In this document: positions 1 through 64,000 of the stretch, in pieces
How positions within the stretch are numbered: the stretch's first letter is position 1
How the letters are laid out: each line of letters opens with the position of its first letter
IMG/VR virus record: IMGVR_UViG_3300033148_002355
DNA length: 64,000 nucleotides
DNA from: an uncultured virus (IMG/VR IMGVR_UViG_3300033148_002355)
Lineage: Duplodnaviria > Heunggongvirae > Uroviricota > Caudoviricetes
Reading direction: 5' to 3' (one strand)
Notes under the pieces: model-generated
Database searches by the model: none
Told to the model about the DNA's origin: nothing
Seen by the model: the letters and a program-made list of their open reading frames with translations, nothing else
Position numbers and translations under genes: made by a program

Positions 1-6
1 ATTGCG

Positions 7-231
7 TTAGCGAGCATTAAACTCATCTAACCAAACATCTTTTGCTACTGTCCAAGCTGTTGCCCAATCAATATAGGTTTTGGTAATATTCCCTTTATCA
101 TCCTCATAGTCGTGCCATCTACGCCAAACTATTGATAAGTGCATTTTTACAGCTAAAAAATAACGCTCGCTAACATAAGCTATATGTAATGCCTTTTTAG
201 CGAGTTTTGATTGTTTCAGTTTTTTAATCAT
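7..231 (-). CDS. Small hypothetical protein (74 aa, MIKKLKQSK...), translated through an attC-like site arm
   Basis: ORF track 7..276; ATG at 231 follows an A-rich leader. The stop TAA coincides with the GTTA core at 6-9. Confidence 0.7.
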   Translation of the reverse strand: MIKKLKQSKLAKKALHIAYVSERYFLAVKMHLSIVWRRWHDYEDDKGNITKTYIDWATAWTVAKDVWLDEFNAR

Positions 232-299
232 TGTATTTTCTTTTAAGTTAGTGTAGTAATTTATCAAGGTCGGCACTACACATAGCCAAACCGTTAGAG
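168..299. repeat. attC-like palindromic site 1
   Basis: CGCTAAC-ATAA-GCTATATGTAATGCC ... GGCACTACACATAGC-CAAACC-GTTAGAG; 15-bp arms with 2 mismatches that are G:T pairs on the bottom strand. Confidence 0.8.
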
Positions 300-313
300 T
301 GCATTAAAACGCA

Positions 314-530
314 CAATAACAATGTATAAGTAAACATAAAATTTACTTATCTTTTCGGTTTATATGGTAAGTATAACTAAATCCAATAGCTGTTCCTAAC
401 CATATCCAAGTCATTACATCTCTGTGATATTCTACATCAAAGCAAAATATCAAATAGTTAATTATTGCTAATATTAAATATATCCATTTCATAGTCGTAA
501 ATTTTTCGTTTCTTATACTAAGCGTTATAA
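314..530. repeat. attC-like palindromic site 2 (loop contains a whole gene)
   Basis: CAATAAC-AAT-GTATAAGTAAACATAAAATTTAC ... GTAAATTTTTCGTTTCTTATAC-TAAGC-GTTATAA. Confidence 0.8.
343..492 (-). CDS. Small two-TM membrane protein (49 aa, MKWIYLILAII...)
   Basis: ATG at 492 within track ORF 343..552; two hydrophobic segments; lies between the arms of site 2. Confidence 0.65.
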   Translation of the reverse strand: MKWIYLILAIINYLIFCFDVEYHRDVMTWIWLGTAIGFSYTYHINRKDK

Positions 531-535
531 ACAAA

Positions 536-742
536 TTACTTCCATAAGTCACTTGTCGCTATCTCATTAACTAAAGTTATTCTTTGTTTCAAAGCTATTA
601 ACCTATGTTTTAACTCTCCTACAACGTGAGAATGATAAGGTCTGTACTTTTTATTCTGTTCGTCTTTTTGGTACTTTTTAACTCTTTGAATGTTCTCTTG
701 TACCATTTTTAATTCTTGCTCTAATAATTCTAATTGTTTCAT
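536..742 (-). CDS. Hypothetical coiled-coil protein (cassette gene)
   Basis: 68-aa ORF bounded by GTTATAAAC (524-532) and GTTTATAAC (753-761). Confidence 0.7.
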   Translation of the reverse strand: MKQLELLEQELKMVQENIQRVKKYQKDEQNKKYRPYHSHVVGELKHRLIALKQRITLVNEIATSDLWK

Positions 743-752
743 ATTTCCATCA

Positions 753-781
753 GTTTATAACACAGTATAAAAACAACTGCG
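753..781. repeat. attC-like left half-site (right arm not recognisable)
   Basis: GTTTATAAC-ACA-GTATAAAAACAACTGCG matches the left-arm pattern and is complementary to the cassette start at 524. Confidence 0.55.
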
Positions 782-800
782 TAGATTTTTATTCTTATCA

Positions 801-1148
801 TTACCTGCAATCTAACTCCCAACTTTCTTTAGAGCATCGTTTTATTAAAATGCTATCATATAAAGAGTTATTACTAACGCTGTACAACATATCTCCTGCC
901 ACAGTGAAGTCTACACTCAAGTCTAATTTATCGCTGTAGTAAACGCTGCCTGAGAGCCTATAACAACTGTTTCCTATCCTTACATACTCCGGATATAAAC
1001 TTATCGCTCTTTGCTTGTTTAAAAACATACAAACCTTTTTAGCTAATACATAGTCATCTATCCACGCTACTTGTTTATCGTTTTCATCAACTATGCTCTT
1101 TCCGAACTTTCGTTTTATCTTGTAACTTCCTTGTTTTATTTTTTCCAT
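801..1148 (-). CDS. Hypothetical protein
   Basis: 115-aa ORF co-oriented with neighbours. Confidence 0.65.
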   Translation of the reverse strand: MEKIKQGSYKIKRKFGKSIVDENDKQVAWIDDYVLAKKVCMFLNKQRAISLYPEYVRIGNSCYRLSGSVYYSDKLDLSVDFTVAGDMLYSVSNNSLYDSILIKRCSKESWELDCR

Positions 1149-1229
1149 ACTGCTAACCTAATAACTATTTAGTAGTTGTTAAAATTATTAACATCCTTTA
1201 ACAACATATCGAAGTGTTTAGGTTTAGAG

Positions 1230-1532
1230 AAAGCGGTCCCCTTATATCCTTGATGGTGTCAAGGACTTGGTTTGAGGTTAGTAAACTGTTATACTTCCCC
1301 CGAACTTAGCTTTCTCCAGTATTTGTGTTCCTCACTTATTTCTAAGTAGCCTTGACATTACAGCATTTACACTCATTATTATAGATCAGATGATTAACAT
1401 CAAGTCGAATGTTGCTGGGTAAGCATTGCATCCTCTAACCCTCACTATAACACGCCTGTTACAACTAGTTACGATTCTTTTATTATCCCTTTTGTTAATG
1501 ATGTATGGAAACATGAACACCTGAACCGCCTT
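1230..1532 (-). ncRNA. Candidate ~300-nt structured non-coding RNA or replication-origin transcript
   Basis: No ORF in the track. On the - strand, AAGGCGGTTC (1532-1523) can pair with GGACCGCTTT (1239-1230) and GAGGGTTAG with CTAACCTC; hairpin TCCTTGA/TCAAGGA at 1247-1265. Confidence 0.4.
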
Positions 1533-1554
1533 ATATGTATTAAGATTCAAACAT

Positions 1555-1592
1555 AAAAAAAGCCCTTATATACACGGTATAAGGACTTTTTT
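1555..1592 (-). terminator. Intrinsic terminator-like hairpin, probably part of an attenuator
   Basis: AAAAAAAGCCCTTATA-TACACGG-TATAAGGACTTTTTT. Confidence 0.65.
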
Positions 1593-1658
1593 GTATCAAG
1601 GCTCAAAGAACCTTTCTTTTATGTCTTTAATTCATACCGTGTATACGAATCTTAATAT

Positions 1659-1706
1659 CAAAGATAAAAATAAATATTAAACTCCCAACTATTTTAATTA
1701 AATTTG
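1659..1706. promoter_or_regulatory. Divergent Bacteroidota-type sigma70 promoters
   Basis: - strand TATCTTTG (1666-1659) with TTG about 20 nt upstream; + strand TAAATTTG (1699-1706). Both match the TAnnTTTG -7 consensus. Confidence 0.55.
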
Positions 1707-1757
1707 ATATAGTTAACTAAACATTATATTTTAAAATATTTTAAAACAACAAAGATT

Positions 1758-2285
1758 ATGGGAAATTTTAGAGCACCACTAGTCGTATCAACAACCGCTA
1801 CTGTAGGAACAGCAGCAGCTGTTAATGCTGAAAAGTGTATTCAAATTGAAAAGGGAGGAATTAACGATACAGAGATTTTATTTGTATTTGATTACGACCA
1901 AGTAGACAGTAACGTAGTATGGACATTCGCAACTACAGGTGATAGAGATACTGAGTATGCATTACTAGACGTAGACAGTACTCAATTTAAAGCAGGGGTA
2001 GATGCAGCGTTTGTATCAAGTGCAGCAGCATTAGTTTCTGATCGTACAGGAGCGGCTGTAGTAAACAACCCTTCAATTAACTTAAACAAAGTAACTTCAA
2101 TTGACAGTTTCGATATTGATAACTTTTTAGGAGTAGGTGGTAAATTACTTTACAAGTTAGTGTTCATTTACGAAGGTGTTAACGAACTAAGAGAGTTATC
2201 TTGGAACTATGACAATACAACTGATAGAGATAATACTTACGTAGAACTTACTGCACTAGCAGCAGCTTTACAGTATATCCCATAA
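1758..2285 (+). CDS. Probable virion (decoration/auxiliary capsid) protein with two internal repeats
   Basis: 175 aa; own promoter box and terminator; halves WTFATTGDRDTEYALL and WNYDNTTDRDNTYVEL. Function is inferred. Confidence 0.6.
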   Translation: MGNFRAPLVVSTTATVGTAAAVNAEKCIQIEKGGINDTEILFVFDYDQVDSNVVWTFATTGDRDTEYALLDVDSTQFKAGVDAAFVSSAAALVSDRTGAAVVNNPSINLNKVTSIDSFDIDNFLGVGGKLLYKLVFIYEGVNELRELSWNYDNTTDRDNTYVELTALAAALQYIP

Positions 2286-2304
2286 GCTTAATAACTTATA
2301 GTTT

Positions 2305-2336
2305 AAAAACCCTAAGTTAATAGCTTAGGGTTTTTT
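2305..2336 (+). terminator. Intrinsic (bidirectional) terminator
   Basis: AAAAACCCTAAGT-TAAT-AGCTTAGGGTTTTTT. Confidence 0.8.
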
Positions 2337-2338
2337 AT

Positions 2339-2409
2339 TGTCCTGTGGTGTAATGGTAGCACTACTGTTTTTGGTACAGTTAGTCAAGGTTCGAGTCCTT
2401 GCGGGATAA
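2339..2409 (+). tRNA. tRNA-Gln (anticodon TTG), CCA not encoded
   Basis: Acceptor TGTCCTG/CGGGATA, D arm GTGTAATGGTAGCAC, anticodon stem ACTGT-TTTTGGT-ACAGT, T arm CAAGG-TTCGAGT-CCTTG. Confidence 0.93.
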
Positions 2410-2910
2410 CTAAACAACAAACTTACACCCTACAATATCCAACACTGTTATATCAACACCCTTGGATACTAATACGATTGTAGCGTCAAGCATGTTTTCT
2501 AACTTATAAGCACCAACGCTTTGAGTTTCTGTATTTTTAATGATCCACTTATCTTTTCCTTTTTCAGTTGCCTCAGCGGTATTCCTGCATAATAAAAACG
2601 GTCCTCTTGAATAAACTCTTGTAATAGAACTATCTATTTCAGATTCTATTACAGTTTCAGTAAAACCCGCATATTCTGGAATGAATGGTTCGTCTGCTAG
2701 GTACATACCCTTCGCGTAAGACGCGCCCGCAGTTTTATCATGCTCGGCATTAGAATCTTTAAGTAACTTGATTAGAGGGTTGATTACGTTCCTTATAAGC
2801 TTAGGTACGCTATCGTATCCATTTGATTTTAGTACACTCCCCGTTTTTAATCTTCTTGATGTAGACAGGTCAATTAGTGCCTGTTCTTTTCTGCTTGTTC
2901 CTTTGGACAT
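2410..2910 (-). CDS. Hypothetical protein
   Basis: 166-aa ORF divergent from the terminase. Confidence 0.75.
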   Translation of the reverse strand: MSKGTSRKEQALIDLSTSRRLKTGSVLKSNGYDSVPKLIRNVINPLIKLLKDSNAEHDKTAGASYAKGMYLADEPFIPEYAGFTETVIESEIDSSITRVYSRGPFLLCRNTAEATEKGKDKWIIKNTETQSVGAYKLENMLDATIVLVSKGVDITVLDIVGCKFVV

Positions 2911-2976
2911 ATCTTCTGTTTTCGTTCGTGGATAAAGGTATTGATTTTTTTTGTACTTTTATATCAAACTGAAAAG

Positions 2977-5466
2977 ATGCAAGAAGACGAATTTGATGAG
3001 TTTGAGGATATATTTGAGAATCCTTCACCATTATACAAAGATACGCCTAAACCTTCTAGGAGAAACGATTCGTTTTCTCAAAGAAACGGGGGAGGTATAA
3101 AAGAAACTGTTGTACAGCAGGAAGCTAGAAAAGAGCACGAAGAAAGTGAAAAGTCTTCAAACCTGCTCGAAGGTCAATCGTTCAGAGAGGCTAGAGGTAA
3201 AATCAAAAAAGAAAATCACGGTAACTTTTTAGTTGATATGTTTAGGAGAGGTCTTCCATTGACGGAAGCTCAAATAGACTCTATTGCTGAATTAAAATTA
3301 ATATCCGACGAAGAGTTGAGAGGTATTAAAATTGTTGATCCAGATTTAACTGAAAGCGACAAGACTCCATTCGATAAAGATTTATTACAAAACTTAGGAA
3401 CTACTTTAAAATCAAAAAGGGTAGGGTTTGGAGTTTACCAGCATTGCGGGAGAGAAATTGAAACAGATGAGTGGATGCCTAAATCTGTAGTATCTCACAC
3501 CCCAGAGTTTGTGAAATGGATTAACGCCATGAACAACAAAGGGTTTCAAAACAAAGGGCATTACGAACCATTAGAATTATACGTACAACAAGCTCATAAC
3601 TGGTTATCAGATGGTGACAGTATGGAGAACTACGACTTTGAAGATGATAGGATAGATTACTTTGAACAGGAGTGGAGCAGGTGTTTAGAGAACACACTTT
3701 ACTTTGTTGATAAGTATTTAAATATAAAAGAGTCCGATATGGAGGATGCTGGTAGTATGAGCTACATAGCTAAACCGGTACATGAAGTTCTTTTGTTTTT
3801 AGCTGATTGTCGATATAGTTTAATTATTGGTAAACCGAGACAGATTGCAGCGACTACTACCTATTTAGGTTTTGGTTTAAAAAAGATGATGTTCAATAAG
3901 AACTTCTTTTTGAAGTTTGTTACAATGGATGTCGATACAGCTGAGGAGATCATGGAGGATAAATTAAAGTATCCTAACAGTGAAATACCAGATTGGTTAC
4001 GTGCGAGTGTATATGGAGATTCACATGAAGGTCTTCATTTTGCTAAAAGAATACCAGGAAAGAAAGGTAAGAGATCAGGAGCCAATTCAAAGTTTCATGT
4101 AGTTGCTCCAAGTGTGTCGGCAATCAATGCGGGATCTCCTCCATTGGTATTTGTTGATGAAGCCGGTTATATCAAAATGCTTGGAAAGATGATCAGGGAA
4201 TCTCGTCCAACTATGTTTAGACCTAATTCAACTACTGGGGAGTTAGAAATGAAAAGACAAATTATTATATGGTCCACTGGAGGCGTAGATGAAGGAAAGA
4301 ATAAGGTAAAGACTAAATCGTTTGAAGAAGAGGTGAAGCATGCATTAGCTAAGTGGGAGGAGAAGAGTTATGATTATGGGATTATACCTGTATTCTTCGA
4401 CTGGACAACAAGGCCGGGGATTACAAAAGAGTTTTATGAAAGAGAGGAAAGGAATTACTCATCAGGGGACGAAGGGGAGAGAGAGCAAAGAATGAATCAG
4501 TTCAGGTTAACTTATCCAAGTTGCTGGGATGATATGTTCTTAAGTGAAGAAAAGCTTATTGTTCCTATATCATTTATACGGGAGAACGAAAGAAGGATAA
4601 ACGATGCTCAAGCTGATTTTAAACCTCAGCCAGGATACTTTGAACCTATCATTGACAGAACCCAGCAAGGAAGTACAGGTTACAGTGCTAGTAGCGATTT
4701 AGGGAAGATTGTAGGGGCTAGGTTTATTCCTGTAGACTTTGATGATGCTAGTGCGTCAGCGTTTATTTTTATGCATCCTGAAAAAGGTTGGGAGCATAGG
4801 TATTACAAAGGAACGGATCCAATCATGACTGACACTGGTTATTCTAATATGGCAAGCGCGATATTTGATAAGCATATAGGTACTATATCTGCGATAGTTA
4901 ATTATAGGAATGACGATCATAAGAACACGTTCTTACAAACATTTTTACTTGGGTTGTATTTTAACATAGATGGTCATGTTAACGGTATCCCTGAATTAGT
5001 TGAGGCGAATATTGGAACAGCTTATACTGACTTTGTAGATTACAATGGTTACGAGAGGACGATGGTTTATCAAAACGAATTACCCACTGCTTTTCGGGGG
5101 GGTGGTCAATTAATTGGTGTTGATAATAAGGGTCGTAGGGCTGAGTTTATAATAGCTAGATTAAAAGAATTAGTATCTTTATATCACCAGAACTTTTTCT
5201 TCCTGGAGATATTCCAGCAATTAAGGACGTTTTCTTGCAGTTTGACAGCTTCAGGAGCTGCGGTGTGGAAAGTGAGTGACAAGAGACGGTATAAGGATGA
5301 TGTTTTATATGCTATAGTTTTTGCTTACATTTGTAGTCTGTGTTACGACAATAGAGAACCTAAAAGGTTAGAGAGTGTGAACGATAGGTATGTTACAAAA
5401 CATGAGTTGGTCAGAGGTAGTGATGGAGGATTAACTAGGGTCGCAGTAAAAAAGAGAATAAGTTAA
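2977..5466 (+). CDS. terL: Terminase large subunit with long N-terminal extension
   Basis: Walker A-like KPRQIAATT, Walker B LVFVDEAG, motif III WSTG, nuclease GTDP and C-terminal KDDVLYA; lies upstream of the portal. ATG at 2977. Confidence 0.88.
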   Translation: MQEDEFDEFEDIFENPSPLYKDTPKPSRRNDSFSQRNGGGIKETVVQQEARKEHEESEKSSNLLEGQSFREARGKIKKENHGNFLVDMFRRGLPLTEAQIDSIAELKLISDEELRGIKIVDPDLTESDKTPFDKDLLQNLGTTLKSKRVGFGVYQHCGREIETDEWMPKSVVSHTPEFVKWINAMNNKGFQNKGHYEPLELYVQQAHNWLSDGDSMENYDFEDDRIDYFEQEWSRCLENTLYFVDKYLNIKESDMEDAGSMSYIAKPVHEVLLFLADCRYSLIIGKPRQIAATTTYLGFGLKKMMFNKNFFLKFVTMDVDTAEEIMEDKLKYPNSEIPDWLRASVYGDSHEGLHFAKRIPGKKGKRSGANSKFHVVAPSVSAINAGSPPLVFVDEAGYIKMLGKMIRESRPTMFRPNSTTGELEMKRQIIIWSTGGVDEGKNKVKTKSFEEEVKHALAKWEEKSYDYGIIPVFFDWTTRPGITKEFYEREERNYSSGDEGEREQRMNQFRLTYPSCWDDMFLSEEKLIVPISFIRENERRINDAQADFKPQPGYFEPIIDRTQQGSTGYSASSDLGKIVGARFIPVDFDDASASAFIFMHPEKGWEHRYYKGTDPIMTDTGYSNMASAIFDKHIGTISAIVNYRNDDHKNTFLQTFLLGLYFNIDGHVNGIPELVEANIGTAYTDFVDYNGYERTMVYQNELPTAFRGGGQLIGVDNKGRRAEFIIARLKELVSLYHQNFFFLEIFQQLRTFSCSLTASGAAVWKVSDKRRYKDDVLYAIVFAYICSLCYDNREPKRLESVNDRYVTKHELVRGSDGGLTRVAVKKRIS

Positions 5467-5471
5467 CAATA

Positions 5472-6116
5472 ATGGAAAAGAAATTTAACTTAGAAGATAT
5501 AACTGTTTATTCTTTATTTGTTCCTAAGAGCAGAAGCGGATTAGCTAGTGATTATCCTGAGATAAAAAAGAATAAGTATCTATCGGGTATCCGTAACGAC
5601 AGGCTTTTGTTTTGTTGGTTTTTAGGGTGTGAAGGTTCTCCTTGTTATGATTATTATAATTCTGATAATCCAAAAGACAGAAAGGAAGCTTTATTATTTG
5701 CGAAAGAGCATTCTGAATTAAGGTTTAATGATTACGATTGGAAAAGAATTTTAGAAGAGTTAAAAGCTCCTTCAGAATTTATCAAAGGAATAAAAGAGTT
5801 TAATTCTTTTAAGGTTGGACCAAGGGTAAGAATGATGCGTATGGTTGAACACATGCTTATTAACTTTGAAAAGATTGTAAGTATAGATGTAAATGGTTCT
5901 GAGTTTAATATAACCGACAAGGACGGTAAAGATTCAGGAGAAAGGGATTACGTAAAAATTAAGCAATTCACAGATACGTGTATTAACATAAGGAATAAGT
6001 TTTCTGAAACGCTTGAACAAGCAGAATATGCGTTTGGAATAACTGCAGTAAAAGAAGATAAGAAAGCTGAGATGGGAACATCATATCTTGATAGAAAGCA
6101 CGATTCAAATAAATAA
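5472..6116 (+). CDS. Hypothetical packaging-module protein (possible small terminase)
   Basis: 214 aa between terL and portal; helical C-terminus. Confidence 0.6.
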   Translation: MEKKFNLEDITVYSLFVPKSRSGLASDYPEIKKNKYLSGIRNDRLLFCWFLGCEGSPCYDYYNSDNPKDRKEALLFAKEHSELRFNDYDWKRILEELKAPSEFIKGIKEFNSFKVGPRVRMMRMVEHMLINFEKIVSIDVNGSEFNITDKDGKDSGERDYVKIKQFTDTCINIRNKFSETLEQAEYAFGITAVKEDKKAEMGTSYLDRKHDSNK

Positions 6117-6121
6117 TAATT

Positions 6122-8407
6122 ATGAGCTCATTTGCCACAGACTCTTCTAGTTTTGACAGACCAAATAGAATAACTACTTCAGAAAAAGAAAAGAACACTC
6201 CAGAATATCATGTTAGAAATGCGAGGTTCGCAATTGCTACAAGCTCAAGTAGTCAAAGGAGTTCGTTTATTAATAAGACAAAAATAAACAAGCAGTTCTT
6301 CAAAGGCGGGGATAGTCAATGGATTCTTGATGAAGATAAAGAGGCTTTCTTAAAGGATGACACAGGACAAGAGAGTGGCAGGATTAAGGCTGTAAACAAC
6401 GTAGTAAGACCAGTAGTTGCTCAATACCAAGGTAACGCTAATAGGTTAGAATTGAGTGCTAGATCTCAAGCTGTTTCGGAGAGGGCTAAGAATAGGATGA
6501 CAGAAGCTTTAAAGAAGAAGCTTTTCATGTTTGATGTTTCGTTAGAATCACCTGCGTATTCTGATTATATTAAAAAGAAACACGGTTTAGGAGATACCGA
6601 AGAAGAAACTGAAGCTATATTCGTCAATTCGTATACTGACAAGTATGTAGAGAAAATGAACAACCTTATTGTATTTATTGAAAACATAAATAGGTTAGAT
6701 AGTTATAAAATAAAACTTGCAGAGAATTTAGCTTTATCTGGTCTTGCAGTAATGTACGGTTATGAGTCTAATGGTCATTTGAAATTTAAGCCTATTGAGT
6801 CTGAAGATTTTATATTTGATAACACTGCGGAGCGTTACGATTTAACAGATGGTGAGTTTCAGGGTATGGTGGACAACATGACACCTACGGGGGTTTATGA
6901 AAGATACAATACTTCTGAGAAGGACTCTGAAGCAATTGAAAACTATGTAAGTAATATCGGAGGGGCTATAAACCAAACTACTTTAGATGATAATATCTAC
7001 AGCGCGAATGGAAGAAGAGCTGCTAGTGGTTTACAAGTGCCTATTTATAAAATATACTTCAAAGATATTCAGAGAGAGGAGTATGGTTTTGTTATTGATG
7101 AATACGGATACACTCATTTAGTAGAAATCAACTATGCAGCTCCAGGAGAAGATAAGCCAAAGTACACAGAGGCTGACGTTGTAACTCCTCCAGAGAGTGC
7201 AAGGAATAGATTCTTATTTAAAGGTAAGAAAACCGCCTTTTGTTATAAAGAGATTCTTAGGTATTGTCACTTCATTCCTTCTGAATTTTTAGCGAGAGCT
7301 GAGAAGAATGAAGATAAAAGAAAACAAATATCTGATATAGTGTTAGAGTGGGGGGTAGATCCTTACCAAGATTCTACATTAGAAAATCCTAGTGAAGTTA
7401 AGTTTCCTTTTAAAGCTCACGCTTGGGGTTATGTAGATGGAGAGGTTATCTCCCCGGTAGACGATGTTATTAGTCCTCAGAGATTAATAAACAGAATATT
7501 ATCTGTGACAGAGGCTAACATAAACAACTCAGGAGGGTCTAACGCTGTGCTTGATTTAGATGCTTTTGAGCCACAAGACGTTAAAGATGGAACTGTTGCT
7601 AGAAATATGAAGCAAGGAAAACCCGTTTTTGCTAGAACAAGAGGTAAGGGTGTTCCTAACAGTATAGGGAAGTACGACGACACTCCTAGTGATGGTATAT
7701 ATAAAATGTTTGAGATTATTCCTTTAATGCGAGATGTTATTCAAACTAGTACTGGAGTTAACGAGCCATTACAAGGCGGGGAGCAAAAAGGAACAGGAAC
7801 TCAACTTGTAGGTGTTACAGAATTACTTATACAAAGAGGTTCGCTTATTCAGGAGCCTTTTTACAAAGCTATTGAGGAGGTTTACATACAGATGTACGAA
7901 AGTATGATGACTAGAGGCAAGCAGATCTATATTGAAAACGAAAGGGTTCTTTCAAACGCTACAGGCGATGATGGGGTGTATACTTTCCAGTTAACAAAAG
8001 ATATGCTTAACGAGGACTTAAGAGTGTTTGTTAAGAGAGAGAACAACGAGGAAACCTTAAAGAATCAAGCTAATCAAACGTTACTTACATTTATGGAAAT
8101 GGGTCTTATTGATAAGAAAACATTTGCACAGCTTTATAATAGGTCCACTCCTAATGATGTGGTTAACGGATTAAGACAGCAGGTAGCAGCTGAAATTGAA
8201 TTGCAACGTGAGCAAGCTAAACTAGAAGAGCAAGCGTCAGAGACTCAAGCTATTCAAGAAGATGCTGATTTAGCTTTAGCGAAGGAGGAAGAGATAGAAA
8301 AAGAGCAAAGGGATTTACAAACTTTCGCTAAGCAAGAAGCTATAAAAAACGAAGGAAAGGAGCAGGAGCAAATAACAAAGGCTGTATTGCAGGAGAGGTC
8401 TGAATAG
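6122..8407 (+). CDS. Portal protein (podovirus/crAss-like)
   Basis: 761 aa; position; STGVNEPLQG segment and coiled-coil C-terminus typical of P22-like portals. Confidence 0.8.
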   Translation: MSSFATDSSSFDRPNRITTSEKEKNTPEYHVRNARFAIATSSSSQRSSFINKTKINKQFFKGGDSQWILDEDKEAFLKDDTGQESGRIKAVNNVVRPVVAQYQGNANRLELSARSQAVSERAKNRMTEALKKKLFMFDVSLESPAYSDYIKKKHGLGDTEEETEAIFVNSYTDKYVEKMNNLIVFIENINRLDSYKIKLAENLALSGLAVMYGYESNGHLKFKPIESEDFIFDNTAERYDLTDGEFQGMVDNMTPTGVYERYNTSEKDSEAIENYVSNIGGAINQTTLDDNIYSANGRRAASGLQVPIYKIYFKDIQREEYGFVIDEYGYTHLVEINYAAPGEDKPKYTEADVVTPPESARNRFLFKGKKTAFCYKEILRYCHFIPSEFLARAEKNEDKRKQISDIVLEWGVDPYQDSTLENPSEVKFPFKAHAWGYVDGEVISPVDDVISPQRLINRILSVTEANINNSGGSNAVLDLDAFEPQDVKDGTVARNMKQGKPVFARTRGKGVPNSIGKYDDTPSDGIYKMFEIIPLMRDVIQTSTGVNEPLQGGEQKGTGTQLVGVTELLIQRGSLIQEPFYKAIEEVYIQMYESMMTRGKQIYIENERVLSNATGDDGVYTFQLTKDMLNEDLRVFVKRENNEETLKNQANQTLLTFMEMGLIDKKTFAQLYNRSTPNDVVNGLRQQVAAEIELQREQAKLEEQASETQAIQEDADLALAKEEEIEKEQRDLQTFAKQEAIKNEGKEQEQITKAVLQERSE

Positions 8408-8438
8408 AATATTTTTTTATATTAACATTTTTTATGAG

Positions 8439-8446
8439 TATATTTG
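8439..8446 (+). promoter_or_regulatory. Bacteroidota -7 promoter box
   Basis: TATATTTG 22 nt upstream of the ATG at 8469. Confidence 0.5.
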
Positions 8447-8468
8447 AATTATATAAAAAACAGAAAAG

Positions 8469-9755
8469 ATGGCATTAGAAGAACAGCAGGTACAAGGTGA
8501 AGGCGGGGAGCCGACTCAACAATCACAAGGAATGAGCGAAGAGCTACAAAATACAATGTTTGCGTTATCAGGTGTTAATGAGGAGGCAACTCCGGCATTA
8601 TCTGCGCTAGGTGAGAGCTTATCACAGCAAACACAGGCAACTACTGATCCTGCTCCGGTTAATACTGGAGAGCCCTCTTTAGTGAATAGTGATTTAAATC
8701 ATAACCCTAACACAACAGAACAACCAGTAGCTGAAGCTCCTATAATTGAAACTCCGACAGCAGAAAAACCTGCAGTAGAGACTCCAGCGGTAGAAACTCC
8801 GGTAGCAGAAGCTAATGGTTTAGATAGTCCTTTGTTTAGTTTACCAACAGCTCCTACTGAGGAGGCAACGGCAATATCTAAAATTGAAGGAATAGAAGGT
8901 GTTAATACATTTATTTCTGAAAAACATCCTGACATAAAAGACTTAAATGGTTTGATGACTTCTTATGATAATATGACTAGCGAGAACGCAAGTCTATTAG
9001 AGATGAAAGTTCAAAACGAAAAATTAATAAACGGCTTAAGTAATTTAGATCCTGATTTAGTTGAAGCTATTAGGCTTTATGAGTCTGGAGAAGATTATAG
9101 AGAATATTTAAATACACAACCTAATATCAGTTATGATAGTAAGGTAGAGGATGTTGATAGTAAAACATTAATTAATGCTTTTTACCCAGGTAAAGTATCA
9201 GATGAAGATTTCGAAGCTGCAAACAAAGATAGTGATGATTACGATCCTAACGTAGCTAGATTTGTAGATACTGTACATGAAAACGCAGTTGCTAAGTTTA
9301 ATGAAACTAAAGCAGGCAAAGTGGGTAGAGCTGATAATTATTTAGCAGCTAAAGAAGCTAAAGATAATCTTTTTAGAGAATCCGTAGGGAACTCTTTAAG
9401 TAGTGTTAAGGACTTTTTCCCAGACGCTACTCCTACATACATTAAAGGTGTAGAAGAGAAAATGTTAAACGATGGAATTAAATCTTTGTTTTTTGATGAA
9501 AATGGCCAAGCTAAGCCTGACGCAGCAGCAAGATTCGTAAGGGCATCTGACGATGGAGCTAACTTAGTCTCCCAGTTGCAGAAAATAGCCTACAATCAAG
9601 CTACCACTGACGCTAACTTGAACACGCTCACAAGAGGACAAAGAACCGCTCCTGAAAACAGCGGAAGAGAAATGAGGCAAGATGAACCACAGGAACAGGT
9701 TAATGCGTGGATAACGGATGTTATGGGAAGCGCAAATGAACAACCTGCTTATTAA
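8469..9755 (+). CDS. Putative capsid scaffolding protein
   Basis: Acidic, Pro/Glu-rich low-complexity N-terminus (PAVETPAVETP); between portal and capsid genes. Confidence 0.6.
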   Translation: MALEEQQVQGEGGEPTQQSQGMSEELQNTMFALSGVNEEATPALSALGESLSQQTQATTDPAPVNTGEPSLVNSDLNHNPNTTEQPVAEAPIIETPTAEKPAVETPAVETPVAEANGLDSPLFSLPTAPTEEATAISKIEGIEGVNTFISEKHPDIKDLNGLMTSYDNMTSENASLLEMKVQNEKLINGLSNLDPDLVEAIRLYESGEDYREYLNTQPNISYDSKVEDVDSKTLINAFYPGKVSDEDFEAANKDSDDYDPNVARFVDTVHENAVAKFNETKAGKVGRADNYLAAKEAKDNLFRESVGNSLSSVKDFFPDATPTYIKGVEEKMLNDGIKSLFFDENGQAKPDAAARFVRASDDGANLVSQLQKIAYNQATTDANLNTLTRGQRTAPENSGREMRQDEPQEQVNAWITDVMGSANEQPAY

Positions 9756-9785
9756 TTATTTTTTACTTTTTAAAACTTTAAAATT

Positions 9786-11081
9786 ATGCCTACAGGACAA
9801 AATCTCTATGTACCAGGAGCGCAGAATGCGCCATTCGGTAACAGGAACACAAACCCGGAAGGGTCGAATTACCCAGCTGATGCAATCGGAAATCCGTTAA
9901 CATCAAACCTTATTCAAAAAGCTATCAAAGAGGCAATCTTTGATGCAGCTCCAGCGCAGTACTCCGCTTTGAAGCTTGCCTTCGCAAGAGCTCCGATTGA
10001 AAAAGGTTCTGATGAATTTGAATATTTAGAAACAGGTTTCGGAAGAACTGCTTTAGAGGTAGTAGCTCCAACAGGAACAGCTGCACTAGCTGCAGTACCA
10101 GCAGTAGCAGGTACTCAAGTAACTCAAATCTTAACATTGTCTACGTCTTCTTTAGATTACGTATCAAAGGATTTGTTAATTACTTACCCTGATGGAACTG
10201 AAGGTGTTATTCAGGATATTATCGGTACAAACATCACTATTGGATCAAGAACTAACGTTGGTTTATCTGCTGTAGCGGTAGGTGATACTTTTGCGATTAG
10301 ATCTACAATTGAAGGTGACGGTATGGATACTTTTTCAGTATTCCAAAGAACTGAAGTAATCACTCGTTATAACTACGTACAATTCTTCATGAGAGTTAAG
10401 CGTTGGACAACGATTGAATTGCAAACGCACGTTAACCAAGGAACTACTAACTACCTTGACGTAGACAAGAAAGAGAAAATGAAGCAACTTAGAGTTGATT
10501 TGTTTGTGTCTTACTTTAACGGTCATAGAGGGGAGTATCAAATTGCTAACGGTATCATTGCTAAGTCTATGGGAGGTATCTTCCCGACTATGGTAAATGC
10601 AGGTTCTCTTAGTGCTAACCCAACAAAAGCAGGATTAAAAGTAGCTTTTGAAAAGTTAGCTTTCGCTACCAATCACTTGGCAGAAGGAGGAACTAGATTC
10701 ATTTACGGAGCTGATGAAACGTTGAACACGTTATCTGAAATCTACAAGCAACCAGGATTAAGATATGAGCCTAGTAACGAAACCGCCAACTTAAAGTTGA
10801 GGAGAATCGAATTAGGTACTCAAAATTGGGTATTAGTTCCTTGTGAACTTTTCAGAGAAAACTCTGCGTTCCCAGACTCTTGGAAAAACAGATTGTTATG
10901 TTTGGATCTTGAGACTATTAGAACTGTTAAGATGAAGGGTCTTCCAACTTACGAGCTTGGAATCACTTTAGCTAGAGGTCAAAATGGATCAAGAGAGAAC
11001 TTCAAGGATTATTTCTGCGGAGCTCAGTTTTCAATAGAGTTTAACAGACCTGTTGGATCTTTCTACATTGATATCAAGTAG
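9786..11081 (+). CDS. Major capsid protein
   Basis: 431 aa; position after the scaffold-like gene; followed by a strong terminator; TRYNYVQFF and KSMGGIF segments resemble HK97-fold capsids. Confidence 0.8.
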   Translation: MPTGQNLYVPGAQNAPFGNRNTNPEGSNYPADAIGNPLTSNLIQKAIKEAIFDAAPAQYSALKLAFARAPIEKGSDEFEYLETGFGRTALEVVAPTGTAALAAVPAVAGTQVTQILTLSTSSLDYVSKDLLITYPDGTEGVIQDIIGTNITIGSRTNVGLSAVAVGDTFAIRSTIEGDGMDTFSVFQRTEVITRYNYVQFFMRVKRWTTIELQTHVNQGTTNYLDVDKKEKMKQLRVDLFVSYFNGHRGEYQIANGIIAKSMGGIFPTMVNAGSLSANPTKAGLKVAFEKLAFATNHLAEGGTRFIYGADETLNTLSEIYKQPGLRYEPSNETANLKLRRIELGTQNWVLVPCELFRENSAFPDSWKNRLLCLDLETIRTVKMKGLPTYELGITLARGQNGSRENFKDYFCGAQFSIEFNRPVGSFYIDIK

Positions 11082-11095
11082 TAACCAAATGAAAT

Positions 11096-11130
11096 TTGTG
11101 TAGTATCCATAAGGGTACTACACAATTTTT
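11096..11130 (+). terminator. Intrinsic terminator after the capsid gene
   Basis: TTGTGTAGTATCC-ATAA-GGGTACTACACAA-TTTTT. Confidence 0.8.
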
Positions 11131-11153
11131 AACTTTAAATAAAAACAGAAAAG

Positions 11154-11969
11154 ATGGCTTTAGAAGAAACAGACGGAGGTAAAACAAATACTCCTCAAGA
11201 AGAAAAGAAGACAGTAGTTGACACTGGTATTACGGCAAAGCAATACAAAGAACAACAATTAGAAATTGCGAAACTGCAAGAGCAGCTTGGTGATTTAATA
11301 AAATTACAAACCACATCCCCTGCGGGAGCTTCTAACACAGACTTAGGCAACGCTGACGCGATGGCTACAGTGATCAAAGCTATCAACGCTAAGAGTGATG
11401 AAGAGAAGTACGGGATAGAGGGTACTGGATATGTCACTGAAGATGACATGGATCCGGAGGATAGATTAGAGATAGGTGAGCATTTTTACTGCCATGCTGG
11501 AGGTTACTTAATTGTTGATGATTTAAGAAATGGAAGACCTGTAGCTACTCCTTTTAGGAATGCTTTAATGTTTACTCCTTTCAAAACAACAAAGACTGGC
11601 TCTGGTAAGGATATGGTTAAAGAGGTTGTGTCAAGATATACTTCTCATAGTAAAAAAGAGGTTGCATGGTTAAAAGATTCTTCTTTTTACGGATGGAAGA
11701 TTTTTGATGATTTACAATCGGCAACAACAGCTCATGGTAAATTAGCTCACGCTATTAACAGAAACTTGACATCTGCTAAAACGATGACTACAGGAACTTT
11801 AGTTGCAGAGTGTAAAGCTTTAGGAATATCGCAAAATACAGATTTAAACAGCATGAGGTTGTTATACGCAACTGCAAAAGCTCAGGCTGAAATAGGTGTG
11901 GCAGAGCAGAAACAATTGTTAAGATCAAGAAATGCTGGAATAGAAGCGCAAATGTTAAAAGAAGCGTAA
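11154..11969 (+). CDS. Hypothetical virion-assembly protein
   Basis: 271-aa ORF directly after the capsid gene. Confidence 0.7.
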   Translation: MALEETDGGKTNTPQEEKKTVVDTGITAKQYKEQQLEIAKLQEQLGDLIKLQTTSPAGASNTDLGNADAMATVIKAINAKSDEEKYGIEGTGYVTEDDMDPEDRLEIGEHFYCHAGGYLIVDDLRNGRPVATPFRNALMFTPFKTTKTGSGKDMVKEVVSRYTSHSKKEVAWLKDSSFYGWKIFDDLQSATTAHGKLAHAINRNLTSAKTMTTGTLVAECKALGISQNTDLNSMRLLYATAKAQAEIGVAEQKQLLRSRNAGIEAQMLKEA

Positions 11970-11996
11970 TTGGTTAACTAATAAAACAACATAGAA

Positions 11997-12755
11997 ATGA
12001 TACCAGTACAGGAAGTAGTTGACTTAATGAAGTTTGAGTTAGACGCTGAAGGTTCTGAGAGGTATTTATTTGATTTAGACTTTAAGCCAGCCATTAATTT
12101 ATCAATTAAATGGTTGGTTTTTGTTTTAAATAGAGCCTTTGAAGAAAACAAATTTAGCGGGGAGAGTCTTAGGGATTTAATTAAGACTAGAGTATGGGTA
12201 GCTAATAACTTCTCCAGGATAAAGTTTGACAATGCTGCTACAGGAGATGAGCTTTGGAGTTACCTAGCTGTTCATCCTGAGCCGACTATATATCCTACTG
12301 GTAGTCTACCTCCTGCGCTTGCTAATGATTACACATCTGCATTCCAGCCTAACATTAGTTATGTTAAATCTAAGTACAGTGCTAACAAGCTTACTGTAGA
12401 GAAATGGAATGAGAGTGCAGGTAATGTATTTGAGCCCGGCAATACAATTACAACAGGCAGCTTGAAGAGTTATGCTTACTTAACGGAAATAAACTATTCT
12501 AACGCAACTAATTACTTGCAAGAGAAGGAAATTGAAATTAGACCAGATATTTCAGGACAGTTTGTTGCTATGACTTATTTAAAAACTCCTAACGATGTAG
12601 CTTTAATTGGTGATAGTATAGAGTTTCCAGCGTCAATGACAGCGTTATTTGTTCAGAAAGCACTAAACTTCATATCTACCAAGCAAGGGGATAAGACGAC
12701 TCTTTTTACGGTTACTGAAATGGATGTTGCTAGATTAATTAAAACAATAAGCTAA
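11997..12755 (+). CDS. Putative tail ring/head-tail adaptor protein 1
   Basis: 252 aa; C-terminal YLKTP...IEFP motif of tubular/ring proteins; position. Confidence 0.6.
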   Translation: MIPVQEVVDLMKFELDAEGSERYLFDLDFKPAINLSIKWLVFVLNRAFEENKFSGESLRDLIKTRVWVANNFSRIKFDNAATGDELWSYLAVHPEPTIYPTGSLPPALANDYTSAFQPNISYVKSKYSANKLTVEKWNESAGNVFEPGNTITTGSLKSYAYLTEINYSNATNYLQEKEIEIRPDISGQFVAMTYLKTPNDVALIGDSIEFPASMTALFVQKALNFISTKQGDKTTLFTVTEMDVARLIKTIS

Positions 12756-13501
12756 TGGTTTCAAGTACTAAATTACGATACGTAGTAGATGATATTGCTA
12801 AAGATTTAAAACAGGTCTTTGACGATAAAATTATTGAGAAAGCCCAAATAGCATATTGGGTTTTATTAGTTGCTAACAGGTTAAAATCACAGCACATTTC
12901 TAAGATTGACTCTGGAGCTTATATTCATGCGTTTACAGGTATTCCTATTCAAATAGTTTCGTCAGGTAATAATCCAAATGATATTGCGGGGAGGAAAAGG
13001 ATAGTGTTACCGGAAGCTATATATGATTACGATAACGATGGTGGTATCGAGTATATTTCTTATTGGGATGAAGAAGCGGTTAGCGTGGACTGTATACATC
13101 CTCCTGAATTTACTAATAGGACCTTTATAAGAACTAAACCTATAGAGACTGAGCGTTTGTATATGAATGAGTTTGAGAAACCCTCTCCTAGAAATCCTTA
13201 TTTTTACAGGTTAGGTACTTACATTTACTTTTTAGGAATAGAAAGGGTCGATGTTCAAACAGTTGAGATTGGAATATACTCTACTTTTGATCCGTTGACA
13301 GATATAGATTTAGATGCTAAGTTTGAATTTCCTGAAGAATTATTGTTAATTTTAAAGAGACAGGTATTGGATTTAGGCAGGTTTGCTTTGAAGATTCCGG
13401 AGGACAGAAAAAATGACGGGGAGGACACTACTGATGTAAGGGCTGTAAGTGAGCAAAAACTAGTAAGTGTTAACGATCCTATTAATCAACAAGGTCAATA
13501 A
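12755..13501 (+). CDS. Putative tail ring protein 2
   Basis: 248 aa; PYFYRLGTYIYF...FEFPEEL resembles crAss-like ring proteins; translationally coupled. Confidence 0.6.
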   Translation: MVSSTKLRYVVDDIAKDLKQVFDDKIIEKAQIAYWVLLVANRLKSQHISKIDSGAYIHAFTGIPIQIVSSGNNPNDIAGRKRIVLPEAIYDYDNDGGIEYISYWDEEAVSVDCIHPPEFTNRTFIRTKPIETERLYMNEFEKPSPRNPYFYRLGTYIYFLGIERVDVQTVEIGIYSTFDPLTDIDLDAKFEFPEELLLILKRQVLDLGRFALKIPEDRKNDGEDTTDVRAVSEQKLVSVNDPINQQGQ

Positions 13502-13503
13502 TA

Positions 13504-14322
13504 ATGGAGTATTCACCAAAGAATTTACTTAGTCCAAAAGAGGTTTTGTCTGAGGTATTGATATACACTCAAGAGATGGGGTATACGAATGTTACTAGAG
13601 GTTTTATCATATCTCAAATGAACAGATGTATGCAAGCCTTATCTTATGACACTTTCTTTAATGAGAGTCATAAAGCGTTTGTTATTCCTGAGAACAGGTT
13701 AATTGATATACCTGCAGGAGTGTTTAATATAAATCAAATGTATTTATATAGTGGCGACAATTGCAATATAGGAACCAACACAGCTAATGTTTACTGGAAA
13801 AGAAACATGTATACTGGAGGAGGTAAAGGCTATGCTGCTAGAAACAAGGGCAATAACGGTAACAACGGGAGAGATCCTTTTTATTCTGGAAACGGAGGGC
13901 ATCATTACTACAATAGGAATAGATCAGATATTGGCGGGGGGGCTAAAGGAATAAGCATACAGAACGGATTATACTACTATGGTGTATCTAATGGTCAGAT
14001 AACATTATCTGAGAATACAGGTCCTTATTCTAAGGTATTAATTAAGTTTAACGGAATATGGGAGGTAGATGCAGAGAAGAAGACAATACCTTTACACTTT
14101 CAAGAAGTATTAGTTGATTGGTGTACAGAGTCTGTGCTTAGAGTGAAGACAGCTAAAGACCCTAGTAAATGGAGAGGTATGCATTCTGACTCAGTATTTA
14201 GATTAGGGTATAAGCCTGAAACGTATGATGGAAGTTGGTATAAAGCTAAGAGGAGGGTTACAGGAATGGACAATAAAACAAAAGAAGATTTGCAAGAATA
14301 TTTATCACGACTAAACTACTAG
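13504..14322 (+). CDS. Putative tail ring protein 3
   Basis: 272 aa; YYYGVSNGQITLS...IP motif; position. Confidence 0.55.
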   Translation: MEYSPKNLLSPKEVLSEVLIYTQEMGYTNVTRGFIISQMNRCMQALSYDTFFNESHKAFVIPENRLIDIPAGVFNINQMYLYSGDNCNIGTNTANVYWKRNMYTGGGKGYAARNKGNNGNNGRDPFYSGNGGHHYYNRNRSDIGGGAKGISIQNGLYYYGVSNGQITLSENTGPYSKVLIKFNGIWEVDAEKKTIPLHFQEVLVDWCTESVLRVKTAKDPSKWRGMHSDSVFRLGYKPETYDGSWYKAKRRVTGMDNKTKEDLQEYLSRLNY

Positions 14323-14323
14323 T

Positions 14324-17300
14324 ATGAATACAGAACATGGTGCTGAAGATATTAGGACGTTTTCCAAAGGTGCTAACTCGGATAAAGAGAAGGAGCTTCT
14401 TGGCGCGAAAGATAATGGAGAGTATATCAATTCCAGGAACGCCAGAAACTATTCTGTTGACGGCAATACCGGAGCTTTAGAAAAGATTAAAGGGGAAGAG
14501 TTAATCTACCCTAAAGCAGGAGCTTTAAGTGTTAGCCATAATTGCATAGGTGTAGCTAAGATAAAAGATGACGTTATAGAGTTTTGGTCAAGCTCCGTGT
14601 TTCCAGCTGATATTGATACAATAAGGGTAAACGGTACTGTAGTGGCAGCCAGTAACGATTTGTTATTTAGTCACGATAAAAACCTTCAACTTGACACTAA
14701 TGATAAATGTGAGGGGGGAGAAGTGTTTATTACTGATAACGTTACCGTTCCGATGATATTCAATATTGGAGATATGCTTGCAAGTGTAGGTACTCCAAAG
14801 TATTTTGCTGACTTCAATAGAAAGCTATACGAGATTAATCTTTCTACTCCGGTAGACAAACCTGTATTTACTAAGTTAGTAACTATCGGTGGAGGTGGAG
14901 GTCTTCCTGTAGGTCAATATAGTTACGCGATAAGATACGTGAACTCTGACGGTGATAGAACTAATTTAAGCCCTAGCACTCCATTGATACCTGTTGTGCA
15001 AGCGAACGGACCAGCAAGTGCTGAATATCCAGGAACTAAAACAAGAGGATCGTCTGCTAACGTCTCATTACCAACAGCTTACGGAATAGAGATTAAGTTT
15101 AGGGTAACTAACTATTTAGAGTACGATTCAATAGAGGTTGTAAGATACGCTTGGAATGCAGGAACTCAATTAGGATTCAGTCCAAACCCTAAGATAATTG
15201 GAAGGGTAGATGTTTCTGGAACTACAGTAGGGGTGATAGCATTTACCGATCCTATAGATTCTAACATAGAAGAAACTATTCCTGAAGATGAACTAACTAA
15301 CCAATTAATGTTCATTGAACGAGCTAAAGCTATTCGTTATTTTGATAAGAGATTGGTTTTAATGAACTATTCATTAGCAGAAAGAGAGTTTGAGCCTATA
15401 TTCACAGAAAGAAACGGAGAGGTTATGTTTCCTATAATGGATGCTATGGGTAAGCTAGGACATAATGATGCTCATAATCATACTTATAAAAAGAGTTACC
15501 CTAGCGGTGAGAGGTTTGGTTTTGCAATCAATGCTTACGATGGGGTGTCCGCTAAAGCTTTTGCAGTACCTATAGATGATTTTGGGAATTTTCAATTCCC
15601 TAACAGGAGGGACGAAATAGTTTCGGGGTCTAATAGTGACATCTATTCAACCGGAGCTGTAACAGCAGCAAATACAGATGGCGGTGTATCGAAAACGTTT
15701 GAAGTATTTGATTTAGAAGACACTAAAGGTAAAGACGATATATGTTCGTTTAAGGGGATTTTAGACGGTACTAACCTGGCAGGGGCTCCGGAGGGTACAA
15801 AGTCTAATTCAGACGTAACTCAAGACTGTACAGAAGACCCTGAGCTTTCTGGAGGGATAACAGCTTTATCAGGAACAAGGGTAGCTGCTCCTTATTCAGT
15901 ATTTCATCCAACAGGAGATAATGACCCTAGAACAGATGGTCATAATTACAGAATAAATACTTGGATTAAAAACGGAAGTGCTGAGGTTAGTTACGATCCA
16001 GACATGTTTGGTTTAAATTACTTCAGTAAAGGGATTGCATTAAACGGGATTGCTAAAAGCAGTATACCTGATTGGGTTAAGTCGTTTACTGTGGTAAGGA
16101 CAGAACGAGCTAACAGGGTGGTTTGTCAAGGTTTAATGATGTACTCTTTAAACCCGGCAGACCCTTCAGGGGCAGGTAATAAAGCTTTAGCTAGTAAAAA
16201 CACAGATGAGTTCTGGTTTCACTCACCTGATATTAATGAGGGGGTTGTTGATCAAGCGATTATTGACGATATGCAAAACAACCCGAATAATTATAAGATA
16301 GAATTTGTTTCTCCTTTAGGTTTTGCGTCAGAGCTTTATAACTTTGATCAATCAGACATTTCTGGAGAGGATAGGTGTTGCGATTTAATGACTTATGCAA
16401 GAGTTTTAAAAGATGGACCTCTTGTTACTAAAGTCATTAACCCTTCAGAAGGTATTATTGGTAATAATGGTTACACTGCGTATAATAAGTATAGAAATTC
16501 AGAATCTGTAAATGGAGACTTCTTTAGCACTCCTGACGGAGGTAATAGAACTGCTCAAATGATAGGTTTTAATAGTCTTACTATTGGACGTGGTAGTTAT
16601 TTTGAGATAAAGACTCAAGAAGACATATACAACCATTCTACAACTCATGGAAACGCTGATTTCGTTGATCCGGATATGAAAAACTGGACCGAACCTTTTT
16701 ATATGGTTAACATAATTCAGGAGGGAGCTCAGATAGTTGATCAGAATATTGATAAGTATAAAGATACCGGAGTTTACGTTAAAATGGAAAGCGTAATAGC
16801 TGAAGGTGTTCTTGGTGTAACAAAGCCTAGAATTGAATTGATAGATGAGAGGTGGGAGGATTGCATATCAGCTTTGGCTGTGGGTGATCCAACATCATCA
16901 GAAGAGAGGTTTATCTATATGAGAGAACCTTCTGGAACCGATTTCCCTTGGGTGAATGCAACTTATCTAAGCGGAGCTCAACAGACGATTATAATTAACG
17001 ACATAAGTGCTAATGGATTCCATGTTTTACCTTCAACTATTAAAGTTTACGGGTTGTACACTCATGACGTTGTAACTGATAATGAAATTTACTTGGAGTT
17101 AAACTTTAGTGGATTTGACACTATTCCAGTAGGAAACGTATTACTTGTTAAGTATAATGAGAATGCTCCTATTAAAATATTTGGAGGAGACACTACGGTA
17201 GGAGAGACTATATTCGCTCCTATCGACATGACTGTAGACGTAGAGAACTGGGACTTCTGGAACGCTGCATCAATAGCAGCGGGAGCAGCTATAGCTCCTT

Positions 17301-18949
17301 GGGCGTTAGGGGCATCTGTAGCCTTGAATAGTAATAAGATAATATCATCACTTAGTCAAGATAAAGGATTTCCTTTTAACGTAGGGTTTCCTTTTAGAGA
17401 ATATCATGTAAACCCAAGGAACTACATTTGTAAAAATCCAAACAGTGCTACAGATAAAATACAAGCTAGTAGAAACTTGCTTGGTGACAGGATCTTCGGT
17501 AAACTATTTTACCTTAGACAGATGTGCGTTTCTTTTACTGTGGAAAGTAGGATAGCTACACACTTTGCTTATAATGAAAACTACCCTAATGAGTTCTTTC
17601 CTAATACGCATTACGTTATGCGTCCTAATAATTTCGATATTACGAAATTTACTGCAGGGACAACTGTTGGTTACGAAGACAACAGTATACACCCTCAGTA
17701 CGAAGTAGATTATGGTGACGAATACAAGAATTGGTATTATGGAGGTATAAGATTCTTACAAAATAACAATATTGATTATTCACAGCAAAACATTGATGAT
17801 TTTGTAAGTAAGCCTGATTTTGGGTTTAAAGAAGAGTCGGAGTTTTGTACAGGTGTAGCTTGGAGTTTACCTAGATCAATAACACAGCAAGATTCTCCGG
17901 GATTAAAGTCATTCCAATCATTAAACACTGTTATACTGGAAGATGCTCAAGGTCAAATAAACATGGCATTCGACGCTACAACGGGTAAGGGTAGTAATAT
18001 TTATGCTATACTTGAAAGAGGTGTTTGTTTGTTATTACATAAGAAATCTATTCTTAGTGATACTACAGGTTCTGAAATAGGTTTGTTTACAGGAAACAAC
18101 TTCGTTCAAGCGGAGTACTGGCTTGACAGGAATATAGGTAGTAATGATAATATGTGGCGGGGAGCAGCAGAAGGTTCTATTGCTATTAAAAGAACTTCAT
18201 CAACAGGATTAGAAGACGGGGAGCAAACAAGAATAGAAGGGTTGATATTTTCTAACAACATATCTGTTTACAGGTTAATTAATAACGAAGTAAAGGATAT
18301 AGGTAGAGACTCTTACTATAGTGAAATTAGAAAGGTTTTAAAGGCGGTTGATAGTGACCAAAACAGCAGGGTATCAGCTTATTATGACGAAGACTACAAT
18401 GAGTTCTTGGTGCAGTTAGGGTATAAGGATTTTAGTATTCCTGGTCAAACAACATCAAAGGAGATTACTTTCATTTACTCATTCAACTCCTCTGCTTGGG
18501 TTTCTAACTTTGATTATCGTTTTGACAAATACTTATCAATAAAAGATAAGATGTTTGGAATGGATAACGGTGAAACGTTCCAACTTAATTCAGGAACTAA
18601 AATAAATGGACTTCCTATCGAGTTCGAAGTAGAACAAGTAACTTCGGTAGCTCCTTATAGAGAAAAGGAGTATATCAAAATAAATGTTAATTCTGATAAT
18701 AAACCTACAAGGATAGAATTTAAGGATATTAAGAATAACAAATTGTGTGCTTTAGACCCTGGAATCCAAGGTCAGTACTACTTAAAGAAGTATGACGGGT
18801 ACACTCAACAGATACCAAGAAAAGATATAACTGTATCTACAACTAGAGACAGAGTGCAAGACAGGTTGTTGATTTACAAAATATTCCATAATTTAGAGGA
18901 AGATTTCGTGGTCAAGAACGTAGTAATAACCTTTAAAGAAATAAAATAA
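14324..18949 (+). CDS. Tail stabilisation/nozzle (muzzle) protein
   Basis: 1541 aa; N-terminus TFSKGANSD...NGEYINSRNAR resembles P22 gp10/crAss-like stabilisation proteins; beta-rich. Confidence 0.7.
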   Translation: MNTEHGAEDIRTFSKGANSDKEKELLGAKDNGEYINSRNARNYSVDGNTGALEKIKGEELIYPKAGALSVSHNCIGVAKIKDDVIEFWSSSVFPADIDTIRVNGTVVAASNDLLFSHDKNLQLDTNDKCEGGEVFITDNVTVPMIFNIGDMLASVGTPKYFADFNRKLYEINLSTPVDKPVFTKLVTIGGGGGLPVGQYSYAIRYVNSDGDRTNLSPSTPLIPVVQANGPASAEYPGTKTRGSSANVSLPTAYGIEIKFRVTNYLEYDSIEVVRYAWNAGTQLGFSPNPKIIGRVDVSGTTVGVIAFTDPIDSNIEETIPEDELTNQLMFIERAKAIRYFDKRLVLMNYSLAEREFEPIFTERNGEVMFPIMDAMGKLGHNDAHNHTYKKSYPSGERFGFAINAYDGVSAKAFAVPIDDFGNFQFPNRRDEIVSGSNSDIYSTGAVTAANTDGGVSKTFEVFDLEDTKGKDDICSFKGILDGTNLAGAPEGTKSNSDVTQDCTEDPELSGGITALSGTRVAAPYSVFHPTGDNDPRTDGHNYRINTWIKNGSAEVSYDPDMFGLNYFSKGIALNGIAKSSIPDWVKSFTVVRTERANRVVCQGLMMYSLNPADPSGAGNKALASKNTDEFWFHSPDINEGVVDQAIIDDMQNNPNNYKIEFVSPLGFASELYNFDQSDISGEDRCCDLMTYARVLKDGPLVTKVINPSEGIIGNNGYTAYNKYRNSESVNGDFFSTPDGGNRTAQMIGFNSLTIGRGSYFEIKTQEDIYNHSTTHGNADFVDPDMKNWTEPFYMVNIIQEGAQIVDQNIDKYKDTGVYVKMESVIAEGVLGVTKPRIELIDERWEDCISALAVGDPTSSEERFIYMREPSGTDFPWVNATYLSGAQQTIIINDISANGFHVLPSTIKVYGLYTHDVVTDNEIYLELNFSGFDTIPVGNVLLVKYNENAPIKIFGGDTTVGETIFAPIDMTVDVENWDFWNAASIAAGAAIAPWALGASVALNSNKIISSLSQDKGFPFNVGFPFREYHVNPRNYICKNPNSATDKIQASRNLLGDRIFGKLFYLRQMCVSFTVESRIATHFAYNENYPNEFFPNTHYVMRPNNFDITKFTAGTTVGYEDNSIHPQYEVDYGDEYKNWYYGGIRFLQNNNIDYSQQNIDDFVSKPDFGFKEESEFCTGVAWSLPRSITQQDSPGLKSFQSLNTVILEDAQGQINMAFDATTGKGSNIYAILERGVCLLLHKKSILSDTTGSEIGLFTGNNFVQAEYWLDRNIGSNDNMWRGAAEGSIAIKRTSSTGLEDGEQTRIEGLIFSNNISVYRLINNEVKDIGRDSYYSEIRKVLKAVDSDQNSRVSAYYDEDYNEFLVQLGYKDFSIPGQTTSKEITFIYSFNSSAWVSNFDYRFDKYLSIKDKMFGMDNGETFQLNSGTKINGLPIEFEVEQVTSVAPYREKEYIKINVNSDNKPTRIEFKDIKNNKLCALDPGIQGQYYLKKYDGYTQQIPRKDITVSTTRDRVQDRLLIYKIFHNLEEDFVVKNVVITFKEIK

Positions 18950-19692
18950 TGGATCCAGCAACAATATCAGCTGCGTTGAAAGTAGGAGGAAGTGTCTTTG
19001 GGGCAATTCAAGCTGCTAGAGGAAAAGCTAAAATGAAAGAAGCTGATAAGATGGCTCCTGGAGAAACTGACCCGAATCAATTAGCAGCATTAGAAGACGC
19101 TAAAAGAAAAACTAGACAATCAGAGTCTGGTACAGATACAACTACTCAAGAAGCTATTAAATCAATTGATCAGTCCACTACAGCTACTCAAAAGCAATTA
19201 GCAGGAGTAACTGGAGGAAATGTTACCGGAACAGTAAGCGCGATGTTACAAGCTCTTAAAGCGGGAGGGAATGTTAAGAATCAAGCTTTCGCTGGTGCTG
19301 GACAGAGAGGATTGCAAATGGGCTCTGTAGCTAATGAGATTAGGAAAAACATAGGTCAACGAAAGTTAGACATACAACAGTTTAGAAGTGTTCAAAGAAG
19401 GGCTGAGGGGGCTGATATGTTAAAGACAGGAATGGGTAATCTTCAAGCTGGAATATTTGGTTCAGCTCCTACCGAGGGCGGTGGCTCAGGAACTAGCGAG
19501 GGCGGTTTATCACAGCTATTACAGCAGTACAGCCCAGCGGCATCTTCTAGTGCAACAGCACCAAAACCTACTAGGTCAACTGGAGCAGCTAGTACTGGAG
19601 ATACGCCTTTATCTTTAGGGACAACAACATTCGCGGGAGGACCAAGTGTATTACCTTCAAACTTCGGAATGGAGGGGATACCAACATCTTAA
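18949..19692 (+). CDS. Putative ejection (internal virion) protein
   Basis: MDPATISAALKVGGSVFGAIQA; Gly/Ala/Gln-rich, like podovirus pilot/ejection proteins. Confidence 0.6.
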   Translation: MDPATISAALKVGGSVFGAIQAARGKAKMKEADKMAPGETDPNQLAALEDAKRKTRQSESGTDTTTQEAIKSIDQSTTATQKQLAGVTGGNVTGTVSAMLQALKAGGNVKNQAFAGAGQRGLQMGSVANEIRKNIGQRKLDIQQFRSVQRRAEGADMLKTGMGNLQAGIFGSAPTEGGGSGTSEGGLSQLLQQYSPAASSSATAPKPTRSTGAASTGDTPLSLGTTTFAGGPSVLPSNFGMEGIPTS

Positions 19693-19695
19693 ATT

Positions 19696-21570
19696 ATGAT
19701 AAAAGAAATAAAAACTTTCGTAGGAGGACCAAAGGCATTACCTGCGGGGGGTAACTCGATAGTAGCGGATACTGATATAGGTAAAGCGTCAGCAGCAGTA
19801 GATGCTGAAAAGGCAGCAGTTGAAGCTACACAGGAACCCACCAACACTCCGTTATCTAATCAGATAGCTAAAAGCGCAGCAACACCAGCTACAGGTATTA
19901 CTAATCAGGATTTGTTTCCTGGAATGAATCAGAACATTAACGTAGGAAGTTCTTCTAGTAAGACACTAGGGAGTCAACCTATATTCGTTGCAGCGGGTCA
20001 ATACGTACCGTACAACATCTTAAATAAGAAAGAGGAGGCTATAGCAGCAGCAGCTAAGAAAAGAGCTGAGAGACAAGCTAAGTTTGATCCGGGAAAAGCG
20101 GGTAAGCTTAATAATCAACTATACCAAAGAAAGCTTAATGATAGGTTTAATAAAATGAATAGTGATTTTATAAGAACTGCTCAAAGTATGGACCCTGACA
20201 ATTGGGATGTTATGCTTAACGATCCGGGTTCTGAGATAGGCAGAGCTTATGCTCAACAGAAGTCTAACTATGAAGTGTTGGCTACTGAGTCGAATGTGAT
20301 ATTTGATAAAGCTGCTGCAGTAATGGCGGCTCAAGAATCTGGAGGAGACACAATATATTCTGAAGCAACAAAAAACTTAGCTTCTCAGGTAGATCACATG
20401 ACGGGTTCAGCTGCAGAGGGTGGTCTTGAGAATTTAAGACCTTTTGTAGATAAACTTAATGGTAGCTTTGATTTAGATAAGCATTTAGCTAATAATAAAG
20501 TTGTCGCTCAAATGAAAGCTGACATAACATCTTTACTTACTCCTGAGCATGGAGGGTTAACTGTAGAGGAGGTTAGTGATTGGTCTAAAAGAATTGAGGC
20601 TTATGCTGAATCTGAAACGGCTAATTCTGCGGGGAGGTATCATAAAGATAACATTATCAAGAAGCAAGATATTGTAGATAGGTTATCTAGTATGTTAGGG
20701 GTTAGTAAGACTAAAACTCATAAGCAGGATAGGGCAACATCAGCAGCAGTAGGAAAAGGTAAAGATCTGAAAGCTAGAACTGAGGAAAGGTATAGGATTA
20801 TAAAAAAGATTTCATTAGACACTACCTCAGAAGAGGCTAAAAGTGCTATAGGAGGGCTTGCTGGTAGTAAGTTTGGAGGTAATGTAATAACTGTAGCTAA
20901 AGCGTCTAATCCTGAAGATTACCAGGATTTAAGAGATGCTTCTACTAGTTTGACTGAGTTTTATAATCAGAACAAAGATGCTACTGAGCCAGGGAAGGTA
21001 TATGGAACTAATCCTGTCATTGAGTCTTCAGAATTTAAGAAAGATCTTCTTGATAGGTTTAATAATGAGTTATCAGCTGCTGGTGTAGATGGGATTTTCA
21101 CTTCGGTTGAGGTTGATAAGAATAATACTAATCTAATTCATATAGTTGGAGAAGACGGTTTAAAGGAGACTGTTGATATGTCAAAAAAAGATGCTTTAGA
21201 GGATCACTTACTAGGAGCTAAAAAAGCAGCTGTTAAAAACAAAAGAGCGATAGAGTTAAAATACGAAGACAATGGACCAAAGACGAAGTATGTTTCTTTA
21301 GAGAAAGAGGATCCTGAGTCTTTTGAGTTGCTTAACACGATGTTGAATGTGAATATAGCAGAAGCTGAAAAGATAGATCAAGGTGATCTTCGTAAGTTAA
21401 AGCTTGCCGATCAGGCATCGTGGGGAGGTAAATCAAAATTAACCAAGGTTAGTTTTGCTGATTACCAAAAGACCGGGGAGTACAAGGATAAGTATGATAA
21501 ATGGAAAAAAAGCAACCCTAACGCTTCAGACGAAGCTATAAATGCTGAAATTGAGAAAAGACGTAAATAG
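19696..21570 (+). CDS. Putative ejection (internal virion) protein
   Basis: 624 aa, helical; between the small and giant ejection candidates. Confidence 0.55.
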   Translation: MIKEIKTFVGGPKALPAGGNSIVADTDIGKASAAVDAEKAAVEATQEPTNTPLSNQIAKSAATPATGITNQDLFPGMNQNINVGSSSSKTLGSQPIFVAAGQYVPYNILNKKEEAIAAAAKKRAERQAKFDPGKAGKLNNQLYQRKLNDRFNKMNSDFIRTAQSMDPDNWDVMLNDPGSEIGRAYAQQKSNYEVLATESNVIFDKAAAVMAAQESGGDTIYSEATKNLASQVDHMTGSAAEGGLENLRPFVDKLNGSFDLDKHLANNKVVAQMKADITSLLTPEHGGLTVEEVSDWSKRIEAYAESETANSAGRYHKDNIIKKQDIVDRLSSMLGVSKTKTHKQDRATSAAVGKGKDLKARTEERYRIIKKISLDTTSEEAKSAIGGLAGSKFGGNVITVAKASNPEDYQDLRDASTSLTEFYNQNKDATEPGKVYGTNPVIESSEFKKDLLDRFNNELSAAGVDGIFTSVEVDKNNTNLIHIVGEDGLKETVDMSKKDALEDHLLGAKKAAVKNKRAIELKYEDNGPKTKYVSLEKEDPESFELLNTMLNVNIAEAEKIDQGDLRKLKLADQASWGGKSKLTKVSFADYQKTGEYKDKYDKWKKSNPNASDEAINAEIEKRRK

Positions 21571-21578
21571 AAGAAGTT

Positions 21579-24500
21579 ATGACAGAAACAAATAAAGGTC
21601 TAGTAGTTCCTGACGGAGAAGAGGTTTTAAAAGAGCCTACTATAGCGACTGAAGAGATTCCATCCGGAGGTCTAGTTGTTCCTGAAGGGGAAGATGAACT
21701 GGATAGTTTTATAGGGGTAAAGTCGCAGTCGCCAAAAAAGGAAACAGTCACACCGATAGCAGAAAAGAAGGTAGAGGAATCGGTAGTGGCGCAAAACAGT
21801 CAGGACGCACTGCCGTTAGAAAGAAGAGTCCCAGAAGAGCCGGGACAATCTTTTCAATCGGTATTACCTTCTCCCGGTATTGGATCGGATTCTCCTTTAA
21901 GCGTAGATAAGGTAGACGAGGAGCCTTTAGAGGACTTGTCAAGATATTTAGGTCCTTCAGCTTTCAACACTCTTCAGGATGAGAAAAAAGCTATTAACGA
22001 AGAGCTTGCTAATACGGAAGCTAAGAAAGTTGATGACCCTATGGGTATCAAAAAAGGAGAAGATCTTTATCTTCAAATGCAAGAAGCTTTAAAACCTAAA
22101 CTTTCTACTGAAAAAGACATTGAAGCTACTCTTAAAGAGATAGAAGAAGATGTTAATATATCTGATCAAGAAAAAGAAGCTGCTAGAACAATAGCTCTTG
22201 AGGGGAAGAAAGAGTTGTTAGATCATTACGAGAGTGAAAAACAACGGGGTCTTGGTTTAGTTTTAAAAGGACATGTTGCTAATATTGAAAAAGAGTCCGG
22301 AGGTGACTATAATAGTTATATAAGTAAAAGTAAAGACGATATATCTAAAGATGTTCTTGTAGGTAAGGAGATTAAGGAGGAGTACGGTTACAACAAGAGG
22401 ATAAGTGATGAAACTAGTAAGGAAGCTATATTAGGTGCTTTAGCTACAACAACTACTCCTAATAATGCTTATGTAAAACTAGCAGCTATAAACAAGTCTG
22501 AAAACAAAGAGGAGGATTTAGCTGCTTACAAGCAGGATTTATTAGAGCAGATTTCTAAGGACAATAAGTTGTTAGGTAATAGATTAACGGATACTGACTT
22601 AAAGCGTTTTGCTATGAGGAGTATTGAGGAGATAGCAGCTATTTCTAGTTCTTTAGCTGAGAAAATGAATACGGTTAATGGTATTCAAGCTGAGAAGCAA
22701 CAGTTTTTAGCTAAGAAACATAAGGGTGTTAATGAGGAAATAGATGATTTAAGTGTTAAACTAATAAAAGAGGCTGACAGTTTAACGGAAGCTGAAAAGA
22801 CAACTATTAAGGATCTTATTGATAAGAAGAGTAGGTTAAAAGATGCTTTTTTTGAGGAGGACGGAAAGAAGACAGGAGAGCTTATGTCTGAAAACATAAA
22901 AGAGGGTAGTGAAAAATACAATCTTTACAAGGATATATTTAAAGATATTCCTGAACACCTTTCTTCTAAAGAGAAGTTTGATGTGTTTTATCTTGCTTTA
23001 AAAGAGGCTACAATGAATAGTCTTTTAGCGGCTGACTTAATAGATGCTGAAACTGGGGAATACGACCCTACTATAGAGAATGTTTTTAGAGACTTTTTAG
23101 GTATTGAAAGTGTTTTAGGTGTTGACTTTTCTGGAGAGATAATAGGTAGCTTAACTCCTATGGAGATTGACGCTATGCAGATGAAAGGTGATTTGGATGA
23201 TTTAACCAATATCTTCTTAAATAATACTGCTTATTCTAGTCCTAAGTATTGGGATGAGCTTATGAATAGTTTCGCTGGTGGATTGATACCTAATATGACT
23301 AGGGCTTCAGGTAAGCAATCTGATACGACAAAAGCGGGAGAGCTATCAAGTACGTTAAGTGATTTTGGCATTACGGAAGGTGAGGGTGTAAACAAAAAGA
23401 GTTTATCTGCTTGGAATGAGTTAATAGCTACTCCAGAGAAAGGTGTAACGTGGCAGAAGTTTGCAGGTACTACTGGAGGGTCTTTTGCTATGATGGTTCA
23501 CCTTATGGGGGGAACGGCTGTATTAAGAGCTGGTAAGATAGGAAAGTTAGGTAAGGTAATAACTAAAGCTGAAAAGATATTAAATAAGACCAAGGCTGGC
23601 AAGCTTCTTTTTTCTGGTTTAAAAGCTGGAGCAAACGCTGAAGTTTCTGGTAGGATATTTAACGATACAGAGGAATTAGAGTTTAAGCAATTTGCTGTAG
23701 GTGAGATAGGATCTAAAGCTTTTGAAAACCTGTTAAAAGCGGGAGGTTTAAAGTACGTTCCTATGTTTGTTAAAGGTTTAGGGCTTACTCCGAAAGCAGC
23801 TTTAGATTTCGCTCTTAAAATATCAACAAGAGCAGCAGCTGAGTTTACAGAGGAAAGTATTCAATCTATAGTTGGAGCGTATAATTCTTCTGATTCATTA
23901 AAAGGGATGGCTGCAGAGCTTAAAAAACAGTTTCCAGATATGGATGCTGTTACTGAATTTGCTATACTAACAGGTTTGTCGGGTGCTATTTTCGGTACAA
24001 CTGGTGCTTACAACGATGTAAGAAAGAAATTGAAAGAGGGTGGTTATAGTACAAAAGAAGCTGATTCTATAATGGATAAGGTTGCTGAGGAGTATAAGAA
24101 AGCTGCGGGGACTATTGATGAAGGAAAAGGAGAGGAAGGTCATTTAACTAAGGTTACTGATAAAAAGAGTCCGGTTAAAGGTGGTGATACATTCACTGTT
24201 GTTAGGTCTAGTGCTGACGGACGTGAGATGTTGGATGAGTCTTATCAAATAAATAAAATTGATAAAGACTTTAATGTTCACGTTACTATAAACGGTAAAG
24301 AACAAGTCTTGACTAAAGAAGAGTTTTCTAAATTAAGAAGAAATAAAAGTTTTGAATTATTCAGAGAATCTAAAGCTCCGGTAAAAGCAGAGCCTACTCA
24401 AACTGCAAGAGAAACGACTACAGAGCCAGTTGCTGAAGTTGTAGGAGATGTAGTTGTTGAGTCGGAAGTAGAGGTTGATGAGCTTGTAGCTCCTGAAGTA

Positions 24501-27500
24501 ATAAATGATAAATATGGAGATACGGAGTACACGAACAAAGAAGGTAAGTTCTTTAGTGAGGAAGAGGTTTTGGATATGACTCCGGAGCAATTGTCTGAGA
24601 TGACCGTTAAGAATCCTTCAGAAGCTGTACAAGCAAAAGTAGCTCCTGAAGCAGAAGTTGCGGGAGAAGCTATAGAAACAACTCCTGAAGTAGAAACAGG
24701 AACTAAAACAGAAGTTAAAACAGATAAAGAAACAAAAGCTGAAGTTAAGAAAGTAAAAGAAGCTAAGAGACAAGAAGAGGCTAAAAAGGCTGAGTCTGTA
24801 AATAACGAGCTTACCAGGAACGTTGTTAGTTACAATGAGTTGTCTAGTACTAAAAAGAACCAAAAGAAGGGTAAAGATTTATTGTCTAGCATTCAGAAGT
24901 CTTCTAGCTATCAGGGTCATACTATCAGTCAAGAAGGTGATAATGTAGTAGTTTCTGATTCAAAGGGTAAAAAGATAAAAGAAACCAACGAGTTCACTAC
25001 TAAGGGAGACCCTAACGAGTGGGTTTCTCAAGAGGTTTCAAGTACAGATGAAGCTTGGGCTGTTGGTGAAGTTAACGACAATAGATTGGATGGTGACGCT
25101 ACAAGCGGGAGAATACATCTTGCAGGGTTAAGAAGTACTGGGTTAACAACTAAAGAAATAGCTGCAGGTGTAAAGCAGATAAAAAAAGGTAATACAGGTT
25201 CCGTCAGTGCTAAAAGGGTTATTGCTGCTTTAGCTGACGCTAGAAAGAAAGGTGTTTACGAGATGTCTGATGGTAAAGGAGGTTTAACTAGTGTTTCTGT
25301 AAGTGAGGTTAGTACGAGAGAGTTAACTGAAGAGGAGACTTTATCTGAAGATGAGTTGAATGCTGAAATGGAATCTAAATCGGAGGAGCAATCACAAGCT
25401 CAGAAGATACAAGACGCTACCGAATCTTTTACTGAAGCTGTTAGAAAGTTAAAGTATACACCTCCAGGAAGTTTTCAGTCTGGTGGGCCATTAGAAATAT
25501 ATAATGCAGCTGTAGAGGCAATGGCTAGGATAATATATGCGGGAGGATCAACAGCAGCTGCGGTATCTAAAGCGATGGCTTATATGAAAGCTTCTGATTG
25601 GTATAAAAAGAAACTACCAGCTGACAGGAAGAAAATTAAAGCAGAGGCAGAAGCTAGTTTTATAAAAAACGCAGAAGAGATTAATGATTTAGCTAAGATT
25701 GAAAGAGCTAAAGTAGAAGGTACAGCTAAAGAAGCGAGAGAAGCTAAAAAGAAAGAAAGGAAGCAAAAGAAGAAGAAAATAAAAGACGATTTAGACGAAG
25801 CTCACGAAGCTCTTAACGATGTTAGAGATGAGTTGTCTGGTAATACGGATCCTTCTAGTCTAAAGAAGTTAAACATGCATATAGTTACCTTGTTAAACAG
25901 TCCTAATATCAGTGAAGAGGTAAAGAAGAAGTTACGGGTTAGTGATGATAAGATTAGGTATAATGTTATAAAGAATAAATGGTCACAAGATCAAGCGATT
26001 CAACTCGTTAAAGCTTTTTCAGAGATAGAAGGAGGTTTAGAGCTTTTGTTAAGCGATATAGAGGGCGACTTTTTAAAGTACGGTCAAGTAGGTATTTGGA
26101 TATTAGATGGTGTTGGACTTTACTACAATAGTCAAGGTCGTACAAATGACGCTACAGATGTAGGTATAAGGAAAGTAAAAATAGCTGAGATTCTAGGTCG
26201 GTCATTCCAAGCTTTAGGTCATGTAGCTCCTGGTAATATAATGGACGCCATGGTATACACAGCGTTTACGGAAACTGTTCAGGTTGAAGAAAGGGTGAAA
26301 CAACACAGGAACGACCTTATAAAGCTAAAGAGAGAAAAAGGCGATGTATCATCAGAAGAGGTTTTTGAAGACGCTAGAGGTGATTTAAACGAGACTATTG
26401 GTGATATTTCTAATCATCCTCAATTTGAAGATGCTATAAATAAAGCTGTTGCTGAACATGTTAAAAAAGAGAAAGCAGCTAAAAAGGAAGCTAAGGAGAA
26501 GGCTGACAAGAAAGGTTCGATTGGAGCTAAGAGAGCTGCGTTGAAAGCTGAAAGAAAGCAGATTAAAAAGGATTTTAAAGCGGGTGGTAAAAATATATTC
26601 TACTCATCTGTAATACCTATGTTGACTCCTGAAGGTATTGAATACGCAGGTGATATAGCTAAGACTTATATTGAGTCTGGTATGTTAAAGGTTTCCGAGA
26701 TAGCTTCTGCTTTAAAAGAGTACTTTAAAAAAGAGCATGATGCTGATTTATCTGATAGTGATATATTAAAAATCTTAAATAATGTTGATGCAGAAAAAGG
26801 AGTTAAAGACAATAAAAAAGATAGTTCAAAAAAGTTAGCTGATAAAGTAATAGATCACGTATCTCAAAAAGAAAATAAGAAGACGGGTGACGCTGTAGAG
26901 GTTCTTATAAGGAACTTATTTGCAAAAGCTAAGGATAGTTTACCAACTCAAGGAGAAGCGGAAAGTGATTTATCTTATAGGGATAGGTTAATAAAAGCAA
27001 TGAAAGGTCAAGACTTCGCTAAAGAGGTTTGGGATGGTGCTAGAAATACTGTAATTGATATTCTTAACAACAAGGAAGCTAAAGGTGAATTAACCGGGGG
27101 TGAGAAAGGAAAGATACTTAAAGATTTAGAAGGGTTTTTTGGTGATGAAGTAGGTATGCCTTTTAGCAAGTCTTTATTAGAAGGTTCTTTAAAGGAGCAA
27201 ATCAAAAGTGACGGGGAGAAGATTAGTGATATAGTAAAGAAACATTACTCAGCTGTAAGTAAAAACGGTAAGAGTCTTGATACTACAAAAGAGAAAGCTA
27301 GATCATTAGCTGAGAAGATAGTAGCTGATACAGGATTATCATCTGCTCAAGCGGACCAGTTAGCAGCTTCTTTAGAGAAGCAGTTTAGCGAGTTAATAGA
27401 GCCTTTCGCTAAGAAAGCATTAGCTAAGGTGTTAGGTGTAGAGGAACTACCTAAGAAAGCTTTAGATAAGGTTTTAAAGAAGAATTCTTCTGTTGTTGAT

Positions 27501-29891
27501 AATGTAATGGAGGCTATAAGGTTGGGAGCTTTAGATGGAAAATCTTTCTTAGATGCTTTCGCTGATAGATTTGGATTTGCTAAGATTTCAGATGTTCATG
27601 CTCAGAAATTAAATGCTTTTATTTATGATATTTCACATTTACCAGCTAAAAGTGTAGCTAGAGATAAAGCGTTCATAGAGTTTAGAACGTACATGAAGGG
27701 TCTTGAAAGCGGAAACGAAGGAGCTTTAGAGAGGTGGTATCATGGTGTTATAACGTCTTTCTTTTACCAGCACATACTAGGTAGCCCTTCTACTGTTTTA
27801 AGGAGTGTATACGGTCTTTTGTGGGGTGGAGGATTACAGATGTTAACTGAGTTTATTAAGAGTCCTAGATTGTTTACTAAAGGGCTGAGATCTATGATGA
27901 CTTCTGAAAAAGATCTTCATGGTACAACTATTCAGAACTTCAGGGTAATGGGAGCTATAATGAAAGGAATAAAAAACTTAGGTCCTGAGATAATAAGAGA
28001 TTCTTGGAAAGAAGGTTATATTCCTTATGAGAGTGCTTTAGAGGGAGCTAAAGAAGCTCATACTACATTAGGTGTTTTGGATAAGTTGTCTAATGCTGAG
28101 TGGAAAGACTTGAGTACGATTAAGAAGGTAGCTAAATTATTTGAGACAGGTCCTTCTAAGATGTTAAGATTACTTATGGCTTCAGATGCTGTGGGTCATT
28201 ATTCGGTAAGAGGTGCTCATGTGGTTACATCTACTTATAATAAAATCCTTAGAGAGGGTAAGTATTCTAGTACTAAAGAGAGGGGTTTTTGGGAAGAGTT
28301 AGATAAAAGAACTGGTAATACAGATGCAGCTAGAAAAACGGCAGAAACTCAAGCTTTTGAAGAGTTAGAGAAGTTGAAAGCTGCTGGAGTAAGTACTAAG
28401 AACTTTAGGGATAAACAAAGAATAGCTGAGATTATATTTGAGTCTTTAGATGAAGATGTAAAAATACAAGCAGAGCAGAAATCTATGGAGATGAGGTTAG
28501 GCCATCATCCTAAAGGTAGTTTTGGTTTTGTTTACGATAAGTTATCTAAGTTTTTGAGTAATGTGCCGTTCGCTATGTTTGTGATACCTTTCTTAAAGAT
28601 ACCGTTGAATTTAGCTGATGCAGCTACTGATTACATTCCTTTGCTAGGTTTGAAAAAAGCTGCTTTTGGTAGAGGTAATTGGATGGTTGGTAGGAACAAA
28701 TCAAAAAGAGGTTCTTCTTATGTTTCTGATGATCTTATTAAGAAGTCTCAATCTGGTAAAGAGTTTATTGCTGAGAATAGGATTGATTACTTAATTAAGC
28801 AAGGTATAGGTGCGGTGGTTACTGGATATGTTTTACAACAGGTATTGTCATCATTTGATTTAGAAGACGATGATCCAGATAAGAGAATTGAGATTACTTA
28901 CAAGGGGACTAATAGTTTTGCTGATAATTACATCTTAGAGAAAGAGAAGGGTTTAAAGCAGTTTCATTATAGGTTTAAAATACCGGGAACAAACAAGTGG
29001 TCCGGTTGGATTGACTATAGAGACTCCCCTTTAGGTCCAATTTTAGCATTTGCGGGAGGAATGTCAGATAAGTTAAAATACGACAGAGAGGATTATAATA
29101 AAGTAGTAACTAGTGATGAGATGTGGGATGCAGCTGAAGTAGGAGCTATGAACTCTTTATTCTTTTTCAAAGAGCAAAACTTCTTGCAAGCCATAGGTGA
29201 TTTGTTTAGAGTTATCAGTACTGAGAAAACAGCTGGAGTAATGGGTAAAAAGTATTTAGCTCAAACGATAGCTAGATCCTTAAAAGGAGTAACTTACCCT
29301 AGTTTGTACACGGCAGCTTACAGTTGGAAGAAGGCGTTATTTAATGACTTTAAGAAAGCTAACGTGGACGTAAAAGATTCTCCTTGGGCTATGTCTTACA
29401 TGGCTGACAAACTTATGTCTGACGTTATATTCCTTGATCAGATGAGGGAGGACTATAAAGATAACTTAGGTCAAAAAGTAAGAGTTCCTAATAAGATACC
29501 TTTAGTTGCTGATGATTACCTTCGTAGTTTTCAGGATGTAGTGGGTATTAATAGGGATAAAGGTGATGTTTGGAATCATTTCTTATCAAGTACTCATTTA
29601 CATAAAGATGATGTAGCTCCTAATGTTCTTCAGGATAGAGAGGTTGTTTATGAGAGTTCAGGAAAAGAAGTTTCTTTAAAGGTAAAACAAGCGTGGAAGG
29701 AAGTTTACGACTTAAAAGTGTTAGCTAGGTATAAAGAGGTGTTTGAAGGTGAGGACGGGAAGATTCTAATGAAAGAACTAAAGAAGGATAAGGAGAAATA
29801 TAAAGCGTTTTTAAGAAAACAGAGGTTTGTAGTGAAGAAGCAGATGTATTACGGGGAAGATAGTCCTTGGAAGAAAATACGGATAAACTAG
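21579..29891 (+). CDS. Giant (2770 aa) putative internal virion/ejection protein
   Basis: Uninterrupted ORF; helical and K/E-rich with Gly/Ala-rich membrane-like segments; C-terminal IPFLKIPLN region resembles large polyvalent phage proteins. Confidence 0.7.
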   Translation: MTETNKGLVVPDGEEVLKEPTIATEEIPSGGLVVPEGEDELDSFIGVKSQSPKKETVTPIAEKKVEESVVAQNSQDALPLERRVPEEPGQSFQSVLPSPGIGSDSPLSVDKVDEEPLEDLSRYLGPSAFNTLQDEKKAINEELANTEAKKVDDPMGIKKGEDLYLQMQEALKPKLSTEKDIEATLKEIEEDVNISDQEKEAARTIALEGKKELLDHYESEKQRGLGLVLKGHVANIEKESGGDYNSYISKSKDDISKDVLVGKEIKEEYGYNKRISDETSKEAILGALATTTTPNNAYVKLAAINKSENKEEDLAAYKQDLLEQISKDNKLLGNRLTDTDLKRFAMRSIEEIAAISSSLAEKMNTVNGIQAEKQQFLAKKHKGVNEEIDDLSVKLIKEADSLTEAEKTTIKDLIDKKSRLKDAFFEEDGKKTGELMSENIKEGSEKYNLYKDIFKDIPEHLSSKEKFDVFYLALKEATMNSLLAADLIDAETGEYDPTIENVFRDFLGIESVLGVDFSGEIIGSLTPMEIDAMQMKGDLDDLTNIFLNNTAYSSPKYWDELMNSFAGGLIPNMTRASGKQSDTTKAGELSSTLSDFGITEGEGVNKKSLSAWNELIATPEKGVTWQKFAGTTGGSFAMMVHLMGGTAVLRAGKIGKLGKVITKAEKILNKTKAGKLLFSGLKAGANAEVSGRIFNDTEELEFKQFAVGEIGSKAFENLLKAGGLKYVPMFVKGLGLTPKAALDFALKISTRAAAEFTEESIQSIVGAYNSSDSLKGMAAELKKQFPDMDAVTEFAILTGLSGAIFGTTGAYNDVRKKLKEGGYSTKEADSIMDKVAEEYKKAAGTIDEGKGEEGHLTKVTDKKSPVKGGDTFTVVRSSADGREMLDESYQINKIDKDFNVHVTINGKEQVLTKEEFSKLRRNKSFELFRESKAPVKAEPTQTARETTTEPVAEVVGDVVVESEVEVDELVAPEVINDKYGDTEYTNKEGKFFSEEEVLDMTPEQLSEMTVKNPSEAVQAKVAPEAEVAGEAIETTPEVETGTKTEVKTDKETKAEVKKVKEAKRQEEAKKAESVNNELTRNVVSYNELSSTKKNQKKGKDLLSSIQKSSSYQGHTISQEGDNVVVSDSKGKKIKETNEFTTKGDPNEWVSQEVSSTDEAWAVGEVNDNRLDGDATSGRIHLAGLRSTGLTTKEIAAGVKQIKKGNTGSVSAKRVIAALADARKKGVYEMSDGKGGLTSVSVSEVSTRELTEEETLSEDELNAEMESKSEEQSQAQKIQDATESFTEAVRKLKYTPPGSFQSGGPLEIYNAAVEAMARIIYAGGSTAAAVSKAMAYMKASDWYKKKLPADRKKIKAEAEASFIKNAEEINDLAKIERAKVEGTAKEAREAKKKERKQKKKKIKDDLDEAHEALNDVRDELSGNTDPSSLKKLNMHIVTLLNSPNISEEVKKKLRVSDDKIRYNVIKNKWSQDQAIQLVKAFSEIEGGLELLLSDIEGDFLKYGQVGIWILDGVGLYYNSQGRTNDATDVGIRKVKIAEILGRSFQALGHVAPGNIMDAMVYTAFTETVQVEERVKQHRNDLIKLKREKGDVSSEEVFEDARGDLNETIGDISNHPQFEDAINKAVAEHVKKEKAAKKEAKEKADKKGSIGAKRAALKAERKQIKKDFKAGGKNIFYSSVIPMLTPEGIEYAGDIAKTYIESGMLKVSEIASALKEYFKKEHDADLSDSDILKILNNVDAEKGVKDNKKDSSKKLADKVIDHVSQKENKKTGDAVEVLIRNLFAKAKDSLPTQGEAESDLSYRDRLIKAMKGQDFAKEVWDGARNTVIDILNNKEAKGELTGGEKGKILKDLEGFFGDEVGMPFSKSLLEGSLKEQIKSDGEKISDIVKKHYSAVSKNGKSLDTTKEKARSLAEKIVADTGLSSAQADQLAASLEKQFSELIEPFAKKALAKVLGVEELPKKALDKVLKKNSSVVDNVMEAIRLGALDGKSFLDAFADRFGFAKISDVHAQKLNAFIYDISHLPAKSVARDKAFIEFRTYMKGLESGNEGALERWYHGVITSFFYQHILGSPSTVLRSVYGLLWGGGLQMLTEFIKSPRLFTKGLRSMMTSEKDLHGTTIQNFRVMGAIMKGIKNLGPEIIRDSWKEGYIPYESALEGAKEAHTTLGVLDKLSNAEWKDLSTIKKVAKLFETGPSKMLRLLMASDAVGHYSVRGAHVVTSTYNKILREGKYSSTKERGFWEELDKRTGNTDAARKTAETQAFEELEKLKAAGVSTKNFRDKQRIAEIIFESLDEDVKIQAEQKSMEMRLGHHPKGSFGFVYDKLSKFLSNVPFAMFVIPFLKIPLNLADAATDYIPLLGLKKAAFGRGNWMVGRNKSKRGSSYVSDDLIKKSQSGKEFIAENRIDYLIKQGIGAVVTGYVLQQVLSSFDLEDDDPDKRIEITYKGTNSFADNYILEKEKGLKQFHYRFKIPGTNKWSGWIDYRDSPLGPILAFAGGMSDKLKYDREDYNKVVTSDEMWDAAEVGAMNSLFFFKEQNFLQAIGDLFRVISTEKTAGVMGKKYLAQTIARSLKGVTYPSLYTAAYSWKKALFNDFKKANVDVKDSPWAMSYMADKLMSDVIFLDQMREDYKDNLGQKVRVPNKIPLVADDYLRSFQDVVGINRDKGDVWNHFLSSTHLHKDDVAPNVLQDREVVYESSGKEVSLKVKQAWKEVYDLKVLARYKEVFEGEDGKILMKELKKDKEKYKAFLRKQRFVVKKQMYYGEDSPWKKIRIN

Positions 29892-29938
29892 CCTTATTAT
29901 TTCAAAAAAATTGATAACTTTAACAATATTTAACTATT

Positions 29939-30478
29939 ATGAGTTTACTCCCTAGATTTAATATAGAGTTTGGAAAACCATCGTTCGTAGTATACGATAC
30001 GACTTGTAAGTACGACTCTTGTTCCAATGAAGAAGGGTTTGGAACTCCTAATAAATCAATAAGCCAAGCAGTAGCTGCAACTTTAACTATTACTATTCCG
30101 GGGGAAACAACTCCTGTAGTTATAGATTTGTTCCCTTATCTACCTAATTCTAATGGTACTGGTTTTGAGATATTCTATGATGATTTAAACATTAATACTA
30201 TTCTCCCTGGAGAATGGAAGATGAAGTACACTATCACTTTTGATGATGATAGCGTTAACGAGGTAGAGAATTGGTTTTTGAACACTTGCCCTATAGATTG
30301 CTGTTTAGCTGAAAGAGTTAAAAAGATTAATATCAAATGTGGCGGGGAATGTGACGAAGAAACATTTAGACTTATTTCCTTATTAGAAGGAGCTGTAGCT
30401 AATCATGGGTTCTGTGATTATGAAAAAGCACACAAATTAGCATTAGACGTTTATAATAGATGTCAGTGCGGTTGTTAA
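29939..30478 (+). CDS. Putative tail hub/fibre attachment protein (Cys-rich C-terminus)
   Basis: 179 aa ending RCQCGC; first gene of the fibre block. Confidence 0.55.
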   Translation: MSLLPRFNIEFGKPSFVVYDTTCKYDSCSNEEGFGTPNKSISQAVAATLTITIPGETTPVVIDLFPYLPNSNGTGFEIFYDDLNINTILPGEWKMKYTITFDDDSVNEVENWFLNTCPIDCCLAERVKKINIKCGGECDEETFRLISLLEGAVANHGFCDYEKAHKLALDVYNRCQCGC

Positions 30479-30498
30479 TTTTATAAAAAAGATATATT

Positions 30499-31701
30499 AT
30501 GAGTTGTACAAATTGTGGAGATTCACAAAGTTGCGGAGGGGGTTCAGGATGCGGAAGTTGCGCTGATAGTTGTAATAGTTGTAATGGACCAAAGACGATA
30601 ATCACTAAGCGAGGACTATCTGGAACTCCAGGAACTACAGGAACTCCAGGTAGAGGATATGATGCTACTAGCGCGCTTAGTTCTAACATATTGGATACTC
30701 CTGCTACCACAATGGGTGGTGTTATCTCTATAGAGAAGGCATATACGCCAGGAGCTAGGGTAAGATTTAGTGAAACAGCTAATCCTTCTGTTAATTACTT
30801 TGAAGGAATTGTAACGGCTTATGACCCATTAACTGGAATTATGGCTGTTGGATTTGTTGATTTAAAGATGGGTTCAGGAACGATAGCTGCTTGGGATGTT
30901 AATTTAGCTGGAGAGATGGGGTTAGGTGCTAATTATTATTTTGAAATAAGTCAATCTATTGATTTTCTTGACACTTATGTCATACCTGACTTAAACTCTT
31001 ATCCAACGTCAGACCTAGGCGATTTAGTTTTAAACGCTTCAGCTTTAGGGAAAAACAAGTCTTATTATCCAGGAACTCCTGTTAAAATAACTCCTACTGC
31101 ACAAGTAGATGAAGCTGGAACTAGAGCGATACCTACTCCTAAAATAGAAGGATTTGTTCTTACTTATGATATTTTAACTGGAGCTTTAACTATAAGAGTT
31201 ACAGCTATTCAGGGCGTAGGAACTTTTACAGAGTGGTCTGTAGATTTAAACCACACAATACCTACTGTTGATTATATTCAAGGGATATTATTGCCTCCTT
31301 CGGCAGCAGGAAGTCAGCACGGATCTATATTAATACCAGGAAATACATTCTTTAGGTCTAATCAAACTGTTAAAGCTAAGTTTAATGGAGTGTCTGTAGT
31401 CTCTGCAAATGCTCTTGTAGTATCTTTTGACGGTGTTGCTTTATTTACTAAAACGATTACATCGGCAGAGATTTTTGATCTTGAGATTACTATAAACCTA
31501 GGTTATTATGTTACTTTATCGGCTAAGTATACTACTAGTAGCGGAACTGACGATGATATTCAATTTTTAGGTGGTGGTAATGCTGCTTACTTACTAAATA
31601 CTTATAAGGGTAATTTTAAAACTGATAAGTCAATTACCTTTACATTATACGGGGCTAACGAACCTATCAAACTTTATTCAGGAGTAGCATATAGACTTTA
31701 A
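30499..31701 (+). CDS. Putative tail fibre protein, Cys-rich N-terminus
   Basis: MSCTNCGDSQSCGGGSGCGSC; short Gly-X-Y stretch; shares a domain with the next gene. Confidence 0.65.
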   Translation: MSCTNCGDSQSCGGGSGCGSCADSCNSCNGPKTIITKRGLSGTPGTTGTPGRGYDATSALSSNILDTPATTMGGVISIEKAYTPGARVRFSETANPSVNYFEGIVTAYDPLTGIMAVGFVDLKMGSGTIAAWDVNLAGEMGLGANYYFEISQSIDFLDTYVIPDLNSYPTSDLGDLVLNASALGKNKSYYPGTPVKITPTAQVDEAGTRAIPTPKIEGFVLTYDILTGALTIRVTAIQGVGTFTEWSVDLNHTIPTVDYIQGILLPPSAAGSQHGSILIPGNTFFRSNQTVKAKFNGVSVVSANALVVSFDGVALFTKTITSAEIFDLEITINLGYYVTLSAKYTTSSGTDDDIQFLGGGNAAYLLNTYKGNFKTDKSITFTLYGANEPIKLYSGVAYRL

Positions 31702-31729
31702 TTAAAAACAAACTATGAAAAGTTAAATT

Positions 31730-33055
31730 ATGGGATGCGATAATAATTGTGGAAGTTGCGGAAGTTGTTGCCCTGGTATTCAAGGAAAGACTGGTGAGAC
31801 AGGACCTCAAGGACCTCAAGGACCTCCGGGACCAGGGGGAAGTTCAGGAGCTCAAGGAGAAGACGGACCGGGAGGAGCGGCAGGCAACGATGGTAATAAT
31901 GGTAGAGGATATGACTCTATCAGTACTGATACTGTTAGCGTATTAGACACATTTTCTACTACTATTAACATGACGATTGAGGTTGAAAAAGCTTACACTT
32001 CAGGGGCGAGGGTAAGACTTTCTGACACCGCTAATCCTACAGTTAATTACTTTGAAGGTATATGTACGGCTTACAACCCTTTAATAGGAGCTATTACAGT
32101 AGCCGCTATTGACTTAAAAAACGGTAGTGGAACTCATAGTTCATGGGATATAAACGTGGCGGGAGAGATAGGGGAAGATGGTGGTCAAGGTGCTACAGGT
32201 AGTCAAGGTCCTACTGGTCCACCGGGAGCGCAGGGTCCGACTGGTAGTAAAGGTGATCCGGGAGATGACGGTATTGATGGGATTGATCTGTATGATAGCG
32301 GGTGGAAAGAGTTAAATGATCACAATGGAACGTTTGGGGTAGCTCCTGTATCAGGATGGACTAATCCTTCTATAAGAGTTATAGGTAGAACGGTGCATAT
32401 TAATGGTAACTTCCTAATACCTCTTGCAGAGGGTGCGGGGGCTATTGGTAATGGAGGTAGAACTAATCTTAGAAATGACTACTCTTTATACGATAATACT
32501 AACAAGGTTGATACGCAAACATACGCTGATACTGGTGGGGGGTTCGTGTTAAACCCTAACGGGTCAGCTACTTCTAGCACACCTATTATACCTGTTAACC
32601 TTAGCCCTAGTTTATCGCTTACAGCTTTTAACAGGATGGATATAGCGCAAAGGTATGTAAAGGACACTACAGACTCCTACACTCTTAATTTAAATACTTT
32701 ATTTAATCCAGTATACTTAAAGTCAGACGGGAGGTTATTAATTGTCTCACATAAAGATATAGATGACACTGTGGGAACTGCTATTCCTAATAGTAATATA
32801 CACTCTATAATCACAAAAGCAGATACAGGTGAGTTTGTTCCTGATTACAGTAGTTATAAAGAGTCGTTTACAGGAACTGGTCCAGGAGTAGATAATAGAG
32901 TGTCGCCAGCTCATGCTACAGCTACGTACCCAGCTGATTATGACGGAGAAAACGAAGAAAAGTGGGGTGGATACTTCTTCACAATAGAGATTTCATACCC
33001 TGTTGATCTTGCGTTAACACAAGTACAAATACAGACAGCATTTGACTCAATTTAA
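31730..33055 (+). CDS. Collagen-like tail fibre protein
   Basis: Two Gly-X-Y tracts (GPQGPQGPPGP; GPTGPPGAQGPT); Cys-rich start. Confidence 0.75.
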   Translation: MGCDNNCGSCGSCCPGIQGKTGETGPQGPQGPPGPGGSSGAQGEDGPGGAAGNDGNNGRGYDSISTDTVSVLDTFSTTINMTIEVEKAYTSGARVRLSDTANPTVNYFEGICTAYNPLIGAITVAAIDLKNGSGTHSSWDINVAGEIGEDGGQGATGSQGPTGPPGAQGPTGSKGDPGDDGIDGIDLYDSGWKELNDHNGTFGVAPVSGWTNPSIRVIGRTVHINGNFLIPLAEGAGAIGNGGRTNLRNDYSLYDNTNKVDTQTYADTGGGFVLNPNGSATSSTPIIPVNLSPSLSLTAFNRMDIAQRYVKDTTDSYTLNLNTLFNPVYLKSDGRLLIVSHKDIDDTVGTAIPNSNIHSIITKADTGEFVPDYSSYKESFTGTGPGVDNRVSPAHATATYPADYDGENEEKWGGYFFTIEISYPVDLALTQVQIQTAFDSI

Positions 33056-33068
33056 TATATAGTACAGT

Positions 33069-34754
33069 ATGAGTTGTGATAGTAAAATAGATTCTTTTTT
33101 CAGTAAAGCTAAAAAACTTACTGCTGGTCTTTCTTATGGAATGTATAAGGAGATTCAGTTTGGTAATACAGAGAAAGTTGAAAGACTTGAAAAATCTTTA
33201 CGGGATATTAAAAGTATATCTTGGTTACTTAAAAAGCATGAAGATTCTGTATGTGACTGTAATAAGCATGATTGTTTGTGCAGTGGAGCTACTTCTAATT
33301 GGGAGGTTGAAAGTGAAGAGATTGTTGACGGGGTAATAGGCAGTATTAACGGATCCTTTTACTCTGATCTATGGAAAGGCATCACTTTCAACTCTAAGTT
33401 AGGTAAGAACGTATCTTTAAGTACGTTTGGAGACGGCCTTAGTTTTACTCATACAGGTATAAGGATTTACTCTTGGGAAAAGAACGTTCCTACTCTTATT
33501 TATGAAGAGGATGGTGTTGTTGATATAGATCAAGGATCTCATGTTAGTTTTTATTATTCAGAGTTGCATGATTCTTATTATATAAAGGCGGGTACTCACA
33601 ATAATGATACTATGGTTCCTACGGTTATAAAGGTAGCGGGTAGTTTTGGTTTAACATTGTCGGTAGCATTGGGTGCGAAAGGGAATTTACCTACTGACCC
33701 CGTAATGGAGGTTTCAGATGAATTAAACTTATTATTTGTAAGAGTTGATGCTAATACTATTGAAGCTATAAGTTTAGTTGATTTAGTGTCGTTTAAAACT
33801 ATTACTACTACAGGCTTTCCTTATCAGAAGATGACATGGAATAAGTGTGATTGTAATCTTGTGCTGACAGGCAATGCTGCGGGGGATGCTCAAATACATT
33901 ATGTAGATCCTGAAACTGGATTAGTAACTAACAAGTTAAGCGATGTTAGTCTTAGTAACAACACTAGTATAGTAACTAACGATGGTCATGTATTAGTTTT
34001 AACTACAGGAAAACCTTTTCCTAACAATACTATTCAGTTTCAGAAATGGACAGGGTGTGACGATGGGGTTTTAGTAGAATTTATTAATACAGGTATATTA
34101 ATGGGGGCAGCGGCAGCTGACTTTGAAAACATACTTACATTAAATGAAGATAAGGATGGTAATATTTACGTTACTTACGTATCTGATACCGGAGTAACTA
34201 CATTAAGTGTATTTGATAAGGATTTTGTTTTAAAGTACACAAAACCTTTACCTGCAACAGTTGGTAGTAACTTTGGAGTGTTCGGTACTAATTTAGTGCC
34301 TAACTGGACTAATAGTAATATTAACCCTGAAGAGACTTCTATATTAACTTTACCTCATAATAAAAATGGAGTTGGTGGTGACGGATCGTATTATGTAGAT
34401 TATAAAATTTCTTTACTAGAAAGGATTAAACCTCAATGTGTAGTTCTTACTGATGAAGAGGTAAGTAGTTTAGTTAATAAGATAAATAGTGTACCGAATA
34501 TAAGGGTTTACAACTCTGTTTCTTCTGGCACTGGAATATTACAAGTCGAGAGTTGCAAGAATCAGTTTGTTCATGATCAAACAACAGCTGCTACTGTATG
34601 GACCATAAACCACAACGCTGGTTGTTTCCCTGTTATAGTTACAGTTAATAGTTCTGGAGATAGGATTTTTGGAATGGAAAATTATGTTGATCAGAACACG
34701 GTGGTAATAACGTTCTCTGTTCCTGTTTCAGGAGTAGCGTATTTAACCTTTTAA
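33069..34754 (+). CDS. Putative tail-associated beta-propeller-like protein
   Basis: 561 aa, beta-rich; C-terminal WTINHNAGCFP...SGVAYL fibre module. Confidence 0.6.
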   Translation: MSCDSKIDSFFSKAKKLTAGLSYGMYKEIQFGNTEKVERLEKSLRDIKSISWLLKKHEDSVCDCNKHDCLCSGATSNWEVESEEIVDGVIGSINGSFYSDLWKGITFNSKLGKNVSLSTFGDGLSFTHTGIRIYSWEKNVPTLIYEEDGVVDIDQGSHVSFYYSELHDSYYIKAGTHNNDTMVPTVIKVAGSFGLTLSVALGAKGNLPTDPVMEVSDELNLLFVRVDANTIEAISLVDLVSFKTITTTGFPYQKMTWNKCDCNLVLTGNAAGDAQIHYVDPETGLVTNKLSDVSLSNNTSIVTNDGHVLVLTTGKPFPNNTIQFQKWTGCDDGVLVEFINTGILMGAAAADFENILTLNEDKDGNIYVTYVSDTGVTTLSVFDKDFVLKYTKPLPATVGSNFGVFGTNLVPNWTNSNINPEETSILTLPHNKNGVGGDGSYYVDYKISLLERIKPQCVVLTDEEVSSLVNKINSVPNIRVYNSVSSGTGILQVESCKNQFVHDQTTAATVWTINHNAGCFPVIVTVNSSGDRIFGMENYVDQNTVVITFSVPVSGVAYLTF

Positions 34755-34755
34755 G

Positions 34756-35093
34756 ATGTTAGACGGATTAAAAATTAATAATAATGTAAACTTCAACGAT
34801 AACCAAGCGTTGAATCTTAGGGTTGAGATATTAACCGATGATCCTACGGTATTAGTAACGGCAAGGCTTTGGTACAATAGTACTAGTAACTCTTTGAATT
34901 ATTACAACGGCACTGATGTTATAGTATTGAATAATGCGTTCGCTACATACACTCATACTCAAGGAGTTGCAGCTTCTGTTTGGAATATAGAACACAACCT
35001 TAACAGATATGTTCAGATAACGATAGTAGACAGTGGAGGTAATGTGGTGGAAGGCGCAGAGTCTTATGATGAGGTAAGGCTTATTTAACTTAA
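34756..35093 (+). CDS. Tail-fibre-associated protein, C-terminus apparently deleted/frameshifted
   Basis: Track ORF ends at 35088 (YDEVRLI); the expected ending GKAYLT* is in another frame at 35073-35093. Confidence 0.55.
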
Positions 35094-35118
35094 AAATAAA
35101 TAATTAAAACAAACAATA

Positions 35119-35874
35119 ATGGCAAAGTTAATTTTAGTAAGTTATGATTTCGCAGGGAACGAAATACAAAATGCATTAGCACATGTACTAGCAACAGCAC
35201 CAACAGCTTTAGGGGCTGGTCAAATATACTTTGATACAACAATAGGTAAATTAGGTATTTACAATGGAGCCTCTTGGGATTACCAGTACGCTCTTAATGA
35301 CTCAGGGACAGCAATTACTGATTTATGGTCGGCTGATAAGATAGCTTCAGAGATAGCTTCTGCGGTAACAGGTGGTATGGATTATATCGGAGGATATAAC
35401 GCTGCTACAAACACTCCTGACTTAGATACTTCTCCTTCGGGAATAAGCAGCGGAGATACTTACACTGTAACTGCTGATGGAACATTCTTCACGGAGCCAG
35501 TAACGACAGGAGACTTTCTTATAGCTGAGCAAGATAACCCTACCACTTTAGCTCATTGGACAGTACTAGAGCGAAACTTAAACCCTGCAACCGAATCATC
35601 TCAAGGGACTACTCAAATAGCAACTCAAGCTGAGGTGACTACAGGCACTGATGATTTTAAGTATATTACTCCACTAAAACTAGCTACTGACTTAGCAGCT
35701 CAAGGGTTCGTAACACATAATCTAAATACTCTGGACACATCCGTTCAGGTTAAAGAGATAGCGTCAGGAGAAGAGGTTGTGACTGATGTGGACAATACTA
35801 CGGTAAACGCTCTTGAGATCAAGGTTAACGGAAATAAAGCTGATGATGTTTACAGGGTAACTATTATAGGATAA
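35119..35874 (+). CDS. Tail-fibre-associated protein
   Basis: 251 aa; WSADKI, YIGGYNAATNTP, ATQAEV...ITPLKL and VTHNLNT fibre motifs. Confidence 0.65.
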   Translation: MAKLILVSYDFAGNEIQNALAHVLATAPTALGAGQIYFDTTIGKLGIYNGASWDYQYALNDSGTAITDLWSADKIASEIASAVTGGMDYIGGYNAATNTPDLDTSPSGISSGDTYTVTADGTFFTEPVTTGDFLIAEQDNPTTLAHWTVLERNLNPATESSQGTTQIATQAEVTTGTDDFKYITPLKLATDLAAQGFVTHNLNTLDTSVQVKEIASGEEVVTDVDNTTVNALEIKVNGNKADDVYRVTIIG

Positions 35875-35877
35875 TAA

Positions 35878-36406
35878 ATGGCTTACTTAGGAAAACTCAT
35901 ACCGCCAAAGTTAACCACTATCGAAAGGGACGCTATAACTTCTCCTTCGGAAGGGGAGGTTGTATATAACACTACAACTTTAAGTTTAAATCTGTTTGAC
36001 GGATCTTCCTGGGTTAATATAGATGTTTACGGAACTAACCTAAATCAATTTATATTATCTACGGAAACAAACACCTCAGCTCCACACACTACATGGGTTA
36101 GTGTTATCAATGATAGCACCTCGTCTTTAGTAGCAGGAGATTATCGATTTCGAAAGTAGACTATCTTTCGATGGAACTATTCTAGGGGATGTATTCAGTA
36201 ACGGTACAACTCACAAGCAAGAGCCAAAAGACTCAGCAGGAAGTGGTGGTAGTTCGGGTAGTTCACAACAACTTAATTTTGGAAAAACTTTTCCATTAAC
36301 TTTAACTTCTGGGGTGAAGCTTATATTATTTGACATTAGGAGTGATGATACTACTGATTTATCAACGGTTTGGGATGTTTATATTAAATTAATAAGGGTG
36401 GCATAA
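35878..36406 (+). pseudogene. Tail-associated gene split by a frameshift at ~36145
   Basis: Frame 1 ends at 36159. A second frame 36146-36406 (DFESRLSFDG...LIRVA*) has no Met and ends in TAATG overlap with the next gene. Confidence 0.6.
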
Positions 36407-37143
36407 TGGCTAGAGAATTTAACATAAAAACGGTAACATCAACAGAGTTGATAACTGACCTTCACGTAACTGTAACAACTGTATTTCAAGACTTACTAGA
36501 AGACTTCACTTATACTGAGTTATTAGAATCTGAGAGTCTATTTGTATTACTTTCAGATGCTAATATAGTTGCTGAAGATGAGAATGGAGATACTATTTCA
36601 GCTACTGGTAGCGGTGGGCTTCCAAGTGGTTCTGCTGGTGGTGATTTAGGTGGCACATATCCCAATCCAAAAGTAATAGCTATAACGGAAACTAGTGGGC
36701 CAACTTCATTAGTGGTGAGTGCAATTGCGATTGGAGAGTTATTGAAAAGGGTTGGTTCAACGTTGGTAGGGTATAAACCTATAATTGCCTGTTGTCCTTT
36801 TGGAGCTAAAAGTGATAGTTTAGGAAAGTTTCTAATTGCTAACGGTAAAAGCTCAGATGCAGACGACAGCACAAAGTCTAAAACGAGGCAGCCAATCGCA
36901 TTAGATGGAACATTGACAAAACTAGTTTATAAAACTAAAGACGGTAGCACATCGACTCAAATGAAAATCCATATTAACGGGGTTGTAGAGGAAACGGTTG
37001 TGCTTAGTTCAATGAATGGTAATGACGGAGGTGTTGAAACAATAAGCGTAAATGTATCAGAGGGTGACTATGTTGAGATTGAGTATGATGCTAGTCAAAA
37101 GCCAGGAGAATGTACAATGTATTTTATACAAGAATTATCATGA
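36406..37143 (+). CDS. Putative tail fibre/receptor-binding protein
   Basis: 245 aa; AGGDLGGTYPNP fibre repeat motif. Confidence 0.65.
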   Translation: MAREFNIKTVTSTELITDLHVTVTTVFQDLLEDFTYTELLESESLFVLLSDANIVAEDENGDTISATGSGGLPSGSAGGDLGGTYPNPKVIAITETSGPTSLVVSAIAIGELLKRVGSTLVGYKPIIACCPFGAKSDSLGKFLIANGKSSDADDSTKSKTRQPIALDGTLTKLVYKTKDGSTSTQMKIHINGVVEETVVLSSMNGNDGGVETISVNVSEGDYVEIEYDASQKPGECTMYFIQELS

Positions 37144-37967
37144 TAGTAGGAATAGTAAAAATAAGCTCAAAGCTAGAAGTATTAGAAGAGTTCAGAAATG
37201 CAGTTGATGAATCAACAGCGGTTAGTGCTTTTTGCAACGAGTATAGCCCTGTATTAGACGCGTCCGACTATCTAGGAATCAATGCAGACTCAGTTGATTT
37301 ACAAAAGAATTGGGGTTGGGATTTTTCAGAGGTTACACCTGTTTTAAAAGAAGTGGTTAGTGTTCTCAATCATCCAATGCCTATCAATTTAGGAGAGTCT
37401 AATGATTATAATCAATTTAGAGAATATATAAGATCAATATTAGATGTTAAAACTTGGGCTAATTTATCAAATTCAGAAAAGGATTTTATGATTGACCTTT
37501 ATCTTAAAGAAACAGCTATAGATCAAGCGACAGATGACATTAACAAAGCAACTCATTTAATAACAACAGGACAAGCTACTGATGCAGAGTCAGTAAGGCT
37601 TTTAATTGTTGATAGGTGGTCTAAGCATCATGTTTTAGATGTTGAATCATGTAGAGCTAGGGCGAATGCATTGAGGTTATACATTAGCATTGGGACGTAT
37701 TTAAGTATCTCGGACGCTACTGATTTCTTTATGACAGTAGAAAATCTTTATGTGGGATTCAGAGATCAAGCGATAAAGGGGACTAAGGACAGCTCAGAGG
37801 AAGGTTTGTTTGACTACATAGAAAGCACAGCTGGAACAGTGTATGAGTTTGCAGGACTAGCCTCTAAGGGGTATATGATGCAAAATGGAGATTCAGATGA
37901 GTCTAATTTTATAGCAGCAATAATGGATGTAATAAGACACGGTAAATATATAAGCTTAGATGTATGA
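37140..37967 (+). CDS. Hypothetical protein (fibre module)
   Basis: ATG at 37140 overlaps the previous stop (ATGA). Confidence 0.65.
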   Translation: MIVGIVKISSKLEVLEEFRNAVDESTAVSAFCNEYSPVLDASDYLGINADSVDLQKNWGWDFSEVTPVLKEVVSVLNHPMPINLGESNDYNQFREYIRSILDVKTWANLSNSEKDFMIDLYLKETAIDQATDDINKATHLITTGQATDAESVRLLIVDRWSKHHVLDVESCRARANALRLYISIGTYLSISDATDFFMTVENLYVGFRDQAIKGTKDSSEEGLFDYIESTAGTVYEFAGLASKGYMMQNGDSDESNFIAAIMDVIRHGKYISLDV

Positions 37968-38245
37968 AAGTAGATTTTGTAGCAGAGGAAATGGTTTTTA
38001 ACATAGCAATGCAAGGTCGCATTATGTGGATTGAAAACGGAGAAAACGGAGAAAGCGTTGAAGAAAAAAAGATAATAGCTTATGTTAAGTTAGTTCCAAG
38101 GTCGCCCGTTCTTATGGTGACATTTACAGATGGTGAAACTGTGGAAATGAACAGGCATAAGTGTTACACTTTTGAGGTTAATGACAAATTACAGTGGAAA
38201 AAAGCAACAAGACGACAAATAAGAAGCTCTTATAAAAATATGTAG
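37964..38245 (+). CDS. Hypothetical protein
   Basis: 93 aa; ATGA overlap. Confidence 0.6.
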   Translation: MKVDFVAEEMVFNIAMQGRIMWIENGENGESVEEKKIIAYVKLVPRSPVLMVTFTDGETVEMNRHKCYTFEVNDKLQWKKATRRQIRSSYKNM

Positions 38246-38275
38246 TTTCGCTATATTAAGGTTAAAATTTTCATT

Positions 38276-38755
38276 ATGAAAGAACTATTAAACGGACTTA
38301 TTACCTTTACTGCAGCTATTATTTTAACGCCTTTTATTCTTACAATTGCAGTACCCTATGCGATAGGGTATAACTTTTACATGATGTTTGCAAAGCGTAA
38401 GTTTCTGTTGATATTTACGTTAACATGGAGAATCATTGATGGCTTATGTGCCGCTATTGGCTATATGTTATTTCACTTCTCAGTTGGTTTAGATATGATT
38501 TGGAATGTATGTGGAGAGATATTTGAGGACATCTTTACCTGTAGGGAGGATAGTCACTTTGGAGAAAAGAACATAACTGTCTCTAGTTCTATTGGTCATT
38601 TGGAGAAAACTAAGTCCCTAAATAAGGGAAAATGCAAGATTGGAAAAAGGTGCAGTAAGTTACTTAACTTAGTATTTAGACAGAAACAACATGCGTTAGA
38701 CTCTTGGGAACTTCATGTGAAAATGTTGGAGCTAAAGAGTAAATATTTTAATTAA
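38276..38755 (+). CDS. Membrane protein
   Basis: 159 aa; hydrophobic N-half; FGEKNITVSSSIG motif. Confidence 0.7.
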   Translation: MKELLNGLITFTAAIILTPFILTIAVPYAIGYNFYMMFAKRKFLLIFTLTWRIIDGLCAAIGYMLFHFSVGLDMIWNVCGEIFEDIFTCREDSHFGEKNITVSSSIGHLEKTKSLNKGKCKIGKRCSKLLNLVFRQKQHALDSWELHVKMLELKSKYFN

Positions 38756-38829
38756 GGGAGAAAGAAAAGTAAAACAAACCTGTTAATAAAAGTTAAAAAA
38801 ACCATATATTTACAACAAACATTACAACC

Positions 38830-39480
38830 ATGAACGCTAATAATGATATAGAGGTAACGATAGCAAATGGCTTTCTTACTATCAAAAGCACTAATAACCC
38901 TAACGCTTCAATAGAAAACTATCCTTTAGATAAGATTACTAGTGTAAATGAGTATTTTCAGGATTGGACATCTTTGGAGGCTGATCGACCAGGAAGAGTT
39001 GAGCATGTGGTAGAGTATTCTGTAATTTTAGATATTCAAGAGAATCCAACTGACTTAGTTACTATCAACTTTGATATTCAAGATGTAACCAATCAAGCTG
39101 GATGGACACCTGCTAGTAGAGTAACTTTAGCTCAAGCGGTAACGGATATAAAAGCAGCTGTATTTGCAACCACAGCAGCGGGCGCATCAACACCCCCTAC
39201 AGGTCCTTTTTCAGGTAGTAAAAATGTTACGGTAGCAGCAACTGCAGAACCTTTGATAGGGGTGTCTACTCCTATGACTCATGTTGACATAACAGCGTTA
39301 TCTAGCAATACAAAAGCAATTGTTTACGGAGACGCTACGGTGGTAGCTTTACTCGCTAGTAGGGTTGGAACACCTTTAGAGCCAGGAGATACAGTAACTG
39401 TAGAATCAGCTGACTTAAACGGTTTATTTATAGATGCTGAAGTAAGTAATGAAGGGGTTACGTTTAACTATTTTAACTAA
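38830..39480 (+). CDS. Putative virion structural protein
   Basis: 216 aa; Thr/Ala-rich with a beta-rich C-terminal domain. Confidence 0.6.
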   Translation: MNANNDIEVTIANGFLTIKSTNNPNASIENYPLDKITSVNEYFQDWTSLEADRPGRVEHVVEYSVILDIQENPTDLVTINFDIQDVTNQAGWTPASRVTLAQAVTDIKAAVFATTAAGASTPPTGPFSGSKNVTVAATAEPLIGVSTPMTHVDITALSSNTKAIVYGDATVVALLASRVGTPLEPGDTVTVESADLNGLFIDAEVSNEGVTFNYFN

Positions 39481-39486
39481 AATATT

Positions 39487-39828
39487 ATGGCTAAAAGCAG
39501 CGTAGATAGCAGAACAGCACAAAGGGTAAGGGGAGTTGATGATGATTTCTTCACTACCTCTGAATGGGAGGTTGCTTTTGTAGAGATTGACCAAGTTCTT
39601 CAGTCGTTTAATAGGGGTTATGTTTTGACAAAGATTGATGTTAAAAACATTGATACTTTAGAGTATGACAAGAATGAAACGGGTAGTTTTACTGCGTTAA
39701 CTATTACTGCAGGAGAGGTAACTACTGGATTACCTTCTGTTGTTGATAGCGACACTCTTACTTGGAAGATTACTTATAGTGTAGGAAAAGATAAAGCGAG
39801 TATGATTGTAAAAGCAAATAAAGTTTAA
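39487..39828 (+). CDS. Hypothetical structural protein
   Basis: 113-aa ORF in the operon. Confidence 0.65.
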   Translation: MAKSSVDSRTAQRVRGVDDDFFTTSEWEVAFVEIDQVLQSFNRGYVLTKIDVKNIDTLEYDKNETGSFTALTITAGEVTTGLPSVVDSDTLTWKITYSVGKDKASMIVKANKV

Positions 39829-39831
39829 ATT

Positions 39832-40116
39832 ATGATACAATTACAAGCAGACCCATTAATAGAGTGGGATGAAACAGTTCCAACAATGAAAGGGCAAACT
39901 ATTGATGCTCAATTATACGTAGGAAAAAACATTTTAAACACTACACCAGTAAATATTGATGAAACTGTTCATAGTGTCGTTCAAGACGCTGATTGGAAAA
40001 GAATAGCGAGTCAGTCATACACCTCAAGCGGCTTCGTTTTGAGTGTAGTAAGAACTTATAAAGACATAGAGAGTTGTGCAATCGCATCATGCTCTTATAC
40101 TTTAGCGATCATTTAA
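39832..40116 (+). CDS. Hypothetical protein
   Basis: 94-aa ORF in the operon. Confidence 0.6.
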   Translation: MIQLQADPLIEWDETVPTMKGQTIDAQLYVGKNILNTTPVNIDETVHSVVQDADWKRIASQSYTSSGFVLSVVRTYKDIESCAIASCSYTLAII

Positions 40117-40127
40117 AAAAATAAATT

Positions 40128-41579
40128 ATGAGTTGGCAATATTTTAACGATACGGGAATAGTAGGAGGTACAGCTAATATGGCTGACCAAACCTTTTACA
40201 TAGACGCTTATAAGGGAAGTGATTTGAATGTAGGTTCAAACGCTGCCCCATTTCAAACAATTCAGAAGGGATTAGATTCAGCTACTCAAGGAACAGGTCT
40301 TTTATTAGGAGCTGATTTTATCCTAGCAGGTTATTTTGAAGAAGGTGACTGGAACAGTAGTATAGAGGCTGGGTCTTTCATAGCGGAAGGAAGAGTTGTA
40401 ATTAATGGAGTTAACCATCAAACTTTTCAGCCTATTCAATACCAAAGGACTTTCAGAAATTTTTCAATTAATGAAAATAAGTTTAATACTAAGCTTAGAC
40501 GGCACTACGGTAGGCTAGAAATTAAAAACTATACTAACGGTGTTGTATATGGAAATACTAACACTGTACTTGATGCAAATGCAATTAGTAGAATCTTTGA
40601 CTGCGATTTTACTGACTGTACTAAGGTAGGCAAAGAGAATATCGCTAATGGGATAGATGTCGGTTTGTGTGCTTATGTCATGCTTGAGGGGTGTGTATTT
40701 AAGAATATTACAGATATGTTTCTTAGTAATAGGACTAGTGGAGCTAACTCTACTTCCACACAGAATAATACTTTTATTAATTGTAATCTTGTATACTTTA
40801 ATGGAAGCTATCATTCGACTAGGAATTGTTACTTTGATCAACCTACTAAAATTGGTATGATACTGACTACACTTACGGTCAGCGGGTCCTTCAGTAACTG
40901 TCACGTAGAAGGTACTGTTACAGGCAAAATAGCTTTGGGTGCATCATCTTGGGATAATAACGAGCTTGTACCTTATACTGAATGGAATCTTAATGGAAGA
41001 TTAAGCACAGACGCTACTGAGTTTAATGCTTTAACAGCAGGTGATTATACTTATCCGAGTACAGCAATCAATGCAACAGCAGGGTTCGGAGGAACTTACA
41101 TAGGTGCTTATAAAGTTGCCGAGAATGCACAGAATGTAGATAATGTAAACTGGGTTAAGACGAATATTTCTATTTTAGGGGCTGGAGCTTCATCAGTCGC
41201 TTCTTTAACAACACCCGGTACAGGAACTTTAGAAACTACATCAGGAATACAAATACACGCTACTGAAGATATTTGGGTGGGTAAAATTGTTCTTCCTGGG
41301 ATAAGTAATGATTACAACAACGGTCAAACAACAGATACAACAAAAAGTGCTGACGCATCAGCACCACAAAGACTTACTATACAGATCAAAGTAAGTACGG
41401 ATAACGTTACTTATTCAGCAGCTTGGATTGAAGTACCTTATGATGCTATTCCTTATGTGGATGGTTCAGGAGTTGGTTCAGGAGATGCAGCTTTTGTAGA
41501 TGCAACTAAGACTAGAATAACAGCAAGATATATTAAGTATTTGATCACGCTTAGAGATGATGAAGTAACAATACCATAA
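40128..41579 (+). CDS. Putative beta-helix tail spike / receptor-binding protein
   Basis: GSDLNVGSNAAPFQTIQKG (DUF1565-like start) followed by Asn/Cys-ladder repeats (NNTFINC, NCYF, NCHV). Confidence 0.6.
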   Translation: MSWQYFNDTGIVGGTANMADQTFYIDAYKGSDLNVGSNAAPFQTIQKGLDSATQGTGLLLGADFILAGYFEEGDWNSSIEAGSFIAEGRVVINGVNHQTFQPIQYQRTFRNFSINENKFNTKLRRHYGRLEIKNYTNGVVYGNTNTVLDANAISRIFDCDFTDCTKVGKENIANGIDVGLCAYVMLEGCVFKNITDMFLSNRTSGANSTSTQNNTFINCNLVYFNGSYHSTRNCYFDQPTKIGMILTTLTVSGSFSNCHVEGTVTGKIALGASSWDNNELVPYTEWNLNGRLSTDATEFNALTAGDYTYPSTAINATAGFGGTYIGAYKVAENAQNVDNVNWVKTNISILGAGASSVASLTTPGTGTLETTSGIQIHATEDIWVGKIVLPGISNDYNNGQTTDTTKSADASAPQRLTIQIKVSTDNVTYSAAWIEVPYDAIPYVDGSGVGSGDAAFVDATKTRITARYIKYLITLRDDEVTIP

Positions 41580-41589
41580 GATATAAGAG

Positions 41590-41841
41590 ATGGCGGCAAG
41601 TTTTTCAGGAGTTCAAGTACAGTTTGATATTCCATCAGGTTCGTTCTCAGGAGTTCAAACGCAGTTTGATATTCCATCAGGTTCGTTCTCAGGAGTTCAA
41701 GTACAGTTTGATATCCCGTCAGGTTCGTTTTCAGGAGTTCAAACACAGTTTGATATTCCATCAGGTTCGTTTTCAGGAGTTCAAACACAGTTTGATATTC
41801 CTATTACAGGCTTTGCACAAATCATAACAAGATATATATAA
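41590..41841 (+). CDS. Small tandem-repeat protein, (SFSGVQ[V/T]QFDIPSG) x ~5
   Basis: 83-aa ORF; most differences between repeat units are synonymous in this frame. Confidence 0.7.
   Translation: MAASFSGVQVQFDIPSGSFSGVQTQFDIPSGSFSGVQVQFDIPSGSFSGVQTQFDIPSGSFSGVQTQFDIPITGFAQIITRYI
41599..41802 (+). repeat. 42-bp tandem repeat, ~4.9 copies
   Basis: Unit TCGTTCTCAGGAGTTCAAACGCAGTTTGATATTCCATCAGGT; no spacers. Confidence 0.92.
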
Positions 41842-41859
41842 ACAAATAAACAGATCAAA

Positions 41860-42261
41860 ATGAAAACAGAAGCTTTTATACTTATAATAATTGGGGTCGT
41901 TTTGTCGGTTGTAGGTTATCTTTTAAAGGATTTTTTAAAAACGATCAAAGTACAACTAAAAGAACAAGGCGAAAGCATACAATTAATGGTTTTGAGTTTT
42001 AATGACTTCAAGATTGATTTAGTTAAAATTGATGGTACTCTAACTAATATAATAAAAAAGCAAACCGAAGCAGGCAACAACATAAAAGAGGCTAAGAGCT
42101 TGGCTTATGAAAACCAGAATAAAATAGCAGCACACAATAATGAAATAAAAAACTTAAAAGTTAACTTCACGCAATACCATAGTTTAGCACTTGACAACGC
42201 TAACAAGATTAAAAAGATTGAGGATGAAATGTTGGTGCATAAAGCGAAAAACAGTAAGTGA
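41860..42261 (+). CDS. Putative holin/anti-holin-like protein (N-terminal TM plus coiled coil)
   Basis: One N-terminal TM helix; upstream of the endolysin. Confidence 0.5.
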   Translation: MKTEAFILIIIGVVLSVVGYLLKDFLKTIKVQLKEQGESIQLMVLSFNDFKIDLVKIDGTLTNIIKKQTEAGNNIKEAKSLAYENQNKIAAHNNEIKNLKVNFTQYHSLALDNANKIKKIEDEMLVHKAKNSK

Positions 42262-42578
42262 TGAAGGGAAAAAGGTATTTTTTCGGTTGGGACAACATTA
42301 AGTGGGTAATAAGAGAGTTGGTAAGCTTATGTTCTAAAAAGAGGTCTTTTTTTTCTAAGAAAAGAATTGAATCCTCAATAGCTTTTTTAATAGGGCAATG
42401 GGGTATGATTTATTTCTTAGTTCACAGAATTGACATTATGACTACTAGCGAAGTGATATCATGGTCTGCTGTTGAGTTTATAATGGCAGGGTACACAGTA
42501 TCTCAAATACAAAAAGAGAAGAAAAACGATAAAAGAAAAACAGATGATGAACAAACTATCAAAGACATCGGAGGCTAG
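42261..42578 (+). CDS. Putative holin (two TM, basic C-terminus)
   Basis: SKKRIES followed by two hydrophobic segments; overlaps the endolysin start. Confidence 0.55.
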   Translation: MKGKRYFFGWDNIKWVIRELVSLCSKKRSFFSKKRIESSIAFLIGQWGMIYFLVHRIDIMTTSEVISWSAVEFIMAGYTVSQIQKEKKNDKRKTDDEQTIKDIGG

Positions 42579-43008
42579 ATTATACACTTGTGATCCGTAT
42601 ATTCAAAAAGTAATCAGAATAGCAATTAATTTAAGTGTAATTGACTTTGGGGTAGCTCAAGGTGAAAGAACTGTTGCTCAACAAACTGAATATTACAATA
42701 AAGGTAAGAGTAACGTAAACCCTGCCAAATACACTAAAGAACAACTTCCTTTAAAAGGTAAGCATATTACAGACTCAGTGTACACTAAGGCAGGAGCTGT
42801 TGATATATACGCTTACATTAAAGGAAAAGGTGCTAGTTGGGACCATAACCACCTGTGTTATATAGCGGGTGTGATAATGACTGTAGATGCTTCACTTGAA
42901 GGTTTATTAAAATGGGGAGCTAATTGGGACATGGACGGGGAGATTATAACTGATCAAAGATTCGATGATCTTCCTCATTTTGAAATGAAAATAAGAAACA
43001 AAGGATAA
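42544..43008 (+). CDS. Endolysin, M15-family L-Ala-D-Glu peptidase
   Basis: GERTVAQQ, GKH...GAVDI, WGANWD and DLPHFE motifs. Confidence 0.88.
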   Translation: MMNKLSKTSEARLYTCDPYIQKVIRIAINLSVIDFGVAQGERTVAQQTEYYNKGKSNVNPAKYTKEQLPLKGKHITDSVYTKAGAVDIYAYIKGKGASWDHNHLCYIAGVIMTVDASLEGLLKWGANWDMDGEIITDQRFDDLPHFEMKIRNKG

Positions 43009-43097
43009 TGAGAGACTTAACGCTTAAAGTGATGTTTGCTATATTCACGTTAGGAATACTATTTGCATTAGCTGTTCCGTTTTTCGATAAACAATGA
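43008..43097 (+). CDS. 29-aa single-TM peptide in the lysis cassette (not in ORF track)
   Basis: MRDLTLKVMFAIFTLGILFALAVPFFDKQ*; TAATG overlap upstream and ATGA overlap downstream. Confidence 0.6.
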   Translation: MRDLTLKVMFAIFTLGILFALAVPFFDKQ

Positions 43098-43681
43098 AAG
43101 ATTACAGGCACATTCTTATTTACATAGCATTAGCTGTGGTTACTATACTCTATTTAAGGAGCTGTAACAAGACTTCTAGTGTTGAAACAACAGTTACTAC
43201 CATCGTGGACAGTACGTACACTGTAGGGGTCGTACACGACACTGTAGAGGTTGAAAGGATTGTTCGTGAGATTAGGTGGTTAAAACCTGAAAAGGAATAC
43301 TTAACTGTACACGATACTATATATGGTGACAGTGTTAACATATTTACAACGCTATACAGCGACTCTTTAATAGAGGGTGAGGTATTAACCGTATGCACTG
43401 GAGAAGTGTTGTCTACGGATCTTAAATACACCGCTAAATTTCCTAAGTACATTACTAGTGTAGATACTTTACGTATTAATAAAGAAACTACTATTACAAA
43501 GTCTAAGTGGGGATTATATGCCGGAGCAATAATCGGGGGGAACGCTACTAAGTTTAGTATAGCACCTTCATTACTTCTTAAAACAAATAAAGGGTTACAG
43601 TTCAGTGCTGGGTACGGCCTTATAGATAAGACTTATAATTTTGGTATATTTACAGTAATTAAGAACCCATTTAAAAGATAA
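43094..43681 (+). CDS. Putative spanin-like lysis protein
   Basis: Signal/TM segment ending LRSC, then DT-rich repeats and a C-terminal beta-strand domain (WGLYAG...AGYG); downstream of the endolysin. Confidence 0.6.
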   Translation: MKDYRHILIYIALAVVTILYLRSCNKTSSVETTVTTIVDSTYTVGVVHDTVEVERIVREIRWLKPEKEYLTVHDTIYGDSVNIFTTLYSDSLIEGEVLTVCTGEVLSTDLKYTAKFPKYITSVDTLRINKETTITKSKWGLYAGAIIGGNATKFSIAPSLLLKTNKGLQFSAGYGLIDKTYNFGIFTVIKNPFKR

Positions 43682-43685
43682 TATT

Positions 43686-43943
43686 ATGCATGGAGTAGAA
43701 TCAAAAGCAATGCCAATACAAGGACCATCTAAAGGTAAGTGTCCTTATGAGAACTTAAAGTTAGCTCCTACAGACAATGGACATAAGGTTACTTATTACG
43801 AACTTTCTTCTTCTGTTGGGTGCAGTATGCATGATCATAGAGAGATGGATCATAAGGAGTTTGTATTTGAAGCTGACAACTTAAAAGGAGCTGTTTCTAA
43901 ATACGAAGAGATTTGTAAGTGTATGAAAGAGTATACTGTGTAA
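43686..43943 (+). CDS. Hypothetical protein
   Basis: 85 aa; last + strand gene. Confidence 0.65.
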   Translation: MHGVESKAMPIQGPSKGKCPYENLKLAPTDNGHKVTYYELSSSVGCSMHDHREMDHKEFVFEADNLKGAVSKYEEICKCMKEYTV

Positions 43944-43978
43944 AAAGAAAATGAGAGGAAATCACGCCTCTCATCTTT
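43942..43978. terminator. Terminator between the convergent late and early blocks
   Basis: AAAAAGAAA-ATGAGAGG-AAATCACG-CCTCTCAT-CTTT. Confidence 0.6.
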
Positions 43979-44022
43979 AACCACATAACAATTTAAATCA
44001 AACTACGGTTTGAGTCTGTAAG

Positions 44023-44505
44023 TTACAGTTTTTTAATTATCCTTTCATAATATTCTTGAAACTTTTTATCTGTTTCTAGTAAATCAACAACACTATTCCT
44101 GTGAGCGAATATGGTGTACCTTGACATGTTAAGGTACGATCCTAGTGTGTCAATTCTTCCTTTTTTGAATATATGACAGAATACTTTCCTAGCATCTACT
44201 ACATCAGCCTTTGCTCTATCGTGAGCTGGGCTCTTTTTATCTCTTAAGTTGTCCTTTTTAAAGAACTTCTCCTTGCTTACACCTGTTATTTCTAAGAACT
44301 TATCTATGACGCTGTTCATGTGTATGAATAACTCTAGGTCTTTCTTTACCCTAGTCATCCTGTCATCAATAACTTCGTGACTCTTTTGGTGCACTGCGTA
44401 AGAACATTGCTTATCGCTTATTACACTTAATTTCCTTTTAATATCGTGAGCTGTAGATATTATTTTATCTAAAGCTTTATTTGTTTTCTCCCGGTTATTA
44501 TTCAT
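44023..44505 (-). CDS. Protein with DnaA C-terminal-like HTH domain
   Basis: VVDARKVFCHI...LGSYLNMSRYTIFAHRNSVVDLLETDKKF resembles DnaA domain IV. Confidence 0.55.
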   Translation of the reverse strand: MNNNREKTNKALDKIISTAHDIKRKLSVISDKQCSYAVHQKSHEVIDDRMTRVKKDLELFIHMNSVIDKFLEITGVSKEKFFKKDNLRDKKSPAHDRAKADVVDARKVFCHIFKKGRIDTLGSYLNMSRYTIFAHRNSVVDLLETDKKFQEYYERIIKKL

Positions 44506-44523
44506 GATTTAATTGTTAGTGGT

Positions 44524-44557
44524 AAAAAAAGGACTGCAGTTGTGTACAGTCCTTTTT
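44524..44557 (-). terminator. Intrinsic terminator
   Basis: AAAAAAAGGACTG-CAGTTGTGTA-CAGTCCTTTTT. Confidence 0.75.
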
Positions 44558-44577
44558 AATTGTTTAGTTGTTAATAC

Positions 44578-44937
44578 TTAATCTTCAAACGGATCACTAT
44601 CATCCTGATCTTCTTCTTGTTCATCGTCGTCAGTGTCAGCATCTGTTAAGTTCATGCTTTCCGGAGCTACATACTCTTTTTTAACTTCTGCGGGAGGAAC
44701 AACCTCTTCTTCAACAGGTGCATTATTAGCCTCTGGAACGTTATGAACTGTGAACTTACCATTTTCACCAATACCATAATCAAGAGTAATAGAGAGTCCT
44801 GTAATAGAGCATAGCTTAGTTAATCTATTCAAGTATCCAACACCTTTAGCATCGTCAGGAGTCTTACCTTTACGTTCGCATATTAGTTCGAAAGCTTCCC
44901 TTTCGTCCTCTTTGATGTTACCTTTTATGTTTGCCAT
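44578..44937 (-). CDS. Hypothetical protein with acidic tail
   Basis: 119 aa ending DDSDPFED. Confidence 0.7.
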   Translation of the reverse strand: MANIKGNIKEDEREAFELICERKGKTPDDAKGVGYLNRLTKLCSITGLSITLDYGIGENGKFTVHNVPEANNAPVEEEVVPPAEVKKEYVAPESMNLTDADTDDDEQEEDQDDSDPFED

Positions 44938-44946
44938 ATCTGTTGA

Positions 44947-45354
44947 CTAAAAAGGATCTTCATCTTCAGCTACTGTAGTCGCTTGGTTTGACTCAGGTAT
45001 TTCTTCTTGCTCAGTAGGAACCTCTACTGCTACACCTTCAGCTGTAGTGTCTTCAAACACTTCAAAGTTCTTATACTCTCTTCCTCCAGTTTTAGATTTA
45101 ACTTTACCTAGATACTTAACCATTACATAAGCACCGAAGCTTACTTTAGCTAATTGATCATCAATTACCATTGACCCCCAGAAGACTTTTTCTTCACCGT
45201 CTTCACCTTTGATAGTGTGAATAGTTGATTTACCTTCTGAACCTTGGTCTGCCAGAGAGCTCATTAAGTATCCCTCTACTGAGTCATCTACTTTTTCAAA
45301 ACTTACATTGACTGTTTTACCAGATCCTTTTTTACTTTCCCATTGTCTTCCCAT
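44947..45354 (-). CDS. Putative single-stranded DNA-binding protein
   Basis: OB-fold-like beta pattern with acidic tail ending EDEDPF. Confidence 0.6.
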   Translation of the reverse strand: MGRQWESKKGSGKTVNVSFEKVDDSVEGYLMSSLADQGSEGKSTIHTIKGEDGEEKVFWGSMVIDDQLAKVSFGAYVMVKYLGKVKSKTGGREYKNFEVFEDTTAEGVAVEVPTEQEEIPESNQATTVAEDEDPF

Positions 45355-45394
45355 GATACTTTAATTTAAATTATTAATTATTAATTATTATTGA

Positions 45395-45661
45395 TTACTT
45401 TTTACTTAATACAATTTCTGCCCTTACATTCTTTATCCTTTTCTTAAACACTGCTACCTTTCTTTCTAGCTCTAAACACGCTTTAGCTGCCCTTAGAGAC
45501 TCGTTACCATTATTTTGATACTCTAGTGTAGCACATGACTCAGATAGCACTCCTAGTATATCTACAATGTCACTCAAGCATGCTGTTTCTTCATTGAAGG
45601 GCTTGTTTACAAATTGGATAACATCTCTGGAAAATAGTTCTCTTTTCTTTACTTCTCCCAC
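45395..45661 (-). CDS. Hypothetical protein
   Basis: 88-aa helical ORF. Confidence 0.65.
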   Translation of the reverse strand: MGEVKKRELFSRDVIQFVNKPFNEETACLSDIVDILGVLSESCATLEYQNNGNESLRAAKACLELERKVAVFKKRIKNVRAEIVLSKK

Positions 45662-46410
45662 GATGGTTTCTTAGGGAATGTATCATTTAAGAACATGATA
45701 ACTACATTAGTTAATCCGCTGTCAGCAACTGCGAAGAATGTAGCTTTGTGTAGCTTAGCTTCTAATGACTCTCTGGAACGTCTTCTGTACACTAATCTAT
45801 TAGGAGTGAATCTACCTCTTTTCTTGTAATGGTTACAATATAGCGACTTGTATATCAAGCCTCCTTTAAACTCTTCTAAATAATAAAGCTCTCTTAGCTT
45901 AAGGAAGTCTTTTTTATTGATTGGAAAAGGAGCGTGAGTATTGAAGTACTTATCTTTTCTTTTGTAGTTTTTTAGTATCTTTCTTGTGTTGGTTAAACCT
46001 GCCACTGATACTGATATTTGATTCCTGTATCCTAATATCCTTTCTTCTAATGTGCCGGAGTAATACAAAGGTATACTGTTAGCATCTTGGTTCTCTAAAA
46101 GGAAACAATCATCACTTACAAGTATGAAGTCATCTGATACATCTTTGTTTTTACAAACAACATCTATTAAAGCGTGTTTTCTCACCATATTATTCTCTCC
46201 TTCAACTGGAGGTGTAACATGATGCTTAATAGTAGCTGTTGCTTTAACTACTGTAGACATGTCAGATCCAAATATATGAATCTTCCTGTAGTTCTTTAAA
46301 TGCTTTTTGATTGACCTTAAAGAGAATGCTAATTCTAAGTTAGCTCTTTTGCTCCTGTTGTCCATGATGTAAACTACATCAATAGTCTTTTTACTTTTTT
46401 CTGTTGTCAT
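45649..46410 (-). CDS. Stealth-like sugar-phosphotransferase/glycosyltransferase
   Basis: IDVVYI (CR1-like), ELAFSLRSIKKH and DDFILVSDD (CR2-like), THAPFPI; promoter box TATATTTG at 46439-46432. Confidence 0.65.
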   Translation of the reverse strand: MTTEKSKKTIDVVYIMDNRSKRANLELAFSLRSIKKHLKNYRKIHIFGSDMSTVVKATATIKHHVTPPVEGENNMVRKHALIDVVCKNKDVSDDFILVSDDCFLLENQDANSIPLYYSGTLEERILGYRNQISVSVAGLTNTRKILKNYKRKDKYFNTHAPFPINKKDFLKLRELYYLEEFKGGLIYKSLYCNHYKKRGRFTPNRLVYRRRSRESLEAKLHKATFFAVADSGLTNVVIMFLNDTFPKKPSWEK

Positions 46411-46483
46411 AATCTTCTGTGTTTCTGTTTTCAAATATATGTATTACGAGGAGACTTGCAATAAAATTAAGATATCTTAACAA

Positions 46484-46777
46484 TTAAGACAATTTACCTT
46501 CTCCTTTGAATCCATTAGTAACGATGTCAACTCTTTCTTTGAAAGTCGCAACGGGCTCTGCTATCTTAATAGCTTTTACCTCTATTTCACCTTTGGAGTT
46601 CTTATCTCTCATATAAACGATAGTAAGGTCTGATCTAAAAGCTACCTTTTCTCTGTCGCTCTTATACCATTCTCTAAATGATTTAATCTCATCTAACCTA
46701 ATCATCTCTGCTCCTGCTGTTAACTCCCCTTGTTTGTTCTTGATTACCTTGTTTACTGTTATGAAGCTTACTTTCAT
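46484..46777 (-). CDS. Hypothetical protein
   Basis: 97-aa ORF. Confidence 0.65.
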   Translation of the reverse strand: MKVSFITVNKVIKNKQGELTAGAEMIRLDEIKSFREWYKSDREKVAFRSDLTIVYMRDKNSKGEIEVKAIKIAEPVATFKERVDIVTNGFKGEGKLS

Positions 46778-46802
46778 TTTTCGTTATCTTTTAATTGTTT
46801 GA

Positions 46803-47510
46803 CTAAGTTAGCAAATTTTGTTGTATGGGACCTACTTCCTTTATAAATTCAGTTAAGGTTCTAGCAGTGTATGTTCTTGGTTTACTAGGCTTCTGTCCTT
46901 TCTTCTTTTTAACCTTACTCTTAGGGTTAGTTAAACTAGTGAGTGTACGAGTTTGTTTACCTCCATCTGTCATAAAGTATCGTTGAGGTATAAAGGTGTC
47001 CCTAAACAGCTTAATAGGTACTATCTTTTGAACATATATCTTTAAGTTTTGCCATGCCATTTTTTGTTTATAAGGGAATGAGAATTGAGAGAAGTTACCT
47101 CTACTAGCTCCCATTGCATGATCACCTTTAACATCTATTAAACAAGTAGCTGTTATACCGTCAAATTCAGCACCCATGAAGTAAGGTCTTTTGTTACACG
47201 ATCTGCCGTTAATGAATACACCTTCAGCTTTAGGGGTCCAGTTAATTTCAAAATCAGGAGTATAAGTACTTTCTGCAAATAAGTGATGTTCCTTTTCCTT
47301 AACTCCTGTTTTCTTTTGTTCAAACCAAGGAACTTTAACTTCGTTCATTAGTATGAGTTTCCTTTTTTCGTAAGAATAAGATTCTACATATCCTGCTTGT
47401 ATTAGTTCATCTAACCACCAGGAAAGGTATAACTCCTCCCAACTTCTGTATTTACCTCCGCTAAGTACTCGTAGTAACTCTTTACGTGCTTCTGCTTCTT
47501 TTGATGCCAT
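46803..47510 (-). CDS. PD-(D/E)xK endonuclease (T7 endonuclease I/DUF1064-like resolvase)
   Basis: YRSWEE...YTPDF...IDVKG. Confidence 0.7.
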   Translation of the reverse strand: MASKEAEARKELLRVLSGGKYRSWEELYLSWWLDELIQAGYVESYSYEKRKLILMNEVKVPWFEQKKTGVKEKEHHLFAESTYTPDFEINWTPKAEGVFINGRSCNKRPYFMGAEFDGITATCLIDVKGDHAMGASRGNFSQFSFPYKQKMAWQNLKIYVQKIVPIKLFRDTFIPQRYFMTDGGKQTRTLTSLTNPKSKVKKKKGQKPSKPRTYTARTLTEFIKEVGPIQQNLLT

Positions 47511-47512
47511 AA

Positions 47513-48469
47513 TTAATAATTAAATATATTTGGTTTGTTTTTATTTCTTTTATCATATATCGGTTTACTACCGAACTCTCCACTGTACCTTTTAGATACT
47601 CCTTCAATAGTTGTACACATTTCACCGTACATATCTTTTGATATACTATGGTTTTTAGTTATTAGTTGTTTTATTTGTTCTTCGTATACTCCCGCCCTAT
47701 TTAATATACACGCCATTTTATGAATATAGTTATTCCTATTATTCACTGCGTAATGCTCTCCTTTGTTATCTAACCATCCTTTAGCTACATTCCAAATGAA
47801 ACCCAAATCATAAGACACTTCATCTTGATTATGATTACTTGGAACCACTACAACCCTTTCCTTTAAAGCTTGTTCGTAGGACTCTACATCTACATTGAAG
47901 CATATATAGTCCTTATTAACGTATATATCTGGATCGTAAGAGATGTAACATAACCTACTGACGTTCTTACCACTCTTATCAACTTCTTGCCCGTACATGT
48001 CTTCTACGTACTTCTTAAGTTGTGAAAAGGAAGCTGTTTTATGATATTCCGGGGGAGCATCAACCTCATATAGTAACTTAATACCACCTGAAGGACTCAT
48101 AAAACAAGCATATAAGAATACATCATCTTTACACTCCTTTTTAATTGCTTGTACTTCTTTAGGTTTAAGGTTGTCTATGTCAATTACAATAAGACCTGAA
48201 TAGTCTAGTAAATGATTATCTCGTTTACTAATGAGTTCAAAACATCCTTTCTTCTTAACGTATGCTTTTTTTAGTTCAAAGGTTCCGGACCATGTAACTG
48301 CAGGTAGGTCTTTTTTAAGTTCACTCTTAGCTACTTTAGTTTTACAGTCCCTGACCTCTTGTATGGGTTCTTTCCACTTACCACTCTGTATGTTATTGAG
48401 CACCGATTGAACATCTACGTATTCTGTAGATTTGTTATCGAAACTATTTTTGTACATGGAGCAGTTCAT
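47513..48469 (-). CDS. BT4734/VirE_N-like primase with PriCT-like C-terminus
   Basis: LPAVTWSGTF, YSGLIVIDID, FMSPSGGIK, DKSGKNVSRLCYISYDP and NNRNNYI. Confidence 0.8.
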   Translation of the reverse strand: MNCSMYKNSFDNKSTEYVDVQSVLNNIQSGKWKEPIQEVRDCKTKVAKSELKKDLPAVTWSGTFELKKAYVKKKGCFELISKRDNHLLDYSGLIVIDIDNLKPKEVQAIKKECKDDVFLYACFMSPSGGIKLLYEVDAPPEYHKTASFSQLKKYVEDMYGQEVDKSGKNVSRLCYISYDPDIYVNKDYICFNVDVESYEQALKERVVVVPSNHNQDEVSYDLGFIWNVAKGWLDNKGEHYAVNNRNNYIHKMACILNRAGVYEEQIKQLITKNHSISKDMYGEMCTTIEGVSKRYSGEFGSKPIYDKRNKNKPNIFNY

Positions 48470-48744
48470 TTACCTTCTCTTATTATTTTAATACCAGCAT
48501 CTTCTATCTTTTTCATCCTAGCATCGAACTCCTCTTTATCTTTAAGATTTTCAGAATAAACTATCTCTTTAGTTTTAGTGTTGTAAATACAGATAGCTGA
48601 GTCATTAGGGTCCCAATTGTCAGCTCCGCAAACAAGGTCTGAAACTCGTAGGTGTTCAACAATAGTAATAGAGTCGCAGTCTGGTATAAGGTGCTCGTTC
48701 CCTTCAACAGGCATATCTATACCGTTAATTTGCATTAAATTCAT
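48466..48744 (-). CDS. Hypothetical protein
   Basis: 92 aa; coupled to neighbours. Confidence 0.6.
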   Translation of the reverse strand: MNLMQINGIDMPVEGNEHLIPDCDSITIVEHLRVSDLVCGADNWDPNDSAICIYNTKTKEIVYSENLKDKEEFDARMKKIEDAGIKIIREGK

Positions 48745-49148
48745 ATCCCTATCATTTTAAGTACTTGTTTCAATTCGCTTTTGTTTTTGATAGTGCCGTT
48801 AAACAAACAAGCTAATTGCCCTATCTGATTTGACTTGAACACTCTCAATATATTCTCTGAGGTGTGTAGCATAGTGTACTCTTCTTTTATATAAAAAGTA
48901 AACAATTCTTCTCCATCGTCAGACTGTCCAAAACATCCTTCAGGTTTTAATCCCCACCCCAAACTCTCAATATCCTCACGGTCTAGGTGTTTGACTCTGA
49001 CAGTATCTTCTAAAGAAAGAATAGATTGGTCTTTAGAGAAAGTTTCTTTTAACCATTCTCCATCTAAACCTTCAATCCCCCAAAGAGCTTCATACTCAAA
49101 CCCAACGTGGAACTCCGAATTTTCGGGCGTATAATATTTACTTTCCAT
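48741..49148 (-). CDS. Hypothetical protein (MESKYYTP...EFHVGFEYE)
   Basis: ATG at 49148 within the track ORF. Confidence 0.7.
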   Translation of the reverse strand: MESKYYTPENSEFHVGFEYEALWGIEGLDGEWLKETFSKDQSILSLEDTVRVKHLDREDIESLGWGLKPEGCFGQSDDGEELFTFYIKEEYTMLHTSENILRVFKSNQIGQLACLFNGTIKNKSELKQVLKMIGI

Positions 49149-49150
49149 AA

Positions 49151-49333
49151 TCAATCTACTTTTACAATTTTACCTGTTACTTTACCGTTTTCATATATCT
49201 TAAATATCGCGGGAGTATCATCAGGAATATGTTCAAACTTTTTATCAAACACTTCTTCAGCGTCTTCTTTTTTCATAAAGACGTACCTGGGATAACTACC
49301 CTTACCCATTGCTTTAATTAAACTATCAAACAT
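49151..49333 (-). CDS. Hypothetical protein
   Basis: 60 aa; coupled to the clamp gene. Confidence 0.55.
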   Translation of the reverse strand: MFDSLIKAMGKGSYPRYVFMKKEDAEEVFDKKFEHIPDDTPAIFKIYENGKVTGKIVKVD

Positions 49334-50505
49334 TACATCATAGGCATTAATATAAACTCCTTTTCCTCTACTACTTCACCTTCGACATTATTAGTGTAAC
49401 TGAAAAACAAAGGTTTATTACTTTCCTTATCTCTTCCTATATGGCAGTTTAGAAACTCTGTATTACAACATTGTAAAACACTTTGTAAATACAATGCGTT
49501 AATCCTTACATTAATATCTTCTTTCAACTCCCCGCCTTTAGTTTCATCACTGATTATATCATTAATTTCATCACTGGACCCTAAGTAACTTTCAGACGCT
49601 ACTTCAATACCTTTCAGTCCTGATTTAACCGTTAACGTTAATATCCTACCTCCCGCTTCCTCTACAGCACTTAAGTTACAAACCCTATCTACACTGTCCA
49701 TTAACTCCTTTGGGCTCACTACGAAGTACCCTAACTCCTTTTGATCAAATATCCTATCTACATCAGGGAATTTAATATCAGTAAATAAATCACAAATAAA
49801 CATTGTGCTTTTATTTTTAATAATAATCACATCTTTATCTACGTGTAAGTTAAATGGTCCTTCAAGTTCTACATTAAAGAAACTAGCTATCAGTTGTTTT
49901 TGAATCATTATATCAAACTCTATATCAAATGAGTTGGTAATGTTTTTCATCTCCATTTTAGCTCCATGTGCTGTGCTTAGTGCTTTAATGAATAAACTAT
50001 CCTTTTCTAACTTAAGTGACAAACATGTTAACGCGGGCCTAGTATCATTAGCTTGGATAAAAGAGAGGCTATCTTTTACACTATCAAATATTTTATTATT
50101 AGTTAATGTAGCAAACTGTTCAATCTTTCTAAACTTAGTATCTGGAAATCCATCTTCAGGAACTCCTTCAATTTTCATGTTGCCCTTTTTAGTTTTGATG
50201 TGTAAGGTAACACCTCCAGCCTCCTTTTCTTTAACTCTTAATATAAGGTCTTCTGATTTTATTGACCTAATAGCTCTTAGTAATAAGTCGCAAGGAATAA
50301 GGCATCTAAAGCCGTCTACTGACTCTGCATTCTTAGCTACTGATATTACCTCAGTATTAAGAGAAGTAGTCCTTAAATGAAGGTTATTACCTTTTCCTTC
50401 GATAAGAACATTGTCAATAATAGGTAGTGTTGATTTCTTAGCGACTATTGTACTGCAAGGAATCAATGCTTTAAGTACTGCTATTCTGTTTACTGTGATC
50501 TTCAT
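49333..50505 (-). CDS. dnaN: DNA polymerase III beta sliding clamp homologue
   Basis: MKITVNR...KSTLPIIDNVLI, DTRPALT, FPDVDRI, INALYL and C-terminal ILMPM; 390 aa. Confidence 0.85.
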   Translation of the reverse strand: MKITVNRIAVLKALIPCSTIVAKKSTLPIIDNVLIEGKGNNLHLRTTSLNTEVISVAKNAESVDGFRCLIPCDLLLRAIRSIKSEDLILRVKEKEAGGVTLHIKTKKGNMKIEGVPEDGFPDTKFRKIEQFATLTNNKIFDSVKDSLSFIQANDTRPALTCLSLKLEKDSLFIKALSTAHGAKMEMKNITNSFDIEFDIMIQKQLIASFFNVELEGPFNLHVDKDVIIIKNKSTMFICDLFTDIKFPDVDRIFDQKELGYFVVSPKELMDSVDRVCNLSAVEEAGGRILTLTVKSGLKGIEVASESYLGSSDEINDIISDETKGGELKEDINVRINALYLQSVLQCCNTEFLNCHIGRDKESNKPLFFSYTNNVEGEVVEEKEFILMPMM

Positions 50506-51536
50506 TTCTTTTTCTTTTTTAGTTTTATGTTTTTAAATATGTGTGCTATTACATCTATGGTCCATCCGTTACCTAGCATTTTATATAGTTGTGAGTCAGA
50601 AACTCCGCAGGACAACATAATGTCTATTATGTGCTCTGGTATAGTTTGAAGGCGGGCGCACTCTAAAGGGGTTAATCTCCTTACCCCTTTATCGTTTTTA
50701 ATATAAGGGTCAGTTTTACCGCACTTAGCGTACCTAGCTGTAAGGCAGTAACTTTTTTTCGAGTCTTTATCGTGAGGTTTAAACCGGCCTTTAAAAGCCG
50801 GACTACCGTGAGTAAGCCCGTTTATAAGTTTTTCAGATAAATAGTATTTTTCATCTATTATAACTAAATTATCCTTACCTACAGTAGTTAAACAATTACT
50901 CTTACTATCTTTTCTAACCTCTATACGTTGCTCGGTTTTGCCTGCCATACTATCTACGGTATGGTCTGCTCTTTTACCATCTACAATATAGCGCCCTCTT
51001 TGCGCCCCTATCTTCTCACTCCCGTCCTCCAAAATATCCTTTAACAAAACACCCTTATCTTCCGGTTGTCCTATTCCTGGTATATTAGTCCAGTATAACC
51101 TAACCCTGTTTTGAGCAGAGACTAACGAGCTGTTTATCATTATAGGCTCTACACCCATGTATTTAGATATAATATCTTGACTCTCCTTTTTCATCCTTAC
51201 GTTTTCAAGTAAGAAGTATTTAGGTTGTAATTCCTCTTTAAGTCTAACGAACTCAAAGAATAACTTACTACGTGGATCTTCAAAGTTTAACTGTTTACCT
51301 GCAAATGAGAACCCTTGACAAGGACTGCCTCCTATTAGTAAATCTATATCAGGTAAACCAAAGAAGGTTACGTTCCTAACGTCTCCCAATCTTTTAATGT
51401 TTGGATAAATAGCTTTAGACACTTGCATAGCGTACTTATCTATTTCACTAGCGTAGTAATTATCTACTTTTATCCCCGCCTTTTCTAAAGCCATCATGCC
51501 GCAACTCTTTCCGTCGAATAGTGAAACTACATTCAT
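50502..51536 (-). CDS. DNA (cytosine-5) methyltransferase
   Basis: SLFDG, EID, GGSPCQGFS, LLENV, QNRVRLYW and KMLGNGW motifs; ATG at 51536. Confidence 0.92.
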   Translation of the reverse strand: MNVVSLFDGKSCGMMALEKAGIKVDNYYASEIDKYAMQVSKAIYPNIKRLGDVRNVTFFGLPDIDLLIGGSPCQGFSFAGKQLNFEDPRSKLFFEFVRLKEELQPKYFLLENVRMKKESQDIISKYMGVEPIMINSSLVSAQNRVRLYWTNIPGIGQPEDKGVLLKDILEDGSEKIGAQRGRYIVDGKRADHTVDSMAGKTEQRIEVRKDSKSNCLTTVGKDNLVIIDEKYYLSEKLINGLTHGSPAFKGRFKPHDKDSKKSYCLTARYAKCGKTDPYIKNDKGVRRLTPLECARLQTIPEHIIDIMLSCGVSDSQLYKMLGNGWTIDVIAHIFKNIKLKKKKK

Positions 51537-51537
51537 A

Positions 51538-52308
51538 TCAATATTTAATTTCAGTTTTAATAATTTCAATAGTGTCTTTAGGAAAATCATCTGCTTTACT
51601 AATTACCCATAAAGCATAATCCCTATCATCATACACAGGTTTACCTCTATTTTTACCAAAGTTGTAACATATATTTTCTTTGTCATCTTTGATTAGTTTA
51701 CCTGTACTATCGAAATGGTTGTTCTTATCTCTTAGTTCATCAAAGTAAAAATCTATAATACCTTCAACAGTGTCAGGAATATCTTCTTGCTTAATCATTT
51801 CATCAAGGAGTATCTTAGTTGCTTTAGCGTCGTTGTAAGCATCGTGACTGCCTACTAACTCTTTCCCGGTGTATCTTTGATACATAGCTCCTAACTTCCT
51901 ACTATATATCTTATTAACTAATTTCATCACATCTAAGGTCATTGTTTCTGGTTCCTTATGGAAGTGGCAGTTAGCTTCGTACATCTCTCGTCTAAGCAAA
52001 GGTAAATCGAACCTATCAATGTTGTACCCGCAAACTATGTGAGTACTGATAGCTGCTTTGATAGTAGATGCTACCATATTGAACTTAGGTTCATCTTTAA
52101 CCATTTCATCTGTGATACCGTGTATTTCTGTAGCTTCGGGAGGAATAGGCATACCGGGGTTTACTAACCATGTCCTCTTATCTATTTTCCCGTTAGGCCG
52201 TACACGTATAGCAGCGACTTGAACTATCTTATCAGTTGATATGTTAACTCCAGTAGTTTCTAAGTCGAGCCAAACTAACGTGTTGTTTTCTTGGTTGAAT
52301 TTGTTCAT
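51538..52308 (-). CDS. DEDDh 3'-5' exonuclease (Pol III epsilon-like)
   Basis: DLETTG, GYNIDRFD, HDAYND and C-terminal NFGKNRG. Confidence 0.9.
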   Translation of the reverse strand: MNKFNQENNTLVWLDLETTGVNISTDKIVQVAAIRVRPNGKIDKRTWLVNPGMPIPPEATEIHGITDEMVKDEPKFNMVASTIKAAISTHIVCGYNIDRFDLPLLRREMYEANCHFHKEPETMTLDVMKLVNKIYSRKLGAMYQRYTGKELVGSHDAYNDAKATKILLDEMIKQEDIPDTVEGIIDFYFDELRDKNNHFDSTGKLIKDDKENICYNFGKNRGKPVYDDRDYALWVISKADDFPKDTIEIIKTEIKY

Positions 52309-52309
52309 A

Positions 52310-52765
52310 TTACTTAATTAGCATTACTGTTCCTTTTTTATCTATTTTGATGTTGTGACTTTTAAAGTGTTTATTGAATAACGCTTTAGATTGAGTGTTA
52401 AGCTTTTTCTTAGCTGCATCAAAGTCTTTATACTTCTCAGGGTTTTTAAGATACTCATCATTCCCTTCCGCTGGATAAACTACATCTTTGATAAGTTTAT
52501 CCCTAAGCACTTTTAATTTAGCATCGTATGCATCTTTTACTGATTTAGGAATAACTCCATACCTGTACGCTAATTTAATATCTGGAGTAATATACTCTTT
52601 GTGTAACCGTTTGACTTGTGCGTAAGTTTCATTATCAACTGTTCCTTTTTTAAGGAAGTCACTGTATAGTTTTTCAACTATAAGAGGAGCGTCTTGAGCT
52701 TCTAAGTCAACTGATATTTCTCCCTTTTTCTTTTCCGCTTTTAACGGTTTCTTTTTCTTTGCCAT
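52310..52765 (-). CDS. Hypothetical basic protein
   Basis: 151-aa ORF. Confidence 0.7.
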   Translation of the reverse strand: MAKKKKPLKAEKKKGEISVDLEAQDAPLIVEKLYSDFLKKGTVDNETYAQVKRLHKEYITPDIKLAYRYGVIPKSVKDAYDAKLKVLRDKLIKDVVYPAEGNDEYLKNPEKYKDFDAAKKKLNTQSKALFNKHFKSHNIKIDKKGTVMLIK

Positions 52766-52791
52766 TGTTTATTTATTTATTTAGTTATTAG

Positions 52792-53238
52792 TTAAAATCT
52801 TAAATCTTCATTTCCTCCTCCCATAGTCCTATAAATCAAATTATCTATATGTTCACTATGAGTTGACTTCTTATTTGTACCTGTATCAATTAACGTTTGA
52901 TTCCCTTGAGTTACTAAAGGTATCCTATGTCCTCCTTCTCCGTATATCGTTCCATCTATTATATCTTCACATACCAACTTAGTTATCTTTTCAAATACAT
53001 CGTTCAATCCGTTCATTTTAGATGTTACTAAAACATATATTATAATCTCACTTAACAACTCTGAAGCTTTGACTATATTTCTGTCTTGGTTAAAGTATAT
53101 ATAATTTTCAATAAGGTCCTCCATCTTCTCTCGAAACTCTTGTAATTTAACATCATTTAAGATAACTGGTTTTCTAGGTATTTCATGATTACCTAATATC
53201 TCTGCTATTGTCCTGATTTTTTTATCTAATGACTTCAT
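52792..53238 (-). CDS. Hypothetical protein (possible degenerate MazG-like fold)
   Basis: 148 aa, helical; weak resemblance only. Confidence 0.55.
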   Translation of the reverse strand: MKSLDKKIRTIAEILGNHEIPRKPVILNDVKLQEFREKMEDLIENYIYFNQDRNIVKASELLSEIIIYVLVTSKMNGLNDVFEKITKLVCEDIIDGTIYGEGGHRIPLVTQGNQTLIDTGTNKKSTHSEHIDNLIYRTMGGGNEDLRF

Positions 53239-55049
53239 ACTTTTTGAAATCTACTGGTTATACTTTCTTTGATATTGTTCTTCTTCTCGTAATCTTGTAT
53301 AAGCGACTTGAATAGTTTCTTCTCCAGGTTCCCATATTCTACTATCCCTGCTTTCTTGTGATCTATAGCTGAGTTAATATCATCTGTTTTACTTTCAATA
53401 AGGTTATATATCCTCTGGTCAATACTATCTGGTATCATTGTATACATTACCTCTACATCTTTAGTTTGCCCCATTCTGTGAGCCCTTTTATATGGTTGCT
53501 CTAATAAATCGGGGGTGAATCCCATATCCATAAACACTACCTTACGAGCATTAACTAAGTTAATACCAATACCTGCAGCTATAACTTGACCTAAGAACAC
53601 TTGTACCTCTGTACGTTGCTTAAACTTATCAATACGGTTCCTTCTTTTAAGACTACTAACACTTCCATCAATAAGAACAGCTGTATTACCTAACTCATCT
53701 TTTAATTGATTAAGTACAGTTTTAAAGAAACTGAACACTATAACCTTTTCTCCTTCCCTGTTAAGCTTTCTGATTAACTTGAGGACATCAGGTATTTTAG
53801 ATTCACTACAAAGCCTGTTAAGAGTCATTATGTTACCTCTACTCTTCATTGAAGCTTTCCTTTTAGTACTCCTCAAGTAAACTAATCTCTCTGTGTTTCT
53901 AGTACCTGTCCCTATTTTGTTTTTAATCCTATGTTCTACTTCTTTAATTTCAGCAGTTACCTCTGCAAGTAGCTTCTGAGCGTCATACATCTCTTTTATA
54001 GCCTCTTGGTACTTCTTTGTACTCTTATCATTCATTTCGAAGTAGTAGCTCTTAATAACGAGCTTAGGTAAGTCTAACTCTTCTTCTGATTTCTTTCTAA
54101 GCATCCAGTTGGATAACTTTAATCTAAAGTCTTCTACATTCTTAATACCTGTAACTTTTTGACCGTTCCCTTTAGCGTACCTTCTTTTGAAGTCTGTAAA
54201 GTTTTTACCCATTGGGTGTTTGCTTAAGTGTAGTAAAGCGAATATATCAGTTATTCTGTTCTTGATAGGTGTGCCTGTTAAGAAGGTAACTCTTGCTTTA
54301 GGATACTTGTTCAAAAGCTTCCTAACTTGCTTGAACTTATCTGTACCCTTATTTTTTATATAATGAGCTTCATCTATGATAATGTGATCGATTGGGGACT
54401 TGGTTATATGCTTGATGTACTTCTCTACACTTTCATAGTTAACTATTACAAATGACTCTTTCATTACACTGAACATGCATTTATTCCTGTCAAGCAAAGT
54501 AAAGAATAAAGGGTTAAATCCCCACTCTTCTGTAAGGTCTGTATACCAGTTCCATTTAGTTAATGAAGGGCAAATGATTACTGTACGTTTTAAGTTGAAT
54601 AGTTTAGTAAGTGAAGCAGCGAATAGTGTTTTACCTAATCCTTGTTCAAATGCACATAAGTTGAATTGTCTATTTCTGAAGGACCATAAAGCAGCAGCTT
54701 GATACTTCATTAGTTTCTTTGGATCACCTTCCTTGTCAAATAGTCCTTCGTATAAAGTCGCGGGAGAATACTTAGCTACAAATTCTTTAGCATCTTTTAA
54801 GTATATCCTTTTAATAAGATCAACAAATACTTTCTTCTTATCTACATTGAACTTATTGTCCATTAAGTTACGATCAACGTACTTAACGTATTTAAGTAAT
54901 GCTTCTTTACACGTTATACGAATATCTACAACTACCTTTCCTTTGTCTTTGACAGTCATATCAAGACATTCAGCCGTTAACAGCTCCTCGTCTGAGAAGT
55001 GTTTTTGGAACAAGAGCCTCTTGTCGTCTTTACTTAACGTTATCTTCAT
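53235..55049 (-). CDS. SNF2-family helicase/annealase
   Basis: FEQGLGKT, IIDEAH, LTGTPIKN, GIGINL and KRAHRMGQ. Confidence 0.9.
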   Translation of the reverse strand: MKITLSKDDKRLLFQKHFSDEELLTAECLDMTVKDKGKVVVDIRITCKEALLKYVKYVDRNLMDNKFNVDKKKVFVDLIKRIYLKDAKEFVAKYSPATLYEGLFDKEGDPKKLMKYQAAALWSFRNRQFNLCAFEQGLGKTLFAASLTKLFNLKRTVIICPSLTKWNWYTDLTEEWGFNPLFFTLLDRNKCMFSVMKESFVIVNYESVEKYIKHITKSPIDHIIIDEAHYIKNKGTDKFKQVRKLLNKYPKARVTFLTGTPIKNRITDIFALLHLSKHPMGKNFTDFKRRYAKGNGQKVTGIKNVEDFRLKLSNWMLRKKSEEELDLPKLVIKSYYFEMNDKSTKKYQEAIKEMYDAQKLLAEVTAEIKEVEHRIKNKIGTGTRNTERLVYLRSTKRKASMKSRGNIMTLNRLCSESKIPDVLKLIRKLNREGEKVIVFSFFKTVLNQLKDELGNTAVLIDGSVSSLKRRNRIDKFKQRTEVQVFLGQVIAAGIGINLVNARKVVFMDMGFTPDLLEQPYKRAHRMGQTKDVEVMYTMIPDSIDQRIYNLIESKTDDINSAIDHKKAGIVEYGNLEKKLFKSLIQDYEKKNNIKESITSRFQKV

Positions 55050-55071
55050 TTCTGTTTTCTGTTGTCTTAAT

Positions 55072-55129
55072 GGTTAACTAATTTTAAAAACAATTTCGTT
55101 CCTCAACAATTTTTACTATTGCGTTATAA
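55072..55129. repeat. attC-like site (short, degenerate)
   Basis: GGTTAAC...TAAAAA...TTTTTAC-TATTGC-GTTATAA; right end matches ATTGCGTTA at the window start. Confidence 0.5.
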
Positions 55130-55384
55130 AACATCTGTTTGTTTACTCCTTTCAAAACCGTCACAACCTAAGCATTGTGATTCACACCTAACCCCTCCAA
55201 CTTCTTCATTAGAGCAAACAAACGATTTCATAACATCAGGTATATTTAAATTTTTCAACTCTGTCCATGCGTGAGCATAAGCTTGTGATTTTCCATCACT
55301 TCTGCCTTTTTGGTATTCACTACTATCATCCCTTGGTGTATTAGCACCTTTTTTAAATACTTCTAAAATTTCGTTAATATTCAT
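55124..55384 (-). CDS. Hypothetical protein translated through an attC-like arm
   Basis: 86 aa; KNLNIPDVMKS is encoded by the site arm; the stop lies in the GTTA core. Confidence 0.7.
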   Translation of the reverse strand: MNINEILEVFKKGANTPRDDSSEYQKGRSDGKSQAYAHAWTELKNLNIPDVMKSFVCSNEEVGGVRCESQCLGCDGFERSKQTDVL

Positions 55385-55433
55385 CTGTGTAAATTTATTC
55401 GTTAAAAATCAAAACATACCTGCAACATTACCT
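55228..55433. repeat. attC-like site with mutated core (ATT instead of GTT)
   Basis: TCATAAC-AT-CAGGTATATTTAAATTTTTCAAC ... GTTAAAAATCAAAACATACCTG-CAAC-ATTACCT. Confidence 0.75.
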
Positions 55434-55455
55434 ACAAGTGCTAAGTCGGTAGGTA

Positions 55456-56034
55456 CTAATAATGTTTCTTCTTAAATTCTTCTGCCATTATATCCTGCAT
55501 ATTACCTTTGTAATATCGTGCTGTTTCAGGGTTACTAATTTCATATATCCCTGAACCCATGTTTGGTATGATTAATCCACAAGTAAGAAAATCAAAACAT
55601 AAAGCTATGTTTTCTTCTCGTATTAAAAACTCTTCTTTAGTTAACCTAAGCATTTCATCTACGTTATCGCACATTTGAATATACTCATCATATTTTTCGG
55701 TTATGGCTTCCAATTTCTCAGAGGTAATACATTCTTTAATGTCAGGATATTTTTTGATAGCTTCTATTGTTTTGACCCAATAACTACCTATGCGCTCTCT
55801 ATCTCTATTTAGTCTATCCATTTCATAAGCCATAAAATGCTTATCGTCCTCCATTTGTTGTTTAAATCTTAGTGCAGGTGTGTCAGTTTCAAACGAAACA
55901 AACTCATTATTCACTATCCAATTTTTATCATCAATCTTTGTGATGTTATTTTTATATTCGCTTTTACTACTTAATGTTTTTGAGAAGCTCCATCCCATTA
56001 AGCCAAATAATCCTATCATCAATATTATTTCCAT
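55456..56034 (-). CDS. Membrane-anchored hypothetical protein (cassette gene)
   Basis: 192 aa with N-terminal TM; bounded by ATTACCTAC (55427) and GTAGGTAAC (56069-56077). Confidence 0.7.
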   Translation of the reverse strand: MEIILMIGLFGLMGWSFSKTLSSKSEYKNNITKIDDKNWIVNNEFVSFETDTPALRFKQQMEDDKHFMAYEMDRLNRDRERIGSYWVKTIEAIKKYPDIKECITSEKLEAITEKYDEYIQMCDNVDEMLRLTKEEFLIREENIALCFDFLTCGLIIPNMGSGIYEISNPETARYYKGNMQDIMAEEFKKKHY

Positions 56035-56070
56035 TTTCTTAATTTAATCAGTTTATAAATCCGCACCAGT

Positions 56071-56135
56071 AGGTAACACTATCTATATGCAAAACTCCGT
56101 TGCACTACGTTCAGCACATAGCCAAACCGTTAACT
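56071..56135. repeat. attC-like site (short, 65 bp)
   Basis: AGGTAAC-ACTAT-CTATATGCAAAAC ... GTTCAGCACATAG-CCAAACC-GTTAACT; shares CACATAGCCAAACCGTTA with site 1. Confidence 0.8.
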
Positions 56136-56358
56136 ACTTCTCTATAATCTCAATCAAAGTAAGTGTGTCAGGATCGCATAACATGGCTAATGGCTGACCT
56201 TTAATATGCACTTGCATTTTACCGTTAACCATATCTTTATTGTGATGTGTTATTCCTACTTTACCAGTGTAGGTTTTTACTTTGAATCCGGTACTACCAA
56301 CTCTAAAGTTGTGATCTAAGTACCAAGCGTTTGGATTTGTCTCTTCTGTTATTTTCAT
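56134..56358 (-). CDS. Hypothetical protein
   Basis: 74-aa ORF ending at the site core. Confidence 0.65.
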   Translation of the reverse strand: MKITEETNPNAWYLDHNFRVGSTGFKVKTYTGKVGITHHNKDMVNGKMQVHIKGQPLAMLCDPDTLTLIEIIEK

Positions 56359-56371
56359 AATATTTGTGAAT

Positions 56372-57814
56372 CTAATTATTTATAAACGCTTCTGCAAACC
56401 GAACCTCAGCATCCCCGTTCGCATTCCAATCTACCATCTCTATAAATAACTGATACCCTTTCTTTTCTATGAACTTTAATACTTTACTAAAAGTTTCTTT
56501 ATCGAATAAACTACCATCTTTAATGAATATACATTTAAGGTTAGGATTCATAGCAATTGCTAGTTGTACTCCTACTCTGATAATAACACTGCTAGGATGA
56601 TGGTCCCCGTTAAAAGGTAATCCTTCAAAGTAAACTCCTTCTTCATCAAATGATAATCCTTTAACTGGTAAGGTACTCGTTTCAAAAGACTTTTGCTTTT
56701 CTAATACGATAGCTTTTAAACGTTTGGTTAACTTGTTAGCTTTAGCTTCTTGTTTAGTCACCTCAGCGTGTTTAGTAACTACATCTTGGATTTTAGTATA
56801 CATCGCTGTGTATTGTACTAGTTCAGTTTGTTTATCTCTTAGCTTATCTACGTCAGGTTCTTCATTCTTTTCAATCCAAGCTTTTACTTTAACTATCTGT
56901 TCTGCTGAAGCTTTACCTCTGACCTGAATAAGGTCATGATCATGCATCCTGTTTTTAAGGTCCAGAAGAAACCTCTCATTGTCTTCTCCTAAGGCTTTAG
57001 CTTTATCTAAAACGATTCTATAATACTTAGTTAACTCCCTTGATTTGTCGCCTTCTAAAATACCTGTTTGATGTTCAGTTAATGCTGTTCTTGCCTTGTT
57101 ATACTTGACAACACCGTCAACCATATTCAAAAGCTTATTATTAACCTCTGTGAGCTCTTTACTCTTGTCTTCAGTATACTTCTTTACATCCTCTTCTTTA
57201 ATGTCTGTAGCACTGCTTAAATTAGCTTTTAAGGTTTTGATGGTTCTGTTAAGTTCAGTTCTTTCATCACGTTTTTCCTTATTCTCATTATCCAAATCTT
57301 CAAGTAATTGTTTTTCATCATCTGTTAAAAATTGTCTTAATACTTCTACTTGTTCTTTTAAACCTGCTTGACTTACTTTACCACTACTTGTTAAACCTAA
57401 CCTTATAAACTCATCAACATCGAAACTAACGTCTCCTATGATGTCACGTTGCATTGATTTAGTTTTAATCTTGTTACCTTCTTCATCTACTACTGTAACA
57501 CTCCCTTTTTGATTGCTTTCAGTAAAGTTCATTATGTATTGGAAAGTCTTTTGTTCTCCATCTAAGTCACCTTTGATAACTAGTTTAACGTGTGCTGACT
57601 CTTCTCCTTTTTTGATTGCTTTAGAAGGGACTGCTTCGCTATTTATCGGGGATTGTATAGCTCTAAGAACAGTAGATTTACTACCCCCGTTCTTTCCTAC
57701 TACAACTATACTCTTTCCTTGTATATCAATTACCTTACTAGATAATGATTGAAAGTTCTTTAACTCTGCTGAAATGATTTTCATTCCTGTCTCTTTTCTG
57801 TTTAACTCGCTCAT
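56372..57814 (-). CDS. SMC/RecF-like AAA ATPase with coiled coil
   Basis: ELKNFQSL, Walker A variant GKNGGSKST, central coiled coil, IFIKDGSLFD and QLFIE. Confidence 0.8.
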   Translation of the reverse strand: MSELNRKETGMKIISAELKNFQSLSSKVIDIQGKSIVVVGKNGGSKSTVLRAIQSPINSEAVPSKAIKKGEESAHVKLVIKGDLDGEQKTFQYIMNFTESNQKGSVTVVDEEGNKIKTKSMQRDIIGDVSFDVDEFIRLGLTSSGKVSQAGLKEQVEVLRQFLTDDEKQLLEDLDNENKEKRDERTELNRTIKTLKANLSSATDIKEEDVKKYTEDKSKELTEVNNKLLNMVDGVVKYNKARTALTEHQTGILEGDKSRELTKYYRIVLDKAKALGEDNERFLLDLKNRMHDHDLIQVRGKASAEQIVKVKAWIEKNEEPDVDKLRDKQTELVQYTAMYTKIQDVVTKHAEVTKQEAKANKLTKRLKAIVLEKQKSFETSTLPVKGLSFDEEGVYFEGLPFNGDHHPSSVIIRVGVQLAIAMNPNLKCIFIKDGSLFDKETFSKVLKFIEKKGYQLFIEMVDWNANGDAEVRFAEAFINN

Positions 57815-57829
57815 TTGTCTGTTTGCTTT

Positions 57830-58024
57830 TTAGTTTTTGTTTTTTATATATACTACTGCTTTACCTTTTATTGCTAAATCGTATATCATTTTCCTTTGAT
57901 AGTCACGTAGGTTTAAAGGATGCCTGAATCCGTCTTCACTGAGTACGCAGGTGTATTTCTGTACAAAGTAAAGAAGATCATTTTGACACTTATCTAACTC
58001 TTCGTTTAGTTCTTGTTCTGTCAT
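57830..58024 (-). CDS. Small protein resembling a terminase N-terminal fragment
   Basis: ELDKCQNDLLYFVQKY...PLNLRDYQRKMI resembles the N-terminus of T4-like TerL. Confidence 0.5.
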   Translation of the reverse strand: MTEQELNEELDKCQNDLLYFVQKYTCVLSEDGFRHPLNLRDYQRKMIYDLAIKGKAVVYIKNKN

Positions 58025-58377
58025 GATTTAGTTTTAAATACTTCATCCCAAGTTTTAGGATACTTTTGATTTAATATTTGTTTCTTCAACTCTTTCTCTG
58101 CTTGTGACATCTTGGCTCCAGTAGCTCCTATTGATCTTGGTTTGTAAACTAAGTTTTTGAAACTTTTAACCCAACCCATATAATCTTCCCACTCTCTTAT
58201 GTTAAGGTTCCAAACCTTCTCAATATACAATCCGGACATCTTACCATCTAATCCAAACTCACCATAACCGCAACGAGTCATCCCTATCTCTTTCATTTCA
58301 ATAAGGCGCTTTCTGGTTCTGTCGTTATTTAGAGTAGAGCTGTAATAGGTTTTGTCTTCTATATTTATTTCACTCAT
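58021..58377 (-). CDS. Hypothetical protein
   Basis: 118 aa; coupled. Confidence 0.65.
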   Translation of the reverse strand: MSEINIEDKTYYSSTLNNDRTRKRLIEMKEIGMTRCGYGEFGLDGKMSGLYIEKVWNLNIREWEDYMGWVKSFKNLVYKPRSIGATGAKMSQAEKELKKQILNQKYPKTWDEVFKTKS

Positions 58378-58565
58378 TTATCTTTTATTTTTCCTGTTTT
58401 ACATTTTGTCATATCAAGAGTTACGAATCTAAGATTACCTTGCTTAGCTTCTTCTTTTAAACACTTAATGTAGTTATCTTGAATCTCTTTCGCTGTGGGA
58501 TTGATAGTGTACTCTTTAGTAACTAACTTCTCTCCGTCGTGGTATGCAATAGTCCCTTTGCTCAT
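58374..58565 (-). CDS. Hypothetical protein
   Basis: 63 aa; coupled. Confidence 0.6.
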   Translation of the reverse strand: MSKGTIAYHDGEKLVTKEYTINPTAKEIQDNYIKCLKEEAKQGNLRFVTLDMTKCKTGKIKDK

Positions 58566-58567
58566 AT

Positions 58568-59614
58568 TTACTTCTTTTTACTTTTTTCTACAAACTCTTC
58601 CCTATCCTTTTTTTGTTTACAAAACTTAGCAACACTACAATAAAACTTACACTTAAACCCTACATCTATTCTAAACTCTATTTTAGGGTTAGTTAACTTA
58701 GCTTTGTTATCTTCTATATACTGTTCGGCACTTGCTTTACTGTAACATATTTTAGCAGCATTCTTCCTAGTTTCAGACATGACAGCAAAAGCATCTGGTT
58801 TAGCCCATCTTTCTGTATAAGAACATAATGGTAACTTTTTCCTTTGACTTGCTTCGTAGTGTAACTTAACACGTTGCTTAATATACTCTTCACATTCTTC
58901 CGGGGACCAAACTCTTAACTCTATAATTTTAAACACTGAGTCAGGGTATTTATTAGCTTTCTTATTAGGGTTCATAATGTAGTTCATCTTACCCCAGTTT
59001 CTGAACATAGCAAGTATTTCAATCTTCTCCACTTCACAACCAATAGCTCTTAACATGTGAGCGTATATGTTTTGTTGACGTTCCCAATCTATATGTTCGT
59101 CTTCACCATACTTATTAACATTACATACTTTATAATCTCTTAACAGTTTTTCGGGAGCATTATAATAATCTTGAGTACCACTAACTCGGTAAGTGTATTC
59201 TTTATCATCAACTTCGCTTACCTGGGTAATATCTAATGTTAAAGTTCTTTCAGAAAATATAGTCTTACCTACTTGTTCATCAGGGAATCCTTTCTTAGCT
59301 GCTAAACCTATTTGTTTTGCCAAATCGGGGAGACCCATCCTTTTCAAAGCAGCGTGAGCAAACTTTAACGTTTCATAATCTCTATGAGTATAAGTAGCAC
59401 TTTCCATCAAACTATGAAACGCTGTACCTAACATCATAAACACATGATCGTTAACATCTTCTTCCACTTCGTTAGCATCCTTTAACATACGTACTCTAGG
59501 AGACCCTATTAAAGTAGTTACTGATATATCACCTTTAGTAACGTGATCGTCGAAACAAGCAGCTTTGTATAGTTCTGCAGGTGCTCCGTATTTGTTTGTT
59601 ATTTTAACGCTCAT
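58568..59614 (-). CDS. PD-(D/E)xK Cas4-like exonuclease
   Basis: ISVTTLI, GTAFH, GTQD...RDYK, QQNIY and C-terminal CKFYCSVAKFC; ATG at 59614. Confidence 0.8.
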   Translation of the reverse strand: MSVKITNKYGAPAELYKAACFDDHVTKGDISVTTLIGSPRVRMLKDANEVEEDVNDHVFMMLGTAFHSLMESATYTHRDYETLKFAHAALKRMGLPDLAKQIGLAAKKGFPDEQVGKTIFSERTLTLDITQVSEVDDKEYTYRVSGTQDYYNAPEKLLRDYKVCNVNKYGEDEHIDWERQQNIYAHMLRAIGCEVEKIEILAMFRNWGKMNYIMNPNKKANKYPDSVFKIIELRVWSPEECEEYIKQRVKLHYEASQRKKLPLCSYTERWAKPDAFAVMSETRKNAAKICYSKASAEQYIEDNKAKLTNPKIEFRIDVGFKCKFYCSVAKFCKQKKDREEFVEKSKKK

Positions 59615-59640
59615 AGTGTTGTATTTAATACTTTTAAAAT

Positions 59641-59678
59641 AAAAACCCCTTGTCAACTTTGACATAAAACAAGGGGCT
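59641..59678 (-). terminator. Hairpin/terminator in the leader of the nuclease gene
   Basis: AAAAA-CCCCTTG...CAAGGGG; second hairpin CTCTCA-CTTAGGA-TGAGAG at ~59695-59713. Confidence 0.5.
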
Positions 59679-59759
59679 TCCCTCTTTTTAAGAACTCTCA
59701 CTTAGGATGAGAGGTAAGAACGATCTTTAATATCTTATTGTTAATAATCTAAATGTACT

Positions 59760-60272
59760 TTATACTTTCTTAAACTCCCGTTTTTTAAGATAATTTAACT
59801 TCATTAATTTATAGTCGTCAGCATCTGGAACTTCCACTCCGTATATCATTTCCACATGACTTACTATATCGTTGATAAAATCTATCAACCTCCCCTTTGT
59901 CATATCTCTTTGACTCAGTAATACAAATACATCACTACCGTCATTATCGGGGATTACATCCTTTGCAAACATCATCTTCATAGCTATCATACACTCGACC
60001 TTATCTAATACCTCTCCTTGGTCCCTTTTAACTTTCATGACAAAAGGTATCAGTACACCATTTAAGTAGTTGTACATCCTTCTTTTGCCTTCTATAGATG
60101 TAGTTTCTTCTATTGTAATAGTAAGTTCCTCCCCGCGTTTTTGAAATAGGAATGAAGTTAATGATCTTACATCTGTCAAACGTATGAGCATATCTCTTAA
60201 TGAAGAGTCTCTTTTAAATGTTACGTTGGTTATTATTTTGTCCATTTGTTTAATTCTATCGGGGTGTATCAA
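59760..60272 (-). CDS. NinB/Orf-like recombination protein (tentative)
   Basis: MYNYLNGVLIP...MKMMFA...SQRDMTKGRLIDFINDI...GVEVPD pattern. Confidence 0.5.
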   Translation of the reverse strand: MIHPDRIKQMDKIITNVTFKRDSSLRDMLIRLTDVRSLTSFLFQKRGEELTITIEETTSIEGKRRMYNYLNGVLIPFVMKVKRDQGEVLDKVECMIAMKMMFAKDVIPDNDGSDVFVLLSQRDMTKGRLIDFINDIVSHVEMIYGVEVPDADDYKLMKLNYLKKREFKKV

Positions 60273-60652
60273 AAAGGTATAATCATAAGCCTACCTCCAG
60301 CTCTTTGACACCATAAATCTAAAGCTCCACAACTAATGTTTACTATTCCTCTTTCTGCTTGTGCATAATAACTTCTATTAGTACCTACTAACAAAGCCAT
60401 TTCGGTTTGCGTTAAGTTTAAGTTGCTCCTTAAATACTTAAGCATCTTTCCTCTTGATAATCGTTGAGGTTTGTTTTCATATTCAAGTATAGCTTTCTTA
60501 TTCCTTGGTGTCTTAGGTCTTTTTTCTATTATTCTTTCTCTAGCTTCTTTTTCATCTGTTTCTGAAAAAGCAGCCCTAATATGTAAGTCTCTTTCTTCAG
60601 CTTCTGAAAGCGGTTGGTTTCCTGTTCTTGCTTTTTCTATTTTTCTTGGCAT
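60269..60652 (-). CDS. XRE-family HTH transcriptional regulator
   Basis: LKYLRSNLNLTQTEMALLVGTNRSYYAQAERG. Confidence 0.85.
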   Translation of the reverse strand: MPRKIEKARTGNQPLSEAEERDLHIRAAFSETDEKEARERIIEKRPKTPRNKKAILEYENKPQRLSRGKMLKYLRSNLNLTQTEMALLVGTNRSYYAQAERGIVNISCGALDLWCQRAGGRLMIIPF

Positions 60653-60684
60653 TGTGTTTTTATTTATTTGCGGGGAGAATTAAA

Positions 60685-61167
60685 CTACCCTTGGTTAAAA
60701 TACTTGTTTACATCATTATCTATTACTTCCTTACAACAATTAACTAAACTAACATACTGAGCAAATCGTCCATAATCTTTACCTAACACATGAACAATAC
60801 TAAACAACTCCTTACGATACTTAATAATACCTTTAGCAATTTTCCTGTACTCTCTCTCTTGCACATTACTATCAGTAACCTTTTCTTTCATCTTTACCAT
60901 CTTCTCTAATACACGATATAAGTTGTTAAGCACTTCTTTATCACTTAATAGTTTTACTTCGTCTATTCGCTTGTAAATAGAGCAAATAAATGTACTTAAA
61001 TTTCCTACTAGGTCAGTTAGTACTAAATACTTCACCTCCTGAGTTACTTGTCTTTTATTCCCTTGTATTTTGATGGTAGGATGTGTATTGTCTCTGCCAT
61101 GTATAATCAAGTAAAAGTATAACGTGTGTATGTTGTCTTTGGTTGTTTGGTGTACTGTGGTTATCAC
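60685..61167 (-). CDS. Hypothetical protein
   Basis: 160-aa ORF, GTG start. Confidence 0.6.
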   Translation of the reverse strand: MITTVHQTTKDNIHTLYFYLIIHGRDNTHPTIKIQGNKRQVTQEVKYLVLTDLVGNLSTFICSIYKRIDEVKLLSDKEVLNNLYRVLEKMVKMKEKVTDSNVQEREYRKIAKGIIKYRKELFSIVHVLGKDYGRFAQYVSLVNCCKEVIDNDVNKYFNQG

Positions 61168-61252
61168 TCTTTTTTATTTTTAAGTTGTTTCTTTAGATTT
61201 CTTATCATTAAAAAAAGTACTATTATAATCATTACTGGCGGTATGTATATCA

Positions 61253-61507
61253 TCATTTTTGATCTTTTAAAGTTTGAGCGCACCAATTAAGCGAGTGCAT
61301 TTCCGCTTCGAGTATATCTATTTTATTCTTTAACCCTACATCATGCATTACATTTCTACTTGACTCTCTCTCTTTCGTAACTGCTTTCCATGTCTTCTCA
61401 GCCTCTTTAAACTGTTTTGTATACTTCTTTATCACTTGAACTTTTAAACAAGCTAACGACTCTTTAATGTCTTCGGGTGTTATTGTTTTGTAAGTGTTTT
61501 TGGTCAT
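61253..61507 (-). CDS. Hypothetical protein
   Basis: 84-aa ORF. Confidence 0.65.
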   Translation of the reverse strand: MTKNTYKTITPEDIKESLACLKVQVIKKYTKQFKEAEKTWKAVTKERESSRNVMHDVGLKNKIDILEAEMHSLNWCAQTLKDQK

Positions 61508-61643
61508 AGTTTATATTTATTTGTGAATAGAGCAATAGCCTTTTTTTTAAGGTTTACTCTGGTTTATAATTTACTTGATATAATAATCAAAGCTATTATA
61601 CTAACAAAGATTATCCATGCTATAATAAAATCATTCTCTTTGT

Positions 61644-61838
61644 TCATACTTTTTCAATTGTTAATCCTTCGTGCTTATCTCTTAACTCTTTTACCTCTGT
61701 ACTATTATACCTTCTCGCTAGTGCGGGTCTATCTGTTAACTCTGGTGTGTTGTTAACTATGTACCATACAAATAGCCTCCCTTTTTTTAGTATATGGGAT
61801 TTCGCGTATGTTTGTCTAGGGAATTTTGATCCTTTCAT
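61644..61838 (-). CDS. Hypothetical protein
   Basis: 64-aa ORF. Confidence 0.6.
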   Translation of the reverse strand: MKGSKFPRQTYAKSHILKKGRLFVWYIVNNTPELTDRPALARRYNSTEVKELRDKHEGLTIEKV

Positions 61839-61866
61839 AATTTGCGGGGTTTTAGTTTTTAGTGGT

Positions 61867-62070
61867 TTATATTATGTTAATTTTTACTGAATAATAGCTG
61901 CCGTTATTTAAAAAATCTTTCCAATCGCTTTCAGTGTTATACTCACACTCTTCAAATTCGTCTTTACTCATTTCTGAAGTCCTAAATTTTGAAAAAATCT
62001 TACCACCTACATATTTTCTAATTGTAAATGTTCTTTTTGATTTATTTGCTGTTGCTCTTAAAGTTTTCAT
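61867..62070 (-). CDS. Hypothetical protein
   Basis: 67-aa ORF. Confidence 0.65.
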   Translation of the reverse strand: MKTLRATANKSKRTFTIRKYVGGKIFSKFRTSEMSKDEFEECEYNTESDWKDFLNNGSYYSVKINII

Positions 62071-62115
62071 TTGATTTTGTTTTAGTGGTTTTTATTTTTG
62101 CGGGGTTTATTTTTA

Positions 62116-62283
62116 TTAAATATATAATTCTTTACCTTTCAAGTCTTCAACTGTGTCTCCTTGGCTAGATCCTAAGTACGTATAGTGTTGTTCGTCTGTA
62201 CAACATTCGCAGTTAATAGGTATCCAAATTTGTAAACCTTGTTTAAAAAACTGTTGTGCTTGTGTTAATGTTATTTTTGTCAT
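62116..62283 (-). CDS. Small hypothetical protein (55 aa, MTKITLTQAQ...; not in track)
   Basis: Hand-translated ORF with an A-rich leader. Confidence 0.6.
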   Translation of the reverse strand: MTKITLTQAQQFFKQGLQIWIPINCECCTDEQHYTYLGSSQGDTVEDLKGKELYI

Positions 62284-62303
62284 TTTTTTTGTTTTTATTA
62301 GAT

Positions 62304-62364
62304 TAATAACGGAGATGTAAAACGCAACTCCTTACAGTCGCAGACGTTTACACGGTCGTTGTGC
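62304..62364. repeat. attC-like site (short)
   Basis: TAATAAC-GGAGA-TGTAAAACG ... CGTTTACA-CGGTC-GTTGTGC. Confidence 0.65.
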
Positions 62365-62586
62365 TTAATTAGGTAATAGACTAAGCATATTGTCCCAAAC
62401 GCATACACTGTCATACATTCCATTACCTGAGTACGATATTGCTCCTACATTTACAATATCAAACTTTTCACCGTTTGGAATCTCTACTGTTTCGGGTGTT
62501 ATGCTTGTTATTAATACTTTTCTATCGCTTACATTACATAAGTAAATGCAACCTTCTTTTAATTGTGATATTTTTAATGTTTCCAT
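62365..62586 (-). CDS. Hypothetical protein (cassette gene)
   Basis: 73 aa; bounded by GTTGTGCTTA (62358-62367) and TAAGCACAAC (62595-62604). Confidence 0.7.
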   Translation of the reverse strand: METLKISQLKEGCIYLCNVSDRKVLITSITPETVEIPNGEKFDIVNVGAISYSGNGMYDSVCVWDNMLSLLPN

Positions 62587-62597
62587 AATTTAACTAA

Positions 62598-62689
62598 GCA
62601 CAACACTACCTATAAAAGCATAGCGTCGGGCTACTTGGTTTAATAATTAAGCGTATTACTGGCTACGCTTTATAGCCTCAACGTTGTAG
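62598..62689. repeat. attC-like site
   Basis: GCACAAC-ACTAC-CTATAAAAGCATAGC ... GCTACGCTTTATAG-CCTCAAC-GTTGTAG. Confidence 0.8.
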
Positions 62690-62693
62690 TGCA

Positions 62694-62834
62694 TTAGATA
62701 AACTCTATGTTATCAATATGAACGTTTTCTATTTTGTTGTTATGCTCAACTTTAATCATAACAAAATCATTTACTATGATGCTACAAACTTCTGCTATGT
62801 CACATCCCCAAATTACTTTACTTCCTACTATCAT
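62694..62834 (-). CDS. Small cassette gene (46 aa, MIVGSKVIWG...; not in track)
   Basis: Hand-translated; bounded by GTTGTAGTGC (62683) and GCACTACAAC (62864-62873). Confidence 0.65.
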   Translation of the reverse strand: MIVGSKVIWGCDIAEVCSIIVNDFVMIKVEHNNKIENVHIDNIEFI

Positions 62835-62866
62835 TTTATTTTGTTTTTTAGTTATTAATTAACGCA

Positions 62867-62922
62867 CTACAACAATTTGTATAGTACATACTTCGTACAG
62901 CCCCATACAAGGGGCGTTATTT
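62867..62922. repeat. attC-like site (short, 56 bp)
   Basis: CTACAAC-AAT-TTGTAT ... ATACAA-GGGGC-GTTATTT. Confidence 0.7.
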
Positions 62923-62937
62923 TTTATTTAGCGGGGA

Positions 62938-63414
62938 TTAATATCTTACTCCTGTTTCTAAAAAATCATATTCATTAACTTCTAAACTTTCCTTAATACA
63001 TTCATCACTCATTAAGTATTCATACTCTTTTTGTAGCATATTAATATACTGTAACCCTATACTATCTTTAAACATCCTGATAGTACCTTCTTTTTGCTCT
63101 AAACCTTTCATTACTCTCTCTCTCACTTGTTTCTCAAAACATTTAGCAGTGATATACGTTTGACATTCTTTCCCGTGCTCTGTCAATATTGTATTAACAA
63201 TTTCATCAATAGGCTTATTTAGTACTATTTCAATCTCTCGCCTGTCAATGTCAAAACTTTTAATTGTTGCACCTATATTCTCCATATCATCATAGATGCA
63301 ATTCCACCACTCGCAGTATTCTACGTTAAAATATCTGTTATCTTCAATTGCTTTCTCTTGTGCTTCCTTGCTTAGTTCCTTGAACTTGTAAAGGTTTAAT
63401 TTGATTGTTTTCAT
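62938..63414 (-). CDS. Hypothetical early protein (MKTIKLNLYKFKELSKEAQEKAIE...NEYDFLETG)
   Basis: 158 aa, acidic; pattern common among small early phage proteins. Confidence 0.75.
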   Translation of the reverse strand: MKTIKLNLYKFKELSKEAQEKAIEDNRYFNVEYCEWWNCIYDDMENIGATIKSFDIDRREIEIVLNKPIDEIVNTILTEHGKECQTYITAKCFEKQVRERVMKGLEQKEGTIRMFKDSIGLQYINMLQKEYEYLMSDECIKESLEVNEYDFLETGVRY

Positions 63415-63645
63415 AGCTTCTATTGATTTTTATTTGTAGTTATGTGTATTTATTGGTTTTTAAAATTCTCCTACTGTTACATTAACTGTTATCTCTTCGC
63501 CTTCCTCCGTGCAACTAGTCCAAGTAAAAACAACTTGTTCGCTGTTCGCTCCTATTCCTTGTTTCATGTATTCAAGGTCGCTTTGTGTAAAGTTTAATTT
63601 GATTGTTTTCATAGCTTCTATTGATTTTTATTTGTGGTTATGTGT
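63394..63645. repeat. 54-bp direct repeat (63394-63447 and 63592-63645)
   Basis: GTTTAATTTGATTGTTTTCATAGCTTCTATTGATTTTTATTTGT[A/G]GTTATGTGT; one mismatch. Confidence 0.9.
63460..63612 (-). CDS. Small hypothetical protein (50 aa, MKTIKLNFTQ...; not in track)
   Basis: Hand-translated; shares its start region with the downstream gene. Confidence 0.65.
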   Translation of the reverse strand: MKTIKLNFTQSDLEYMKQGIGANSEQVVFTWTSCTEEGEEITVNVTVGEF

Positions 63646-63695
63646 GTTTGTATACTTGTATGTAAAAAAAGTGCTTAGAGTCCTTTAAAATAAGT

Positions 63696-63845
63696 TTATA
63701 GTATTTTGTTTAGTTCTTCTATTTCTTCTGCAATGTATTGTATTTTAACTATGCTATCCTTTCGGGGTGCCTGTGTTGTTTCTACATTTGCATTAATAGC
63801 GTTTAAAAGTTCTTTTACTCTCTCTCTTAACTGGTCGTTTTTCAT
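63696..63845 (-). CDS. Small hypothetical protein (49 aa, MKNDQLRERV...; not in track)
   Basis: Hand-translated ORF. Confidence 0.55.
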   Translation of the reverse strand: MKNDQLRERVKELLNAINANVETTQAPRKDSIVKIQYIAEEIEELNKIL

Positions 63846-64000
63846 TGGATTATGTTTTTAATTAATATTGTTTTAATTCGTGGGTATGCGTTTAAATCTC
63901 CTTCGCTGTACTCAATGACTTTCACCGTGTCACCGTTAACGCTTAATATTCTATACTTGTCGCCTGTGGTGGTGGTTATAATTTGCCCGTTGTTTATCAT
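63842..64000 (-). CDS. Small hypothetical protein (MINNGQIITT...; may extend beyond the window)
   Basis: Hand-translated; ATGA overlap with the next gene. Confidence 0.5.
   Translation of the reverse strand: MINNGQIITTTTGDKYRILSVNGDTVKVIEYSEGDLNAYPRIKTILIKNIIQ

Follow-up and report, generated by a model that had tools for sequence, protein, structure and literature searches.

In virulent phages, genes for host takeover and anti-defence turn over fastest in the early regions, and the swapping of single small early genes is poorly understood beyond the PeSL case of phage T4. The window analysed here, a 64,000-nucleotide stretch of DNA from an uncultured virus of the Caudoviricetes (IMG/VR IMGVR_UViG_3300033148_002355), raises this question at both of its ends: are the small early genes mobile cassettes that are shuffled by site-specific recombination at folded single strands, as a preliminary description of the sequence proposed? 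The window exhibits a regular, statistically robust cassette grammar, and its cassettes differ between strains in public metagenomes. If what underlies this grammar is structure-specific recombination acting on folded single strands, integron-type capture would extend to virulent phages of an integron-poor phylum. Such capture would operate with inverted gene orientation and no integrase on the element, and would supply a rule by which mobile early genes could be recognised in the sequences of uncultured phages.

Organization of the two arrays

Positions 1-1230 (array 1) and 61.5-64 kb (array 2) may both be part of a single leftward early operon in a novel marine phage, the accessory ORFs of which would be organised as cassettes. 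Small minus-strand ORFs are flanked by inverted repeats of 10-15 bp, here termed brackets, built on the frame C-GTT-N7-ATTA ... TAAC-N7'-AAC-A, a pattern that extends further and is more regular than first described. The brackets are separated by composite palindromes, each consisting of AAC, 3-7 nt, a stem of 7-23 bp, a loop, the stem partner, 4-7 nt and GTT. Read from the sequence, brackets and sites alternate without exception in both arrays. The elements are listed below, where G001 denotes the sole relative found, a complete IMG/VR contig of 71,693 bp.

Array 1
5-19: bracket arm a, CGTT AGCGAGC ATTA, including the ORF1 stop codon; 10/10 core
7-231, minus strand: ORF1, 74 aa from the ATG at 231 or 46 aa from the ATG at 144
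161-175: bracket arm a', TAAC GCTCGCT AAC A, within ORF1 if the start is at 231
172-295, plus strand: composite site T1, AAC, 5 nt, CTATATGT ... ACACATAG, 7 nt, GTT; 9-pair inner stem in the scan
197-204: third copy of TTAGCGAG, predicted to fold into a local hairpin with 166-173
292-321: empty bracket c, CGTT AGAGTGC ATTAAAAC GCACAAT AAC A, with no ORF inside
318-526, plus strand: composite site T2, AAC, 3 nt, 23-nt arm (324-346) ... 22-nt arm (497-518), 5 nt, GTT
343-492, minus strand: ORF2, 49 aa, hydrophobic
523-536: bracket arm e, CGTT ATAAAC ..., adjoining the ORF3 stop codon
536-742, minus strand: ORF3, 68 aa
749-762: bracket arm e', pairing with arm e
759-802, plus strand: candidate short site f, AAC, 5 nt, ATAAAAA, 12 nt, TTTTTAT, 7 nt, ATT; identified by eye
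801-1148, minus strand: ORF4, 115 aa, the only array 1 ORF with a G001 homolog (57%)
1161-1218, plus strand: site g, AAC, 7 nt, stem with GTTGTTAAA (1175-1183) and TTTAACAAC (1197-1205), 7 nt, GTT

Array 2
62301-62364, plus strand: site S0, AAC, 5 nt, TGTAAA[A]CG ... CGTTTACA, 5 nt, GTT; fold z of -0.02
62357-62605: bracket C, CGTT GTGCTTA ATTA ... TAAC TAAGCAC AAC A, enclosing ORF73
62365-62586, minus strand: ORF73, inside bracket C
62595-62692, plus strand: site S1, AAC, 5 nt, CTATAAA[A]GC ... GCTTTATAG, 7 nt, GTT; 9 pairs
62682-62874: bracket B, CGTT GTAGTGC ATTA ... TAAC GCACTAC AAC A, enclosing ORF46
62694-62834, minus strand: ORF46, inside bracket B
62871-62919, plus strand: module S2, AAC ... 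GTAC hairpin ... terminator-like hairpin GCCCC-ATACAA-GGGGC ... GTTA

The frame is the same in brackets a, C and B, with an N7 that is different in each and fully complementary to its N7'. The N7 elements of a and B differ at 4/7 positions, and each change is compensated in the partner arm. Arm a pairs with 161-175 through 13 Watson-Crick pairs and two A.C oppositions on the plus strand, which correspond to G.T on the minus strand; brackets C and B each form 13 Watson-Crick pairs plus two A.C as well. Arms e and e' form 11 Watson-Crick pairs with two A.C and one mismatch, and the empty bracket c, which has 15/17 bases in common with 5-21, forms eight with one A.C and two mismatches. The complementarity between the bases that follow G|TT and those that precede the bracket's own AAC is 10/10 for a, C and B, 9/9 for e and 8/10 for c. 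Five copies of TTAGCGAG occur in the window, three of them within 1-204, compared with 1.43 expected window-wide.

The AAC and GTT ends are present in sites T1, T2, g, S0 and S1, with site f carrying ATT in place of GTT. The two spacers measure 5/7 nt in T1, 3/5 in T2, 5/5 in S0, 5/7 in S1 and 7/7 in g, the inner stems comprise 8-11 pairs, the loops vary from 12 to 150 nt, and the lengths from AAC to GTT are 124 (T1), 209 (T2), 44 (f), 53 (S0) and 84 nt (S1). Site T1 is built from AAC (172-174), ATAAG, CTATATGT (180-187), ACACATAG (278-285), CCAAACC and GTT (293-295). In T2, which scores 11 pairs in the scan, AAC (318-320) is followed by the spacer AAT, and TAAGC precedes GTT (524-526). The imperfect palindromes previously noted at 168-299 and 314-530, which enclose these two sites, are both present; neither is intergenic, as the former overlaps codons 1-22 of ORF1 if translation starts at ATG 231 and the latter contains the entire ORF2 in the T2 loop. 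A half-site had been proposed at 753-781. It can be completed by eye to site f through a 7-bp A/T stem, ATAAAAA (767-773) with TTTTTAT (786-792), but its core is ATT (800-802). Site g, with 11 pairs in the scan and a fold z of -2.5 for 1149-1230, is the final element ahead of a conserved non-coding block that begins near 1230, and the homology between the window and G001 upstream of ORF4 stops inside its hairpin. Module S2 does not display the R box/spacer/L box layout and lacks an attC-like inner stem.

All three of the AAC-to-GTT intervals defined by brackets contain an inner stem of at least 9 pairs, compared with 22 of 6045 background AAC...GTT pairs (0.36%), which supports the AAC-spacer-arm...arm'-spacer-GTT architecture as real. 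The inner-stem scan gave 9/496 in the early regions vs 33/5549 in the rest, an approximately 3-fold enrichment at thresholds that, like several other criteria, were chosen after the sites had been seen.

Strand preference and comparison with chance

Ten helices contain 11 G.T positions on the minus strand, none on the plus strand, and six other mismatches. This bias of 11:0 toward one strand points to a single-stranded fold. Single-base bulges occur once each in S0, S1 and T2 (here a T at 331), all three on the plus-strand 5' arm, and are absent from T1, f and g; the two or three extrahelical bases of a canonical attC are not present at any site. The calculated ssDNA folds are weak and only marginally better than those of shuffled sequences, with z values of -0.02 to -1.9 for S0, S1 and T1. 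Site S1 folds with -15.3 kcal/mol on the minus strand (z of -1.8) and -13.0 kcal/mol on the plus strand (z of -1.05). The 165-302 region yields -12.4 kcal/mol (z of -1.6 minus, -1.9 plus), and the minimum-energy fold around T1 is made of other local hairpins. Every ORF is encoded on the minus strand and runs antisense to the sites when these are oriented to suit attC geometry, with the plus strand as the top strand.

Pairing between the 5' region and the stop region of each ORF was compared with pairing to the corresponding regions of other ORFs. Own-end pairing stands out in 4/26 window ORFs (z of -4.0 to -5.2), namely ORF73 (-28.0 kcal/mol, z of -5.2), ORF2 (-18.9 kcal/mol, z of -5.1), ORF46 (-22.1 kcal/mol, z of -4.2) and ORF3 (-19.7 kcal/mol, z of -4.0). 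The same comparison in G001 singled out 0/58 ORFs.

The strings quoted in the preliminary description are all found where it placed them: GTTAGCGAGC at 6-15 is the reverse complement of 165-174 (10/10), GTTAGAGTGC at 293-302 matches GCACAATAAC at 311-320 at 8/10 positions, and GTTATAAAC at 524-532 matches GTTTATAAC at 753-761 at 9/9. The accompanying statement that the bases after each GTT match the next site and not the same one holds for 6/174 and 524/761. It fails for the GTT at 293, since the flank matches the next site and its own site equally (5/7 each).

GTT...AAC pairs 30-400 nt apart were counted and compared with dinucleotide shuffles. Within 1-1600, one 10/10 pair was found vs 0.03 expected (reached in 6/200 shuffles), three pairs of at least 9/10 vs 0.61 (3/200 shuffles), and 11 pairs of at least 8/10 vs 4.5 (5/200 shuffles). 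The whole window contains five 10/10 pairs vs 0.83 expected (0/30 shuffles), and three of the five flank small ORFs of arrays 1 and 2. Cassette-end complementarity exceeds that of the shuffled controls, and the split-repeat signature is non-random. Repeats arising by chance in AT-rich DNA would explain why pairs of at least 9/10 are not significantly enriched window-wide (24 vs 19.6 expected; 6/30 shuffles), and are in keeping with the weak folds and with the post hoc choice of several criteria. In contrast, the excess of perfect pairs, the common frames with compensated N7, the own-end z values down to -5.2 and the inner stems at 3/3 intervals are not what chance predicts, and on these controls it is a very unlikely explanation, the least probable of those considered.

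Variation among strains

Contigs from four other metagenome studies (runs X1, X2, X3 and X7), a type of assembly that cannot show rare forms, were compared with the window. Gene content is strain-specific among these contigs, as are the bracketed ORFs. Bracket C, for example, is covered in run X1 only, and 62372-62839 is uncovered in X2, X3 and X7, an absence in contigs that is no proof of absence. In X3 and X7, 62361-62914 is swapped for 228 other bases; homology stops after the GTT at 62358-60 and restarts at the C-GTT at 62915-18, which are two predicted plus-strand cores. The best-documented junction is that of S2 (62871-62919, from AAC to GTTA), which has at least four different continuations after 62919/62920. 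In X3 and X7 it occurs in other contexts, including directly before the end of ORF4, so that the sequence from 804 onward directly follows another site's GTTA. The summed contig depth is raised over the S0 core and S2.

Other joints lie elsewhere. The S0 core (approximately 62312-62360) is seen with other flanks in X2 and X7. In X2 both spacers and the flanks differ around the common core, with breaks at 62316, 62318, 62350 and 62353, so that none of these falls at G|TT. Two indels, the deletions of 61841-62096 and 63394-63591, lie between direct repeats of leader motifs that are 12 nt and 44 nt long, respectively. ORF bodies are exchanged at start or stop codons or leaders (62272, 62275, 62831, 62847, 63463 and 63697/63841), and the contig comparison gives at least eight breaks at stem/spacer borders or start codons. 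No strand-changing or back-joining joint is listed among the contigs of the four runs. With regard to the prediction that gene-content changes break at G|TT, one replacement, seen in two runs, has both of its ends at cores and S2 is bounded by AAC and GTTA, whereas the two indels at direct repeats and the at least eight other breaks lie off the cores. The proposal that the early genes are mobile cassettes is partly supported: the strain-specific bracketed ORFs and the core-to-core replacement agree with it, whereas the remaining breakpoints off G|TT, the antisense ORFs, the marginal folds, the site that encloses an ORF and the failure to find a recombinase in the scanned window ORFs or G001 do not.

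Relatives and gene content

Searches of a phage collection (by DNA or terminase protein), of metagenome contigs and of genome contigs returned no match. The first 40 bases of the window and module S2 are absent from IMG/VR. Bracketed ORFs, including ORF1 and ORF3, have no homolog in G001, nor does ORF2 at E < 0.001, and the early region of G001 contains neither frames nor brackets. The G001 homolog of ORF4 is inverted relative to its neighbours. The conserved unit of ORF1 is the 46-aa part plus approximately 20 nt of leader; residues 39-85 share 81% identity with an ORF of L009, an unrelated viral contig in which no flanking repeat or bracket is present. ORF73 matched no viral locus, and its homologs in the protein database form just two clusters.

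The scanned window ORFs include no integron integrase or other tyrosine recombinase, with approximately 6.9 kb of the source contig probably lying outside the window, as estimated from a 70,894-bp contig with an identical ORF73. The complete G001 has no PF00589 match, for which 14/14 control genomes were positive. More broadly, no recombinase or transposase was found among 62 window ORFs (PHROGs), 41 window ORFs (Pfam) or 22 G001 ORFs (Pfam). The window ORF scans did identify an exonuclease and an SMC/Rad50-like ATPase among the products of the phage. Rfam and tRNA scans of the window identified only a tRNA-Gln at 2339-2410, with no Rfam family matching the bracket or site structures; a sigma-70 promoter scan was at chance level, and no common promoter motif was found. 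The terminal repeats are not identical across units, as the repeat cores differ, and target-site duplications were not seen.

Comparison with known systems

Integron attC sites measure 57-141 bp, and their bottom strand folds into a stable, imperfect hairpin; the L'' arm carries two or three extrahelical bases with a 6-bp stem between them, and each ORF, encoded by the top strand, precedes its own attC. A complete integron needs an integrase (a tyrosine recombinase), attI and Pc beside the array, and a CALIN does not. An attC consists of an R box and an L box with a central spacer between them that leaves 5-6 nt unpaired in each arm, and its extrahelical bases are borne by the arm that corresponds to the plus-strand 5' arm here (Nivina 2016). 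CALINs have been published in virulent phages, including a Polaribacter phage, and their attC sites are functional with IntI1 (Qi 2023, PMC9892861). The window resembles a CALIN in the AAC and GTT at the site ends, in cassette starts complementary to the bases before their own AAC, in the succession of outer pairing, unpaired spacer and inner stem, and in bulges on the top-strand 5' arm. In both, the bottom strand is the one predicted to fold better, no integrase is found on the phage, and the cassette content varies between strains. Unlike those of a CALIN, the window ORFs are antisense to the sites, the complementarity extends over 10-14 bp rather than 6-7, the sites have 0-1 bulged base instead of 2-3 and large unstructured loops, one of them containing an ORF, the cores depart from RYYYAAC/GTTRRRY, and several breakpoints are off G|TT.

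CTX-type phages carry a folded single-stranded attP that is recombined by the host XerCD, whereby the whole phage integrates at dif. The ssDNA hairpin is a two-arm recombinase site with an unpaired centre on mobile DNA that has no recombinase of its own. In contrast to the window, this system builds no gene-cassette array. The MPMEs of mycobacteriophages, which measure a few hundred bp, likewise contain a single small ORF flanked by short inverted repeats, but their copies are near-identical, whereas each window unit has a different ORF and a different repeat sequence. A further paper, by Comeau et al. in 2014, reportedly deals with the PeSL cassettes of T4-type phages.

These PeSL regulatory cassettes are the precedent for module shuffling (Arbiol 2010, PMC2839356). 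The likeness includes hypervariable early regions with many small ORFs of no known function as well as conserved short intergenic stem-loop modules, indels between repeated modules and strain-to-strain shuffling; in the window, 12-nt and 44-nt repeats were observed at the two deletion joints, as was the reuse of S2 in several contexts. PeSLs are near-identical direct repeats comprising promoter and terminator, in contrast to the unit-specific inverted repeats with AAC/GTT ends seen here.

Origin of the arrays

The cassette-like array is real and CALIN-like in its logic; its integron membership and mechanism are putative. The explanation preferred here, tentatively and with slightly less than even confidence in it as a whole, is a CALIN-like cassette array in which recombination takes place at the cores of a folded strand. 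Bracket segments, beginning with GTT-N7, ending with the complementary N7'-AAC and usually containing one antisense ORF, alternate with composite imperfect palindromes on the plus strand in the sequence logic of an integron cassette array minus the integrase. Each bracket may be the remnant of a circular element with a folded palindromic site that was opened at G|TT. Modules would be gained, lost and swapped among co-occurring strains by recombination at or beside the cores. The substrate would presumably be the folded minus strand, and a structure-specific recombinase, possibly an IntI- or Xer-type tyrosine recombinase of the host, would come from outside the visible phage DNA. Ordinary homologous recombination between repeated leader and terminator motifs probably operates alongside. 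In favour of this explanation are the architecture, its departure from chance, the one-strand bias of the wobble pairs and the strain-level differences in gene content, all of which are demonstrated here, together with the bracketed ORFs that have no G001 homolog, the unbracketed ORF1 homolog in L009 and the published phage CALINs. Against it stand the lack of a tyrosine recombinase in the scanned window ORFs and G001, the stem-scan thresholds chosen after the sites had been seen, the antisense ORFs, the weak folds, and the lack of a site with two or three extrahelical bases. The 209-nt T2 with ORF2 in its loop, S2 with no inner stem, the 5' arm of ORF1 inside the reading frame, the X2 and direct-repeat breaks and the patternless G001 also count against it, as does the rarity of integrons in Bacteroidetes (Neron 2022).

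Shuffling of modules with no site-specific recombinase is a somewhat unlikely, though substantial, alternative. Intergenic modules (hairpins, terminator, A-rich leaders) would serve as short homologies in the manner of PeSLs, or ORFs would be repaired into the centres of fragile palindromes and leave the split stems as brackets. The deletions between direct repeats, the precise exchange of ORF bodies at start and stop codons, the recurrence of the S0 core and S2 in several contexts with raised depth, the encoded exonuclease and ATPase, and the PeSL precedent all argue for it, as do bracket c and the hairpin at 1175-1205, which are GTT...AAC stems with no ORF. It does not predict the strict alternation of brackets and sites, the constant 3-7 nt spacers beside AAC/GTT, the unit-specific complementary N7 or the 11:0 wobble bias. 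The bias, with 11/11 wobble positions being G.U in the mRNA sense, would also be expected if an early polycistronic mRNA of minus sense carried a 5'UTR/stop-codon helix for each ORF, together with spacer hairpins, for processing, stability or translational control. Consistent with such an RNA-level role, the 3' arms overlap or adjoin stop codons, the 5' arms precede the ATG by 5-30 nt, the pairing of -19 to -28 kcal/mol is specific to each ORF's own ends, and the differences between the a and B N7 are compensated. The result of 0/58 ORFs in the related G001 argues against a conserved design, however. The helices are carried by strain-specific ORFs only, the L009 homolog of ORF1 lacks the arms, no Rfam family matches, and the AAC/GTT cores and the alternation are left with no reason, which makes this account improbable. 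Segments that invert, or miniature transposons bounded by terminal inverted repeats, would accommodate the inverted repeats around units of 170-250 bp and the inversion of the ORF4 module between the window and G001. They are highly improbable given repeats that differ from unit to unit, no target-site duplications seen, no invertase or transposase among the scanned window and G001 ORFs, and no strand-changing joint listed in the contigs of the four runs.

The preliminary description also suggested a distinct Bacteroidota/phage system, which is possible; the host phylum is itself a prediction. A more specific version of the cassette explanation, to which we assign a rather low probability, holds that marine virulent phages, probably of Bacteroidota, possess a phage-native cassette platform and not a passive fragment of a bacterial integron. 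Antisense early genes would be flanked by attC-like sites whose fold forms in the transcribed-sense strand, and would be exchanged between co-infecting strains at A|AC by a host recombinase or an unrecognised phage protein. The cassette genes of such a platform would likely serve host takeover or anti-defence.

Reading direction and junction sequence

Reading the brackets on the minus strand, which gives the canonical ORF orientation, was considered and rejected: the bulges, the wobble bias and the breakpoints at 62360/62915 fit the plus strand. At some junctions the GTTA is simply a G followed by a TAA stop codon in reverse complement, which counts against the cassette explanation.

Genome layout and relatives

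By its gene content the window is phage DNA. Plus-strand genes extend to ~43.7 kb and also include tail fibre proteins and endolysin. The region 44-64 kb is a minus-strand block encoding primase, sliding clamp, C5 methylase, an exonuclease subunit, SNF2 helicase and many small ORFs; the minus-strand small ORFs of 1-1148 continue this block.

1556-1592, bidirectional terminator within the non-coding block 1230-1757
2339-2410, tRNA-Gln (anticodon TTG), just 5' of the terminase gene, with a 175-aa ORF on one side and the ORF 2410-2910 (minus strand) on the other
2941-5466, plus strand, large terminase gene (PHROGs/Pfam scans of window ORFs)
6122-8407, plus strand, portal gene (PHROGs/Pfam scans of window ORFs)

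The 530-bp non-coding block lies between the leftward small early ORFs and the late genes/operon. It is conserved (~71% overall, with long identical runs) in G001, the sole relative in IMG/VR, gave no match in an Rfam search, and is probably an early promoter and control region. G001, whose assembly has matching ends, is a syntenic contig of 71,693 bp, about 70-80% identical in nucleotide sequence. As an identical ORF73 is present on a 70,894-bp contig, ~6.9 kb of source DNA probably lies beyond the window, between 64000 and 1. Among 50,697 phage records there was no DNA match and no terminase-protein match to the window, and on these searches its lineage is new to the collections searched. 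We infer that the host may belong to the Bacteroidota, given the 32-39% G+C and a BT4734-like primase domain.

Brackets around small ORFs

Array 1 (1-1230, ORF1-4) and array 2 (part of 61.5-64 kb, ORF73 and ORF46) contain brackets, inverted-repeat pairs of the form GTT-N7...N7'-AAC that usually surround one ORF.

5-19 with 161-175, bracket a, array 1
292-321, bracket c, array 1, empty, with no ORF within
324-346 with 497-518, ORF2 bracket, a 23-bp imperfect stem
523-536 with 749-762, bracket e, array 1, the ORF3 bracket, a weaker form
62357-62371 with 62591-62605, bracket C, array 2
62682-62696 with 62860-62874, bracket B, array 2

Brackets a, C and B share the plus-strand frame C-GTT-N7-ATTA...TAAC-N7'-AAC-A, each with 13 Watson-Crick pairs, two A.C positions and a unit-specific N7. 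One small minus-strand ORF lies inside each, such that the arm on the 3' side of the ORF overlaps or abutts its stop codon and the opposite arm lies 5-30 nt 5' of an ATG. When the 45-nt region 5' of each ORF was paired with its own stop region versus the regions of other ORFs, 4 of 26 window ORFs stood out (ORF2, -18.9 kcal/mol, z -5.1; ORF3, -19.7 kcal/mol, z -4.0; ORF73, -28.0 kcal/mol, z -5.2; ORF46, -22.1 kcal/mol, z -4.2). The same test singled out 0 of 58 ORFs in G001, and a search of the G001 early region for the bracket frame gave no matches.

All strings quoted in the preliminary description are present where it had placed them, and perfect cassette-end matches are more numerous than in dinucleotide shuffles. 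For GTT...AAC pairs 30-400 nt apart, the whole window contains five 10/10 pairs versus 0.83 expected (0/30 shuffles), while the 24 pairs matching at 9/10 or better, versus 19.6 expected, are not a significant excess. In region 1-1600 the counts were 1 versus 0.03 at 10/10 (reached in 6/200 shuffles), 3 versus 0.61 at 9/10 or better (3/200) and 11 versus 4.5 at 8/10 or better (5/200). A limit of 600 nt yielded six perfect pairs in the window, five of them in the minus-strand gene region (6/174, 56051/56387, 60248/60685, 62358/62604 and 62683/62873). The claim that bases following each GTT match the flank of the next AAC and not their own survives only in part, as GTT(293) matches next and own site equally (5/7 each).

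Composite sites and strand bias

Between the brackets lie composite palindromes that read, on the plus strand, AAC, 3-7 nt, stem, loop, stem partner, 4-7 nt, GTT.

172-295, site T1, spacers 5/7
318-526, site T2, spacers 3/5, loop contains ORF2
759-802, candidate site f, a 7-bp A/T stem with ATT instead of GTT, recognized by eye from a half-site in the preliminary description
1161-1218, site g, spacers 7/7
62308-62360, site S0, spacers 5/5
62602-62685, site S1, spacers 5/7
62871-62919, module S2, AAC to GTTA, no attC-type inner stem, contains a terminator-like hairpin immediately beside the stop codon of the minus-strand gene that follows

Array 1 runs bracket a, T1, bracket c, T2, bracket e, f, ORF4, g, and array 2 runs S0, bracket C, S1, bracket B, S2; thus, brackets and sites alternate without exception. 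In stem scans whose thresholds were chosen after the sites had been seen, an inner stem of at least 8 pairs occurred in 19 of 2824 window AAC...GTT pairs (distance 40-135), and one of at least 9 pairs in 22 of 6045 under wider limits. All three intervals set solely by bracket ends (174 to 293, 320 to 524 and 62604 to 62683) have 9-11 pairs, and inner stems are ~3-fold enriched in the early regions (9/496 versus 33/5549).

The ten helices comprise 104 Watson-Crick pairs, 11 A.C pairs on the plus strand (equivalent to G.T on the minus strand), six other mismatches and no plus-strand G.T. Three single-base bulges (S0, S1, T2) are all on the plus-strand 5' arm. The minus strand is favoured as the strand that folds because of this 11:0 G.T bias and the bulge placement.

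Comparison with other contigs

ORF1-3, ORF46 and ORF73 have no counterpart in G001. The G001 homolog of ORF4 (57% identity) is inverted with respect to the genes around it and is 6.7 kb from the conserved non-coding block; window/G001 homology 5' of ORF4 stops within hairpin g. An unrelated viral contig, L009, encodes a relative of ORF1 at 81% identity. Since the common unit, a 46-aa ORF plus ~20 nt of leader, ends just within both arms of the bracket and is unbracketed in L009, the ORF1 bracket is, by this comparison, a property of this array and not of the gene.

Strain variants in public metagenomes

Twenty runs, drawn from 12 marine water and sediment studies, contain part of 61000-64000. 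Contigs of four runs (X1, X2, X3 and X7; four studies), which cannot reveal rare circular forms, were placed on 60500-64000. Only X1 of the four covers the cassette interiors 62372-62839, and summed depth is raised in bins over S0 and S2 (X1, X2, X3).

61840 to 62097, joint a, ORF67 removed between 12-nt direct repeats (X3)
62361-62914, joint b, swapped for 228 other bases (X3, X7)
63393 to 63592, joint c, ORF50 removed between 44-nt direct repeats (X2)
63697 to 63841, joint d, ORF49 replaced, stop to start codon (X2, X3, X7)

At joint b, homology stops directly after GTT 62358-60 and restarts at C-GTT 62915-18, the plus-strand cores delimiting cassettes C and B together. Among the loose contig ends listed (26 more exist), S2 recurs in other contexts with at least four different continuations after 62919/62920, one being window 804-834, the ORF4 end (X3, X7); the S0 core recurs between spacers and flanks that differ on either side (X2: 62316, 62318, 62350, 62353); and several contigs share leader and start codon before entering another ORF (62272, 62275, 62831, 62847). 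The expectation that variants break at GTT cores thus holds for some breakpoints, but others fall at direct repeats, stem/spacer borders or start codons.

Relation to integrons and alternative readings

The array pattern is real and merits a targeted test. The arrays follow the grammar that an integron-type array would show (complementary ends that are split, two-helix composite site, strict alternation, one-strand folding), a grammar we know from no other described system. With the plus strand as top strand, site geometry agrees with the attC description of Nivina et al. 2016, in which extrahelical bases lie on the L'' arm, the bottom strand is favoured and spacers are 5-6 nt. In contrast, the two or three bulged bases of attC occur in none of the window's sites, and all window ORFs are antisense to site orientation. 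Folds as ssDNA are weak (z -0.02 for S0, -1.05 and -1.8 for S1, -1.6 and -1.9 for T1), the best T1 fold being built from other local hairpins. T1 overlaps the first 22 codons of ORF1, if ATG 231 is its start, and T2, at 209 nt, encloses a plausible 49-aa membrane ORF. Scans of window ORFs with PHROGs (62 ORFs) and Pfam (41 ORFs) detected no recombinase, no integrase and no transposase. A six-frame PF00589 search of the complete G001 gave no match (control genomes, 14/14), and its extra 10 kb encodes a dUTPase and a T5orf172/MUG113 protein, with no recombinase. Owing to the missing recombinase, inverted genes, weak folds, T2 and S2 exceptions and mixed breakpoints, the arrays are not classed as an integron.

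Bacteroidetes are described as seldom carrying integrons (Neron et al. 2022). CALINs, cassette arrays without integrase, have been published in virulent phages, one a Polaribacter phage, and proved to be substrates for IntI1 (Qi et al. 2023, PMC9892861). We tentatively favour an integron-like, structure-specific exchange of cassettes in which an unseen recombinase would act and homologous recombination would also take part. Module shuffling by general recombination at conserved intergenic modules, with no site-specific enzyme, is somewhat unlikely; it has a precedent in the PeSL regulatory cassettes of T4-type phages (Arbiol et al. 2010, PMC2839356) and accounts for the direct-repeat indels, but leaves the bracket/site alternation and strand bias unexplained. 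A purely RNA-level structural role would explain that bias, though neither the AAC/GTT cores nor the absence from G001, and we regard it as improbable. Invertible segments or miniature transposons appear highly unlikely, and chance is barely credible. Phages are already known to carry parts of integrons, and their hypervariable regions to hold regulatory cassettes; literature searches on these topics turned up no 15-bp bracket whose wobble positions are fixed while its core varies, no strict bracket/composite-site alternation and no antisense gene orientation.

Additional sequence features

A perfect 10-bp GTT...AAC inverted pair in the minus-strand block (56051-56060/56378-56387) lies across a 337-nt intergenic stretch; another (60248-60257/60676-60685) flanks an HTH regulator ORF (60269-60652), the homolog of which is not bracketed in G001. 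Third copies occur of GTTGTGCTT, at 62253-62262 (within ORF55, direct orientation, with 105 nt separating it from bracket C's left arm), and of TTAGCGAG, at 197-204, which suggests repeated events at these sequences.

In G001 (L003, 16026-16672), eight GTTTGCTGTG copies, five direct and three inverted, occupy a 1.1-kb divergent intergenic region that adjoins the T5orf172/MUG113-HTH gene at 15101-15787. Their arrangement resembles that of iterons, or of operators, in an origin or control region; the window's 64 kb contains no equivalent.

The 44-nt direct repeat (63394-63437 and 63593-63636) comprises the leader and first codons (MKTIKLN) of ORF158 and ORF50, and the X2 strain lacks the 198 bases between its copies. 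On the minus strand, AAACCCCGCAAA recurs just 5' of small ORFs (61839-61866, 62071-62115, 62925-62937), including the 12-nt copy pair at the ORF67 deletion (X3); related CCCGCACTTTT-AAAACGGG hairpins precede G001 early genes. The 67-aa ORF at 61867-62070 has a weak SegE GIY-YIG match (E 0.0018, under the Pfam cut-off), and a 64-nt piece of it (61908-61971) appears at high summed depth and in other contexts in X1 and X2.

Follow-up and report, generated by a model that had tools for sequence, protein, structure and literature searches.

In a 64,000-nucleotide stretch of DNA from an uncultured virus (IMG/VR IMGVR_UViG_3300033148_002355; "the window" denotes this whole stretch), hairpin-forming sites lie in three clusters, at 172-812, 55076-56131 and 62308-62918. 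These are very probably attC-type cassette recombination sites, clustered as CALINs in the early/accessory region of a crAss-like phage with a putative marine Bacteroidota host. We classed the clusters as CALINs because they lie in a crAss-like phage without a recombinase: each has at least two attC sites in close proximity and lacks an adjacent integron integrase, and a screen of 78 window ORFs found no recombinase family. Re-reading the window sequence confirmed each of the eight hairpin sites reported in a first-pass annotation. Its attC-like reading of them is supported by their triplets, the G that follows AAC, the complementarity of cassette ends (the cassette logic), related arrays in bacteria and natural variants with breakpoints at the triplets. 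Both triplets, AAC and GTT, are present in seven of nine window sites, sites D and Z having ATT on the right, and a search of the sites against Rfam returned no matching family.

The left cluster opens with the right core (R') of a site to the left of the window together with the start of cassette A (6-15, plus strand, GTTAGCGAGC). This segment is the exact reverse complement of the cassette A inverse core at 165-174, matching at 10 of 10 positions at the predicted place. AAAAAATAAC (155-164, plus strand) is the exact reverse complement of the right flank of site H (GTTATTTTTT, 62916-62925). All sites are given on the plus strand. Site A (165-302; AAC 172-174, GTT 293-295) belongs to the long class, with 15-bp arms that include two A.C mismatches, 10/10 stem positions and a gene start inside the site; it shares 78-90% identity with sites of about a dozen other viral loci. 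Site B (311-533; AAC 318-320, GTT 524-526), at 314 in the first-pass annotation, has the arms GTATAAG/CTTATAC, and its loop encloses an entire 49-aa ORF (343-492, minus strand) as well as an inner hairpin (318-360, spacers 5/7). For this site we chose the outer pairing (318-526, about 217 bp) because, as the cassette logic predicts, the flank to its right fits the inverse core of the following site at 9/10 positions. A decayed site, Z (749-812; AAC 759-761, right triplet ATT 800-802), was found by the covariance model R1 (E = 0.0045).

The middle cluster comprises degenerate site C (55069-55132; AAC 55076-55078, GTT 55123-55125; earlier placed at 55072), site D (55225-55436; AAC 55232-55234, ATT 55427-55429; arms CAGGTAT/ATACCTG; 9/10 stem positions) and site E (56068-56138; AAC 56075-56077, GTT 56129-56131). 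Site E is of the short class, at 57 nt, with the arms CTATATGC/GCACATAG, and scores 62.3 bits against R1 (E = 3.8e-11), being itself part of the seed alignment. The right cluster holds site F (62301-62367; AAC 62308-62310, GTT 62358-62360), site G (62595-62692; AAC 62602-62604, GTT 62683-62685; E = 0.00046 against R1) and site H (62864-62925; AAC 62871-62873, GTT 62916-62918; E = 6e-07, also as a member of the seed alignment). Sites F and G each carry one bulged A on the left (R''-L'') arm.

The first-pass annotation had claimed that the arm-to-GTT spacer exceeds the AAC-to-arm spacer by 2 nt at six of eight sites, and we found this offset at sites A (4/6), B (3/5), D (2/4), E (5/7), G (5/7) and H (3/5). 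Both exceptions it listed are also present, at 62308-62360 (site F, 5/5, with its bulged A) and 55076-55125 (site C, 6/7, degenerate). At the site it placed at 55228 (site D) the 2/4 offset stood and the right-hand GTT did not, the triplet being ATT. We scanned the window and 45 distinct, related loci from viruses (221.6 kb) for this geometry and compared the counts with those from shuffled sequence. The spacer cells (3,5), (4,6) and (5,7) yielded 34, 38 and 22 matches against 4.4, 5.0 and 5.2 in shuffles, and the entire +2 diagonal yielded 111 against approximately 22, 44 of the 111 carrying the seed 18-mer by which the loci were fetched. The +2 offset is a family-wide rule, and a single register, AAC-N5-stem...stem-N7-GTT, underlies the differing values, with 0-3 extra pairs extending into the spacer. 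The AAC and GTT triplets are invariant in 26/26 aligned sites, among which column G14, the G that immediately follows AAC on the folding strand, shows at least 90% conservation.

Covariation of the arms, proposed earlier, is evident as double changes in seven of eight stem pairs. In this alignment 98.3% of cells pair, compared with 76.0% after shuffling and 22-61% in slid registers; the shuffle excess in the geometry scan is the cleaner statistic, because the sites of the covariation alignment were partly picked by pairing. The claim that A/C mismatches on the top strand become G:T pairs on the bottom strand agrees with a scan that permitted every mismatch type, in which, for the phage set, 103 of the 228 mismatches were A (left) opposite C (right) and 19 were of the next most frequent type. 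The A.C mismatches occupy stem positions 5 and 10, where the minus strand has G.T. When both strands were folded with DNA parameters, the minus strand was the stabler at 10/10 window sites, by 0.17-3.3 kcal/mol, an advantage that is small at several of them. It was also the stabler for 87/118 phage-set matches (mean -1.07) and 86/144 bacterial matches. Geometry, covariation and minus-strand stability support the proposal that selection acts on structure rather than sequence, with an asymmetry in favor of one strand. Stems are uninterrupted at 36/76 phage and 45/94 bacterial sites. Consistent extrahelical bases were not found: single bulges were divided between the arms 10 to 8 (phage) and 8 to 16 (bacterial), in a scan biased against sites with an early bulge, which it would miss. 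In integron attC sites two to three extrahelical bases on the R''-L'' arm are held to direct the choice of strand; here two G.T wobbles at fixed stem positions stand in their place and the bulges are inconsistent.

Each cassette begins with bases that are reverse-complementary to its own inverse core. Seven junctions in the window match at 10, 8, 9, 8, 8, 10 and 10 of 10 positions; the right flank of site F, GTTGTGCTTA, for example, is the exact complement of the site G inverse core. Consecutive sites matched at 5-6 of 6 positions in 13/32 phage and 10/22 bacterial pairs, against 4.4% (phage) and 1.9% (bacterial) of random pairs and 4/76 own-site pairs. No flank match was seen in the other 19/32 phage pairs, which missed or false sites could explain.

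The cassette genes of the window lie on the minus strand. A 74-aa gene (7-231) starts at an ATG in the site A loop and ends with the TAA that opens the cassette; its codons for ..KALHIAYVS.. cross the left arm and inverse core of site A, and no Pfam or PHROG family was found for its product. An 86-aa gene (55124-55384) starts in the site D loop, and its stop overlaps the junction between GTT and A at site C. It is followed by a 192-aa gene (ORF192, 55456-56034), by a 73-aa gene between F and G (62365-62586), for whose product family searches found none, and by a 46-aa gene between G and H (62694-62834), the frame of which was checked. In phage contexts both neighboring genes are antisense to the site in 36/46 cases and sense in 2/46, placing the site at the 5' end of a gene, the start codon sometimes falling inside it. 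This differs from the canonical integron cassette, where the gene precedes its own attC and lies on the top strand, an arrangement that the phage contexts in general do not display. Among bacterial seed contexts, both flanking ORFs are on the site's strand in 51/80.

Sites A and E have in common an exact 18-mer that is present in 47 viral and 98 bacterial stretches, compared with a rough chance expectation of about 2 and 17, and the bacterial stretches are almost all from Bacteroidota. On Bacteroidota chromosomes, related sites form canonical arrays in which each comes after an ORF of its own strand. One such array contains a group II intron. We screened the array flanks for tyrosine recombinases only, and the best integron-integrase-like gene had such sites 0.1-6 kb downstream and co-oriented in 5/5 Bacteroidota genomes. 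Recombinase and cassettes sharing one orientation is an arrangement that we take to be the "inverted integrase" layout. The recombinase scores 211 bits on TIGR02249, below the 265-bit integron-integrase cut-off, and passes NF040815, "XerA / integron integrase". It aligns with IntI (VchIntIA, 2a3v) over residues 13-180 and 248-318; it differs in that the L154 protein has 24 residues in place of 67, so that approximately 43 insertion residues are missing, and with archaeal XerA (4a8e, 5hxy) it aligns over its entire length. The IntI-specific insertion that marks a complete integron is accordingly absent from the L154 protein of these bacterial relatives; the available portion of one source calls it essential for integron function (PMC8138268). 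No recombinase was found in 5/5 array-bearing viral records, and neither site E nor the 54-64 kb region had a DNA match among 50,697 deposited phage records.

Natural variants locate the boundaries of exchange. A syntenic relative, L001, is without 55050-56133 and without the F-G-H block; site C forms the left edge of the former, and the 86-aa and 192-aa genes are missing from L001 with it. L026 shares the 192-aa cassette (74% aa identity, 83% nt identity over 660 nt) but is otherwise unrelated around it, the homology beginning exactly at the right triplet of site D, between G/A and TT. Contigs of two runs, X3 and X5, which represent other marine strains, carry 228 letters in place of 62361-62914, with the left breakpoint at site F and the right one at site H, and also replace 55126-56118, the match of X3 to the window ending at 55125 in site C. 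In both, an intact H-type site is joined to window position 804, at site Z, so that GTTA is followed directly by CCTGC, with loose ends at 62919. Most pairs of viral loci share only site DNA, homology stopping at GTT(A). Some breakpoints are instead close to the left arm or the inverse core (loose ends 62312 and 62318), and these fit homologous exchange within conserved sites equally well. The small genes marked by the sites in this marine phage are exchanged between related phages.

On the plus strand, each cassette runs from the TT of one GTT through a small minus-strand gene and then its inverse core, whose last letters are AAC, and stops at the G of the GTT that comes next. In the scheme that follows we infer that the substrate is single-stranded, which kind of enzyme acts on it and where it cuts. 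The minus strand, single-stranded during replication or entry, would fold into a hairpin with a short R box (AAC/GTT), an asymmetric unpaired spacer (7 nt on the 5' side, 5 nt on the 3' side), an L stem in which positions 5 and 10 are G.T wobbles, and a top that varies from 20 to 190 nt. A tyrosine recombinase of the host, of the integron/Xer type, might then cleave within AAC of the minus strand, equivalent to the step between G and TT on the plus strand, and swap one strand with a partner site. Replication would resolve the junction, and single-gene cassettes could thereby be excised, inserted or replaced among phages and possibly host arrays.

Conserved repeats might instead shuffle genes by ordinary homologous recombination, with no site-specific enzyme acting in the phage. 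PeSL cassettes of T4-type phages, which consist of a promoter and a stem-loop, are described as acting in this manner, and here too repeated stem-loops border small early genes that vary, within a plastic phage region. Site copies share 80-100% identity over 55-180 nt between unrelated contigs, enough for short-homology exchange; certain breakpoints are internal to the site, close to its inverse core or left arm (62312, 62318, 56119); other deletions in this region have simple direct repeats at their ends (44 letters are shared for 63393 to 63592 and 12 for 61840 to 62097); and a recombinase was found neither in the window nor in the viral records. We nevertheless consider this explanation unlikely: homology stops sharply at GTT(A) in most pairs, geometry and pairing persist where arm sequences differ, the complementary flanks on either side of a gene would have no part in homologous exchange, and the same site family adjoins a recombinase in bacterial arrays. 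The elements also differ from PeSL in their attC geometry, their triplet-precise boundaries and their integron-array relatives in bacteria, and sigma-70-like promoter matches are not enriched (48 against 38.9, sd 7.1).

Could the hairpins act in RNA only, as terminators, processing signals or translational controls of minus-strand early transcripts, with G.U pairs reflecting selection on RNA? The better-folding strand is indeed the sense strand of the genes in phages, and the long-class hairpin surrounds a start codon. In bacteria, however, the opposite strand is the sense strand while the wobble positions are unchanged, the lower stem in arrays pairs across the gene with the neighboring site rather than with its own partner, Rfam offers no family, and natural variants break at the triplets. 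Termination alone, raised earlier as an alternative, does not account for the sites: an intrinsic terminator on the gene (minus) strand, a G+C-rich stem followed by a T run, was matched at just 1/10 window sites (inside site F), and the match at site H is on the plus strand, opposite to the genes. A purely RNA function is therefore very improbable, and the hairpins may have an RNA role in addition to recombination, the folding strand being the mRNA strand in phages. Hairpins with conserved flanking triplets, scattered over many genomes, also resemble the substrates of HUH enzymes, such as IS200/IS605 or REP-associated transposases. That such an enzyme, and not a tyrosine recombinase, uses these sites seems the remotest of the alternatives: no Pfam family at E <= 0.001 in the 78 window ORFs suggests one, the recurrent bacterial neighbor, in array flanks screened for tyrosine recombinases, is such a recombinase (5/5), and the layout of R box, spacer, L box and G after AAC is that of attC in the portions of PMC2727003 and PMC5027507 available.

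The attC-type reading agrees with several features of integron attC sites (59-base elements): AAC...GTT cores, a G immediately following AAC in the folding strand, a central spacer left unpaired, covariation in the L stem, a variable top, a stabler bottom strand and a cassette start complementary to its own inverse core. The G is named as conserved in attC sites (PMC2727003, in part), and PMC5027507, likewise in part, gives a bottom strand stabler by 2.12 kcal/mol (mean of 263 sites) and a central spacer of five to six nt on each arm. The spacer here, 5 + 7 nt and always +2 on the plus-strand GTT side, is outside that range, and gene polarity is inverted in the phages. Counting against the attC-type reading are the lack of consistent extrahelical bases and, in the recombinase beside the bacterial arrays, the score below the cut-off and the missing insertion residues. 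Integrase-less attC clusters in virulent phages have already been reported. The accessible portion of that survey (PMC9892861) describes 17 CALINs among scanned phage genomes, none in crAss-like ones, one of them in a phage of marine Bacteroidota (Polaribacter), and recombination with IntI1 of five of six tested phage sites. Its CALINs share with ours at least two attC sites, single genes between them and a lytic-type genome without an integrase. Gene direction there is typical in TJE1 and PH101, and Polaribacter phage P12002L has divergent attC sites; the antisense rule seen here, with some genes starting inside a site, is not described in that portion. Our sites also differ in forming one conserved family across the 47 viral stretches, and in this they resemble the VCR repeats of Vibrio sedentary chromosomal integrons, where a conserved repeat version extends across a species group.

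The window, which is AT-rich (32-39% G+C), carries its large structural genes in a plus-strand block from 1758 to 43943, including terminase, portal and a 2770-aa ORF. A 1541-aa protein within this block matched the crassvirus muzzle family (59.6 bits, against a cut-off of 27), and the block also gave a weak match to the crAss tail ring protein. Replication genes lie in the minus-strand blocks (1-1550 and 44023-64000), together with numerous small ORFs that have no family assignment. From its sequence, we read the window as belonging to a crAss-like phage. A DNA search with site E and with 54-64 kb against 50,697 deposited phage records gave no match; among the 15 records listed for the helicase, its identity to cultured phages was at most 29%. 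Neither comparison found a close cultured relative. Inside ORF 41590-41841, 42-nt tandem repeats (41602-41811) are present in four to five copies, 83-94% identical.

All eight hairpin sites of the first-pass annotation, with their spacer counts, were present when we re-read the sequence: A (172-295), B (318-526), C (55076-55125), D (55232-55429), E (56075-56131), F (62308-62360), G (62602-62685) and H (62871-62918). The spacer count held for site B, which is now defined by its outer pairing, 318-526; a small hairpin at 318-360 was rejected, as the 3/5 count, the length of 217 bp and the cassette logic all agree better with the outer pairing. The count held for site D as well, but its right triplet is ATT rather than GTT. 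A hairpin at 55424-55466, with 2/8 spacers, was left out of the site count. Just 24 nt separate sites A and B (293-320), and they fold into a small hairpin, GTGC-ATTAAAAC-GCAC; at other loci, many of the minimal 44-45-nt sites have the motif of this loop as their top loop.

An 18-mer common to sites A and E occurs in 47 stretches of viral contigs and was used to fetch 45 distinct viral loci, which we scanned together with the window for the pattern AAC-s1-arm...arm-s2-GTT. Matches concentrated where s2 exceeds s1 by two: the 3/5, 4/6 and 5/7 cells held 34, 38 and 22 matches against 4.4, 5.0 and 5.2 in shuffles, and the full +2 diagonal held 111 against about 22, with the seed 18-mer present in 44 of the 111. 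This excess rules out a chance origin of the sites in the phage set, and the +2 asymmetry proposed from the window alone can be stated as a single register: AAC, 5 nt, stem ... stem, 7 nt, GTT. Scanned loosely on its own, the window returned 56 matches against 27.0 in shuffles, and we therefore accepted only sites with family features.

The stems are also asymmetric between strands. With any mismatch type permitted, A.C accounted for 103 of the 228 plus-strand mismatches in the phage set, a set that includes some chance matches, which dilute the A.C excess rather than create it. These A.C mismatches cluster at stem positions 5 and 10; on the minus strand they become G.T, as the first-pass annotation had described for several. 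Its claim of strand-biased folding was borne out when each strand was folded: the minus strand was favored at 10/10 window sites, with a margin of 0.17-3.3 kcal/mol, and in the phage set at 87 of 118 matches. The covariation it had noted between arms extended to seven of eight stem pairs in an alignment of 26 short sites picked partly by pairing; AAC and GTT were invariant in this alignment, and the G following AAC nearly so. Consistent extrahelical bases were not found in a stem scan biased against early bulges; the asymmetry of the sites is fixed in the 5/7 spacer and in the two wobbles.

Three lines of evidence, namely cassette logic, bacterial relatives and turnover, identify these hairpins as predicted cassette recombination sites. 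Across the gene, the sequence that follows the GTT of one site is reverse-complementary to the sequence preceding the AAC of the next, so that the flank complements the neighboring site and not its own site's partner. Flanks at the window junctions matched at 10, 8, 9, 8, 8, 10 and 10 of 10 positions, with an exact match at 6-15 marking the start of cassette A. Among consecutive site pairs, 13/32 in phages and 10/22 in bacteria matched at 5-6 of 6 positions, compared with 4.4% and 1.9% of random pairs, respectively, and 4/76 own-site pairs; the consecutive pairs that do not match likely reflect missed or false sites. Site H has a right flank (GTTATTTTTT, 62916-62925) whose exact reverse complement lies at 155-164, directly left of the inverse core of site A and within the coding sequence of cassette gene 7-231. 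This pair may be a relic of nested insertion, or may mark a large cassette-like unit spanning an unseen part of the genome.

In bacterial genomes the same 18-mer turned up in 98 stretches, nearly all of them from Bacteroidota, where the sites sit in arrays after ORFs of the same strand, often in a conserved 183-nt version. This version (for example, L069 5835-6017; bacterial loci L060-L128) is nearly base-for-base conserved among Prolixibacteraceae, Draconibacterium, Sunxiuqinia, Ancylomarina and others. Several arrays (L066, L069, L088 and L125) lie on a single chromosome. One bacterial cassette array contains a group II intron (L078 7758-8418; RF01999, 92.3 bits; RF00029, 47.7 bits), and an Rfam search of sites and arrays returned no family beyond tRNA and this intron.

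In all five genomes examined, sites lay 0.1-6 kb downstream of the best integron-integrase-like gene and in the same direction. This gene, at 12513-13574 (minus strand) of bacterial locus L154 and with counterparts in L155, L156, L157 and L158, encodes an Xer-like tyrosine recombinase of 353-390 aa with an N-terminal extension of about 85 aa, just upstream of the array and co-oriented with it in 5/5 Bacteroidota genomes. The protein passes the 'XerA / integron integrase' model and fails the integron-integrase model; alignment with VchIntIA shows some 43 residues of the IntI insertion to be missing. Such loci may represent integron-like platforms, which standard detection by integrase would not score as complete. 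In passages of the IntegronFinder 2 paper, Bacteroidetes are listed with a single complete integron and otherwise only In0 elements.

Gene polarity separates the two settings. Both neighboring genes were antisense to the site in 36 of 46 viral contexts and sense in 2, whereas in bacteria both were sense in 51 of 80 and antisense in 7; these counts come from the measure that replaced a noisy first assessment of flanking-gene strand. The antisense genes therefore place the phage site at the gene's 5' end. Long-class sites have an ATG in the loop, and their left arm codes for ..KALHI(A/G)xV.., which precedes unrelated protein bodies at about 20 loci; in site B, a complete 49-aa ORF lies within the loop. 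No clear Bacteroidota-type promoter was seen by eye within the sites, and sigma-70-like matches there were not enriched.

Comparison with relatives revealed turnover. In the syntenic viral relative L001, which shares a 480-aa protein at 68% identity, window 55050-56133, comprising two genes and three sites, is missing, as is the F-G-H block. Our covariance model of short sites, R1, is narrow, missing long-loop sites that include known ones in L154, L156 and the viral locus L026, and the lack of R1 matches in L001 and L002 therefore counts for little; a geometric scan of L001 gave two matches, both without family motifs. The cassette of ORF192 (55456..56034, minus strand) occurs in L026 at 83% nucleotide identity between unrelated flanks, and the left breakpoint of homology falls exactly at the (G/A)|TT triplet. 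Peptide patterns found no ORF192 relatives in viral contigs; the L026 copy was recovered by blastn among loci already collected. In marine metagenome contigs from runs X3 and X5, 228 letters stand in place of 62361-62914, window 55126-56118 is replaced, and an H-type site is joined to window 804 directly after GTTA. For most pairs of viral loci, the site is the sole common DNA and homology stops at GTT(A).

Published descriptions of attC give an R box, an unpaired central spacer, an L box and a variable top; the G that follows AAC is conserved, and the bottom strand is the more stable of the two (PMC2727003, PMC5027507). The layout of the phage sites matches this, with a spacer of 5 and 7 nt that lies outside the five to six per arm quoted in PMC5027507, and we therefore infer by analogy an integron pathway: the minus strand would fold, a tyrosine recombinase would cut in AAC, one strand would be exchanged with a partner site, and replication would resolve the junction. 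No recombinase family was found among the 78 window ORFs, and a tyrosine recombinase was absent from the window and from 5/5 array-bearing viral records (three rated 100% complete); the enzyme would therefore have to come from the host.

Homologous exchange between conserved repeats could also shuffle these genes, given that some breakpoints fall inside sites and other repeat-mediated deletions lie nearby, but it leaves the triplet-precise ends, the covariation and the flank logic unexplained. That the hairpins act solely as RNA agrees with the folding strand being the sense strand in phages; the bacterial polarity does not fit such a role, and terminator signatures are nearly absent (1/10 sites). 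Both processes could operate alongside site-specific recombination.

For site-specific recombination, we put forward a tentative proposal that, with all its parts taken jointly, is somewhat more likely to fail than to hold: Bacteroidota phages, crAss-like and others, would maintain their own mirror-image pool of single-gene cassettes. Each gene would be antisense to its attC site, with the site at its 5' end, so the strand folding for recombination would be the sense strand, and the site could carry the start codon and first ~20 codons. Host Xer-type integron-like recombinases without the IntI insertion would exchange the cassettes, with strand choice set by the 5/7 spacer and two G.T wobbles in place of extrahelical bases. 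If so, phage and bacterial cassettes would share sites and enzyme and yet not be expressible in each other's arrays.

Integron cassettes are a main gene-capture route in bacteria; strand choice at attC, which extrahelical bases are thought to direct, and cassette origin are open questions in integron biology. Unlike textbook integrons, the phage sites have antisense genes, some starting inside the site, and no consistent extrahelical bases by a scan biased against early bulges, and the bacterial recombinase beside arrays of this site family lacks the hallmark IntI insertion. The family represents natural attC sites that keep the core layout and drop extrahelical bases, with opposite gene polarity in phages, and cassette turnover is visible in wild populations of one crAss-like phage. 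Integron-type exchange would be a source of plastic early-gene regions in abundant marine phages, and might let genes pass between phages and host arrays. Integrase-free attC clusters are already on record for virulent phages, together with assays using IntI1 (PMC9892861), and their kind is therefore known; a full-text literature search turned up no publication that describes attC sites in crAss-like phages or antisense cassettes in phages.

Several other features were noted. L001 has no counterpart of the gene at 50502-51590, which encodes a C-5 cytosine DNA methyltransferase. A relative of this gene with 72% identity lies beside an attC array at the edge of viral locus L039; no attC site was seen next to the gene in the window. 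In the early region, 57817-58381, 58431-58574 and 63697-63841 are skipped in the X3 and X5 contigs, the last also in a contig from run X1, and no sites were seen at their ends. The motif GCGGGG(T/A)TT (plus strand; AA(A/T)CCCCGC on the gene strand) recurs between genes before small early genes, at 61846-61856, 62100-62110 and 62928-62936 of the window and at 3765-3775 and 4440-4450 of L001; in a contig of run X3, window 61841-62096, lying between two of the copies, is missing, with 12 letters shared. A 61-nt direct repeat (63391-63451 and 63589-63649; 95% identical) covers two gene starts, and a contig of run X1 lacks the 198 nt between the two copies of the repeat.

Follow-up and report, generated by a model that had tools for sequence, protein, structure and literature searches.

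The intercistronic RNase III hairpins of T7 early RNA are built on a two-part stem with an internal loop, and in the 16S and 23S rRNAs long-range stems enclose a whole functional unit. We know of no protein-coding gene that is enclosed in these T7 or rRNA stem systems. ORFs occur in the loops of group I and group II introns, where they encode homing endonucleases or maturases, and a long-range stem placed around a start region is a familiar RNA device.

Among the reports considered here, the nearest described case of conserved intergenic stem-loops at module borders is that of the PeSL cassettes of T4-type phages, in which conserved intergenic promoter and stem-loop motifs lie among small unknown genes and mediate insertions, deletions and the formation of mini-circles (PMC2839356, PMC4122927). 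The attC sites of integrons are imperfect palindromes in which the bottom strand, antisense to the cassette genes, folds better and is richer in G:T (PMC5027507). Clusters of attC sites without an integrase were described in virulent marine phages, and IntI1 recombined five of the six sites tested (PMC9892861, Qi et al.).

Here we describe a phage locus at which a gene of 49 codons lies between two paired arms, hereafter the bracket, that read as the halves of one intergenic element. The window, i.e., the whole stretch of 64,000 nucleotides that was analysed, is AT-rich (G+C 32-39%) and we read it as a marine crAss-like phage, given a Crassvirus muzzle protein domain in one of its ORFs (59.6 bits, Pfam search), a terminase PHROG match for the ORF at 2941-5466, and the marine source names on the records of related loci and sequencing runs. 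A Bacteroidota host would be expected from this crAss-like placement. The window is made of a long plus-strand block of large genes with minus-strand blocks at both ends, and the region of interest is the beginning of a leftward array of small genes (A, B, C and D), all on the minus strand. The features used below are the following.

801-1148, minus strand: gene A, with its stop codon at 801
536-742, minus strand: gene B, 68 aa; 7 nt separate its stop codon from the 5' arm of the bracket (ATAAC, 528-524)
528 to 497, minus strand: 5' arm of the bracket, ending 4 nt before the ATG of gene C
343-492, minus strand: gene C, 49 aa, from ATG at 492 to TAA at 345-343
346 to 316, minus strand: 3' arm of the bracket, containing the stop codon of gene C
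293-315, minus strand: inter-element spacer, a small hairpin GTGC-GTTTTAAT-GCAC, then TCTAAC
170-300, minus strand: element E2, found with covariance model R1 (37.8 bits, E 8.5e-8)
7-231, minus strand: gene D, 74 aa from ATG at 231
56073-56136, minus strand: short copy of the standard element, found with R1 (66 bits, E 6.6e-16)

Genes A to D have no match in PHROGs or Pfam, and GenBank phage records returned zero matches for window 1-3000, for the gene C module and for the standard element. On the plus strand, an ORF of 2770 aa (21579-29891) likewise has zero Pfam matches; by its size and position, it is a candidate for the crAss-like virion RNA polymerase.

Gene C encodes a product reading MKWIY...NRKDK, and a longer form of the ORF with a GTG start would span 343-552. 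Homologues were found in 14 protein clusters (E up to 1e-7), and scans of viral and metagenome contigs returned 20 loci, reduced to 18 distinct real ones once L021, a false match, and L014, a duplicate record of L003, had been dropped. The first-pass annotation had pointed to dN/dS among homologues as the measure of whether the gene is conserved. The ratio is 0.06-0.15 at dS 0.23-0.72 in pairs between the group of the window and L007, L002, L011 or L010, values indicating that purifying selection acts on gene C; against the L003 group, it is 0.33-0.6. Gene C is a genuine small membrane-protein gene under selection. The same annotation had called the product a two-TM protein, of which the two helices stand as AlphaFold2 predictions made from 8 sequences (residues 2-21 and 25-47, mean pLDDT 72.6); hydrophobicity is strong in the first and only weak in the second. 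No family was recognized in Pfam, PHROG or ESM Atlas, the best Atlas score (0.80) being uninformative.

On the gene strand, the 5' arm of the bracket reads ATAAC, unpaired GCTTA, GTATAAG-AAAC, unpaired GA and AAAATTTAC, and the 3' arm GTAAATTTT, unpaired AT, GTTT, a bulged A, CTTATAC, unpaired ATT and GTTAT. Together, the arms form 25 base pairs in four blocks of 5, 7, 4 and 9, and close a site of 213 nt with gene C in its loop. Translation and the pair list bear out the initial observation that the ORF lies wholly between the arms and ends within one of them. The duplex has a predicted energy of -20.4 kcal/mol with RNA parameters and -15.3 with DNA parameters. All pairs are Watson-Crick, with no G.U, and the two strands differ slightly (-20.4 vs -19.5 kcal/mol).

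Such a bracket could be a functionless chance inverted repeat around a small ORF in AT-rich DNA. Within the window alone, 236 of the 25,512 segment pairs of equal spacing (0.9%) fold at least as well; the whole-region fold is ordinary (z -0.81 for the plus strand, -1.13 for the minus strand), and an ungapped repeat finder reports the bracket as a 20-nt match of 75% (I8), among 142 inverted pairs in 1.8 kb. Taken by itself, the bracket is thus within chance, since close to one in a hundred equally spaced pairs does as well and the region has a z around -1; it is the relatives that make it real. Indeed, at least 5 of 12 loci retain the pairing, compensatory changes included. The arm duplex reaches -20 kcal/mol or stronger in the window itself, L006, L009, L010 and L007, and amounts to -15.5 in L011 and -12.4 in L002. 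In L007, a G to C change in the 5' arm is matched by a C to G change in the 3' arm, and in L011 the arms differ in sequence, with pairing retained and the outer boxes reversed (GTTA...TAAC); in both loci, the best partner of the 5' arm is its own 3' arm. Over 9 aligned loci, 90.4% of 218 cells are paired, as compared to 37-48% with a slid partner, and 7 bracket pairs show changes on both sides, with a covariation score reached by none of 500 shuffles, in a test that favours pairing to the extent that the structure was derived from one of the nine rows. The pair 29-213, for instance, is GC in five rows, CG in two and UA in one. This conservation, together with the match of the arms to a family of dozens of members described below, makes a chance origin highly improbable, and we hold the same of a miniature transposon with terminal inverted repeats. 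The latter was rejected, as no target duplication and no transposase were found and the recurring unit is asymmetric, running 23 nt past the 3' arm, so that the repeats are not terminal.

The arms could have belonged to two different elements, a case that the first-pass annotation had foreseen; they are the two halves of one conserved structured site, and the pair list and the covariation across loci confirm that the gene is nested between them. On the other hand, the bracket is absent from 5 of the 12 loci (L005, L003, L012, L013 and L017, duplex -4.8 to -10.1 kcal/mol), and since these copies of gene C do without it, the gene can persist without the stem.

Downstream of the bracket, the 28 bp at 293-320 hold no gene, as had been noticed at the outset and as inspection of the sequence confirms. 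They contain a small hairpin (GTGC at 299-302, a loop of 8 nt, GCAC at 311-314) and TCTAAC, which is the 5' box of the next element. This spacer is conserved alongside the module in L005, L006, L008, L010 and L015, and its stem covaries in L007 and L009. The loop sequence GTTTTAAT is found elsewhere as the apical loop of short elements. Within the window, GTTTTAAT and TTATACAATGTTAT occur at chance-level frequency, so that the element family is sparse there, with three model matches and the bracket. The neighbouring element E2 has a 5' half TAAC-GGTTTGG-CTATGTGTAG and a 3' half TACATATAG-CTTAT-GTTAG; the latter lies within the coding sequence of gene D, and the start codon of this gene (231) falls in the 84 nt that separate the aligned halves. 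A similar arrangement is repeated in L022/L030, where the homologue of gene D has the same leader upstream and a different upstream gene. Among the model matches, a weak copy lies at window 62600-62690 on the minus strand (R1 16.8 bits, E 0.04-0.09), and a left half with 3 mismatches is seen at 48712-48727, also on the minus strand.

On the gene strand, the arms of the bracket read as the halves of one member of a large family of intergenic hairpins, a membership based on half-site similarity and position. In the layout that the members share, a stop codon is followed by (GTTTnn)TAAC and, after 5-7 nt left unpaired, by a stem that opens with (C/T)ATA(T/A)G and carries a variable loop; once the stem has returned, 4-5 unpaired nt lead to GTTA, and the next ATG comes about 20-45 nt further on. 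The standard subtype was reached via TAACGGTTTGGCTATG, the sequence that follows the unit, and its pattern GTTTNNTAACGGTTTGGNTATG is present in 11 viral contigs. Its fold has a lower stem TAACG/(T)GTTA and an upper stem CTATG.../...TATAG whose inner pairs covary, with an unpaired spacer between the two and a variable loop; three G.U pairs are nearly invariant (10/10, 9/10 and 8/10 sequences). Over 151 kb of sequence, the covariance model R1 gave 29 matches (E up to 10). It also matched one 71-kb record 19 times, with the copies clustered at both of its ends, and another record 5 times. The matches in these two records are all on the plus strand (19/19 and 5/5), as are the ORFs of the 71-kb record in the stretch that was inspected. 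R1 did not recover the bracket, and a search of window 1-1300 with filters off also missed the match at 170-300.

The bracket belongs with a second subtype, whose left half TAACGNTTAGTATAAG was found in 81 IMG/VR loci and is paired with a right half TTATAC..GTTA in 39 of them, with spans of 48-60, 88-90 or 123-128 nt. The remaining 42 loci look like true variants in part and chance in part. Some copies share the next block too, i.e., TATAAGAAAC...GTT.TTTATAC (L036 type). The left half, 16 nt long, is conserved as sequence and not as structure alone, and this points to a partner protein with sequence specificity. The short forms are simple intergenic hairpins. In the long forms (114-128 nt), the next gene already starts within the loop and has its first codons there: each of the eight contains the beginning of an ATG ORF of 35 aa or more, and in all eight the 3' arm lies within the first 15-30 codons of unrelated genes. 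The long elements are those at window 170-300 (minus strand) and in loci L005, L022, L023, L026, L031 and L032. The N-terminal peptides encoded over the 3' arms include ALHIAYVS and CAIHNV; an RNA or DNA constraint seems to shape them. By comparison, the gene C site reads as a second-subtype element whose apex is replaced by the gene and a 9-bp inner stem, and would be the extreme long form, the enclosed gene being short enough to end in the 3' arm.

This comparison also bears on the proposal, made in the first-pass annotation, that the hairpin loop is itself a cargo compartment, to be looked for at homologous sites. A whole ORF in the loop was found in none of the 39 second-subtype IMG/VR elements (spans 48-128 nt) and in none of the 29 R1 matches (longest 131 nt), and 5 of the 12 copies of gene C lack the bracket, so that the idea lacks generality. 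What recurs is the start of a gene, present in the loop of every long form, and because of this recurrence a role at the transcript level is suggested.

We therefore propose, with what we would call an even chance of being right, that the hairpins are transcript-level elements whose conserved boxes double as recombination borders. The elements would fold in the transcript and act on the processing, stability or translation start of each cistron, with analogues in the RNase III hairpins of early T7 transcripts and in the long-range stems bracketing rRNA. At gene C, the stem would link the stop codon with the region where ribosomes load. The short boxes, the same at every gene border, are also the sites of module swapping between phages, as the comparison of loci below shows.

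Several findings are consistent with folding on the gene strand. This strand folds better than its complement in all 27 distinct second-subtype (E1-type) elements, by 5.6 kcal/mol on average, with 3.3 G.U pairs as compared to 1.9 on the opposite strand; 13 of 15 standard-type stretches show the same preference. Folding in the transcript is proposed from this strand asymmetry alone, and single-stranded DNA of the same strand would give an identical asymmetry. As such, the asymmetry is not decisive against folded DNA, because attC bottom strands are G:T-richer too (PMC5027507). The predicted fold fits a stem of about two turns with an internal loop, of the RNase III type. As in T7 early RNA and rRNA, there is a two-part intercistronic stem, or a long-range stem around a whole unit; the sequence is, however, conserved far beyond the needs of an RNase III substrate, and cleavage is putative. 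Similarly, the gene C site resembles introns in having a complete ORF in a peripheral loop of a conserved RNA fold, but the fold is a simple hairpin, the ORF encodes a 49-aa membrane peptide, and an Rfam search of window 1-3000 gave no intron or ribozyme match, a tRNA alone passing. On five loci bearing elements, Rfam gave one match at chance level. We found no description of the element in the literature, which is not proof of its absence there.

The second part of the proposal, module exchange, is visible in the comparison of loci. With blastn of window 1-3000 against all loci, L002-L020 are similar only within 278-534 (87-99% identity), and a match elsewhere in this region was obtained only with L001, a relative found via its terminase. 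The similarity to 18 other loci is limited to about 293-530, and the ORFs that neighbour gene C are mostly unrelated from one locus to another. A 240-bp unit made of bracket, gene and spacer hairpin is nearly unchanged in many otherwise unrelated phage contigs and behaves, as this comparison shows, like a cassette. Upstream, the flanks all diverge before ...TAAC|G; downstream, they diverge right after the ...TAAC that follows the small hairpin (...CAAC in L007 and L009). Divergence right after TAAC is thus seen on both sides, in at least six contexts. Across subtypes, homology at the junction is only about 5-10 nt, and the TAAC|G junctions are sharp nonetheless. 

Contigs from four public sequencing runs (X1-X4) that cover window 1-3000 end or branch at 292/293, 329, 522-525, 241-243 and 801. 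In X1, contigs end at 293 and 525, i.e., at G|TT on the plus strand, the one ending at 525 carrying a gene B with 91% identity. The outer part of the bracket (316-329) is joined to other gene-side sequence in contigs of X1, X2 and X3. In X3 and X4, which come from two studies, contigs are identical to the window over 801-3000 and carry other sequence left of 801, and therefore the whole B-C-D array is variable within one phage population. A joint skipping the module was found in none of the contigs of X1-X4, a type of data that drops rare variants.

These borders invite comparison with integrons, and the site had initially been described as recombination-like. Under such a reading, the elements would be attC-like recombination sites acting as single-stranded DNA: a phage or host recombinase would cut at the 5' AAC, the units would run from AAC to AAC, and in the present case the variable loop would carry the gene while the normal cargo position is empty; a module-free junction between genes B and D would read GTTTATAAC|GGTTTGG. 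In general layout, these imperfect palindromes follow attC: the AAC/GTT end boxes correspond to the R box, an unpaired spacer separates them from a second paired box equivalent to the L box, and the loop is variable. Like attC bottom strands, one of their strands is the richer in G:T (PMC5027507). The co-oriented arrays of small ORFs, each with a site, the recurrence in unrelated contexts of a unit bounded on either side by ...TAAC|G, and the X1 contig ends at G|TT also fit, and integrase-less attC clusters in virulent marine phages offer a precedent (PMC9892861). Against this, PF00589 tyrosine recombinases are absent from the 68 ORFs of the window and from five related viral records, two of them rated complete, in a search that was positive for 14 of 14 control genomes. 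The strand that folds better is that of the genes, contrary to canonical cassettes, and the sequences of the spacer and L box are conserved, unlike those of attC. The 7-mers CAATAAC (314-320) and GTTATAA (524-530) fit RYYYAAC and GTTRRRY only in their AAC and GTT; the family consensus (G/T)(C/A)TAAC ... GTTA(G/T)(C/A) fits attC R boxes at five of seven positions. Break points also occur away from TAAC (241/242, 329/330 and 801), the 3' arm lies within coding sequence in all eight long forms, a 213-nt site with a gene in its loop differs from attC, and the contigs of the four runs contain no skipped-module joint.

Hence, of the initial description, the attC-type layout and the ends of the unit at the named GTT and AAC boxes stand, but recombination of the integron type is unsupported, given the lack of an integrase, the opposite strand and the breaks off TAAC, and we consider it fairly unlikely that these are attC-like sites. 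A more specific version, which we rate as unlikely, would have integrase-less attC-like cassettes in lytic marine phages, with strand-specific DNA hairpins at every gene border of the early region, cut at the 5' AAC by a recombinase or subject to copy-choice at the hairpin base; phages that are unrelated would exchange units, and a loop could carry a gene. As a separate observation, the region of the 3' arm may resemble chromosome dif sites.

A further alternative is that the elements are DNA cassettes similar to PeSLs, in which a terminator hairpin is followed by a promoter for the next gene, and homologous recombination between copies shuffles the genes; the gene in the loop would then be a by-product, two half elements having been left around it. 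In both systems, stem-loops lie among small unknown genes and mark where exchanged modules begin and end (PMC2839356, PMC4122927). Copies of the element remain similar past its downstream end in 56 pairs and past its upstream end in only one, as if the elements travelled with the downstream leader, a count biased by the search patterns, which begin at TAAC and set where similarity appears to start. By eye, a motif near CGGATTTA recurs after the hairpin. In L011, two direct copies of about 25 nt (GCCAAAGCGAAAAGCCGTTTTAATG, at 715-760 and 935-965) flank the gene C module, a layout that could give circles by recombination. However, no T-run follows the hairpin, and the elements show no apparent match to a host-type promoter when inspected by eye against the Bacteroidota consensus. 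In addition, the ATG lies within the element in all eight long forms, which cannot then be the promoter of that gene, as no promoter would have its second half inside the gene that it serves. The junction homology of some 5-10 nt across subtypes is short for homologous recombination. The elements differ from PeSLs, as far as these are described in the two reports, in being strand-specific and G.U-rich and in holding start codons in their loops, and the host and phage groups differ as well. We regard a PeSL-like nature as quite unlikely. A promoter for the virion RNA polymerase was also considered and rejected, since the start codon lies inside the long elements and the hairpin is better on the non-template strand; moreover, the early transcripts of phage phi14:2 are reported without a common upstream motif (bioRxiv 10.1101/2020.03.07.982082).

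If the hairpin family is what it seems, the transcript-level reading would concern a previously unlisted structured element, absent from Rfam and from GenBank phage records and widespread in marine phage contigs, extending over dozens of viral contigs with up to 19 copies per record. Its layout is intermediate between attC sites and PeSL cassettes, and whether the elements act as RNA or DNA bears on integron-like logic without an integrase. Small early genes stand in cassette-like arrays, and elements that mark their exchange points would give a sequence handle on the shuffling of such 'ORFans'. The nested 49-codon gene would be a natural test case, with a long-range stem tying its start region to its stop codon.

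Some additional observations were made around the array. In L003, L012 and L013, a repeated leader of about 25-30 nt ending ...AACCAAAACAAAGAAG precedes the ATG of many genes. In L007, the motif TTTGGTAGATTAAAAAGTTTTACTATCTTTG occurs three times, at 2760-2800 and at two places on the other strand, and fits the Bacteroidota promoter consensus.

In the window, an inverted repeat of 15 nt with 93% complementarity (1556-1592), flanked on both sides by A-runs and T-runs, has the look of a bidirectional terminator separating the leftward array of small genes from the genes that run rightward. A tRNA-Gln (UUG) gene is located at 2339-2410 on the plus strand, and contigs of foreign organisms stack on it in all four runs. 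Between gene A and this tRNA, a non-coding stretch is shared with L001 (71% identity over 1230-2337). Within it, the conserved part 1230-1620 overlaps a non-coding segment (1195-1465, minus strand) that folds with a z of -2.5, equalled by 2 of 200 shuffles, and is closed by a long-range TAAC...GTTA stem. This segment may be a structured non-coding RNA; long intergenic RNAs that are highly transcribed are reported in the phi14:2 study (bioRxiv 10.1101/2020.03.07.982082).
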